37,117 nucleotides of DNA, taken from Promethearchaeota archaeon (GTDB taxonomy: Archaea > Asgardarchaeota > Lokiarchaeia > Sigyniarchaeales > SOKP01). A program made the position numbers and the translations under genes. Positions 1 through 37,117 of the stretch are shown in pieces. The first letter of the stretch is position 1, and each line of letters begins with the position of its first letter. Where the stretch lies: NCBI GenBank assembly GCA_016839745.1, contig JAEOTS010000077.1, positions 1 through 37,117 of the forward strand. The letters are read 5' to 3'. The notes under the pieces were generated by a model. The model saw only the letters and a list, made by a program, of their open reading frames with translations. It was not told where the DNA came from and did not search any database.

Positions 1-44
1 ATTAATTTGTAATAAAGAATTTAAGTAATTATTCAATAAATATA

Positions 45-905
45 ATGGCGATTCGGTTAATGGAATTCTTCACAACTTTATCATATTTTAATAAAAAAAT
101 TGGTCCTTTAGTATTTTATTCGTATCCATATAATGACTTAGAAAAATACGTGAAAGAAAGAATCGCAAACATAATGGATCAAGTTCTAACTGAAGAATTT
201 GTCACTTTCTCTTTTGACAAATACCATTCTTTAAACTACTATTTTGAAATCGACTCAGATTGGGCTCGAGGGTATAAAGAAACTCTGATGCTTTCAGTAA
301 TTTTTGACGACCATATTTCAATTGAGATGGAAAAGGCAATATTAACTATTTGTATTGAACTTTCCGATTGGTTAAAGTCAAAAAAAAATATTTTTACAGG
401 TTTCTATGAAACATATTCAACATATTATCAAGATAAAAAAAGTCGAAATATTATAGATGAAAATTCGTTAATTATCAAATCATGGGTAGAAGAGTTTTAT
501 AATGCAATTTTAGAAGCAGTTCAAGAAAAGGATGAGAAAGAAGATATTACTGCGTTCATAGAAAAGGAAAATATCTTGATGATTTTGAAATATTTATCGC
601 GTGGACCAATAACCATAGAACATCTTAAGGAGTGGTATATTAGGAAATATCCCGATGATAATTTTTATAAAATAATAAGAAATTTAATAACAGTCCAAAT
701 GATCGTCATCCCAAATGTTGGTAGAAGTAAAAATCCTCCTTTTAATGTGTATATTGCAGAAGATATTAAAGCAATAATTAGACTAATTAGTGTAAAGAAT
801 AGATTATTGAAAATGTTTATTAAAAATCATCAGAAAGAGAGTCCTGAAGCAATTGAAAAAAGAGCGAAGAATCTTCAAGAAATTATAGAAAATTCCCTCC
901 TCTAA
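45..905 (+). CDS. Hypothetical protein with N-terminal longin/uDENN-like domain and probable C-terminal winged helix
   Basis: 286-aa ORF; the N-terminal 'LSYFNKKIGPLVFYSYP' resembles the F-x-x-x-x-GP-x-V-x-x-x-x-P beta-hairpin of uDENN/NPRL2-type longins; 'ILKYLSRGPITIEHLKEWY...FYKIIRNLITVQMI' looks like a wHTH. Start may be the ATG at 60. Confidence 0.5.
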   Translation: MAIRLMEFFTTLSYFNKKIGPLVFYSYPYNDLEKYVKERIANIMDQVLTEEFVTFSFDKYHSLNYYFEIDSDWARGYKETLMLSVIFDDHISIEMEKAILTICIELSDWLKSKKNIFTGFYETYSTYYQDKKSRNIIDENSLIIKSWVEEFYNAILEAVQEKDEKEDITAFIEKENILMILKYLSRGPITIEHLKEWYIRKYPDDNFYKIIRNLITVQMIVIPNVGRSKNPPFNVYIAEDIKAIIRLISVKNRLLKMFIKNHQKESPEAIEKRAKNLQEIIENSLL

Positions 906-943
906 TTACGTTCTTGTTGAATCTAAGATAATTAATAAATAGT

Positions 944-1618
944 CTAATCTAGGTAGGGCGTTGCATCAACAATTTCTCCATTACTTTCTGCTATCTTTTT
1001 CCAATTCCGGTTATTCATTCTAATTAATAATTTTTGCAAGAATTTCACATTAAATACCTTGGGGAAAACATCAGGAACCAAATCTCCCACTTCAAGATTA
1101 GAGGATAATTTTACAGCGATTAAATCTAAGAGATTTTTCATTTTATTCGCCATTTTACCAATATCATCTAAATTTTTTCCGTGTCTTCCTTGAAATATCT
1201 CACCACCCCCTATGGCGACGCTTCCAGCCCATTTAAACCCTACAGTCTTGGCAAATTTATGGTAGATGGGTATAGCAACTGCTATTATATGCTCTGATTC
1301 AAAAAAACCGCAATTGATTATTGGAATAAACCGTTTGGCATTTAAATTCATTTTTTTTTCAGCAATAAGTTCCATTAATTTAACTACAATATAGGGTTGA
1401 GAATCATCGTACAAGGGTGCCGTGAGAATAATAATATCAGAATTATTTATGTCCTCTAGTAATCGAGCTATTTTTTCATCTTCACTAAGCTCGTTTTTTA
1501 TAATAATGCTTTTGGTTTCAAGCCGCTTTTCTTTTAATAGCTCTAGTAAGTACATACCAATACTATTTGATGTGCTCCTTTTTCCTCTAGGACTACCTAC
1601 TAATAATAGAGCTTTCAA
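944..1618 (-). CDS. Flavodoxin-fold NAD(P)H-dependent FMN reductase-like protein
   Basis: 'LLLVGSPRGKRSTS' FMN phosphate loop and 'IILTAPLYDDS'; TTG start overlaps the upstream gene's stop (TTGA). Confidence 0.8.
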   Translation of the reverse strand: MKALLLVGSPRGKRSTSNSIGMYLLELLKEKRLETKSIIIKNELSEDEKIARLLEDINNSDIIILTAPLYDDSQPYIVVKLMELIAEKKMNLNAKRFIPIINCGFFESEHIIAVAIPIYHKFAKTVGFKWAGSVAIGGGEIFQGRHGKNLDDIGKMANKMKNLLDLIAVKLSSNLEVGDLVPDVFPKVFNVKFLQKLLIRMNNRNWKKIAESNGEIVDATPYLD

Positions 1619-2208
1619 TATTTTAGCACCTCCATCTCATCTATAACTTTAGTAAGCTCTTGCTGGATTTTAGCTTCGTCATCACCATCTTGAAACACTA
1701 AAGCCCAATATTTTGGTGGGAAAAAATTAAGACTATTTCTATGAACAAGTGTCTTAAATAGCTCTTCACTTTCTTGATCTTGTTGTTCGATAACTCCTAT
1801 TGCTAAGAATGAAGGATATCGATCATATCTTTTTAAGTGGTGTGATTCTCCATTTATGATCTGCATTCCTGGCTGTAGAATACCAAGTAACCGTTCAAAA
1901 ATTTTCTTTATTTCCGATGAATATCCTCCAAAAGTAATGGGAGTAAGAAAAACCAGTAAATCACTATTAATTACTTTTTTTTTAATTTCTTCGCCTTTAT
2001 CACCCTTAACTCCGGAACATATGCCTGGAGTAGTATCCCAACATCTAAAACAACCAATACAACTCTTTATTTCAATTTGATGTAAAATATAGGATTCGAT
2101 ATTCATACCGATTGCTTCAAATTTGTGTTCTAGTATAACTTGGATGGGATAAAGACTAGATTGATTACTTAAACTTCCATTAAATATAATAACACTCATT
2201 CTAATCAC
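1615..2208 (-). CDS. Iron-sulfur flavoprotein (Isf)/flavodoxin family protein
   Basis: 'IIFNGS', Cys motif 'CIGCFRCWDTTPGIC', 'LVFLTPITFGGYSSEIK'; likely start is the ATG at 2199. Confidence 0.8.
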   Translation of the reverse strand: MIRMSVIIFNGSLSNQSSLYPIQVILEHKFEAIGMNIESYILHQIEIKSCIGCFRCWDTTPGICSGVKGDKGEEIKKKVINSDLLVFLTPITFGGYSSEIKKIFERLLGILQPGMQIINGESHHLKRYDRYPSFLAIGVIEQQDQESEELFKTLVHRNSLNFFPPKYWALVFQDGDDEAKIQQELTKVIDEMEVLKY

Positions 2209-2332
2209 TTCATAATATGTTTTGTTCTACTTAACTTTAATTTATGACCATTATATATTATACAGAATAGCGTTAAATAATATCTACAAATTAAAATATT
2301 AATTAAATTCTTTCAATTCATGGGGATAAAAT

Positions 2333-3427
2333 TTGTTTAAAGTACAACCACTTCTAAAGGAAATAACGATAGGGGATTTAACTCTAAAAAATAGGATAGT
2401 TATGGCTCCTATGACTCGAAATAGGGCTAATAATCCAGAAAGTCGTCCCACTGAGCTTCAAGCTAAATATTATGGACAGAGATCTTCAGCAGGGTTGATT
2501 ATCACTTGTGGGTCCCAAGTCTCGAAAGATGCTGTTGGATATATTAACACTCCCGGTATCTATTCAGAGCCCCAAGTCGAAGGATGGAAGTTAGTAACCG
2601 ACGCGGTCCATAAACGGGAAGGAAAAATATTTATCCAATTGTGGCATGTGGGAAGAATGTCGCATCCAGATTTACACAATGGCGAACTGCCACTGGCTCC
2701 ATCTGCAATAAATCCTAAATCGAAATCGTTCACTTTCGAAGGATTTAAAGATACCGTGACTCCTAAGGCGATGACTAACGATGATATCAAACAGACAATT
2801 CAGGATTTCAAGAATGCTGCTAGTAATGCTATGAAAGCGGGATTTGACGGCGTTGAGATTCATTCCTCAAATGGGTATTTATTCCATCAATTTTTCTCGA
2901 GATGTTCTAACAATAGAACGGATGAGTATGGAGGTTCAATCGAAAATCGAGCCAGATTTCTATTCGAGGTCATCGATGCGATGAAGGAAGTAATGCCAGA
3001 GAATCGTATTGGAGCGAGGCTAAACCCCTCGTTTCACGATATATTTGGAATTACAGTTGACGAAGAGACTATTCCGACATTCGAATATATAGTAGAAAAA
3101 CTGAACAATTACAACTTAGCTTATTTACATCTTTCCGAACCATTCACAAATGTAACTAATGTGCCCTTTGCCGAACCTAATATCGCGAAACATTTTAGAC
3201 CGTTATATAAAGGCTGTCTAATGATAAACAGCGAATTTACTCAAGAAAAAGGAAACAGAGTTCTGCAAGAGAATCTAACCGATCTCGTGGCGTTTGGGAA
3301 ACTTTTTATTTCTAATCCAGATCTCCCAAAAAGATTTGAGCTTAACGGAGAAATAGCGCGATGGGATAAACATACTTTTTACACTCCTGGTGAGAAGGGT
3401 TATTCTGATTATCCCTCATTACCTTGA
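2333..3427 (+). CDS. nemA: Old Yellow Enzyme family alkene reductase (NemA-like)
   Basis: 'KNRIVMAPMTR', 'QLWHVGR', catalytic 'EIHSSNGYL', 'RTDEYGGSIENRARF', C-terminal 'TFY...GYSDYP'; TTG start after GGGGA. Confidence 0.93.
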   Translation: MFKVQPLLKEITIGDLTLKNRIVMAPMTRNRANNPESRPTELQAKYYGQRSSAGLIITCGSQVSKDAVGYINTPGIYSEPQVEGWKLVTDAVHKREGKIFIQLWHVGRMSHPDLHNGELPLAPSAINPKSKSFTFEGFKDTVTPKAMTNDDIKQTIQDFKNAASNAMKAGFDGVEIHSSNGYLFHQFFSRCSNNRTDEYGGSIENRARFLFEVIDAMKEVMPENRIGARLNPSFHDIFGITVDEETIPTFEYIVEKLNNYNLAYLHLSEPFTNVTNVPFAEPNIAKHFRPLYKGCLMINSEFTQEKGNRVLQENLTDLVAFGKLFISNPDLPKRFELNGEIARWDKHTFYTPGEKGYSDYPSLP

Positions 3428-3462
3428 AAAAGTAAGAACCTATTTTTTCACCTATTCGTCCA

Positions 3463-3684
3463 TCAAGGTCTTAGATAAGAATTAAAGTAACTATATCTAT
3501 TTTTTTTGTAAGGTTTTTCAGGTGCATTAAAGAAGCATTTAGGGCATAAAATTGTCAATATTTTGTCATTCCAGATAAGGAGGGCTCGTTCTTTGGTATA
3601 CTGAGGGTGATTCGTCAAAAACTCATCGAACGAGATGCTTTTTTTACAGTCAGCACAATTACGTTCCGCAGAAATAAGAGCCAT
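3463..3684 (-). CDS. Small zinc-finger-like protein
   Basis: 73 aa with two CxxC pairs (CADC, CPKC); ATG start; fills an intergenic gap. Confidence 0.65.
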   Translation of the reverse strand: MALISAERNCADCKKSISFDEFLTNHPQYTKERALLIWNDKILTILCPKCFFNAPEKPYKKNRYSYFNSYLRP

Positions 3685-3847
3685 ACTTGTAGTTCTTAAA
3701 CGAACTATATTAAAAATATATGAGTATTAACTAAGTAATTTATTACGATTTCGTTCATTTGAGGAATTACCTGGTCTTATAAAACGATAGACTTAGAAAT
3801 TTCTATTTTTTTTCAGGAATGAGTAATTTGTTCACATGAAAGAGCAA

Positions 3848-4378
3848 TTAATTTCTACTTCTTGATTCGATAATTCTATGAGTGAGTTCAGTAAAGGCAT
3901 CATCTACATTGATCCCTGTTTTAGTTGAAGTTTCTATGTAAATTCCGCCTTCCTTTTCAGCAAAAGCTCGTGCTTCTTCTCGATCAATAACTTCTCCTAC
4001 ATCTTCGAGTAAATCTACTTTATTACCTATCAATACAAAAGGGATGTTCTCATTGCTAAATTGACGGATTTCTGTAAGCCACTTCCTTATTTCAATGTAG
4101 CTTTGCTCCCTTGTTAAGTCAAAGACCAACAAAGCGCCAGCAGCTCCCTTGTAAAATGTCGATCGGATGAACTCGAACCTCTGTTGACCACCAATATCCC
4201 ATATGCTCAAAGTTGCTACTTCGCCCGGCTTAAACTCTACATCTTTTGTTAATATGTCAACTCCAACTGTTAACTTATAGTTCGCTGCAAATCGGTTTTT
4301 GATAAACCTCTGAACAAGTTTCGTTTTTTCAACAGCGGCAGCTCCAGTAAGTAAAACTTTTAACTTAAAACTCGACAT
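3848..4378 (-). CDS. Rab-like small GTPase (Ras superfamily) with altered P-loop
   Basis: G2 'TVGVD', G3 'WDIGGQQRF', 'FYKGA', G4 'GNKVD', G5 'ETSTK'; G1 reads GAAAVEKT instead of GxxxxGKT; no C-terminal Cys prenylation motif. Confidence 0.92.
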   Translation of the reverse strand: MSSFKLKVLLTGAAAVEKTKLVQRFIKNRFAANYKLTVGVDILTKDVEFKPGEVATLSIWDIGGQQRFEFIRSTFYKGAAGALLVFDLTREQSYIEIRKWLTEIRQFSNENIPFVLIGNKVDLLEDVGEVIDREEARAFAEKEGGIYIETSTKTGINVDDAFTELTHRIIESRSRN

Positions 4379-4499
4379 TTTTAACGATTACAAAACCCAA
4401 GTACTAATAAGAAAATCCAATCTTATAAATGGTTTACATAGATTTTTATTATTAATTTTGCGAAAATATTCAAAAATTTATAATCCGAATTTTAATTAT

Positions 4500-5381
4500 T
4501 TATTCCATAGGCCATTCGAGTAAGGATATTATTAGATTTTTGTGAGATAGCCCTCCTTTCGTAAGATTTCCGATAAAATTCTCTCGTGTATACATTTTTT
4601 TTAAGATATACCTTAAAATTTGCTTATCTAGTAGTCCATTTTCCTTAGCTTCAGATTGAAATCTATGAGCTTTCCGATGCAGTGAATTAATCTCTTCCAT
4701 TCTATCTTTTAAAAACGATCTGCCTTTAAAAACTCCCTTCCCGGAGGTAAATAGAAGCAAATCCTCCATTCCATTTGTGAAGTCGTACAATTTTTTAATT
4801 GATTGAAATATAAGGGAGATATCTTCGGGAATGTCTGTATCTTTACCAAATATCATTTGATATTTTGGCATTACTGCGTCGGTGATAAATGCCCACTGTT
4901 GTTTTCGTTCAACTAAACTAATTTGTTCAAGAGCATGTCCAGGTGTTTCTACTATATCAAAAATATATTTACCAGATTTAGAACTAATTAAATTTTTTAT
5001 TACTATAGCTTGAAACGGTTGGTAATTTATGCCCCAGGTCATTTGTCGATAATCGGGATATTCTTTTTCTTCCATTAATAGTGGAATAGCCAGTTTACTA
5101 GCGAAAACAGGAATATTAAATTCTTCTTGAAGCATGCGACCCCCGCCACAGTGATCTTCGTGGTTATGTGTTATTATACACTTTTCAATCCTTTTTTTGG
5201 AATCAAGAGATTTGACAAATTCTCGTAAATCCTCTACCCCTCCTGGAGCACCTGCGTCAATTAGCAACCCGTCAATTAAAAATATTGAAGTCCAAAAGGG
5301 TTGTGGCATTAATCTGTTGTCTGAAGACCATTTCCATTCTAATATCTCATTATTACAGTGATATACCTTTTGAACTACCAT
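4500..5381 (-). CDS. Metallo-beta-lactamase-fold hydrolase
   Basis: 'LLIDAG', HxHxDH 'THNHEDHCGG', 'TPGH'. Confidence 0.88.
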   Translation of the reverse strand: MVVQKVYHCNNEILEWKWSSDNRLMPQPFWTSIFLIDGLLIDAGAPGGVEDLREFVKSLDSKKRIEKCIITHNHEDHCGGGRMLQEEFNIPVFASKLAIPLLMEEKEYPDYRQMTWGINYQPFQAIVIKNLISSKSGKYIFDIVETPGHALEQISLVERKQQWAFITDAVMPKYQMIFGKDTDIPEDISLIFQSIKKLYDFTNGMEDLLLFTSGKGVFKGRSFLKDRMEEINSLHRKAHRFQSEAKENGLLDKQILRYILKKMYTRENFIGNLTKGGLSHKNLIISLLEWPME

Positions 5382-5489
5382 ATAACTATCATCTGCTTTT
5401 ATGTTATAATTCTACTATAAGTAATTTAATTAAGAGACACCCTAAAAATAAAAAATAAAAAAATTTTTTATATTGGTATATAACTCGTT

Positions 5490-5882
5490 TTATTTACTCT
5501 TAAATCCTACGTACATCAAACCTAACCAACCAAAGGTGAAAGCAAAACCGCCGATAGGAGTTAGAAATTCTATCTCCTGAATTCCGGTAAAAACGATAAA
5601 ATACAAGCTCCCGCTGAAAAGGATTATACCAATTAAAAATAGCCAACCTGAAATATCTACCATTTTTAACTCTATGGTGCGTGCTAAGAGAGCCACAATA
5701 ACTAAAGCAAACGCGTGATACATCTGATACCGTACAGCTTTTTGAAAGGTTATAAGAAGAGCAGAATCAGGATGACCCACGTCAATTAAATGTGCACCAT
5801 AAGCTCCCGCCAGAACAGCAAAAGCGCCGTTAAAAGCGCCAATGATTAACCATAAATTTTTTCTATCCATTTTGATGACCAA
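5490..5882 (-). CDS. DUF423 (YgdD/TMEM256) family membrane protein
   Basis: 'GAYGAH', 'AVRYQMYHA', 'GIILFSGSLY', 'TPIGG'. Confidence 0.9.
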   Translation of the reverse strand: MVIKMDRKNLWLIIGAFNGAFAVLAGAYGAHLIDVGHPDSALLITFQKAVRYQMYHAFALVIVALLARTIELKMVDISGWLFLIGIILFSGSLYFIVFTGIQEIEFLTPIGGFAFTFGWLGLMYVGFKSK

Positions 5883-5941
5883 AAATTAGTTGTATATTAT
5901 ATAGGAATATTTTTTTTAGATTTTAATAATATCTTATTATA

Positions 5942-6565
5942 TTATAATACTAGATCTTTTTCAAGAGCTTTGGTTATAACTTTCTCAAAGACCTCGTAAG
6001 GTTGAGCTCCAACTACTATCCTATCACCAATTATAAATGTTGGTACACCATTTATCCCGTACTTCCTTAATTCTTTGAGTGATTTCTTTAACTCATTAAA
6101 TGGTTCTTCGCTATCAATATATTCAAGAATTTCCTTCCTCTTAAAACCGAGTGAATCCGCTAAACTCAATAACAAAGTTTGGTCGCCAATATCCGTTCCA
6201 TCTTTCCAATAAGAATCGAACACTAACTTGTGAAACTCGTCAAATTTTCCCATTTTTCTCGCAAATTCCGAAAGATATAATGCCATCCGAGAGTTTGGTA
6301 GCTTATCCGTGAGCTTAAATGAAACGCCAACATCATCAGCAAGTTTTTTTATGTTTGCTTTCATCATTTCTAAATATTCTTTGGGAAAGGGTAAATTCAC
6401 CAATTCAGTGCCTTCTTTTGGTGTTTCAGGATGGATTTCAAAAGGTCGCCACTCAACATCAAGATTATAATTTTTTTTAAGCTGCTCTACGCGATAAAAT
6501 CCGATGTAACAAAACGGACAAATATAATCTGAGAATACTAACATTTTTAACTTTTTTTGACTCAT
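5942..6565 (-). CDS. DsbA/FrnE-family thiol-disulfide oxidoreductase
   Basis: 'FSDYICPFCYIG', cis-Pro motif 'GVPTF', 'GAQPYE'. Confidence 0.92.
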   Translation of the reverse strand: MSQKKLKMLVFSDYICPFCYIGFYRVEQLKKNYNLDVEWRPFEIHPETPKEGTELVNLPFPKEYLEMMKANIKKLADDVGVSFKLTDKLPNSRMALYLSEFARKMGKFDEFHKLVFDSYWKDGTDIGDQTLLLSLADSLGFKRKEILEYIDSEEPFNELKKSLKELRKYGINGVPTFIIGDRIVVGAQPYEVFEKVITKALEKDLVL

Positions 6566-6696
6566 AGTTCACGATTTAGAAGAGAAACCAAGCTTTTATA
6601 ATTTATCGAATTAAAAAATAGGAAATGTATGCAATAAGTCTATCGGAAAAAAACCTGTTCACAAATTGACTTACATTTTAAAAAATCAAGTAAAAG

Positions 6697-6704
6697 TTTA
6701 TATA
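6697..6704 (+). promoter_or_regulatory. Putative archaeal TATA box for the leader ORF/FrhB-TrmB transcript
   Basis: TTTATATA preceded by purine-rich TAAAAG (BRE-like), ~27 nt before the ATG at 6731. Confidence 0.55.
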
Positions 6705-6730
6705 GCCTAATTTGATATTATCTTATAACA

Positions 6731-6817
6731 ATGATCTCAAGTAATACTGCTAAAAGAATACTGGTAAGGGTATTGATATCCTTAAGTATTATTATCTTAG
6801 CAGTATTAATTATATAA
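6731..6817 (+). CDS. Putative 28-aa leader peptide/uORF (MISSNTAKRILVRVLISLSIIILAVLII)
   Basis: Read directly from sequence (below the ORF-track cutoff); 16 of 28 residues are Ile/Leu/Val; ATG sits at the expected transcription start downstream of the TATA box. Confidence 0.5.
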   Translation: MISSNTAKRILVRVLISLSIIILAVLII

Positions 6818-6872
6818 GCGAAACAATTCCGCTTGATCTTTTTTTGTATTTTTTTCGCGGTTTTGTTCGCTT
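6742..6872 (+). promoter_or_regulatory. Two long stem-loops in the 5' leader of the FrhB-TrmB gene
   Basis: Hairpin 1: TAATACTGCTAA (6742-6753)/TTAGCAGTATTA (6797-6808) with inner AATACT/AGTATT and TAAGGGTA/TATCCTTA. Hairpin 2: AAGCGAAACAA..CCGC (6816-6832)/GCGG..TTGTTCGCTT (6857-6872) with T-tracts in the loop and after it. Confidence 0.7.
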
Positions 6873-6969
6873 GAAAAAATTTTTTTTTGAAAAGGTCATT
6901 GGTGGGTTCGCTGCGCTTAAAGCTTGGGTAGATTGAAAATCACGAGAAATAGAAACGGAGAAAATTAAA

Positions 6970-8394
6970 ATGGAAATGAAAAATCAAGTGAAAAATTACC
7001 TACAAACTAACGATCTTGATATCGGATTTCAAGATTTAAATGACTTAGTAATAAATAAGCAAAATTGTGTTTTTTGTGGGTCTTGTATCTCACTATGCCC
7101 GCGAATTGGGATGAACGAAAAGAAACCAAAGCTATTAGAGTATGATCCGGAATGCTCCACTTGTTTTAGGTATTGTCCAAGAACGTACTTTCCAACAGAA
7201 ATGTTTGAAAAAGAATTATTTAATGGTGATGCGAATAAAAGCTATTCAATAGGGCACTATCAAAGGTTAGTTGCTGCAAAAAGTAACGACGAAACTATAT
7301 TGAAGAGAGCTCAGAATGGAGGTGTTGTTTCTTCATTATTAATTCACGCTCTTGATTCAGGATTAATAGACGGAGTTTTACTTACAGATAAAGATGATAA
7401 TTGGTACCCAAAACCAGTAATTGCGAGGAGTTCTGACGAAATATTATCATCTGTTGGTTCCAAATATACGATTTCACCAACATTAATTACTTATAGTGAA
7501 GCTATTAGGGAGTTCAAATTAGAAAAATTAGCATTTGTTGGTGTCCCTTGCCAAATCCATGCTGTAAGAAAATTACAATTATCATCCCCCCTCTCAGACG
7601 AATATGGAAAGTTTAAATTAATTATAGGACTTTACTGTTTCTCAAACTATACCTATGATCTATTAAAAACCTTTGTTCAAGGAGAACTTGGAATACCGTT
7701 AAGTATTGTAAAGAAATTCGATATTTCAAACGGAGAGTTTTATGTGTATTTGAAGGATGATTCGGTTAAACAAGTTCCAATAAAATTGACGAAACAATAC
7801 GCTTGGAATAGCTGTCAATATTGCAAAGACTTTAGTGCTGAATTAGCTGATATATCTATTGGAAGCGTGGGAGCTTTAAGCAATGAGTGGAATAGTGTTT
7901 TATTGCGTACCGATCTTGGAGTAAAAACCTTCAATAGTGCCGTTGAAACTAACAAAATAATTATCTCCGATAAGGTCGATCTATTTAAAATTGAGAAAAC
8001 TGCGTTTAGAAAGAAAACTCGGATCACCCAAATTAATAAAAAGACATTAAACACCATGAGATTGTTAGATATTTCTGAATTCGAAATTAAAACATATACA
8101 ACCCTAATGTCGTTAGGACAAGCAAGTGAATCGTTATTAAGTGAAATTATGAAAGTAGAAGAAAAATTGGTTTTGAGTGTTCTAGAAAGCCTAAAAAAAC
8201 GCGAGTGGGTGATACTAACTAATGGAATGTACAACTGTGTTGACCCATCTTTAGTAATTCGTAACGAGATTAATAATCTTAGGAAAATATTCTTGGAGAA
8301 AATTGGTAAACTCAATAAAGAAGTACTCCCAAATTTAGAAGCAATATTTGTACGAAATAATATTAATCAATTACGGCATAAAAATGAGTTATAA
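6970..8394 (+). CDS. Coenzyme F420 hydrogenase/dehydrogenase beta subunit (FrhB/FdhB family) fused to a C-terminal TrmB-like HTH domain
   Basis: Ferredoxin motifs 'CVFCGSCISLCP' and 'CSTCFRYCP'; FrhB motifs 'AQNGGVVSSLL', 'GSKY', 'VGVPCQ', 'IGLYC', 'CQYCKDFSAELADISIGSVG'; C-terminal 'ISEFEIKTYTTLMSLG...VLSVLESLKKREWV' matches the TrmB wHTH pattern. Confidence 0.85.
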   Translation: MEMKNQVKNYLQTNDLDIGFQDLNDLVINKQNCVFCGSCISLCPRIGMNEKKPKLLEYDPECSTCFRYCPRTYFPTEMFEKELFNGDANKSYSIGHYQRLVAAKSNDETILKRAQNGGVVSSLLIHALDSGLIDGVLLTDKDDNWYPKPVIARSSDEILSSVGSKYTISPTLITYSEAIREFKLEKLAFVGVPCQIHAVRKLQLSSPLSDEYGKFKLIIGLYCFSNYTYDLLKTFVQGELGIPLSIVKKFDISNGEFYVYLKDDSVKQVPIKLTKQYAWNSCQYCKDFSAELADISIGSVGALSNEWNSVLLRTDLGVKTFNSAVETNKIIISDKVDLFKIEKTAFRKKTRITQINKKTLNTMRLLDISEFEIKTYTTLMSLGQASESLLSEIMKVEEKLVLSVLESLKKREWVILTNGMYNCVDPSLVIRNEINNLRKIFLEKIGKLNKEVLPNLEAIFVRNNINQLRHKNEL

Positions 8395-8554
8395 TCAGCA
8401 TTTTCTATAATTTTTCTAAAAAAAAAAAAAATCTTCTCTACATTCTTGTAGAAATTTATTTATAATTAGATATCTTAATTATTTTCATAATCTCTACTAA
8501 GATTGTCACACTAATCGTTTGAAATCCAATATTAGATTAAAATTTAGGTGAAAA

Positions 8555-9034
8555 ATGATTATGGATTTGTCTAAAACTTTCAGAATTGTTGTAGGAGTAT
8601 TGCTACTTTTAAGCAGTTTGACGATATTAGCTCTATTATTTCTAGAACCCGATTCCTTGGCCATAATTCTTAACTTTTCAATAGATATCACCGCCAGCAA
8701 TTTAGGTGAGGCAATCGCTGGAGCAGTCGCTGGTATTCTTGCTGGATTTGCGTTTTTAATTGGAATGTTTATTGTGGGAACATTTAATGTAATCTTTTAT
8801 TTGATAATCGGTTCAATTAGGTTAGCTCTCAAAAGAAGCAAAACAATGTCAATATTTGTTATAATAGTGACTTCATTCGCTCTTTTTCTAGAAACTAGAG
8901 CTTTAATATTGTTAACAATAGCAGGGTTCACAAGTATACTTTTAACTTTGTTTGTAATAGGAGATATTGTTATTATAGCCTTTTCAATTTATTTACTGAT
9001 CCAAATCTTTAGGACTCCTGAAATCGATTCATAA
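8555..9034 (+). CDS. Hypothetical integral membrane protein (~4-5 TM)
   Basis: 159-aa hydrophobic ORF with a GGTGA RBS-like motif upstream. Confidence 0.7.
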   Translation: MIMDLSKTFRIVVGVLLLLSSLTILALLFLEPDSLAIILNFSIDITASNLGEAIAGAVAGILAGFAFLIGMFIVGTFNVIFYLIIGSIRLALKRSKTMSIFVIIVTSFALFLETRALILLTIAGFTSILLTLFVIGDIVIIAFSIYLLIQIFRTPEIDS

Positions 9035-9112
9035 CTATAGATTTTCAACTTCAATATAACCTTTTTTTCTTTTTTTTTAAGGTTCTTCTCATTTGTTAAA
9101 GATTATACTTTT

Positions 9113-10876
9113 TTATCTCTTAAAGGTAGGGAGTAATCTATTAAAGATGGTATACGTATAAGTAAGTCCTACAAATATAACCATCCAAAACAATACCATC
9201 GTAATATTAATATCTAGGGAAATAAAAAAAAATGAAACCATAGAGAATAGGAATATAAAAAAGATAATGTATGGGACAGATATGATGATTACCCATTTAA
9301 AAATCTTATACTTTGGGTTATATTCTTCTAACACGTACATTCTTTTTCTCTTTTTACCAAAAAACTTTATTTTTAATAAAAAAATAATCATTAAAACAAT
9401 CCAAGCAAAGGGTAAGGTTGAAACAAAATTAATTAAAATGACAGTAAAGTTTGGATAATCAATATAAATCAAAGATGGTAAAATTATCGCGCAAGTCAGA
9501 ATAACAAACATTAACGCTAATTTGGGTTTTGCTTGATCTCTCGGAACGATTGGTAAACCCCCCATAATTGCATCACCAGAAGATTCTAATTGTATTAAGC
9601 TAAACATTAATAATCCTGAAAGAATCGGATTAAAAATTGAAAGCACAATCCAATTAAGGAGGAATTCCATGGATAAAAAACTAATAATCGTGGCAGTTTC
9701 TAAATTGACCGTTATAACATATACAAAAGAAATTAATATTGGTAAAATAATTGCTATGATAGATTTAGGATTTCGCGATATTACTGCAAGATCACGATAA
9801 AGGTACGCGTAAAACGGTGTTCTAGATTTAATTTTAACCTTAATATCCTTCTTAGGAGTTCCGCGTTTTTTCTTTTTTTTAGTCAGAGTAACTTCTGAAA
9901 ACGTAGCCCTCTTAATTGCCTTATACGAACTATTAAAAATCCAGTATGATATAATGCACATTAAAGAAAAACCAATAAGGACACTTGTCCAAAGCTGAAA
10001 AGAGGCTTGAAAAGGAGCCATAAATAATGTAATTACATAACTTAAGTTAAAAGGAAAAGGAATAAAACATAATATAAGATTTATTAAAGGACCATATCTA
10101 GAAGTTATAAAAAAAACATTAATAAGATCTATTGAGTTTATATACCATTGAATTAGACCATAACTCCCAAAAAGAATAAAAACATATGATAAGAGATTAA
10201 ATAAGCGAAGAACTAAATTCTTTTTTGAGCTGCTATCATTAACATCTAAAGTTCGATTAACACGCTCTGCCAACAATATTAAAATACTAAATGAAATTAT
10301 CAGATTAACGAAAGAAACTCCAAGGCATACAAAGAAAAATATCAAATTTCCACTTCCAATTAGCATAATAATCGGAAAAGCAAGAAAAGAAACAACAATT
10401 TGTAAATCATAACTTCGAAATAGGGTTAAATACACGATTTTCATTAACTTTTCCCTTGGAATTGGTAAAGATTCATACCACTCAAATATCTGCCCGGAGA
10501 TAACCATAGTGGCATCTAGTAACCCCATAATGAAGAAGTTTAAATTTTGGAGAACAAAATAGATTGAAAATAGCATCCCTCCCATAAAAAAAATGTTTTC
10601 GATTGATACTGATGCATTTAAAAGAAGTTTAACTATTTCTAAATAAGTAGAAAAAGGTAGAACAGGTATCACACCGAAAATGATAGCTAAAAATAATTTC
10701 GTTAAAACTACTTTTACTTTAAATCTAAATGGATTAGTTTCATATCTTTCCAAAAAAAATAATTTATTTCCTCCCTTCATAAAGACTAATTCTTCCAGAA
10801 GTAATTCTTGACTCGAATATTTTGCAAGATAATAGATTGAAAGACTATTTTCTACCATTCGGTTTTTTCTATTCAT
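9113..10876 (-). CDS. Polytopic membrane protein, putative ABC-2-type exporter permease
   Basis: ~13-14 hydrophobic segments; duplicated 'SLPIPR'/'GLPIVPR' motifs and 'YRDLAVISRNP', typical of tandem ABC-2 permease halves; no ATPase gene adjacent. Confidence 0.65.
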   Translation of the reverse strand: MNRKNRMVENSLSIYYLAKYSSQELLLEELVFMKGGNKLFFLERYETNPFRFKVKVVLTKLFLAIIFGVIPVLPFSTYLEIVKLLLNASVSIENIFFMGGMLFSIYFVLQNLNFFIMGLLDATMVISGQIFEWYESLPIPREKLMKIVYLTLFRSYDLQIVVSFLAFPIIMLIGSGNLIFFFVCLGVSFVNLIISFSILILLAERVNRTLDVNDSSSKKNLVLRLFNLLSYVFILFGSYGLIQWYINSIDLINVFFITSRYGPLINLILCFIPFPFNLSYVITLFMAPFQASFQLWTSVLIGFSLMCIISYWIFNSSYKAIKRATFSEVTLTKKKKKRGTPKKDIKVKIKSRTPFYAYLYRDLAVISRNPKSIIAIILPILISFVYVITVNLETATIISFLSMEFLLNWIVLSIFNPILSGLLMFSLIQLESSGDAIMGGLPIVPRDQAKPKLALMFVILTCAIILPSLIYIDYPNFTVILINFVSTLPFAWIVLMIIFLLKIKFFGKKRKRMYVLEEYNPKYKIFKWVIIISVPYIIFFIFLFSMVSFFFISLDINITMVLFWMVIFVGLTYTYTIFNRLLPTFKR

Positions 10877-11010
10877 CTTCTCTTAATTTTTATAAAAAGG
10901 ATATTTTAACATATAATTATCTTTGTAATATAATAAAATAATACAATTCAGTTGTATCATTTTGAAAAATTCTACAAGAAAAAAATAAAAAAAATAATTT
11001 CTTTAAAAGT

Positions 11011-11385
11011 TTAATCAAGCCCTATCCTTGTAGCTCCTTTTACGATAAGGAATATTATTATTGCTATTATTATAAAATTGATTATTGCCGCTATGAAATT
11101 TCCGATCCCAAATACACCAAGTTTGATATCAGCTATATTATCAAATCCAGGTATAAAGATTCCAATTATTGGAGTTATAATATCTTGAGCTAAGGAAAGG
11201 ATTAGTGCGTTTACGGCAAGGCCGAGGATAAAAGCAGATGCAAGTCCCAAAATTTTGAACTTTTTTATGAAAGCCAAAAATTCCTTCGCTAGATTTTTTG
11301 GTTTTTCTGGTGGTACTGGTGGCACTGGAGTTAGCAGTTCTCGAATTTTTTTTAATTCCTCTAACATTTCATCTTCTTTTGTCAT
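11011..11385 (-). CDS. mscL: Large-conductance mechanosensitive channel MscL (N-terminally extended, C-terminally short)
   Basis: S1 helix 'KEFLAFI', TM1 'LGLASAFILGLAVNALILSLAQDIITPII', TM2 'GNFIAAIINFIIIAIIIFLIVK'. Confidence 0.88.
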   Translation of the reverse strand: MTKEDEMLEELKKIRELLTPVPPVPPEKPKNLAKEFLAFIKKFKILGLASAFILGLAVNALILSLAQDIITPIIGIFIPGFDNIADIKLGVFGIGNFIAAIINFIIIAIIIFLIVKGATRIGLD

Positions 11386-11521
11386 TTAAATTCACTTTAT
11401 ATTTTGCATATAGATTTATTTTTGTTGTAATTAGATTAAGTTACAACTTATAGTATCCTAGCTTTTACTTAAATCTTGTATTTATAACCTATGAATCTAT
11501 AAAAAAACATTTAACTACCAG

Positions 11522-11545
11522 TTCGAAGTATCATTGAACTTCGAA
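11522..11545. promoter_or_regulatory. Palindromic putative transcription-factor site
   Basis: TTCGAAGT-N8-ACTTCGAA, just upstream of TATA-like CTATAAATA (~11554-11562). Confidence 0.45.
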
Positions 11546-11599
11546 GATTAACACTATAAATACCCCTAATGCTATTTATACATAAGGTGATTTAAAATA

Positions 11600-11911
11600 A
11601 TGTCAAAAGTAAAAATTACCGTCGTAAAACAGTTTAGTCCTGAAGATGTTTTAGGAAAAGGATTTATACGAGCTGATGGAACTCCAATTGAAAAGTGTGG
11701 AATGAAAGAAGGTCTTGAATTCACTGTTGGTGAATCAGGGGATATGCCGGAAGGATTCTGTCACCACGCTTGGTATGGGTTGTACAAAAATATATCAATT
11801 TTACAATGTGGTGGTGGCTTTCCCACTTGGACTGGAGAAGATATGATATATACAGCTTGTCCTGATGGAATTCGTCCCGTCTGCTTTAAACTAGAACGTA
11901 TTTCGGAGTGA
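11600..11911 (+). CDS. TIGR04076-like small Cys-rich protein
   Basis: 'KVKITVVK', 'PEGFCHHAW', 'ACPDGIRPVCFKLERI' signatures; GGTGA RBS. Confidence 0.8.
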   Translation: MSKVKITVVKQFSPEDVLGKGFIRADGTPIEKCGMKEGLEFTVGESGDMPEGFCHHAWYGLYKNISILQCGGGFPTWTGEDMIYTACPDGIRPVCFKLERISE

Positions 11912-11923
11912 TGTGGTTAATAA

Positions 11924-12763
11924 ATGGCAGTTAAGAAACTAGAGTTTGAATCAATTTATTTTGACTTATACGAATTAAGTTCAGGGATATTTGCGGCAAT
12001 CTCAGCAGATAAATTACCTTCTTCTAACGCAGGATTTTTTGATCTTGGCAATTATTTAGTTATTTTCGATACGCTTATGGACCCTTACTCCACCCTTGAT
12101 CTCCTCAAAGCGTCAAAACAATTCACAGAAAAGGAACCCTCCTTTCTGTTAAATAGTCACCATCATATAGACCATTTATTAGGAAATCGTATATTTCCTA
12201 TGAATACACCTATTATTAGCAGCCAAGAAACATTTATGGAAGCTCAAGAATCCTTGGAAACCCGATTTAAAGGTTTTAGGGAACGAGCCCCTGCTGAACT
12301 TAAAAGGACAGAAGAGGAATTACTAAACGAAAAAAATCCAGATAAAATACTAGAATTGAAGAATGATATCAATACCTGGAATGATATAAAAGACCCAAAT
12401 TACAAATTGAGACTACCTAATGTTATTGTTAACGATTCTTTTTCAATTAAAGGCACTAAAAACCATGTTCAAATAATATATATAGGAGCTGCTCACACAA
12501 GAGGAGATATGGTAGCCTTCTTTGAAAAGGAAAAAATCTGTTTTATGGGAGACTTATTATTCGAGAAACCTGACCCAAATTGGGTTACCGCTACTGAAGG
12601 GGTACCAACTCCCGCAAACCCTGAACACCTTCGCGATACACTAATAGAATACTCTGAAAAAGACATCGATATATATATTCCTGGGCACGGAAATCTTTGT
12701 ACTGAGAAGGAACTTCGAGAAAACGCTGAATTCTACAACGAATATTATATTAAAAAAAGCTAA
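11924..12763 (+). CDS. Metallo-beta-lactamase-fold hydrolase (cyclase-like subgroup)
   Basis: 'SNAG', 'NSHHHIDHLLGN', 'AHTRGD', 'GDLLF', 'IPGHG'. Confidence 0.88.
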   Translation: MAVKKLEFESIYFDLYELSSGIFAAISADKLPSSNAGFFDLGNYLVIFDTLMDPYSTLDLLKASKQFTEKEPSFLLNSHHHIDHLLGNRIFPMNTPIISSQETFMEAQESLETRFKGFRERAPAELKRTEEELLNEKNPDKILELKNDINTWNDIKDPNYKLRLPNVIVNDSFSIKGTKNHVQIIYIGAAHTRGDMVAFFEKEKICFMGDLLFEKPDPNWVTATEGVPTPANPEHLRDTLIEYSEKDIDIYIPGHGNLCTEKELRENAEFYNEYYIKKS

Positions 12764-12921
12764 AGGACTTAAAAATGGCTTAAATCCTACTCAAGAACTA
12801 TATCAAAATTTTTTTTCCTTATTTAAATCTGGTTCTTTACGAATATAAAATTCGTAGAGGATAAACAGTCTATTATAATTAAATGAAGTAACAAAAGAGC
12901 ACCAAAAAAGAACAATGCAAC

Positions 12922-13443
12922 TTATGATTTTTGCTGTTGGTTCTTCATATGTAAACCCATCTTACGCCAAGATTGACGTCCTGCTTCCCATACTTTAGCT
13001 TGTGTATTTTCTCCTTTCAATTCTCTCCCTATCCATTTTTGATTAGCAGGAATTTTTTTTCCCATACTAACAAAAGATTTGGCTCCAATCATGGAATCAT
13101 TTTCAACTGTTACGGAGGGCATCAATACTGACTGGATACCAATAACAGCATTATCTTTAACCGTAGCCCCATGAATTATTGCACCGAATCCAATTAAGTT
13201 ATTATCGCCGATTCGAGTTCTACACCCTTCAGCAGTATTAATTACACAACAATCTTGGAAAACATTCTTATTTCCAATCTTAATTTTAGCAAAATCCCCT
13301 CGAATTATTACTCCTTGATATACCGTATTTTCAGAACCCATCTTAACATCTCCAATAATCCATGCTGATTCTGAAATCCAACACGATGGGTCTACATCAG
13401 GTGTTTTTAAAACTCCATTTACTTCTATTGAAACAATTGGCAT
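12922..13443 (-). CDS. Gamma-carbonic-anhydrase-like hexapeptide-repeat protein (PaaY/CaiE/YrdA-like)
   Basis: Left-handed beta-helix repeats, 'IIGDV', 'IRGD', 'FQD'; two of three Zn-ligand His positions are substituted. Confidence 0.85.
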   Translation of the reverse strand: MPIVSIEVNGVLKTPDVDPSCWISESAWIIGDVKMGSENTVYQGVIIRGDFAKIKIGNKNVFQDCCVINTAEGCRTRIGDNNLIGFGAIIHGATVKDNAVIGIQSVLMPSVTVENDSMIGAKSFVSMGKKIPANQKWIGRELKGENTQAKVWEAGRQSWRKMGLHMKNQQQKS

Positions 13444-13491
13444 TTTTTTGTATTCACCACTTTTTTTTCTTTAAACTTCATAATTATATAT

Positions 13492-14679
13492 CTATTTCAT
13501 ATCTATAAATTTACCCGAGATAAGTAAATTACAGGGCTTTAAATAAGATTTACCTAACTTTTTCGCAGTTTCTTCTAAGAGTTTTTTTAATTGATTATGG
13601 TTTTTAGTAGCATACTTCATTGGGCCCTGAAAATTCATACCTGCTAAAATCACTTCATCAATTATTTTCCAGCCTGATACTAGTCCTTCTTCTAAAATTC
13701 TACATCCCTCATTAGTAGTAATGGCAGTAAAAACTTCACGATTAACTAGCCCTGCCTTTTTTGACAGGTCTGGATTGGGTCTCCCTTTGGACCAATCATA
13801 ATAACCTTGTCCTGTTTTTTTTCCTAATTTTCCTTGTTCTACTTGTTTTGTCAAAACTTTCCCTGGCTTATAGTCAGGAGATAACTTTTCAGCATAATAT
13901 AGTTGAACATTATAAGTTATGTCCAATCCTACAAAATCTGATAATATTAATGCAGACATTGGAGTGTTTGGTCTAGTAAGATCAGCATCTACTTGCTCCC
14001 ATGGAATGCCCTTTTCATAAGCTAAATCAATAATATAGTTAGTATAAATACTACTTGGTGAAAGAACACGATTTAGAATGAAACCTGGCCGATCCTTTAG
14101 CACTCGAACTACGTACCTTTCACCTCTCAAGCAAGGAAGAGATTTCGAAATTTCAACTCCTGTATCCATTGATTTTTGAGAGCTTGTATCTCCTTTAATT
14201 ACTTCAATAAGCCGCATTAATGGAGCGGGATTAGAAAAATGTATTCCAATTACATTATTAGGTTTACCGCAATTCTTGGCGATCTCTGTAATGCTCAGAG
14301 AAGAAGTATTTGAAGCTAATATGCAGTGATCAAGAGAATTATCAATAACCGTTTTACAAATTTTTTGTTTTAGATCCAAATTTTCTGAAACAGCCTCAAT
14401 TACTAAATCTGCATCCTTTACTGCCTCAATAAGATCACTTGTTGTCTTTAACTTAGATAAATAGTCCCCTACACTTAATCCCTCTTGTAATTTTCCTTTT
14501 TTTTTCAGTTTTTCAAATCCGCTTTTTATGTAATCTACTCCTTTATTGAGTATTTCATAGTTTGTATCCACTGCGGAAACATTATAACCTGCCATTAAAC
14601 ATACTTGGGCTATTCCTTTTCCCATATCTCCCAGACCAATTATTACAATATTATTAATATCAATCAATTCTCTCAACAA
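13492..14679 (-). CDS. 3-hydroxyacyl-CoA dehydrogenase (with duplicated C-terminal domain)
   Basis: 'IGLGDMGKGIA', 'IEAVSENLDLK', 'ASNTSSL', catalytic 'GIHFSNP...IE', 'LGKKTGQGYY'. Confidence 0.93.
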   Translation of the reverse strand: MLRELIDINNIVIIGLGDMGKGIAQVCLMAGYNVSAVDTNYEILNKGVDYIKSGFEKLKKKGKLQEGLSVGDYLSKLKTTSDLIEAVKDADLVIEAVSENLDLKQKICKTVIDNSLDHCILASNTSSLSITEIAKNCGKPNNVIGIHFSNPAPLMRLIEVIKGDTSSQKSMDTGVEISKSLPCLRGERYVVRVLKDRPGFILNRVLSPSSIYTNYIIDLAYEKGIPWEQVDADLTRPNTPMSALILSDFVGLDITYNVQLYYAEKLSPDYKPGKVLTKQVEQGKLGKKTGQGYYDWSKGRPNPDLSKKAGLVNREVFTAITTNEGCRILEEGLVSGWKIIDEVILAGMNFQGPMKYATKNHNQLKKLLEETAKKLGKSYLKPCNLLISGKFIDMK

Positions 14680-14706
14680 GTACTTTTTTATATTATAATG
14701 GAAAAG

Positions 14707-16020
14707 TTAAAGAGTTTCAACAACTGTGGCAATACCGACACCAAAACCGCCACACATTAATTGCACACCATATTTTTTATTATTATTCTTCAAATAATGT
14801 ACCATCTCACCAAAATAGATAACTCCGCTAGCTCCAATCGGATGACCTATAGCAATGGCACCTCCTGTAGGATTAATTCTTGGATCATCGAATTCATAAC
14901 CGAATTCTCTAGCAAACGCTAAACAGGGGCTCGCAAAAGCTTCATTAGGTTCTATAACATCCATATCATCTACAGTGAGATCCGCGCGTAACAAAGCCTT
15001 TTTCATGGCAGGAATTGGTGCTAACAACATGATCACAGGATCGTCCCCCGCTACGGCGGTCGAAAGTATTCGAGCCATTGGTTTTAACCCAAGTTCATCT
15101 GCTTTTTCTCGGGACATTAACAAAGTTGCTGCTGCACCATCTACTATTTGCGATGAATTACCAGCTGTTACTTTTCCACCTTTTTCTAAAGGTTTAAACA
15201 CTGGTTTTAATTTACTTATCAGTTCCCATCCTTTCTCTTGATCATCTAAATACACAGAACGCACGGCTTGATCCATCTTAATCGTAACTTGTTCTTCTTT
15301 TTGTTTACCAGTTTCCTCATCTTTAATTGGTTCCATATTCTCATCTGAAAATTTCCTCAAATAGGTAACTGGGACAACTCTTTTATAATATTCTTCTTCC
15401 CTACGCATTGCCATAGTAGCTTTCTGATGACTCCAAACGCTAAATTCATCTAATTCTAGTCGGGTGAAACCATATTTATCATTAACTAATTCTGCTGAAA
15501 CACCTTGAGGTACAACTAATTTCCATTTATTTTTCCATATTGGAGATAAGATTATGGGATACTTCGGAACCTTTTTTATGATTTCTGTATCAATGCCCAT
15601 TGCATAATGTGTCATTGATTCGACTCCAGCTGCTATAAAGATGTCACCATCACCAACTTTTATTGCATTAACCGCAGTATTAATGGCTTGAAGTCCAGAG
15701 TTACAATATCTATTAACTGTCGCACCCGCTATCTCATGAGGCAGATCTGCTAATAGTATTCCCAATCGGGCAATATTTGCTCCTTGTTCTCCCAATTGAC
15801 TCAAGCATCCTACTTGGCAGTCTTCAATTTCCTTAGGATCAAAATCAGGACATTTATTTTTTGTCCGATCTACTACTGCCTTTAAAACTGAAACTAAAAG
15901 GTCTTGAGCTGAGCATTCTCGAAAGACTCCACCAAGTTTTGCCATTTGTGCACGTCCTGATTTTCCAATTGGAGTGCGAATAGCATCAATTACAACACAT
16001 TCTTTTAATTCTTTTCCCAA
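14707..16020 (-). CDS. Thiolase (acetyl-CoA C-acyltransferase)
   Basis: 'RTPIG', catalytic 'NRYCNSG', 'VTAGNSS', 'NEAFA', 'GHPIGASG', 'MCGGFGVG'; TTG start. Confidence 0.95.
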   Translation of the reverse strand: MGKELKECVVIDAIRTPIGKSGRAQMAKLGGVFRECSAQDLLVSVLKAVVDRTKNKCPDFDPKEIEDCQVGCLSQLGEQGANIARLGILLADLPHEIAGATVNRYCNSGLQAINTAVNAIKVGDGDIFIAAGVESMTHYAMGIDTEIIKKVPKYPIILSPIWKNKWKLVVPQGVSAELVNDKYGFTRLELDEFSVWSHQKATMAMRREEEYYKRVVPVTYLRKFSDENMEPIKDEETGKQKEEQVTIKMDQAVRSVYLDDQEKGWELISKLKPVFKPLEKGGKVTAGNSSQIVDGAAATLLMSREKADELGLKPMARILSTAVAGDDPVIMLLAPIPAMKKALLRADLTVDDMDVIEPNEAFASPCLAFAREFGYEFDDPRINPTGGAIAIGHPIGASGVIYFGEMVHYLKNNNKKYGVQLMCGGFGVGIATVVETL

Positions 16021-16078
16021 CTTTCTTCTTACCTTATTTTATTTTTGATCAAAAATTCTATTCATATTAATCAGTTTT

Positions 16079-16543
16079 TCAACTAAAATTGTCACAAAAT
16101 ACAGCGTCCTTAAAAAAATCAGTAATTTTGACTAATTTATTGGTATTCATATTCAATATTAACCTAACTATAATACCTTTTACTAAAAGTGTATCCTCAG
16201 ACTTTGTATTTTTATAACAGTTAATTGCAAATGTAATTGAAGTAGTCCCAACTTTCAAAAGACGCGTATAAAGTAAAATAGTGTCCCCAAATGTTGCCGA
16301 CTTTATATATTCAATCTCGACTTTTCTCACGGGAAATACAATACCTTGTTTATGCAATTCTCCACAATTTTTTTTGAGTTTTTGAGTAAAGCTAATAAAC
16401 GCATCGTCAAAATAGTTGAGATATTTATTTGAATGCACAACCTGCATTAAATCTGTATCATCTACACGAACTTCTATTTCTTTATAGTCCTCAGTTCCCA
16501 TTAATTTATCGATGATCTCTTTCTCTTCTTCTCTAATTATCAT
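16079..16543 (-). CDS. Hotdog-fold acyl-CoA thioesterase (4HBT/YbgC family)
   Basis: 'VRVDDTDLMQVVHSNKYLNYFD', 'IEYIKSATFGD'. Confidence 0.9.
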   Translation of the reverse strand: MIIREEEKEIIDKLMGTEDYKEIEVRVDDTDLMQVVHSNKYLNYFDDAFISFTQKLKKNCGELHKQGIVFPVRKVEIEYIKSATFGDTILLYTRLLKVGTTSITFAINCYKNTKSEDTLLVKGIIVRLILNMNTNKLVKITDFFKDAVFCDNFS

Positions 16544-16574
16544 TATAACCTTACTACTTCTCTTCTAATGATCG

Positions 16575-17450
16575 TTATATTTTCGTGTTTAGAATTAATA
16601 TTTTTTTTGTCTCATCCGTAGTTGCGACTTTGCGACCAACCATTTCTACCAATTTAGTTGCCCATTGAACTTGTTCAAAACTTCCTTTTGCTAAATCACC
16701 ATTTGGCATTCTAATGTTATCTTCTAAACCAACTCGAATATGACCTCCTTCGATCACTCCACAAGTATTAGCCTTAAATTGATCTTTCGCGATTCCACAA
16801 ACACACCAAGTAGCGTTAGAAGGTGATATTGCTCTGTAATGGGCAAGATTTTGAATATTGAAAGGTGCACCTCCCACAACTCCAAACACATATTGAAAGT
16901 GCATCGGTTCAGAAAAAACTTGATACTGTTTTTGAATATATAATATATTATATAACCCTAGTTCACTAAATACCTCGATTTCAGGTCGAATACCAAGCCT
17001 TTTAGTAACTCGCGCCATTCGTATCATTGTATGAAAGGTGTTAAAATATTCACCTTCATACATGATTTTTTTTGTAATTGGATTTATATTTACCCAATTC
17101 ATAGTCTGCGTATCAATAGAGCAAAGTTCTGGTTGTATGAGTTTAATTGGTGCTAATCTTTCTTTATCAGTTGTTCCAGTTCCTCCAGTAATATTAATTA
17201 TTATTTCAGGACATGAGGTTTTTATTGCCTTTATTATTGCTTCATATCTTTTAGGATCTTGGGTAACTAATCCATCATCTGTTCGTGCATGAATATGGAC
17301 AATTGAAGCTCCTGCTTCATAACATTTTAATGATTCTTCAGCGTATTCTGCTGGAGTGTATGGAACATTTGGATTTTGTTCTTTTAGAGTCGTTGCACCA
17401 ACTAAAGCAGCAGTTATTATTGTCCTATTTAATAAATCTTCATTTGTCAT
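16575..17450 (-). CDS. Beta-keto acid cleavage enzyme (BKACE, DUF849/Kce family)
   Basis: 'IITAALVGA', 'PYTPAE', Zn ligands 'HIHAR', 'PEIEVF', 'GGHIRVGLEDN'. Confidence 0.93.
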   Translation of the reverse strand: MTNEDLLNRTIITAALVGATTLKEQNPNVPYTPAEYAEESLKCYEAGASIVHIHARTDDGLVTQDPKRYEAIIKAIKTSCPEIIINITGGTGTTDKERLAPIKLIQPELCSIDTQTMNWVNINPITKKIMYEGEYFNTFHTMIRMARVTKRLGIRPEIEVFSELGLYNILYIQKQYQVFSEPMHFQYVFGVVGGAPFNIQNLAHYRAISPSNATWCVCGIAKDQFKANTCGVIEGGHIRVGLEDNIRMPNGDLAKGSFEQVQWATKLVEMVGRKVATTDETKKILILNTKI

Positions 17451-17472
17451 TTTTATTTCCCCATTTAAATAA

Positions 17473-17892
17473 TCATTTTAGGATTTCTTCAAGTTCTTCA
17501 AATATAATTTCTGTTGCTTGTCCAAATCGAGCAAGATCTTCTAAATTTCCTTTAACATTTAATTCTCCTTTAAGATAATCTTGTTTCATATCAATCAATC
17601 TTAAAAAAATTTTAATGAATTTTTCTTTTGCCATAGTTAATGTTAATTTAGTTTCAGATGTACTACCGAACCCAAATGAAAATTTTGCATTGGCAATTTT
17701 AATCCAAATTGGTTCATGGTCTAATAAATGAACTTGAATTATGCAATCCCAATCTTTTACTTCTTCTTGAACATCTATATAAGTATTGGCTATCTTTACG
17801 ATAACCTTAAGAAAGTCTACAAGATTTATTTTGTTCAAATAACCATCTTTAATCAATTTTTTTAATTCATTCATTTTATTTCTCTCTTTCAA
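17473..17892 (-). CDS. SCP2 sterol/lipid-carrier domain protein
   Basis: 'LTLTM...DYLKGELNVKGNLEDLARF' SCP2 signature; likely ATG start at 17874. Confidence 0.8.
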   Translation of the reverse strand: MKERNKMNELKKLIKDGYLNKINLVDFLKVIVKIANTYIDVQEEVKDWDCIIQVHLLDHEPIWIKIANAKFSFGFGSTSETKLTLTMAKEKFIKIFLRLIDMKQDYLKGELNVKGNLEDLARFGQATEIIFEELEEILK

Positions 17893-17918
17893 CTTTTTGA
17901 GTTGAAAATTACATTATT

Positions 17919-19322
17919 TCACTTTTTATGAAACAAATATCTGCCTATAAGTACCGATATTTTACTTTTATCCTTATTTACAAAAAATTCTATATTTGTT
18001 TTCTCCATAGACCTATCAAAGGTATAAAATCTCAATTCTCTTAACTTCTCATCATATGGGATGAGAGGTGTGCTTTTTGGGAGAACATACTGAGATTTTT
18101 CATCTGGTTCAAAGTAGAGCATTCCCTCCTTTCTAACTATTTGTCCTTTTAGCATGCCTCTATATGTTTCATAATTTCCCACAAGGGATGCATATTTCAT
18201 ATCAATAGTCTTGGGAAAAAAAACTTTCTCAGGGTTTCTGCCAAGAATTACTGCTGACAAGATAAAAGGGATCAAATATGCAACAGGCTCACCCGTTCCC
18301 GAATTTGTAAGTGTAGAAATTCCTACCTTTTTTTCGGGGATAAAAAGCATATTTGAACTAGAAACGCTTGTATTGCCAGAATGAAATACCAATTTTGTGT
18401 TGCAAAAATTTTCAATTAGAAATACACCATATCCATATCCCTCAATTATTGGTTCATCTGTCATCATTTGAATAATTGGTGTATTTATATGAATCGTGGT
18501 CATTTTCGCTATCAGTTCACTACTAAGTATATCCTTATCTTTGTACTTCCCATTATTATTGAGCAATTCTAAAAAATGCAAGACTTCAAGACTACTACTT
18601 AATAATCCACCAGAACCGTGGATCAATTCACTGAATGGATGGGATTTTTCTACTCCTTCTAAATAAGCCGTCATTTTATCAATATCTGCTTCGAATATCT
18701 CTCTTTTAAAAGTACTTCTTTTCATTTCTAAAGGATACAGAATCTCTTGCTGAATAAAGTCTTCATACTTTATTTTAGAAACCTTTTCGATTATCCTTTG
18801 TAAAATAGTATACCCATCATTAAAGTAGATCCATTTTTTGCCAGGTGGGTAGCATCGTTCTTTAGTAGCATTATTAATGTGATCCTGCCAATCATCCCAA
18901 TTATTTATTTGAATGTCTGTGAATTCAGTTCCTAGCGCTTTTGTAATAGCAATATAGCTTCCTAAAAGTGCAGGCAAACCAGAAGAGTGCGAGAGTAAAT
19001 GATGTACAGTTATTTCTTCATCTCCTATCTTAAATTCAACATATTTCGATACTGGATCGTTTAGATTAATTTTTCCTTCTTGGACTAATAACATTATTGC
19101 TAATGCTGTAAAAGTTTTAGTTGCGGAGCCAATTCCTATTAAAGTATCATTTGTCATAGGTGATTTAGATTTTTTATCTCTATATCCATAACTTTTTTGT
19201 AGAATGATATCACTTTCATTCGATACAGCAACGCTTATTCCTGGAACCTTAAACATTTCCATAAGTTCCTTAACTATTCCATCAAAAACACTTAAAAACT
19301 CATTTGAAAAATAATTTGACAT
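17919..19322 (-). CDS. Beta-lactamase-fold serine hydrolase (AmpC/CubicO, Pab87-like peptidase)
   Basis: SxxK 'GSATK', 'LLSHSSG', YxN 'YFN', 'FHSG'; extra C-terminal beta domain. Confidence 0.9.
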   Translation of the reverse strand: MSNYFSNEFLSVFDGIVKELMEMFKVPGISVAVSNESDIILQKSYGYRDKKSKSPMTNDTLIGIGSATKTFTALAIMLLVQEGKINLNDPVSKYVEFKIGDEEITVHHLLSHSSGLPALLGSYIAITKALGTEFTDIQINNWDDWQDHINNATKERCYPPGKKWIYFNDGYTILQRIIEKVSKIKYEDFIQQEILYPLEMKRSTFKREIFEADIDKMTAYLEGVEKSHPFSELIHGSGGLLSSSLEVLHFLELLNNNGKYKDKDILSSELIAKMTTIHINTPIIQMMTDEPIIEGYGYGVFLIENFCNTKLVFHSGNTSVSSSNMLFIPEKKVGISTLTNSGTGEPVAYLIPFILSAVILGRNPEKVFFPKTIDMKYASLVGNYETYRGMLKGQIVRKEGMLYFEPDEKSQYVLPKSTPLIPYDEKLRELRFYTFDRSMEKTNIEFFVNKDKSKISVLIGRYLFHKK

Positions 19323-19334
19323 AATTTTTCCTCC

Positions 19335-20399
19335 CTATTTGTTAGATTTAAAAAAATGTATAAATTCCGATTTTTCCCTTTTTGGGGGAAAAATCGTCAA
19401 TTCGATTTGATTAGAAATTTTAAAACATGAAGTACACAAAGTACCGCCTGTTATTTCACCTATATTTGGTAAATTTACTGTTGTGCCCTTTCTAAATATT
19501 TGCTCATCTGAAATTAGCTCAAGAGCACTATTTGTATTAAATCGAACATCCTTCAAAAGTTCAATGCCCCGATTATACCTTATTTGTGTAGTCGAATTCT
19601 CTTCTAAAGAGGGAATATGTACATCACTGAATTTTGGGCTAAGATAATGATTAGTATGGAAAAATTTATCTTTAATTTCGGTCAACTCTGCTCTACTACT
19701 CGTATATTCGAGATTTATAGCGCGAAATTCCTTCTGCGAAACAATATTATGATTAAATCCAGCATTCCTCTCTTTTTTCAGAATAATTGATTTAACGTGT
19801 TCTATAGAATCTGCCTCACATAAAGCGCGATCATTTAATATACGAGGAAGCCCCGGTTTTTGTTCAGGGTGCGGCACATCATTTCCACTAAATACTATTC
19901 CATTAGAATTAAATCCGAATGCGTTTCCCGGTAAAGATCCTGGATAACAAAAACAAATGATATTTAACCCACTTAAAGTTTCAATATCGCAGATGTAAGA
20001 ATATTTTCCAGTTTCATGTATCATATCTTCATTATGTAAAAGTAAAATTTCTTTTTCAGATTTCAAGATTAAAGTAGAGCAAGATTCAAGTTCTAGTGAT
20101 GCCATCCAGTTCAATTTTAAGATATCTTCTAAAACTAAATCTGCACCCTCAGATAATCCCTTTAATTCTTCCATATATTCAGGATAGAATTTATTGGCAA
20201 AAGTGTTCATCTTCCCTAACCAACTTGGTTTTAATACTTCAAAGTATTTCAAACCTAACTGTATTAGATTTTCCTTAATAGCAGCATGAATATACTCTTT
20301 TGCTTGAGTCCCGATGGAGTAACCAATCTCGTAATTAGTCCCTTTAGCCTTAAATACTGGTAAATAATTTTCAACATCTAAAAATTTAATAAATTTCAC
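19335..20399 (-). CDS. Peptidase C45 family Ntn hydrolase (isopenicillin-N acyltransferase/Tan-like)
   Basis: 'GTNYEIGYSIG', 'EELKGLSEG', autocleavage 'ES|CST', 'HNED', 'HTNHY'; GTG start. Confidence 0.88.
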   Translation of the reverse strand: MKFIKFLDVENYLPVFKAKGTNYEIGYSIGTQAKEYIHAAIKENLIQLGLKYFEVLKPSWLGKMNTFANKFYPEYMEELKGLSEGADLVLEDILKLNWMASLELESCSTLILKSEKEILLLHNEDMIHETGKYSYICDIETLSGLNIICFCYPGSLPGNAFGFNSNGIVFSGNDVPHPEQKPGLPRILNDRALCEADSIEHVKSIILKKERNAGFNHNIVSQKEFRAINLEYTSSRAELTEIKDKFFHTNHYLSPKFSDVHIPSLEENSTTQIRYNRGIELLKDVRFNTNSALELISDEQIFRKGTTVNLPNIGEITGGTLCTSCFKISNQIELTIFPPKREKSEFIHFFKSNK

Positions 20400-20423
20400 A
20401 CCACATTCATTAATTAGTTATTT

Positions 20424-21359
20424 TTAAGGGCGTTTTACCAAGTGAGAATAAATTTCTGGTCTTCTGTCCTTTAAAGTGTTATAAACAAACGATCTCACCT
20501 TATTAAGTTCCTTTCTAGTAATAATTGTTGAGATCAGATATTCATCAATTTTATCATTTGGACTTTCTGCAATTAATTTTCCATCTGGTCCAAAAATTAA
20601 CACCCCTCCAGATAAAAAATATTCCATGGGACCAAGATCATCTAAACTCACTCTTGTAGACCACTGTTCTCCTTTTTCTACACGGTAATCTTTAATATGA
20701 CCAGCACCAACACAAGCTATACTATATACAACATTAGCTCGAGCAGCGGACTGTAAATCGATGCTTACACTCCTTTTCCAATCTTTAATCGCTTTTTCTT
20801 CTGCATTTTTAACACCAGTCTTGAAAGGAGTAAAACCGAATGCATAAGGACTTAGTATTATATCGCATCCTTGGGTAGCATAACAGCGATATACTTCTGG
20901 AAATGAATTATCATAGCATATCGCAATTCCAACTTTAAAACCTCCAATAGTAAATACAGGAAAATGATTACCTACCCCCCAGGTAAAATTCTCGGGAAAG
21001 GGGGAATGTGTTTTGCGATAGTAGCCTATAATTCCTTCTGTGCCAATTAAAATATGTGTATTAAAGATTGAATTACTATATTCTTCTGCTAACCCTACCG
21101 CAACAAATATTCCTCCAATCTTAACAATTTCATCAATTAAATGTTTAATTGAATCTCCACCAATAGGTTCAGCTGCTGAAATTAGTTCTCGCGAATTCCA
21201 ATATCCCGTAATATTCAATTCAGGAAATAATAAGAGTTCTATCTCTTGTTCTTTTGCTTTTTTAATCCATGAAATTGTGTTTTTAACGTTCTCTTCTGGA
21301 TCTCCAGGAAGACTTTTCATGGAAACTGCACCGATTTTTAACTTTGAATCATTTTTCAT
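20424..21359 (-). CDS. Carbon-nitrogen hydrolase (nitrilase superfamily amidase)
   Basis: E-K-C triad: 'FPEL', 'YRKTH', 'ICYD'; C-terminal 'DRRPEIY'. Confidence 0.92.
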   Translation of the reverse strand: MKNDSKLKIGAVSMKSLPGDPEENVKNTISWIKKAKEQEIELLLFPELNITGYWNSRELISAAEPIGGDSIKHLIDEIVKIGGIFVAVGLAEEYSNSIFNTHILIGTEGIIGYYRKTHSPFPENFTWGVGNHFPVFTIGGFKVGIAICYDNSFPEVYRCYATQGCDIILSPYAFGFTPFKTGVKNAEEKAIKDWKRSVSIDLQSAARANVVYSIACVGAGHIKDYRVEKGEQWSTRVSLDDLGPMEYFLSGGVLIFGPDGKLIAESPNDKIDEYLISTIITRKELNKVRSFVYNTLKDRRPEIYSHLVKRP

Positions 21360-21383
21360 TCTCTATTCTCCTAATCTATGTTC

Positions 21384-22775
21384 TTATATAAATCCATGTT
21401 CCTTTTCAGTATTATATAAACTTTTTTCGAAAATAGACAAAATTTCATCAATTTGTTCTTTATTTACTCTAAAATAGGGGCCTAACATAATCATATCCCC
21501 ATCATAGATCCCTTTTGCGCACCCAGAATGAGCCAACAGAAGTAAATGGTTCTTTTTTGCTTCTTTTTTTAATTGGAGATGAAAAGCATTTGGTCTTCCT
21601 ACTGTTGGGGGAGCAATTAATGGGTGATCAATTGTCTCCTTAGTAGTTTTATCGCGAACAAATTCAATTCCCATTAGCAATCCTTTTCCACGAACATCTC
21701 CCATTGTTGGATGTTCTTTTTGGATTTTTTTCACTTCATCAAACATATATTTACCCATATTTTCAACATTTGCTATAAGATTATGTTTCTGGTAATAATC
21801 TATCGTTTTTGAAATTACAGTAGCCACCATAGGATTATTTGCCCATGTATAACCTGCGGGGAGGACTCCCTGCACATCCGCTATTTTATTATAAATCTTT
21901 AACGAAGACATTATTGCTCCTGCAGGAAAATAACCTCCTGCTAATCCTTTTCCCAAAACGAGAATGTCGGGAGGAGTCTTAAAATGCTCATATCCGAACC
22001 ATTTACCAGTTCTTCCAGATCCAGATATAATTTCGTCATAAATAAGAAGAATGTCGTACTTATCACAAATCTCTCTAACTCTCTTAAAATAATCTTCACG
22101 CGGTACTGCTGCACATAATCCTGTGCCAGAAATAGGTTCTGCTATAAAAGCAGAAACGTTTTCATGTCCCTGCCCTAATATCTCATCTTCTAATGCTTGA
22201 GCACATTCTAAATTACATGAGTTTGGTTCTTTATTAAACCAACAGCGATAACAGTACGCAGGTGGTATATGGCTAGTATTATGAAGATATGGTATGAAAG
22301 CAGCTCTTCTCTTAACAAACCCTCCAGCTGATAATGTAATCATTGTATTTCCATGATAGGATTGCCATCTTCCAATAATGAGGGTTTTTGTAAGATTATT
22401 ATTATAAATATGGTACATACGTGCCATCTTAATTGCAACCTCAACTGCTTCAGAGCCACCGCACACTAGTAAAGCTTTACTCATTTCATCATGAGTCAGG
22501 TTGCATAGTTTTTGACAAGTTTCCTTTAAAATTGGAGTGTGTCCATAGCCTCTATGAAGGAACGCAAGATTTTTCATCTGTTTTTCTAAAAAAATCCCAA
22601 AATCTGGCAAACCATGTCCAAGACTATTTGTAACGGGACCGCAAGTCGTATCGATAAATTTATTTCCTTGGTCATCAAAAAGATACATTCCCTCTCCTCG
22701 CGTAAAAGTGGGATATCTTTCTCCAGGAAATTCATCAAAAATATAATTTTCCACTATTTCTTCACTATTTTTCAT
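21384..22775 (-). CDS. Class III PLP-dependent aminotransferase (omega/beta-transaminase-like)
   Basis: 'GGSEAVE', 'SYHGNT', 'IAEPI', 'DEIISGSGRTG', PLP Lys in 'LGKGLAGG'. Confidence 0.94.
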   Translation of the reverse strand: MKNSEEIVENYIFDEFPGERYPTFTRGEGMYLFDDQGNKFIDTTCGPVTNSLGHGLPDFGIFLEKQMKNLAFLHRGYGHTPILKETCQKLCNLTHDEMSKALLVCGGSEAVEVAIKMARMYHIYNNNLTKTLIIGRWQSYHGNTMITLSAGGFVKRRAAFIPYLHNTSHIPPAYCYRCWFNKEPNSCNLECAQALEDEILGQGHENVSAFIAEPISGTGLCAAVPREDYFKRVREICDKYDILLIYDEIISGSGRTGKWFGYEHFKTPPDILVLGKGLAGGYFPAGAIMSSLKIYNKIADVQGVLPAGYTWANNPMVATVISKTIDYYQKHNLIANVENMGKYMFDEVKKIQKEHPTMGDVRGKGLLMGIEFVRDKTTKETIDHPLIAPPTVGRPNAFHLQLKKEAKKNHLLLLAHSGCAKGIYDGDMIMLGPYFRVNKEQIDEILSIFEKSLYNTEKEHGFI

Positions 22776-22796
22776 CTCTTTTTCTACTCCTTATTA

Positions 22797-23474
22797 TTAA
22801 AATGATGGATTGTATGTTGCGTTTTTGAATAAAAAATCTTTAATTGTTTTTAACGCATAAGCACGATAATCTTCTCTTAGAATTAATTTTGCATTACCAT
22901 TATTAATTGGATCAATAACCTTCGCTTTAAATTTCAAATGGGTTTCTGCTTTAATCGCTCCAAACATCATTGCCCAAAGATGATACGTGAATAGATCAAT
23001 ATCATCCACTTGGAGTTCACCATTATCTATCGCTGCTTGAATAACTTCCTTTTGATAAAAAAATCCATGTTTTAAATCATAAGAATCTTCAATTGGGCCA
23101 GAACTTTTGGATGGTGGAATCATAGCTACGAATAAAAATAAAAACATTGGAAAATCTTCCCCCATTTTATCAATAATTGCCTTTGTTATTTTGTATATTA
23201 ACTCTAGATTAGTTCCATCATGATTTTCAATGATGGAATCAATAATTTTATCATGTTCTTTTCTATAACTTGATCTTACTGCAATCCATAACTCCCTTTT
23301 ACTTTTGAAATAATTATAAAGATTTGACATCTCCATATTCAAACCTTTTGCTAGAGAGTTCATACTTATGGTTTGAAAATCACTTCTTTTATACATCTCT
23401 TTCGCAGTTTCTATAATTTTTTGAAATTGAGCTTGTTTTTTTTCAGGTGCTCTGGCTCGAGTCTTTTTTCCCAT
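22797..23474 (-). CDS. TetR/AcrR family transcriptional regulator
   Basis: 'IIETAKEMY...ISMNSLAKGLNM...NLYNYFKSKREL' HTH. Confidence 0.9.
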   Translation of the reverse strand: MGKKTRARAPEKKQAQFQKIIETAKEMYKRSDFQTISMNSLAKGLNMEMSNLYNYFKSKRELWIAVRSSYRKEHDKIIDSIIENHDGTNLELIYKITKAIIDKMGEDFPMFLFLFVAMIPPSKSSGPIEDSYDLKHGFFYQKEVIQAAIDNGELQVDDIDLFTYHLWAMMFGAIKAETHLKFKAKVIDPINNGNAKLILREDYRAYALKTIKDFLFKNATYNPSF

Positions 23475-23530
23475 TTTTTTCCACTTCTTTTGTCATTTAA
23501 TTAGGATTTTTAAGATATAAATTTGAATTT

Positions 23531-24838
23531 TTATTTATCACATAAACTAAGATGGTTATCACTTAATTGTACATAATTTGGAATTTTAATTGTACATAAA
23601 TTATTTTTTGTAGATTTAAAACAGCGAGGATGAAATTTACATCCAGCAGGGGGGTTTATAGCACTAGGAACTTCCCCTTCTAAAATAATACGATTTTTTT
23701 CAGTATCCTCAAAGAAGTCCGTTCTTGCAGATAATAAAGCTTGAGTATAGGGATGATGTGGATTAGAAAAAATCTCTTCGGTTTTTCCTACTTCTACAAA
23801 ATCCCCTAAATACATTACAGCTATTTTATCGGCTATGTTGGAAACCACTGCTAAATTATGAGTAATAAATATAAACGCATAATTGAAGGCTTTTTGAAGA
23901 TTTTTTAATATATTGAGAATTTTTGCTTGTACTGATACATCCAATGCCGAAGTAGGCTCATCTAATACTATTAAATAGGGATTACAAATTAGAGAGCGAG
24001 CATTTATAATTCTTTGTTTTTGCCCACCCGAAAATTCATGTGGAAAGCGATCTAGATGTTCAAGTTTCAATGATACCCTTTCTAGTGCTTCTAATACTTT
24101 TTTTCTTAGAATCTTTTTATTAGTTATCCCAAAAAGATTACGGAGTGGTTCAGAAATTATATCTACTACCTTCATTCGAGGATTAAGCGAGGCTTCCAAA
24201 TCTTGGAATACCATTTGAATTCTCCGTCTCATTTCTCTTGGAAATTTCAAACCGATGGTTTTTTCTTCAAAAATAATTACTCCACTCTTTCTAGGAATTA
24301 ATCCTAATATAGTCCGTGCAACAGTTGATTTTCCACATCCACTTTCTCCAACTATTCCAAATGTTTCCCCCGTCTTAAGCTTAAAAGAAATTCCATCAAC
24401 TGCTTTAACTTCGGCAATTGTTTTTTTAAAAAGACCTCCATAGATAGGGAAACTCACTTTTAAATCTCTAACCTCCAAAATCGTCTGATTTGGTTTAATA
24501 TTAAAATTATCTATAAATTCAGGGAATTTAATTACACGAAAAGATACTATTTTTGTTAATATCCCCATTACTAGAATAATTATTATTAAAGTGGGATATA
24601 CCCACTGAATGATTTGAATGAAATTACTCCATGATAATAAAAATATAACGACTAGAAAAGAAATTCCTGAAAAACTTGTGATTGATATATTTAACCATAA
24701 TCCTCTTTTTGATAATATTTGAGTTTTATCTCCTATATTAGATATAAAAATTGCGATACCTATCGTAAGTGCTATTGCTAATAGAAAAAAGAACACAGAA
24801 CTTATAATTGGAGATATTATTATTGCCATCAGATTCAC
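23531..24838 (-). CDS. oppF: Oligopeptide ABC transporter ATPase (OppF/DppF) with ~3 N-terminal TM helices
   Basis: Walker A 'GESGCGKST', 'FSGGQKQR', Walker B 'IVLDEPT', C-terminal 'HPYT...GCKFHPRC'; first ~100 aa hydrophobic. Confidence 0.9.
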   Translation of the reverse strand: MNLMAIIISPIISSVFFFLLAIALTIGIAIFISNIGDKTQILSKRGLWLNISITSFSGISFLVVIFLLSWSNFIQIIQWVYPTLIIIILVMGILTKIVSFRVIKFPEFIDNFNIKPNQTILEVRDLKVSFPIYGGLFKKTIAEVKAVDGISFKLKTGETFGIVGESGCGKSTVARTILGLIPRKSGVIIFEEKTIGLKFPREMRRRIQMVFQDLEASLNPRMKVVDIISEPLRNLFGITNKKILRKKVLEALERVSLKLEHLDRFPHEFSGGQKQRIINARSLICNPYLIVLDEPTSALDVSVQAKILNILKNLQKAFNYAFIFITHNLAVVSNIADKIAVMYLGDFVEVGKTEEIFSNPHHPYTQALLSARTDFFEDTEKNRIILEGEVPSAINPPAGCKFHPRCFKSTKNNLCTIKIPNYVQLSDNHLSLCDK

Positions 24839-24847
24839 TTTTTTAAT

Positions 24848-26791
24848 TTAATTACCATTAATTTGAAATTCGTTTTTATTATAGAGATGACACGCAACAA
24901 AATGGTTTGGTGTATATTCGATTAATTCTGGAGAATCATTTATACAATATTTACTTGAATAATCACACCGGGGATGAAAGTGGCAACCTTTAGGAAGATA
25001 TATTAGATTAGGGACAACTCCCGGGATTTCAGGAAAATCCTCTTTAGATTTTCCTACTCTAGGAATTGTTGAGATTAAACCTTTAGTATAAGGATGTAAA
25101 GGTTCTCTTTTTAGGTCTTCCAAAGAGCTATATTCCATTATTTTCCCGCTATACATCACTGCAACGTGATCACACATTTCTGAGATAATTCCAAGATCAT
25201 GGGTAATTAATAAGATAGATGTTTGATACTTTTTTTGAAGTTCCTTTATTAATCTTAAGATCTGAGCTTGAATTGTTACATCTAATGCCGTTGTGGGTTC
25301 GTCTGCTAACAACAGTTGAGGATTACAAATTAATGCCATTGCGATCATTATCCTTTGTCTCATCCCCCCGCTTAATTCATGAGGATATCTATTTATTATT
25401 TGTGCGGGGTCGGGAATACCTACTGCTTTAATCATATCTATCGATTTACTTTCAGCAATAGCAAATATTGAACTTAAAGCTTTAAGCTGTTGTATTTTTT
25501 TCAATTTTATATTATTCTCTTTACTGTTTTCATCTTTTTGCAATTTAACTTTCAAAATTTCTATTTCTTCTTCAATTCTGGCTATTTCGGCAATATTGTG
25601 TCTTAAAACCCGTTCTAATTCCTCTTTTTGATGAGTAATGTAAACCTCCGATAATTGATCTCCCACTCGGTAAACTGGATTTAAAGAATTTAATGGGTCT
25701 TGAAAAATCATAGCGATTTTCTTCCCACGATAGTTCAACATTTCTTTCTCTGATTTTTCTAATAAATCTTCGTCATAAAATAAAACATGCCCTCCTTCAA
25801 TTTCACCAGGAGAAGAAATTAATCCCATAACGGATAAAGCGGTAACAGATTTACCACATCCAGTCTCTCCAACTAATCCTAAAATTTTATTTTCATGCAT
25901 TTTAAAAGATACGCCATCAACAGCTTTGACAACACCCTCTTCCGTATAAAAGTAAGTTTTCAAATTTTTTACTTCAAGAATGATTTTTTCCTGATCACTT
26001 CCCGACAAATTGGAATCCCTAATAAGTTCTTCCCCGATTTTTGAAATTCTTTTTTCCTTTTTTGTTATTAATCTTAATGATAATAATAACCCAAGAAAGT
26101 AAATCACCATTAAAATCCAATATAATTGTAAATTTACAAATATATAAAATCCAAAAAGGAAACCAAATAACCCAAATATTGTGAGATATAAGGCCCAAAT
26201 TCCATATGAAGAAATTACACTTAATATTATTGCTTGTTTTAATATATAGGATTGAATTTTTTTCTTTTTTGGTAGAACTTTGTTAATAAGACGAGTTATT
26301 ATTACTACAAAAATCTCTACGAATATTGACCAGATTAGTCCATATTGGAATTCAATATATATCGGAATTGAGAAAATTCGGATCGTTAATTCGATGATTG
26401 CCAACATTGCAACTACGACTGAAATTAACAGAAAAGGTCTAAAAACATATTTAAAAGTCAATTTACTGCTTTCTTGCCTATCGTCAAGATTTTTTTGTTT
26501 AATAAATCTATGAAATAGTAGATTTATAAAATTAAGAGTCAGCCAGCTAGTTGAAAATAAGATTAAATTATATGAACTTAGTGATAAGTTAATAGATGAT
26601 AATAATACTCCCACACCAAATTCAGCAGAAAATCCAATAATAATACTTAGATACAACTTCCGTAGTAAAAGCTTATTACCAGGCTTCTTATTAGCTGGAA
26701 ATAATGCGTTTACTCCTAAAATAAAGACAAGCATGGTAATTATGTGAAAAATCAAAATCACGGTGAGATACCCAATATCCTCTAAAATCAT
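24848..26791 (-). CDS. oppD: Oligopeptide ABC transporter ATPase (OppD/DppD) with ~7 N-terminal TM helices and a coiled-coil insert
   Basis: 'GETGCGKS', 'LSGGMRQR', 'LLADEPTTALDVTIQAQI', 'GCHFHPRC'; first ~245 aa polytopic. Confidence 0.9.
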   Translation of the reverse strand: MILEDIGYLTVILIFHIITMLVFILGVNALFPANKKPGNKLLLRKLYLSIIIGFSAEFGVGVLLSSINLSLSSYNLILFSTSWLTLNFINLLFHRFIKQKNLDDRQESSKLTFKYVFRPFLLISVVVAMLAIIELTIRIFSIPIYIEFQYGLIWSIFVEIFVVIITRLINKVLPKKKKIQSYILKQAIILSVISSYGIWALYLTIFGLFGFLFGFYIFVNLQLYWILMVIYFLGLLLSLRLITKKEKRISKIGEELIRDSNLSGSDQEKIILEVKNLKTYFYTEEGVVKAVDGVSFKMHENKILGLVGETGCGKSVTALSVMGLISSPGEIEGGHVLFYDEDLLEKSEKEMLNYRGKKIAMIFQDPLNSLNPVYRVGDQLSEVYITHQKEELERVLRHNIAEIARIEEEIEILKVKLQKDENSKENNIKLKKIQQLKALSSIFAIAESKSIDMIKAVGIPDPAQIINRYPHELSGGMRQRIMIAMALICNPQLLLADEPTTALDVTIQAQILRLIKELQKKYQTSILLITHDLGIISEMCDHVAVMYSGKIMEYSSLEDLKREPLHPYTKGLISTIPRVGKSKEDFPEIPGVVPNLIYLPKGCHFHPRCDYSSKYCINDSPELIEYTPNHFVACHLYNKNEFQINGN

Positions 26792-27795
26792 CTTAATTTT
26801 CTCCTTTTTCTAGTAGCTTTTAATCGAGGATCTAATGCATCCCGTAAACCATCTCCTATTAGCATAAAACCTAAAACTGTAATAAATATCATTAATCCTG
26901 GCCAAAAACTAGCCCATGGCGCGGAATATAATCGCAATCTCCCCGCATTAATATCTACACCCCATTCAATTGTGTTGGGATCCCCTAACCCAAGAAAACT
27001 TAGCCCCGCTAATCCTAATATGATACCACCATAATCAAAGGAGATAGCGATAATGATAGGAGAAATAACATTGGGAAGGATATATTTAAACATAATTTTA
27101 AAATTATTCGCACCAGTCACTTTAGCGGCTTCTATAAACACTCCTTCTTTTATCTGTAATACTGATCCCCGAATTAATCGTGCATATCCTGGAATTCCTA
27201 AAATTCCGAACGCGATTAAAATAATATTAATATTTTGACCAAAAATTGAAATAAAAATAAATACTATAATTAAAGTTGGAAATGCTAAAAGAATATCAAA
27301 TATTCTCATAACAATTGAATCTGGAATACCGCCTATATAAGCAGAAATTATTCCTATTATGACACCCCCAATGACGCTTACTAATATCGCTATGGACCCT
27401 AAAGTTAAGGAAGTTACAGCTCCCCAAATTATTCTCCCTAACACATCACGACCAAGGAGAGTCTGCCCTAATGGATGTTCCAAGGAAGGAGGAGAAAAAC
27501 TTCCTTCAAATGTATATTCCGCTAACTCCTTATAGGAAAAAGGAGTTAACCAAGAAGAGAAGACTGCCATTGAGGTAATAAATATTATAATACCAAATCC
27601 TAAGATCGTAATTGGATTCAGGAGTTTTCTGAAAAATTTCCTTTGAGATTTAAATTGGTTAACATTTGCTTCCCATTGAGACAATTCCTGAGGTCTATAA
27701 AATGGAATTATTAGGAATTTGAGATATCGTAATATTTTCCGTTTGAAGTTTATTTCTTTTTGAGGAAATTCGAAGTCGTATTTAATTTGGCTCAT
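26788..27795 (-). CDS. oppC: Oligopeptide ABC transporter permease OppC/DppC
   Basis: 'HPLGQTLLGRDVL', EAA loop 'FIEAAKVTGA', 'LSFLGLG', 'GDGLRDALDPR'. Confidence 0.93.
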   Translation of the reverse strand: MSQIKYDFEFPQKEINFKRKILRYLKFLIIPFYRPQELSQWEANVNQFKSQRKFFRKLLNPITILGFGIIIFITSMAVFSSWLTPFSYKELAEYTFEGSFSPPSLEHPLGQTLLGRDVLGRIIWGAVTSLTLGSIAILVSVIGGVIIGIISAYIGGIPDSIVMRIFDILLAFPTLIIVFIFISIFGQNINIILIAFGILGIPGYARLIRGSVLQIKEGVFIEAAKVTGANNFKIMFKYILPNVISPIIIAISFDYGGIILGLAGLSFLGLGDPNTIEWGVDINAGRLRLYSAPWASFWPGLMIFITVLGFMLIGDGLRDALDPRLKATRKRRKLR

Positions 27796-27815
27796 ACAAG
27801 TTTAATACCTCGTTA

Positions 27816-28859
27816 TTATTTGTATCTTATTCGTGGATCTAATATAGAATATAAAATATCAATAAATAAGTTCCCTCCTATAACAATTAATGAAATTATT
27901 ATTACAATCGCATTAATCATCCAGTAATCCCTTTTAACTACCGCTTCTACTGCCATCCTTCCTAGTCCATTATAGTTAAACACAGTTTCTACTAAAAATG
28001 AACCCGCTAATAAACTAGCTATTTGGTATACTATTACTGAAGTAGTAGGAATTAAAGCATTCCTGAGCATATGTTTATTTATAACTATATCTTCCTCGAG
28101 TCCTTTAGCTCGAGCAGTCCTAATATAATCCTGGTCCATCACTTCTAGCATATTTGATCTTGTTTGTCGTGTAATACTTGCAAATGAGACTAGTATTATA
28201 CAAATTGATGGTAAAATCATATGTTTAATAGTATCCATTAATAGGTAATGATTATTTGCCAGAATGCTGTCAATTGTCCTAAATCCGGTTATATATTGAG
28301 GATCTGGCATGCCTATCCCTTTATACCCAAAAAATGGAAATGTAAGTTGGTAATTTGTAAAATCAGGCAATATCTTTCCAACAAAGAGTTGTAACAACAT
28401 TGCTAACCAAAAGGAGGGCAACGCAACGCCACATAAAGCTAATACCCTAATAATTCCATCTTGAAACTTATTACGTTTTATAGCTGATTTTTTACCAAAT
28501 TTAACTCCAATTATTGGTACTAATATCATTGGAAAAATCATTAGTTCAATCGTGCGAGGAAAAACAATCTTAATAACATCTGAGACATGTTCCCCCGGAA
28601 CAACGCTAGCTGAAATTCCAAAATCACCTCTAAATATATTTAATAAATATATTCCTAATTGTACATACCAAGGATCGTTTAATCCTAATTCTTCCCTTCT
28701 TAATTCTATTATTTCTGGGGGAGTACCTATGGGAAAAATGAAATAGGTCGGATCTCCCATCATTAAACGAGACATAATAAAAGTAAGGATAAGTATTAAA
28801 AATATAAGAGGTATGGCAATAAGTACCCTTTTAGCAATATAAGTCAAGAGATTACTCAA
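27816..28859 (-). CDS. oppB: Oligopeptide ABC transporter permease OppB/DppB
   Basis: 'GDFGIS', 'DYIRTARAKGL', 'HMLRNALIP', 'ETVFNYNGLG', 'DILYSILDPRIR'; TTG start. Confidence 0.94.
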   Translation of the reverse strand: MSNLLTYIAKRVLIAIPLIFLILILTFIMSRLMMGDPTYFIFPIGTPPEIIELRREELGLNDPWYVQLGIYLLNIFRGDFGISASVVPGEHVSDVIKIVFPRTIELMIFPMILVPIIGVKFGKKSAIKRNKFQDGIIRVLALCGVALPSFWLAMLLQLFVGKILPDFTNYQLTFPFFGYKGIGMPDPQYITGFRTIDSILANNHYLLMDTIKHMILPSICIILVSFASITRQTRSNMLEVMDQDYIRTARAKGLEEDIVINKHMLRNALIPTTSVIVYQIASLLAGSFLVETVFNYNGLGRMAVEAVVKRDYWMINAIVIIISLIVIGGNLFIDILYSILDPRIRYK

Positions 28860-28918
28860 TTTTGACCATCTTCTCTTTTTTTTTTAATTATATCGTAATA
28901 TAGTCAATATAATGAGGT

Positions 28919-28987
28919 AAAAAAATAAATTATAAGATCTAATTTATTTTTTAATTACTAGTTATCATTTATTGATTTATAAATGTT
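28919..28987 (-). repeat. Left arm of 69-bp perfect inverted repeat; contains the putative oppB-operon TATA box (28976-28983) and operator-like palindrome (28920-28952)
   Basis: Exact reverse complement of 29220-29288, checked base by base. Confidence 0.95.
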
Positions 28988-29219
28988 ATTACACAATTAT
29001 TTTTGAAAAGAACTCTTCAGAACCAAAGAACTAGAAAGACAGGATTATTCTTTTGACAAGAAACAGCAATTACTAGTTGCTAGGAAAAACAAAAAAATAA
29101 GTTTTTCACTAAAAATATTGATTATTAATATAGAATTGCATTATTCTACCTATGCCATATTCTAAAGACCTTACAAATCCCCAAAACATATATAATTCTC
29201 AGAATCAATATTCGGCGAA

Positions 29220-29288
29220 AACATTTATAAATCAATAAATGATAACTAGTAATTAAAAAATAAATTAGATCTTATAATTTATTTTTTT
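29220..29288 (+). repeat. Right arm of 69-bp perfect inverted repeat; contains the putative oppA TATA box (29224-29231) and operator-like palindrome (29255-29287)
   Basis: AACATTTATAAATCAATAAATGATAACTAGTAATTAAAAAATAAATTAGATCTTATAATTTATTTTTTT; internal palindrome AAAAAATAAATTA-N7-TAATTTATTTTTT. Confidence 0.95.
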
Positions 29289-29326
29289 TTAAAATTTGCA
29301 AAATAAACTTTTTAAAGTGGTAAAAA

Positions 29327-31147
29327 ATGAAAAATAGAACTGTATTAAAATTTGGTTTGATTATCTATATCTTACTAGTTGGTATACTCCCTTTCTATCC
29401 AGTTACCGCGACCTCTGTGGATGGGCTTAAAACTTCCGATGCCTATCATACCTTCATTGCTGGAGGAACTCACCCAGAAGCAGTTTTATGGCTTGATCCT
29501 GTTGCAACAATTGAAGGATGGGAAAATAGAATTCAATGGAATGTCGTGGAAAATTTATTTTGGCAAAACACCACTGATCCCGATTTTCCAATGCTGCCTC
29601 AATTAGCAACAAATTACTCTTGGGAAGACTTTCTCACTGTCGTAGTAGATTTGCGCCAAAATGTTACATTTCACGATGGCACCCCCTTCAATGCTTCAGC
29701 AGTAAAATGGAACTTCGATAGGTTAGCCTATTTAATTTCGCAAGGTTTAGGATCATCTATAACCGAGGCATTTTTTGTTCCTGCTGTAATTTTTCTTGGA
29801 ATTCCCGGTGTAGATATCTCTTGGTTTAATTTAAGCAAAGTTATGATCCCCATCATAAATAATACTGAAGTAGTGAATAATTCTCAAATAAAATTTCATT
29901 TAAATGTTCCATTTGAGCCTTTCCCTTCAACATTGATAACTTTACCTAGTGGAATAATATCGCCTACTGCCCATGCTGCATATAATGAAACTTTAATTGG
30001 AATTGATGTACAGAAACTAGTAAGTACAGGCCCTTTTAAATTTGTTTCTCACTCAGTGGTTACTCTTGAGACTATCCTTGTGCGAAATGACGAATACTGG
30101 CAGGATCCAGCATATATAAGCGATTTAATTTTTTCATATTTTCAGGATGAAAGTACGATGTATCTTGCTATGAGTACTGGCGCTATTGACTTTTTGCATA
30201 CTCCAGGTCCGGATTTCACACTTTATGAAAATAGTCTATGTGATATTCTTTATGGTCCCCCGAATCCTAGTTATTTCAGTCTCGTCGCTATGATTGAACA
30301 CAATGTAAATAACACGTTAAGAAAAGCAATTTCACACGCAGTTGATTACGATTATTATATTAATGATTATTTAGAGGGTAAAGTAGTTCGCATTGAAAAT
30401 GTTATAATGGAGGGATTTGATTATCACAATCCTAATGTTCAAACACCTAGGTATAATTTAACATACGCTCGCCAATTGTTGATTTCTGAAGGTATTGCAC
30501 CTCCTGCAGCATCTACTTGGACTGATCAAGATTGGATCGACAGAGCAGAAATTAATCCTTTAGTGAGCCTTAACTTTACCTATATTGCAGGTGTGATGGA
30601 TATTCAGTATCAAATCTTGAGTAATGATTTAAAGGATATAGGTTTCGAGCTTAACGCCGATGGTTTAACAACGGAGCAATATTTGGGCGCGGTTTATAAT
30701 CCGGGGATTCGATCAACCCTCGATTTGCTGTACATCGATTGGGGTTGGGCGGATACAGACCCTGGTCCCTATCTGCTTTTAATGTATATGGCAGATGCTT
30801 TTATGAATTTTCCATTTTACAACGATTCAGCTATTGAAAATGCTATCTGGGGCGCATTCCTTTCTGGCAATGAAACTGAAAAGCAAGGAATATATGATTA
30901 TATTGCAGCATCGATTCATGAAGACTGCCCATACATATATCTCTTTCAAGAGCAATTTAATTATATTATCTCGAGTGAATGGACAGGCATGGAGCTTCGA
31001 ATTGGAGAGCAATACTTTTATACGCTTTATAAAAAACCAGTTGAACAACCTATAGCTGCAATTCCAGGATATTCACTTTATATTATTGTATTAATATCTA
31101 TTGGTACTATAGCCATAGCCGCGAAAAATCGATTTAAAAAGAAATAA
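29327..31147 (+). CDS. oppA: ABC transporter substrate-binding protein, family 5 (OppA/DppA), with signal peptide and C-terminal IPGY-TM-basic sorting signal
   Basis: 'LRQNVTFHDGTPFNASAVKWNFDR', 'STGPFK', 'LRKAISHAVD'; C-terminus 'IPGYSLYIIVLISIGTIAIAAKNRFKKK'. Confidence 0.92.
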   Translation: MKNRTVLKFGLIIYILLVGILPFYPVTATSVDGLKTSDAYHTFIAGGTHPEAVLWLDPVATIEGWENRIQWNVVENLFWQNTTDPDFPMLPQLATNYSWEDFLTVVVDLRQNVTFHDGTPFNASAVKWNFDRLAYLISQGLGSSITEAFFVPAVIFLGIPGVDISWFNLSKVMIPIINNTEVVNNSQIKFHLNVPFEPFPSTLITLPSGIISPTAHAAYNETLIGIDVQKLVSTGPFKFVSHSVVTLETILVRNDEYWQDPAYISDLIFSYFQDESTMYLAMSTGAIDFLHTPGPDFTLYENSLCDILYGPPNPSYFSLVAMIEHNVNNTLRKAISHAVDYDYYINDYLEGKVVRIENVIMEGFDYHNPNVQTPRYNLTYARQLLISEGIAPPAASTWTDQDWIDRAEINPLVSLNFTYIAGVMDIQYQILSNDLKDIGFELNADGLTTEQYLGAVYNPGIRSTLDLLYIDWGWADTDPGPYLLLMYMADAFMNFPFYNDSAIENAIWGAFLSGNETEKQGIYDYIAASIHEDCPYIYLFQEQFNYIISSEWTGMELRIGEQYFYTLYKKPVEQPIAAIPGYSLYIIVLISIGTIAIAAKNRFKKK

Positions 31148-31229
31148 AATATTAAACATTTTTTTTATTTTTATAATTATTATTCTCTTAGAATAAAATA
31201 ATCTAGTTTAAAAAAATCGTGAATTATTA

Positions 31230-31727
31230 TTGCAAGAAAATAAAATTAGTGGAAGGTTTAATGAAAAAAAAAAAAAAGATAGAATTAAATTTGATCTTGG
31301 CAAGCAAGGAGGATATATAATAGCGATTTTAATTATTTATTTTATCTTTTTTGGTTTGATTAACAGTTATTATGGAAGATATATTAATGAAGAACTTATT
31401 TGGTTATATAAGACAATTTTCGAAGTATATTTTGGAATACCCGCATTAATATTATTTCTCACTTGCCTAATTTTAACTTATAAAGAAGACATTTACCATT
31501 ATGGGATAAAAAACTCAATTTGGCTGAACTTTTTTATTTTTACCTTCGCTTTTTCTTGGCATTGGATTTTGAAAGGTTTTTCTTGGAATCCATTTATTTT
31601 ACTTTTTCTAAATTATCAAGGTTATTTATCAATCTTAGTTCTTATTTCTATTTCTATAGCTGGAGCGTTAAGTGGCTGGAAAATAAAACAATATATAATT
31701 AAAAAAAAGAAAGTATCGTTAGACTAA
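31230..31727 (+). CDS. Hypothetical ~4-TM membrane protein, probably co-transcribed with oppA
   Basis: Hydrophobic 165-aa ORF; TTG start; A14 homopolymer near the 5' end makes the start uncertain. Confidence 0.7.
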   Translation: MQENKISGRFNEKKKKDRIKFDLGKQGGYIIAILIIYFIFFGLINSYYGRYINEELIWLYKTIFEVYFGIPALILFLTCLILTYKEDIYHYGIKNSIWLNFFIFTFAFSWHWILKGFSWNPFILLFLNYQGYLSILVLISISIAGALSGWKIKQYIIKKKKVSLD

Positions 31728-31771
31728 TTTTTTTAACGGCAACTTAATTTACGAGACTTTTCAGATCAATA

Positions 31772-33064
31772 TTAGTATAAATTCCACTCACCGTTTATCA
31801 TTATCGGTTCACGAGAATCGTCTTTTAAAATGCCAAAGACATTCATATCCTCTGACCCTATCATAAAATCGATGTGAATCCCACTAATATTTCCTCCAAG
31901 GCTGCTAAACTCATCATCTGTTATTGAATCACCGTTAATCAGATTAGATCTGTGAGCATATCCCAAAGCTATATGACTAGATGCGTTTTCATCAAGAAGG
32001 ATATTATAAAATTGAACATTTGTTTCAGAAATTGGTGAACTGTGAGGAACTAATGCTATTTCTCCCAGTCTACTAGCACCCTCATCAGTGCTCAGTATTT
32101 TTTTGAGATGATTTAAGCCTTTTTCTGTATAAACCTCTTTAACTTCACCTTCAGAAAATATTAATTTAAAATTTTCTATTATTACACCTCTCAAGTACAG
32201 TGGTTTTGTAGAGGTGACAAAACCTTCCACTTTTTTAGTATGAGGGAGAGTATAAACTTCTTCAGTCGGTATGTTAGATATAAATTTAATCCCATTTCTA
32301 CTTTCTTCAGAACTAGTTGTCCACTTATGTTTCTCAGGTAAACCTACCTTCAGTTGAGTGATTGATGAACTAAAAATCAACTCTTTATACTGCTTTTGAT
32401 TAAGATATTCACATTTATGATTCAATTTATTTATGTGTTCATCCCATGCTTGGATTGGGTTTTCACTCTTAATGCGACATATATGAAATAGTGTATCCCA
32501 AAATTTTTCAAGCCTTTTCGTCTTAGGAATTTCTGGAAAAATTTTATCAGCCCAACCTGAAATTGGAGCACTTATTACAACATAATTAGAATAGCTCTTA
32601 GATATTTTCTCATAAACAGGTTTTAACGCATTTAACATAATATTTTGGTAAATGAAAATTAAATCCTGGTCTTCATTTACAAATAAGTCTACATCTTCAG
32701 CATAAATCAAAAGTAACGCATCTCCGTGCTCTACAATATTCTCTATTGCTTCAATTCTCCATTTTGCGTATTCTTCAAAAAATTCGGCTCTAGCTTGCCT
32801 ACATTTTAAAAGCTGAAGTTGATCATCTCTCCAAATGACATCAACTAATTTAGCTCCATTTCTATATGCCTCTTTAGCTAATAACTCTATAAATGAAGCA
32901 AGCTCAATTGATACTCCTATATTATACAAAGATGTAATTAATAATCGCTGACCTGGTTTAAGGTTTAAGCCACATTTAATTATAACTTTAGAATAGTTAT
33001 CCAAATATTGTTTGAATCTTATAGACATTTTCCATACTTCTATTAATATTAGGTGTCTGACCAT
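31772..33064 (-). CDS. M29 family aminopeptidase (AmpS/AmpT/PepS-like)
   Basis: 'NIPTEEVYTLP', 'LGEIALV', 'LLDENASSHIALG', 'SGIHIDFMIG'; likely start is the ATG at 33028. Confidence 0.95.
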   Translation of the reverse strand: MVRHLILIEVWKMSIRFKQYLDNYSKVIIKCGLNLKPGQRLLITSLYNIGVSIELASFIELLAKEAYRNGAKLVDVIWRDDQLQLLKCRQARAEFFEEYAKWRIEAIENIVEHGDALLLIYAEDVDLFVNEDQDLIFIYQNIMLNALKPVYEKISKSYSNYVVISAPISGWADKIFPEIPKTKRLEKFWDTLFHICRIKSENPIQAWDEHINKLNHKCEYLNQKQYKELIFSSSITQLKVGLPEKHKWTTSSEESRNGIKFISNIPTEEVYTLPHTKKVEGFVTSTKPLYLRGVIIENFKLIFSEGEVKEVYTEKGLNHLKKILSTDEGASRLGEIALVPHSSPISETNVQFYNILLDENASSHIALGYAHRSNLINGDSITDDEFSSLGGNISGIHIDFMIGSEDMNVFGILKDDSREPIMINGEWNLY

Positions 33065-33231
33065 ATTAAATTTATTCTTGATTAATTCTATGTTTAATTA
33101 ATTTAAAGCCCTTACAGAGTAGATGTTTTTAACGGCTTCAATGGTGAAAATGGCCATAACTGGACGAATTGCAATATTTCTTTTGAATAAAAGTAAAAAA
33201 TTATTTAATTGCTAAATTATTTCATTTAATT

Positions 33232-34086
33232 ATGAGTAATGATGGATTTAATCAGTTTAAAGGAGACGTAAATACCGAAAGAATCAAATATATTGCCGAT
33301 CCTCAACTAAGAAATATTGTAAACGTTTCTATTGCCTTAGCACGACCTTTATTGGTAAAAGGTGAACCGGGTACTGGAAAAACGTTGTTATCTCATGCAA
33401 TTGCTGAATCTTTGGGAAAAAGACTTATTATATGGAATGTTAAAAGCACAACAGAAGCAATAGATGGGTGTTACATGTATGATACCGTCCAAAGATTAAA
33501 CGACAGCCGATTTGGGTGCGAGGATCGAAATGTTGATAATGTAAAAGATTACATTACTTTCGGACCTTTAGGCGAAGCTTTTGATTCTGATGAACAAGTC
33601 GTCCTTCTTATCGACGAGGTAGATAAAGCAGATATCGAATTCCCTAACGATCTTTTACAAGAATTAGATGTAATGGAGTTTTATGTTAAAGAAACAAAAG
33701 AGTTTGTAAAGGCTAAAACTCGACCAATCGTTATTATAACTTCCAACAACGAAAAAGAACTTCCTGACGCATTCTTGCGTAGATGTGTATTTCACTGGAT
33801 TGAATTTCCATCTAAGGAATTTATGGCAGACATATGTAATCTTCATTATCCTAATTTGAAGCAAAACTTATTGGATCAATGCCTTAAGCATTTCTACGCA
33901 CTAAGGGCTATAACGAAATTGAGAAAAATGCCCTCGACATCGGAACTTCTTGATTGGATCGGTGTCTTGTTAAAAAGTGGAATCAGTTTAGAGGAACTTA
34001 AACAAGGTATACCCTTTTTAGGTGTACTTCTTAAAAAAGAAAAAGACCTTGAGGTTGCTTTAGAAAAAATTAAATTTCCAACATAA
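33232..34086 (+). CDS. MoxR-family AAA+ ATPase
   Basis: 'RPLLVKGEPGTGKT', 'LLIDEVDKADIEFPNDLL', 'ITSNNEKELPDAFLRRC', 'PSTSELLDW'. Confidence 0.95.
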   Translation: MSNDGFNQFKGDVNTERIKYIADPQLRNIVNVSIALARPLLVKGEPGTGKTLLSHAIAESLGKRLIIWNVKSTTEAIDGCYMYDTVQRLNDSRFGCEDRNVDNVKDYITFGPLGEAFDSDEQVVLLIDEVDKADIEFPNDLLQELDVMEFYVKETKEFVKAKTRPIVIITSNNEKELPDAFLRRCVFHWIEFPSKEFMADICNLHYPNLKQNLLDQCLKHFYALRAITKLRKMPSTSELLDWIGVLLKSGISLEELKQGIPFLGVLLKKEKDLEVALEKIKFPT

Positions 34087-34244
34087 AATTATCCAAAATT
34101 TCTTCCTATTTGATAATTATTCTCATAAGTACCATTTTCTTTTTAAAATATAAAAGGGAATTTTATTAGGTTTAGATTTTCTCTAAGAATTGCATTACTT
34201 TATATTGAAAATTTTTTCTACCTTTAATAAAATTTAAAAAAGAG

Positions 34245-34619
34245 GTGAGAATCACGAACGATAAAGAAAAATTCATTCTGTATGTGCAAACTAGCGACGA
34301 TCCTGAGCGCCAGTATTCACCACACGTATTAGCACAGACAGCTAAAGCAATGGATGTTAAAGCACTTATTTACTATATGGGTCAAGGATTAAGAATACTA
34401 AAACCGGGTAAAGCAGAGGAGATTAAAGCGGGAAACTTCCCTACCCTTAAAGAAATGATTGATAAAACGCTTGCGGAAGGTATCGAAATTTTCGTTTGCG
34501 AAGCTTCAAAAAGAATGTTAGGTTGGGAAACAGCTGATTTAATTCCAGGATTGAAAATTGTAGGGGCAGCAACACTGAACGATTTAGTGTTAGAAGCCGA
34601 TGCTACAATGTGGTTTTAA
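34245..34619 (+). CDS. DsrE/DsrF-like family protein
   Basis: 'LYVQTS', 'IYYMGQG', 'GIEIFVCEAS', 'VGAAT'; start codon uncertain. Confidence 0.8.
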   Translation: MRITNDKEKFILYVQTSDDPERQYSPHVLAQTAKAMDVKALIYYMGQGLRILKPGKAEEIKAGNFPTLKEMIDKTLAEGIEIFVCEASKRMLGWETADLIPGLKIVGAATLNDLVLEADATMWF

Positions 34620-34825
34620 TTTTTTCAAAGGATTTAGTGTAAAAAAGAAATAATGATAAACTACCGCAAAATAGACGGTTTTAAACGAACATTCAAGTCA
34701 ATTTTCGTTCGAAACCTGATAAGATATTCAGTTAGCAAAAAAACTTAAAGCTTCTCCAAAAAGCTAATATTGTTATATTAATTATTTTCTAGTATACAGA
34801 ATTGAAGTGAATAAAACTTAGCTAA

Positions 34826-36250
34826 ATGTTTGTTGAATACTTCTATTACCTTAAGGAAAGACTACCGGTCAGTATTACAGAATATATGGCCCTTATTGAA
34901 GCGTTAAATAAAGGGCTCATTCACAATATGGTCGAGTTTTACTACATTTCTCGTTCGATTCTCTGTAAAAACGAGCACCATTTTGATATTTACGATATTG
35001 CGTTCGCTAACTTCTTCAAAAATGCCATCATTAAATTTCCCGATGATATTAAACAAGAAATCTGGGATTGGTTAAACAAGGACATAACTATTCCCGAATT
35101 ACTCGAAGGAATGAAAATTCTACTTAGTGAATACCAACAATATTTAAATATCGAAGACCTTCAACAATTCCTAGAAGATTTGTTGCAGAAGCTCAGCAAA
35201 GATTTAGATGGAAATTTTTTAATTAACGCTCCGCAAGAAGTCAAGGACGAAATCTGGGAATGGCTAAAAAAAAATATGGACTTATCTCAAGTAGATGGCA
35301 ATTTTCAGGAAATGTTAAACCAATTTTTTGACCTTGAACAAATGCAAAAACAATTCGAAGACCTTATGCAAAGACAAGACGAAGAACACAATGGCGGGGA
35401 TCACTGGGTAGGAACTCAAGGAACATCTCCGTTTGGAAATTCAGGACAAAATCCAATGGGAATGCGGATAGGTGGATCGTCAGGGATGCGCATGGCAGTT
35501 CAAATCGCCCAGAAAAGAATATTTTCTGATTATAGAAAAGATGTCGTTTTAGACACTCGCCAAATTAAAGTTGCATTAAAACGCCTTAAAAAGTTAGAGG
35601 AAATCGGAAAACTTGACGAGCTCAATATGGATAAAACCATCGACAAGACGGCGAAAAACGGTGGCGATATCGAAATTATTTTCGAAAAACGCCGCAAAAA
35701 TAACGTAAAACTTGTCCTCTTAATGGATGTTGGAGGAAGTATGACCCCTTATGCGCATCTGGTTAATCTTCTCTTTTCAGCAGCTAATAATATGTCGCAC
35801 TGGAAGGATTTTAAATTTTATTACTTCCATAACTGTATCTATGATAAACTCTACTTTAATGCGCAACGCAATCCGGAGGAAGCTATAGATTTCGAAGATT
35901 TTATAAAAAAATACGATAATAAATACAAAATAGTTATCGTTGGTGACGCTGCTATGGCTTCATGGGAGTTAACAGAACGATACGGCTCGATTTATTATTA
36001 CCACAGAAATGAAATGCCCGGAATTTACTACATTAGAGAAACTGCTACCCATTTCAAAAACAATGTTATTTGGCTTAATCCCGAGCTAATAAGACTTGAA
36101 TGGGTGCCATGGACCCGAAAAATAATATCGAGCATCATCCCCATGTATAATTTGACCGTAGAAGGAATCGAGGAAGCCATGGACTACTTAAGGACTGGTG
36201 GTAAAAACCAATACACTACGATCCAAATGCTAAAAGGATTGAATTACTAG
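34826..36250 (+). CDS. VWA-domain protein (CoxE-like partner of MoxR)
   Basis: 'HNGGDHWVGTQGTSPFG', MIDAS 'MDVGGSM', 'YYFHNCIY', 'IVGDAAM', 'WLNP'. Confidence 0.92.
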   Translation: MFVEYFYYLKERLPVSITEYMALIEALNKGLIHNMVEFYYISRSILCKNEHHFDIYDIAFANFFKNAIIKFPDDIKQEIWDWLNKDITIPELLEGMKILLSEYQQYLNIEDLQQFLEDLLQKLSKDLDGNFLINAPQEVKDEIWEWLKKNMDLSQVDGNFQEMLNQFFDLEQMQKQFEDLMQRQDEEHNGGDHWVGTQGTSPFGNSGQNPMGMRIGGSSGMRMAVQIAQKRIFSDYRKDVVLDTRQIKVALKRLKKLEEIGKLDELNMDKTIDKTAKNGGDIEIIFEKRRKNNVKLVLLMDVGGSMTPYAHLVNLLFSAANNMSHWKDFKFYYFHNCIYDKLYFNAQRNPEEAIDFEDFIKKYDNKYKIVIVGDAAMASWELTERYGSIYYYHRNEMPGIYYIRETATHFKNNVIWLNPELIRLEWVPWTRKIISSIIPMYNLTVEGIEEAMDYLRTGGKNQYTTIQMLKGLNY

Positions 36251-36479
36251 TTTCTTGTAATCTAAAAGAAAAAAATAGGACTAACTCATAGTTAAGATTT
36301 TAGCCATTCTTTTTTTGACTATCTAATAACTAAAATTTAAACCTGGATTTCAGCCCTTTTGAAATATAGCAAATTATCATGATAAGAAGGTTTAAAAAAA
36401 CCTTCAATAGTAAACTTTTAAAACTTCTATTTTAGTAATTTGAAAACTAACTTTTATTTAATTTGTAAAAATACACGAT

Positions 36480-36550
36480 TCCGAAAACCCTTGCAGAGGG
36501 TTAGTTCTCTCCCAACTATGATTTTTTTGAGAGTGTCATTCTAATTCGGA
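36480..36550 (-). promoter_or_regulatory. Structured 3' UTR element of hdrA, SECIS-like candidate
   Basis: Minus strand: UCCGAA UUAGA AUGA CACUCUCAA AAAAAUCAUAG UUGGGAG AGA ACU AACCCU CUGCA AGGGUU UUCGGA, starting ~10 nt after the stop. Confidence 0.4.
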
Positions 36551-36559
36551 TAAAATTTT

Positions 36560-37117
36560 TTAAGGAGTTAAAGGTTTTTGCTCTTTAGTAATAAACTCAA
36601 CGGTATCAATAAACTCATCCCTGTATTTAAGCTCCGTGCTACAGATTCCTTTAATTTGTTCAACAAATTGGATGTCTCTATAATATTTGAGGTCAATTGC
36701 TCGAGCTGGACAGGACGACACGCAAACTCCGCAACCTTTACATTTTAACCCGTCTACTACAGCGATTGCGTCTGCGTTAACTTTTATAGCCTCGTAATTA
36801 CAAACTTTCTCGCATCTATGACACCCCGTACAGAGATTGTCGTCAATTTCAGCCACCATTAGTTCTTGAACAATAGAATCCTTGGAAAGTAATGTAGCTG
36901 CTTTACTTGCGGCAGCTGAAGCTGTTGAGACGGATGATGGAATATTCTTTGGGCCAGCAGCGCATCCACATATATAAACGCCCATATTTGTCGTTTCCTG
37001 AGGTTTTAAGCATCCATGAACTTCAGTTAAAAATCCGTAGCTATCCTTACTTAAACCTAATGTCTCAATTAGTTTTACTGAATTCTTAGAAGGTACCATA
37101 CCAGTTGATAGAACAAC
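36560..37117 (-). CDS. hdrA: Heterodisulfide reductase subunit A-like protein, C-terminal part (5' end outside the window)
   Basis: Frame is open to the window edge ('VVLSTGMVPS'); 'GVYICGCAAGPKNIPSSV', ferredoxin 'CTGCHRCEKVC' and 'CKGCGVCVSSCP'. Confidence 0.88.
   Translation of the reverse strand, partial: VVLSTGMVPSKNSVKLIETLGLSKDSYGFLTEVHGCLKPQETTNMGVYICGCAAGPKNIPSSVSTASAAASKAATLLSKDSIVQELMVAEIDDNLCTGCHRCEKVCNYEAIKVNADAIAVVDGLKCKGCGVCVSSCPARAIDLKYYRDIQFVEQIKGICSTELKYRDEFIDTVEFITKEQKPLTP

Follow-up and report, generated by a model that had tools for sequence, protein, structure and literature searches.

The stretch at 6697-6969 of the window (the whole analysed stretch of 37,117 nucleotides of a Promethearchaeota genome) is, on balance, the 5′ leader of a gene for an FrhB-TrmB protein. 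The leader seems to belong to a family confined to one taxonomic family of Promethearchaeota (Lokiarchaeia-type), an assignment that is rather likely together with the whole explanation offered here. The window leader would be a leader-peptide attenuator-like switch reading the supply of isoleucine, valine and leucine, a reading that is favoured with some reserve. The arrangement exceeds chance, because the leader fold has a z-score of -3.9 on the plus strand (0/200 shuffles equally good) and recurs at 137 loci of relatives. The features are compiled in Table 1.

Table 1. Features of the FrhB-TrmB leader and its main gene in the window.
Feature	Position	Strand	Basis and remarks
TATA-like box TTTATATA	6697..6704	+	sequence; begins 34 nt 5′ of ATG 6731
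Leader sORF, 28 codons, MISSNTAKRILVRVLISLSIIILAVLII	6731..6817	+	open reading frame; equivalents in family
P1 hairpin within sORF	6742..6808	+	outer stem 6742-6753 with 6797-6808, plus inner stems
Candidate regulatory tail ATT ATT ATC TTA GCA GTA TTA ATT ATA (I I I L A V L I I)	6788..6814	+	sequence
P2 hairpin	6816..6872	+	5′ arm AAGCGAAACAATTCCGC 6816-6832 with 3′ arm GCGGTTTTGTTCGCTT 6857-6872
P2 loop tracts T7 and T7	6839-6845, 6849-6855	+	sequence
T9 tract	6880..6888	+	sequence; 7 nt 3′ of P2
P3 3′ strand GAAAAGGTCATTGGTGGGTTCGCT	6889..6912	+	pairs with 6816-6845 (P2 5′ arm and first half of P2 loop)
GGAG, likely Shine-Dalgarno of main gene (putative role)	6957..6960	+	sequence; outside conserved structures
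FrhB-TrmB gene	6970..8394	+	Pfam FrhB_FdhB_N, FrhB_FdhB_C and TrmB, all above cut-off

The preliminary description of this DNA had listed a TATA box, a short open reading frame (sORF) rich in branched-chain residues, two hairpins, T-tracts and a main gene some 150 nt downstream. All of these were recovered in place, with one correction: the loop tracts described as T8 and T7 are both T7. The TATA box is at its proposed position and its spacing is conserved across the family. The distance of 34 nt to the ATG is the modal spacing among family leaders, a TATA-like hexamer is present in 98/136 distinct elements, mostly 34 nt 5′ of the ATG, and an A/T box stands at constant distance in an alignment of 30 relatives. 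From the TATA-like box, a start site about 4 nt before the sORF ATG is predicted, and the transcript would be near-leaderless. Ile, Leu and Val indeed make up 15 of the last 19 sORF residues. The hairpin inside the sORF (P1) has a perfect outer stem of 12 bp together with inner stems, and the outer stem joins codons 4-8 to the tail codons. The second hairpin (P2) begins at the sORF stop codon, with the second base of the codon as the start of its 5′ arm, and the T9 tract follows it. The second partner suggested at 6907-6912 also exists: TTCGCT pairs with AAGCGA in the minimum-energy fold, as part of a longer helix, P3. The main ATG lies 152 nt after the sORF stop. At the gathering score, the window had no Rfam match, the T-box family RF00230 included, and 6650-7000 had none up to E=10. 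The best Rfam candidates, mir-84 and Thr_leader (opposite strand), were far below threshold.

The main gene codes for a protein with a ferredoxin-like 4Fe-4S region at its start, FrhB domains and a C-terminal TrmB helix-turn-helix. FrhB stands for the F420 hydrogenase/dehydrogenase beta-like domain. The protein is FrhB-like in NCBIfam, below the equivalog cut-off, and its architecture points to a putative redox-sensing transcription regulator. The five closest orthologues retain the entire leader. For the paralogues (52-56% identity), the one upstream region checked (L009) does not align with the leader. Divergent from the leader lies a gene for a DsbA-like thioredoxin-fold protein (5942-6565, minus strand), retained upstream in the closest relatives only. 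The leader travels with the downstream gene, because distant FrhB-TrmB loci have other upstream neighbours. Minus-strand genes at 13492-31147 encode a 3-hydroxyacyl-CoA dehydrogenase, a thiolase, a Pab87-type beta-lactamase-fold peptidase, a class III aminotransferase and two Opp/Dpp-type ABC ATPases, and the plus strand of the same region encodes a family 5 solute-binding protein. These neighbours of the FrhB-TrmB gene serve peptide uptake and amino-acid or acyl-CoA catabolism.

A covariance model, R1, was built from the last sORF codons, P2 and the downstream box. It matched 101 of the 135 genomes of the same Promethearchaeota taxonomic family, with 1-3 copies per genome, and 0/19 genomes of three sister families in the order. 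At the DNA level, a search of the taxonomic family detected the core of about 190 nt, at 68-89% identity, in many genomes beyond those of the five closest orthologues. The named relatives with the element are Promethearchaeota/Promethearchaeia MAGs. In total, 137 elements were collected; 133 distinct copies entered the reading frame test and 136 distinct elements the motif counts. Upstream neighbours differ between loci, and the downstream gene is co-oriented and lies 40-100 nt past the element. The genome of the window holds three copies of the family. Two diverged tandem copies are on its contig C108 (805-876 and 1438-1518), with the tails AIIPTVL and LLLVVVVVVL. Each precedes a small acidic ORF (1017-1211 and 1652-1831; 64 or 59 aa) without a Pfam match. 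This small-ORF family carries the motif (L/F)DY…P(A/G)E and follows most Val-tailed leaders in relatives.

The reading frame of the sORF is open in 133/133 distinct copies; the other two frames are open in 0 and 10. The sORFs have lengths of 20-32 codons with indels in multiples of three. Their stop codon has a fixed position in the R1 model, at the foot of P2. A comparison of orthologous leaders had been proposed as a check on the reading frame and its codon bias: 18/18 FrhB-TrmB leaders have an sORF with an Ile/Val/Leu tail.

Tail composition follows the downstream gene, with few phylogenetically independent contrasts. Before leucyl-tRNA synthetases (LeuRS; 74 loci of archaeal type 1, archaeal type 2 and bacterial type), the tail is Leu-dominant in 74/74 cases, and the last 8 residues contain on average 5.3 Leu and 0.01 Ile. 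The FrhB-TrmB loci (18, in two separated clades, window included) have Ile-dominant tails in 17/18 cases, the window among them, and their last 8 residues comprise on average 3.5 Ile, 2.0 Val and 1.7 Leu. At 34 loci, the leader stands before a small acidic ORF of 45-78 aa (no Pfam match in ten tested), and its tail is Val-dominant in 19, Leu-dominant in 12 and Ile-dominant in 3. A single acyl-CoA dehydrogenase locus has the tail VVVVDVVVVLL, with 7 Val among the last 10 residues, and a single branched-chain aminotransferase locus (BCAT, above the NCBIfam cut-off) has IAIDVIVAAALVL, a mixture of I/V/A/L. The tail codons are cognate to the gene in the leaders of LeuRS (Leu), acyl-CoA dehydrogenase (Val) and BCAT (mixed); the window gene has an Ile-rich tail. 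To our knowledge, neither the FrhB-TrmB protein nor the small acidic ORFs are tied to branched-chain amino acids. A tree of the backbone after the stop codon places the Leu-tailed leaders of bacterial-type LeuRS as the sister group (SH-aLRT 92) of Val-tailed leaders that precede small ORFs in the same genus. The backbone was thus shared, and the tail changed together with the gene. Of independent contrasts between tail and gene, well-supported branches provide 1-2 and all branches together no more than 7; none contradicts the trend, and the sign test is powerless. The genome is AT-rich and T-rich codons are common, which counts against a codon gauge.

Other synthetase genes were inspected as well. 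A simple sORF scan of 25 regions upstream of ValRS found no comparable sORF. Some 410-450 nt upstream of ValRS (L229, L241, L249), a conserved short frame ends in …KILMTIVV, …KILKIIVV or …KVLMIIGV; it is probably the C-terminus of the preceding gene and not a leader. The bacterial-type LeuRS of the window's own genome (contig C68) has no R1 leader. About 250 nt 5′ of this LeuRS (L063), a GC-rich hairpin, GCCCGCCTTCCAAGCGGGTGG, followed by T11 stands in AT-rich surroundings; a terminator is one possible reading, the 3′ end of an unannotated RNA another. In one genus (g22; L202, L219, L215), three genomes have a second IleRS (about 955-967 aa) with an unrelated leader to which R1 is blind. This leader has a TATA box and a short stretch on the 5′ side, GTGGATGTGGA, for which CCTCCACATCC downstream is a possible partner. 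Its 23-codon sORF ends in ATT ATT ATT ATC (…ISTIIII). Competing hairpins follow, TTCACTT/AAGTGAA versus TGAAGT/ACTTCA. The IleRS leader is an independent parallel to the leader family of the window.

The family retains the folds of the window leader. P1 is present in the minimum-energy fold of 134/137 leaders (median z -3.5). Whole-leader RNAalifold recovered P2 alone; P1 is out of register between subfamilies and was therefore tested sequence by sequence. A compensatory change replaces ACUGC/GCAGU (Thr-Ala with Ala-Val) by ACUAC/GUAGU (Thr-Thr with Val-Val). For P2, 100 distinct sequences gave 93% paired cells, 12 of the 14 pairs changed on both sides, and none of 500 shuffles equalled the covariation, with slid controls far lower; the alignment was fitted to the covariance model and is hence biased toward structure. 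Diverged copies form the same P2 helix despite quite different arm sequences. The search for covarying stems in relatives, advised in the preliminary description, was thus positive for both P1 and P2.

P3 competes with P2 for the same strand. Two segments make up its 5′ partner, namely the 5′ arm of P2 and the loop's 5′ half, where the motif CUUUUUC is found; its 3′ strand lies 20-25 nt past P2 in the family. The column-wise count was dropped for P3 owing to the register problem, and a duplex-energy test was used instead. Family-wide, the P3 duplex has a median of -16.2 kcal/mol (z -4.0), compared with -8.4 for a control stretch. Folds of the full leader contain P3 in 104/137 cases, P2 in 24/137 and both in none. 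Ten representative leaders were cut before the P3 3′ strand, and 10/10 folded as P1 and P2. Because of this difference between truncated and full leaders, P2 is regarded as the early kinetic fold and P3 as the late thermodynamic fold, pseudoknots aside. In the models, P2 and P3 are mutually exclusive; the length of the ribosome footprint suggests that the choice would depend on the ribosome. The two helices might instead combine as a pseudoknot, a structure that the folding programs used cannot display. The pair AAGCGAA/TTCGCT was considered as a separate third hairpin and rejected: it is the outer end of P3 in the window's clade, and this form is not retained in LeuRS leaders. The downstream GGTGG box is not universal. 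It changes in divergent copies jointly with the top of P2 and is therefore seen as P3 pairing, not as a fixed motif.

Such a structured leader could act as an RNA-only cis-regulator, in which P1, P2 and P3 bind a protein, a tRNA or a small ligand and the sORF is tolerated or merely unfolds the RNA. The leader folds are strongly structured, sequence conservation in the P2 arms and in the loop motif CUUUUUC exceeds what pairing requires, and UGGU within the GGTGG box of the window could in principle pair with the ACCA end of a tRNA. A regulator of this kind is nevertheless unlikely. It fails to explain the 133/133 open frames, the in-frame indels and the fixed stop, and equally the switching of Leu, Ile and Val tails with the downstream gene. 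The GGTGG box behaves as P3 pairing, and no Rfam family, T-box included, was matched.

The U-tracts bear on the output of the leader. Oligo-T/oligo-U tracts suffice as archaeal termination signals, and U-rich nascent RNA is the substrate of the cleavage factor aCPSF1/FttA. In 116/136 distinct elements, the P2 loop contains a T5+ tract; one after P2, as the T9 of the window, is found in only 15/136. The hairpin-plus-U-tract terminator suggested by the preliminary description is consequently not conserved, and T9 past P2 is ruled out as a family terminator. The T9 of the window copy itself is a possible archaeal terminator signal. Family leaders showed no U-tract 3′ of P3, and a bacterial-type intrinsic terminator (a hairpin directly followed by a U-tract) was not seen in the family as an alternative fold. 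The classical terminator/antiterminator logic is not directly mappable, because the conserved U-tract is inside the P2 loop. As oligo-U alone suffices for archaeal termination, an archaeal equivalent of the terminator would be possible.

The position of the tract also invites a translation-coupled leader that is not specific for an amino acid. Translation of the sORF would then simply open structures or keep the ribosome behind the polymerase at the U-tract. The sORF stop is about 21 nt before the T5+ tract, where a terminating ribosome would abut a paused polymerase, and the same backbone precedes FrhB-TrmB genes and small acidic ORFs without a known branched-chain link. Unspecific coupling does not, however, predict codon runs that depend on the gene (Leu before all LeuRS with Ile near 0, Val before the acyl-CoA dehydrogenase), nor the separate IIII-tailed leader of IleRS. 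It is considered quite improbable.

The preliminary description had offered a membrane peptide as an alternative to attenuation, which would be a functional small hydrophobic peptide (a membrane micropeptide or toxin-like) with its own 3′ end and a U-tract terminator, and with a separate promoter for the main gene. The window tail has 19 mostly hydrophobic residues after basic ones, like a membrane anchor, and the tracts T7, T7 and T9 follow the sORF, where oligo-T alone could terminate. The family data weaken this alternative and make it very unlikely. Variation in the central part of the sORF is spread about evenly over the three codon positions; therefore, the peptide sequence itself is not conserved and not under selection at the protein level. 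A membrane helix would be longer and less charged than many of the tails, which have only 7-8 hydrophobic residues between flanking Asp, Glu or Gln; SLVDLLAVLLLS and LLQALLQLLL are examples. Conservation of hydrophobicity alone, with Phe and Met freely substituted, had been named as an outcome in favour of a membrane peptide. Phe and Met are nearly excluded from the tails: they account for 1.2% and 0.2% of the hydrophobic tail residues, whereas the corresponding shares in the window's membrane ORFs are 19% and 6%. This near-absence favours a codon gauge over a membrane peptide. The A-V-L part of the tail is dictated by the pairing of P1, a point against the gauge. Every element has a gene in the same orientation downstream of it, the tail follows that gene, and no conserved second promoter was found between P3 and the main ATG across contexts. 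A mobile repeat or MITE is ruled out, as the leader DNA is unique in the genome by BLAST and R1 finds just two more, diverged copies there, each before a gene.

The leader family is probably an amino-acid gauge read by the ribosome. We infer the translation of the sORF, the stalling, the transcript shared with the main gene, the output step and its sign. Transcription would begin a few bases before ATG 6731, and a ribosome would translate the 28-codon sORF. The last nine codons (Ile, Leu and Val with one Ala) would form the 3′ arm of P1, and the stop would provide the first base pair of P2. With too little charged Ile-, Val- or Leu-tRNA, the ribosome would stall on the tail and cover the P2 foot, which would become free once a ribosome completes the sORF and departs. 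The ribosome of Haloferax protects 16 nt counted from the first base of the P-site (PMC7261190). By this measure, the P2 arm past the stop would be hidden over 4-7 nt when a ribosome waits on one of the last two tail codons, and over about 10 nt when it stands at the stop codon. Two outcomes would be open to the P2 5′ strand. Pairing with the near partner would give P2, the kinetic product, whose loop exposes the U-tracts; pairing with the distant strand at 6889-6912 would give P3, which would be thermodynamically favoured and has the first U-tract paired. After a prompt exit of the ribosome, P2 would form as soon as its 3′ arm is made. A lingering ribosome would block P2 until the P3 strand exists, and the more stable P3 would form. 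The choice between P2 and P3 would set the amount of transcript or translation reaching the main gene.

The most likely output is transcription termination or cleavage at the U-tracts, because archaeal polymerases stop at oligo-U and aCPSF1/FttA acts on U-rich RNA. The analogy to pheST and the requirements of a LeuRS gene suggest that expression is switched on by stalling. The opposite sign is possible: a closely trailing ribosome may carry the polymerase over the U-tract, which would suit catabolic genes. The proposal of ribosome-stalling attenuation in the preliminary description is much strengthened by the comparative data; its terminator model and a tie of FrhB-TrmB to branched-chain amino acids stay hypothetical.

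Asgard archaea live on peptides and amino acids, and the leader family offers a way to study amino-acid sensing in them. With more than 130 members and tails matched to LeuRS, it is a system for the interplay of archaeal polymerase, U-tract termination or cleavage factors and the trailing ribosome. The leaders link the FrhB-TrmB regulator and the small acidic proteins to the Ile/Val status, a lead on their roles. They also demonstrate that sORFs of less than 30 codons, which gene callers skip, can be the best-conserved part of an archaeal leader.

Ribosome-mediated attenuation is a textbook bacterial mechanism that relies on coupled transcription and translation. The preliminary description had regarded it as not established in archaea, and a full-text literature search, with subscription journals sparsely covered, gave no archaeal case. 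E. coli has leader-peptide attenuators for ilvGMEDA (ilvL), ilvBN (ivbL), leu (leuL) and pheST (pheM). The leaders described here share with them a short ORF, rich in cognate codons in the LeuRS, acyl-CoA dehydrogenase and BCAT leaders and thus also before a synthetase gene as in pheM-pheST, and an ORF end that overlaps strands with two exclusive pairings. The mixed tail of the window, with Ile > Val > Leu, resembles the multivalent leader of ilvGMEDA. In contrast to the E. coli attenuators, the leaders are archaeal and near-leaderless, and the regulatory codons are the last nine, directly against the stop. They also have no conserved hairpin-plus-U-tract terminator, and they possess an extra hairpin, P1, through which the beginning of the ORF is joined to its tail. 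They are unrelated in sequence to the E. coli attenuators, and none of the Rfam leader families was matched.

T-box riboswitches of Bacillota bind uncharged tRNA directly and need no ORF. They resemble the leaders in the amino-acid-specific cis control of synthetase genes by alternative helices. They differ in that the most conserved feature here is a translated-looking ORF, and no T-box was matched. In the pyrBI leader of E. coli, which senses UTP and has a classical terminator, a U-rich pause tract and the trailing ribosome decide on hairpin formation. This parallel concerns geometry only; the signal of pyrBI is UTP and not an aminoacyl-tRNA.

A further likeness is with mycobacteria, where polycysteine leaderless sORFs are reported to act as attenuators at many loci with one signal, a 'ribulon' (Canestrari et al., bioRxiv 10.1101/834739). 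Both systems have leaderless sORFs and runs of codons for a single amino acid, and in mycobacteria a stalled ribosome blocks an RNA duplex, as it would here. The leaders presented here have the main start 50-70 nt past the conserved structures and not visibly in them, would sense other amino acids and belong to another domain of life. The chances are about even that the leaders form an Asgard 'ribulon', with leaderless sORFs of Leu, Ile or Val runs and a P2/P3 switch around an archaeal U-tract signal. Its targets would be LeuRS, the second IleRS, BCAT, acyl-CoA dehydrogenase, the redox-type regulator of the window and the small acidic proteins. If this holds, Archaea would have their first case of leader-peptide attenuation, and it would lie in the lineage closest to eukaryotes.

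Follow-up and report, generated by a model that had tools for sequence, protein, structure and literature searches.

The window, the whole 37,117-nt stretch of a Promethearchaeota archaeon contig analysed here, contains 15 genes (Table 1) that form one tight minus-strand operon from oppB to the gamma-CA-like gene (28859-12922), with spacers of -4 to 58 nt, GGAGG-like (Shine-Dalgarno-like) motifs in many of these spacers, and T-runs only past the last gene. The earlier note had described a single packed co-oriented run, which is true of these 15 genes but not of oppA and the 165-aa ORF, both divergent on the plus strand. All gene families it had named were reproduced with Pfam and NCBIfam, and the gene content is thus real. 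Among the window ORFs scanned (a set without several small ORFs) there was indeed no acyl-CoA ligase, acyl-CoA dehydrogenase (ACAD), enoyl-CoA hydratase (ECH) or aldehyde dehydrogenase (ALDH); elsewhere the genome encodes 11 ACAD-like genes and two CoA_trans genes.

Table 1. Genes and features of the operon and its surroundings, in order of transcription of the operon
Feature	Position	Strand	Evidence or remark
M29 aminopeptidase, possible accessory	31772..33064	-	Peptidase_M29 447.9 bits; convergent neighbour
165-aa hydrophobic membrane protein	31230..31727	+	No Pfam match; divergent
Family-5 solute-binding protein (OppA/NikA type)	29327..31147	+	SBP_bac_5 167 bits; divergent
Divergent control region, oppB/oppA interval	28860..29326	.	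Long inverted repeats
OppB-type permease	27816..28859	-	BPD_transp_1 136 bits; first operon gene
OppC-type permease	26788..27795	-	BPD_transp_1 + OppC_N
OppD-type ATPase, 647 aa	24848..26791	-	ABC_tran + oligo_HPY
OppF-type ATPase, 435 aa	23531..24838	-	ABC_tran + oligo_HPY
TetR-family regulator	22797..23474	-	TetR_N 26.5 bits
Class III aminotransferase, PRK06917-like subfamily	21384..22775	-	Aminotran_3 271.7 bits
Nitrilase-superfamily amidase	20424..21359	-	CN_hydrolase 119.7 bits
C45 Ntn hydrolase/acyltransferase proenzyme (C45/AAT)	19335..20399	-	C45_proenzyme NF040521 158 bits, cut-off 85
Pab87/CubicO-type S12 serine peptidase	17919..19322	-	Beta-lactamase + Pab87_oct domains
SCP2-domain protein	17473..17892	-	SCP2 31.4 bits
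BKACE, Thr at Kce Glu14 position	16575..17450	-	276.6 bits
4HBT (YbgC/FadM-like) acyl-CoA thioesterase	16079..16543	-	4HBT_2 48 bits; TIGR00051 57.7 bits
FadA-type thiolase, 437 aa	14707..16020	-	TIGR01930 356.6 bits, cut-off 240
3-hydroxyacyl-CoA dehydrogenase	13492..14679	-	3HCDH_N + 3HCDH
Gamma-CA/PaaY/CaiE-like hexapeptide protein	12922..13443	-	Hexapeptide family match; last gene, T-runs follow

The block recurs in one sister lineage only (locus L113 of genome G918), where it is colinear, approximately 79% identical at the nucleotide level and intact in all ORFs, with the gene for the 3-hydroxyacyl-CoA dehydrogenase missing as an indel. Together with the tight same-strand spacing, the Shine-Dalgarno-like motifs and the terminal T-runs, this second colinear occurrence indicates that the gene arrangement is more than chance. 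Conservation in the sister cluster amounts to 95% amino acid identity for the OppC-type permease, 87-88% for the thiolase (among the best conserved genes), 83% for the TetR-family regulator and 53% for the SCP2-domain gene, the lowest value in the block. Synteny stops at the gamma-CA-like gene, and the L113 flank matches another contig (C101) of the genome studied here; the block thus sits in different surroundings in the two relatives. Conservation of the full gene set, whose absence the earlier note had named as one ground against its proposal, extends to this sister lineage only, at a divergence similar to the genome background, and argues weakly for functional coupling. The block is a rare mosaic, as its aminotransferase has bacterial relatives, while its BKACE, Pab87-type peptidase and nitrilase-fold protein belong to archaeal types.

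The best PDB match of the solute-binding protein is NikA (67 bits), and peptide binders are no closer; 'Opp' is thus used here in the sense of Opp/Dpp/Nik-type. An ABC importer of this type is present, and its ligand need not be a peptide. The OppD-type ATPase has approximately 290 additional N-terminal residues, with ABC_tran beginning at residue 292. Among the hydrolases, the S12 peptidase, in which the SxxK, YxN and HxG motifs are all visible, matches the Pab87/CubicO self-compartmentalising D-peptidases (PDB 2QMI) along its full length (247.7 bits), octamerisation domain included; in contrast to these, its gene is embedded among CoA-dependent enzymes in one operon. The nucleophile cysteine of the C45 protein aligns with Cys103 of IAT, an acyl-CoA acyltransferase and the sole solved C45 relative, and the nitrilase-superfamily amidase, closest in the PDB to the Pyrococcus nitrilase 3ivz, has an intact E-K-C triad. 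With its full-length Pab87 match, and with C45, beta-lactamase-fold and M29 genes occurring together again in a related genome (L102), the set of hydrolases resembles a peptidase module.

The aminotransferase, with a visible PLP-binding lysine, is best matched by the PRK06917 model (383 bits, under the cut-off of 535). A search of 160 further genomes from the class gave no homolog at E<1e-80, and the nearest named relatives are bacterial (Desulfobacterota, Clostridia; about 50% identity). At nine bacterial loci used for context, whose aminotransferases are only 34-50% identical to that of the operon, a BKACE gene is a neighbour in three cases, in the order symporter-aminotransferase-BKACE with a 6-nt gap (L201) or TetR-aminotransferase...BKACE (L193, L198). 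One further locus (L200) has the order thiolase-CoA transferase A/B-aminotransferase-symporter, its CoA-transferase being of the 3-oxoacid type; the other five, some of them short stretches, contain neither BKACE nor CoA-transferase. These neighbourhoods support the earlier proposal that a beta-amino acid is converted to a beta-keto acid which is passed on to BKACE. Related BKACEs of Asgard archaea pair with an SDR as keto-acid maker (L008); in the block considered here, the aminotransferase is the only conserved enzyme that could make a beta-keto acid.

All catalytic residues of the operon BKACE (H46, H48, E143, R226, E230, D231) are conserved, and the position of Glu14 in Kce, where it binds the 5-amino group of the substrate (PMC10470551), is occupied by Thr. 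The substrate side chain is probably neutral, since the residue at this site is Thr, not Glu, Arg or Trp. This replacement and a score of 248 bits against a cut-off of 382 set the enzyme apart from Kce; the genuine Kce/Kat pair of the genome is encoded at C157, and the Thr-type operon enzyme groups in its own small clade.

We consider it somewhat less than an even bet (roughly 45%) that the TetR-controlled operon catabolises an unusual imported amide-linked, beta-amino-acid-containing compound, a putative substrate class. The Opp/Nik-type ABC system would import an amide-linked non-standard amino compound, from which at least one of the three cytoplasmic amidohydrolases (D-stereospecific S12, C45, nitrilase-fold), perhaps assisted by the neighbouring M29 aminopeptidase, would liberate or deacylate a beta-amino acid, which the PRK06917-like aminotransferase would convert to a free beta-keto acid. 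The Thr-type BKACE would cleave this keto acid with acetyl-CoA to acetoacetate and an acyl-CoA two carbons shorter; as this cleavage itself yields an acyl-CoA, no ATP-dependent ligase would be needed. The 4HBT thioesterase would then free CoA from the acyl-CoA product, like CdhB in carnitine catabolism, a task possibly shared by the PaaY/CaiE-like protein. Acetoacetate would be activated by a CoA-transferase encoded elsewhere, and the thiolase, in which the Cys/His/Cys residues are present, would recover acetyl-CoA from acetoacetyl-CoA, with the dehydrogenase as an optional add-on providing a link to 3-hydroxybutyryl-CoA. Candidate substrates are an N-acylated beta-lysine-type compound or a beta- or D-peptide. 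The operon encodes a thioesterase and no CoA-transferase, so the role of the thiolase is not explained within the cluster. Two features fit this pathway poorly: the thioesterase wastes the thioester, and the three hydrolases are tied to no bond type. Two elements of the earlier proposal fared less well. Shortening of the chain by dehydrogenase and thiolase is unsupported, because a saturated acyl-CoA cannot enter these steps without the missing ACAD and ECH, and the dehydrogenase itself is absent from the sister cluster. An SCP2 domain is present, but its 31-bit match is the single pointer to a lipophilic substrate, which is thus doubtful.

Alternatively, two unrelated modules might lie on one transcript and yet serve different substrates in a peptide-fermenting archaeon, a view to which we would give about one chance in four. 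Importer, Pab87, C45, nitrilase-fold amidase and M29 would scavenge D-amino-acid or cell-wall peptides, with the aminotransferase handling ordinary or omega-amino products, and BKACE, thioesterase, thiolase and dehydrogenase would constitute a general acetoacetate/butyrate CoA module. The Pab87 family is described as D-stereospecific, and among solved structures the aminotransferase is closest to omega-amine:pyruvate transaminases (224 bits), both as expected for two modules; the latter match also counts against the pathway preferred here. No CoA enzymes are encoded at L102, a locus devoted to peptidases (M28, M29, three C45, a beta-lactamase-fold gene, M19, an MFS transporter, GH3), and in our genome locus C130 similarly joins Opp genes and TetR with CoA enzymes (two ECH, a 69% identical paralog of the dehydrogenase and two thiolases) and an M24 hydrolase. 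However, the aminotransferase is a foreign addition to genes that are otherwise archaeal, and several of its relatives adjoin beta-keto-acid enzymes; BKACE requires a dedicated keto-acid supplier; gene order and ORFs are kept despite changed flanks; and no ALDH is present to handle an omega-amine product.

The order of steps could also be reversed, as in variant lysine fermentation, where Kce, Kat (3-aminobutyryl-CoA aminotransferase) and acetoacetyl-CoA thiolase form an established triad (PMC3149608). BKACE would act first on an amino-bearing, possibly N-acylated, beta-keto acid, and the aminotransferase would turn the beta-aminoacyl-CoA into a beta-ketoacyl-CoA, a direct substrate for the thiolase. 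Both systems share clustered BKACE, class III aminotransferase and thiolase genes and the formation of acetoacetate by acetyl-CoA-dependent cleavage, and 18 Kat-like aminotransferases adjoin Kce genes in the loci examined. Yet the operon lacks kamA, kamDE and kdd, its BKACE differs from Kce in the lost Glu14 and the sub-cut-off score, and its aminotransferase is PRK06917-like rather than HemL-like, with about 22% identity to the Kat-like protein beside the true Kce. As this order also leaves no conserved cluster gene to make the keto acid, it is improbable, and the aminotransferase likely precedes BKACE.

Still less probable is a carnitine-like route, in which the 3HCDH-family dehydrogenase would oxidise a free 3-hydroxy acid, BKACE would cleave the product and the thioesterase would release the final one, the aminotransferase being used at another step. 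Carnitine catabolism reportedly proceeds through CdhA, CdhC and CdhB, a 3HCDH-like dehydrogenase, a BKACE and a thioesterase (described by Bastard et al. in 2014), which dehydrogenase, BKACE and hotdog-type 4HBT thioesterase of the operon mirror; another 3HCDH-like/BKACE pair lies at C151 (L003) of this genome. The operon dehydrogenase, however, belongs to the CoA-ester type, scoring 240 bits against 3-hydroxybutyryl-CoA dehydrogenase but 66-71 bits against carnitine dehydrogenases. The sister lineage does without it, and the keto acid probably comes from the aminotransferase. A biosynthetic operon, in which thiolase and thioesterase would make acetoacetate, the reversible BKACE would build a beta-keto acid from acyl-CoA, the aminotransferase would form a beta-amino acid and the C45 protein would be an acyl-CoA N-acyltransferase like its only solved relative, is very unlikely given the importer genes that open the operon, its three hydrolases, and an amide-forming ligase, NRPS and exporter not found in it.

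Catabolism of an amide-linked beta-amino compound would not be as undescribed as the earlier note had it, since the same logic has genetic precedents in Kce/Kat and CdhABC, and the operon chemistry is most likely a variant of known chemistry. A biochemical precedent is Barker's N6-acetyl-beta-lysine route. In this route, Pseudomonas B4 degrades L-beta-lysine through N6-acetyl-beta-lysine transaminase (EC 2.6.1.65), followed by cleavage of 3-keto-6-acetamidohexanoate with acetyl-CoA and by a 4-acetamidobutyryl-CoA deacetylase-thiolesterase; to our knowledge, its genes were never assigned. The order proposed for the operon would be the same, with transamination of an N-acylated beta-amino acid, acetyl-CoA-dependent cleavage to acyl-CoA and acetoacetate, and hydrolysis of thioester and amide as final steps. 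The operon goes beyond this pathway in its importer of the Opp type and in three hydrolases of other folds.

Aminotransferases are also paired with beta-keto-acid enzymes in the kamA...yodT locus of Bacillus subtilis (BSU19690-19740; PMC6522883) and in L200-type loci, which use a CoA-transferase and a thiolase where the operon has a BKACE. The best structure match of YodT, 3I4J, also matches the operon aminotransferase over its full length, and both may belong to the same subfamily (PRK06917), a membership that for YodT is inferred.

The window has a G+C content of ~32% and carries archaeal and Asgard markers (a Ras-family GTPase and an FrhB-TrmB fusion); the genome in which it is found as contig C43 (G000) comprises 3.5 Mb and is 89% complete. 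All protein families named in the earlier note were recovered by Pfam and NCBIfam scans. On the minus strand, 15 genes from oppB to the gamma-CA/PaaY-like gene follow each other with spacers of -4 to 58 nt, many of which contain GGAGG-like motifs, and the earliest clear T-runs are located 3' of the last gene. The description of the run as co-oriented is true for 15 of its 17 genes, because two genes, coding for the oppA-type SBP and for a membrane protein of 165 aa, run divergently on the plus strand. The oppB/oppA intergenic region contains a long inverted repeat, which includes the motifs TTTATAAA and TAACTAGTAAT, and these likely represent twin promoters together with TetR operators.

Locations of the operon features in the window and of the loci used for comparison
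Feature	Location	Strand
Operon, oppB to gamma-CA-like gene	window 28859-12922	minus
oppB/oppA intergenic region	window 28860-29326	
oppD	window 24848-26791	minus
oppF	window 23531-24838	minus
Class III aminotransferase gene	window 21384-22775	minus
BKACE gene	window 16575-17450	minus
3-Hydroxyacyl-CoA dehydrogenase gene	window 13492-14679	minus
Thiolase/gamma-CA-like junction, metagenome contig L113	L113:12703-12822	
Kce and Kat-type aminotransferase (L001)	G000:C157:18845-22657	
Opp-type locus with CoA enzymes (L202)	G000:C130:14000-34000	
Arg-type BKACE locus (L208)	G086:C164:1-6820	
Peptidase-rich locus (L102)	G086:C17:39000-59000	
Schnuerera aminotransferase locus	L201:3926-7904	
Desulfobacterota aminotransferase cluster	L193:3254-13967	
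Desulfobacterota aminotransferase cluster	L198:3800-17000	

The block from oppC to the gamma-CA-like gene is colinear in metagenome contig L113 (~79% nucleotide identity) and also occurs in the MAG Ca. Hodarchaeum mangrovi FT_5_011, where the contigs are short (L007, also L209; G918, identical to G975). In this sister lineage all ORFs of the block are intact and share 53-95% amino acid identity with the window. Among 160 loci of BKACE relatives fetched from genomes and metagenomes, a neighborhood like that in the window was found at L007 and L113 and at none of the others. In the sister lineage the dehydrogenase gene is cleanly missing at exact gene boundaries, and the gamma-CA-like gene comes immediately after the thiolase gene. 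A dehydrogenase paralog on contig C130 of G000 (69% identity) is more diverged than the orthologs (~83%); the one-gene indel represents either an insertion in G000 or a deletion in the sister lineage. Synteny between the window and L113 ends directly after the last gene, and the L113 flank instead matches contig C101 of G000 (60-88% amino acid identity). L113 therefore belongs to a genome related to G000, with the block placed differently in the two. No DNA match for oppB and oppA was detected in G918, where the matching contig stops inside oppD. FT_5_011 is classed in the same phylum (family f16), outside the class set of G000, and its cluster contigs (at most 6 kb) closely resemble L113, which could be due to mis-binning or transfer.

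The BKACE (beta-keto-acid cleavage enzyme) of the window matches PF05853 with 276.6 bits (cut-off 24.8), and all six catalytic residues of Kce, the BKACE of lysine fermentation, are conserved, i.e. the Zn ligands His46, His48 and Glu230 as well as Glu143, Arg226 and Asp231 (Kce numbering). In Kce, Glu14 binds the 5-amino group of the substrate, and the same position is occupied by Trp in triacetate lyase (PMC10470551). At this position, the window BKACE has Thr and a paralog on contig C157 of the same genome has Glu; the Kce equivalog NF052387 (cut-off 382 bits) gave 248 bits for the former and 418.9 bits for the latter. Retention of the catalytic residues in combination with Thr at the Glu14 position and the Kce score therefore predicts an active BKACE other than Kce, whose substrate likely has a neutral side chain. 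The enzyme also differs from triacetate lyase (CsTAL), both in having Thr instead of Trp and in its NF053538 score (187.9 bits, cut-off 430). None of the lysine fermentation neighbors kamA, kamDE, kdd and kal/kat was found among the ORFs scanned in the window. Among 262 relatives the residue at the Glu14 position varies by clade, with Glu in true Kce and Trp, Ala, Val, Met, Phe or Arg elsewhere. A quick maximum likelihood tree groups the window BKACE with an 83% ortholog and one 63% relative (with Ala). The sister of this group is an Arg/Lys/Gly clade; the SDR-linked clade of Asgard enzymes branches separately, and the Kce clade is distant.

Six BKACE paralogs are found in G000. The paralog on C157 is a genuine Kce encoded directly beside a HemL-like, Kat-type class III aminotransferase (Kat, 3-aminobutyryl-CoA aminotransferase), and the two are the Kce-Kat pair of variant lysine fermentation. 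A Kce/Kat identity of the BKACE and aminotransferase of the window was rejected on the basis of the exchange of Glu14 for Thr, the score below the cut-off and the presence of the genuine pair on C157. In the related Asgard BKACE clade (L008) an SDR gene adjoins the BKACE gene, and the SDR could act as supplier of the keto acid. At L208, an Arg-type BKACE of the sister clade is divergent to an operon encoding ECH, a class III aminotransferase and an MFS transporter; two neighbor genes at a further locus of the Arg-type sister clade (L207) had no PDB match.

Within the block, no conserved enzyme other than the aminotransferase is a candidate for forming the keto acid. Its best NCBIfam model is PRK06917 (NF005375), which is matched over the full length with 383 bits, below the cut-off of 535, and the 25 NCBIfam matches listed include no GSA-aminomutase model. 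The top PDB matches are omega-amine:pyruvate transaminases (224 bits), a group marked by activity on terminal amines and a C-terminal flipping arginine, with alignments ending near residue 385 of 463; 3I4J aligns across the full length. The closest structure of Bacillus subtilis YodT is also 3I4J (PMC6522883), and yodT (BSU19740) and kamA (BSU19690), which are separated by a few locus tags, are both SigE-dependent. A tight run in a Schnuerera genome (L201, 34% identity) encodes an SDF symporter, a class III aminotransferase, a BKACE with Val at the Glu14 site and a DUF3870 protein, with a gap of 6 nt ahead of the BKACE gene; this run is a candidate for a compact aminotransferase-to-BKACE pathway. 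Two Desulfobacterota clusters (L193, 50%; L198, 46%) start with TetR and the aminotransferase, followed at some distance by a TRAP transporter and then by a second aminotransferase and BKACE, and are adjoined by corrinoid and URO-D-like methyltransferase genes; the TetR of L198 has a BetI-type C-terminal domain. The composition of both clusters suggests methylated-amine catabolism through BKACE. At L200 (~42%) the gene order is thiolase, CoA-transferase A, CoA-transferase B, aminotransferase and symporter; a further bacterial aminotransferase locus (L197), between CorA and ThiC, is uninformative. We place the aminotransferase before BKACE mainly because several of its bacterial relatives adjoin either BKACE or 3-oxoacid CoA-transferase and thiolase, both of which process free beta-keto acids.

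The nitrilase-fold amidase, C45 protein, S12 peptidase, thiolase and aminotransferase all have their catalytic residues in place. The nitrilase-fold protein retains the Glu-Lys-Cys triad, its FPEL, YRKTH and ICYD motifs align with 3ivz, and it is nearest to a Pyrococcus nitrilase and N-carbamoylputrescine amidase, with scores under every equivalog cut-off. The C45 protein (NF040521, 158 bits; cut-off 85) has a nucleophilic Cys aligned with Cys103 of IAT, which classes it with the autoproteolytic Ntn hydrolases/acyltransferases, and is only distant kin of the fungal acyl-CoA:6-APA acyltransferase. The S12 enzyme shows a beta-lactamase fold with SxxK, YxN and HxG motifs and matches Pab87 end to end, including the octamerisation domain. 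By these features the enzyme is of the Pab87/CubicO type; peptidases of this group are described as D-stereospecific. The SBP has an SBP_bac_5 domain only; its best solved match is NikA (67 bits), with peptide binders no closer.

We propose that the Opp/Nik-type system would import the substrate, whose amide bonds would then be hydrolyzed; the aminotransferase would convert the resulting beta-amino acid to a beta-keto acid, which BKACE would cleave with acetyl-CoA. The thioesterase would free CoA, a wasteful step in the best reading, and the thiolase would regain acetyl-CoA once acetoacetate has been activated in trans. We put the probability of this whole route at roughly 0.45. As the earlier note had reported, no acyl-CoA ligase, acyl-CoA dehydrogenase (ACAD), enoyl-CoA hydratase (ECH) or aldehyde dehydrogenase is encoded among the window ORFs scanned; the rest of G000 contains 11 ACAD-like and 2 CoA-transferase genes. 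Its suggestion that dehydrogenase and thiolase shorten the chain had to be given up, because ACAD and ECH are absent from these ORFs and the dehydrogenase is missing from the sister cluster. Rather doubtful is the broader idea of an Asgard ligase-free route in which a bacterial aminotransferase and archaeal enzymes would scavenge beta-amino-acid-containing amides released by neighboring organisms, such as N-acyl-beta-lysine-type osmolytes, beta- or D-peptides, or lipopeptides.

That two unrelated modules share the operon is unlikely beside the linkage of aminotransferase relatives to BKACE, and is the alternative that survives best. The locus on C130 pairs an Opp-type system and TetR with CoA enzymes, which leaves open a reading of such operons as general peptide-fermentation assemblies. 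This locus encodes oppBCDF (with an OppD-like ORF of 988 aa), a divergent SBP_bac_5 protein, TetR, two enoyl-CoA hydratases, the dehydrogenase paralog, two thiolases and an M24/creatinase-like hydrolase. A Kat-like order, with BKACE acting first, would resemble the pair on C157 and is improbable: the window aminotransferase lacks the HemL-like sequence and the adjacency to kce that mark Kat and is only ~22% identical to the HemL-like enzyme on C157. A hydroxy-acid route similar to that of carnitine degradation (CdhABC) would assign a role to the dehydrogenase and is more improbable still. The dehydrogenase of CdhABC acts on the free 3-hydroxy acid, whereas that of the window scores 240 bits to 3-hydroxybutyryl-CoA dehydrogenase versus 66-71 bits to carnitine dehydrogenase models, and has no counterpart in the sister cluster. 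For an operon that includes an importer, a biosynthetic direction deserves next to no weight.

With regard to origin, a homolog of the aminotransferase was absent from the other 160 genomes of the class at E<1e-80, and a search of 400 genomes of a Bacillota-type phylum gave 1 match. Its orthologs show 87% and 78% identity and the next relatives ~50%, the named ones being bacterial (Desulfobacterota, Clostridia). In contrast, BKACE, the Pab87 peptidase and the nitrilase-fold protein are of archaeal type, and named BKACE relatives are from Promethearchaeota, Thorarchaeota and Heimdallarchaeota. The restricted distribution and the different affiliations of these genes therefore characterize the operon as a lineage-restricted mosaic.

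Barker's N6-acetyl-beta-lysine pathway reportedly follows the same logic as the proposed route. The operon also overlaps in logic with Kce/Kat (PMC3149608) and with the carnitine route CdhABC. The operon is new in its gene set, its BKACE of a Thr-type clade, its imported aminotransferase, and the attachment of three amidohydrolases together with an Opp-type importer. If the coupling of aminotransferase and BKACE holds, it would provide genes for a beta-amino-acid catabolic logic so far known from old enzymology only, as well as a context for four poorly characterized subfamilies (PRK06917-like aminotransferases, the new BKACE clade, prokaryotic C45 proteins and CubicO peptidases), and it would illustrate how accessory catabolic operons are put together in an Asgard archaeon from genes of bacterial and archaeal type, with a bearing on the diet of these syntrophic peptide fermenters in sediments. 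The scavenging route, if true, would be the first gene-level pathway with a transaminase feeding BKACE, and would give functions to the Thr-type BKACE clade, prokaryotic C45 proteins and a Pab87 peptidase within one system.

Of 161 class genomes, 14 have homologs of the C45 protein, with identities of at most 43%, and these homologs share no neighbors except for one peptidase-rich locus (L102) in a related genome (G086). This locus encodes M28 and M29 peptidases, three C45 proteins, a 627-aa beta-lactamase-fold protein, an MFS_2 transporter, an M19 dipeptidase, an AsnC regulator and a GH3 protein, and could be a cell-wall-fragment scavenging system. As C45, beta-lactamase-fold and M29 proteins are grouped here too, they constitute a recurring peptidase set. 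Finally, the ABC domains start as late as residue 292 in OppD and residue 148 in OppF, so that both proteins have long N-terminal extensions; the paralog on C130 is longer still.
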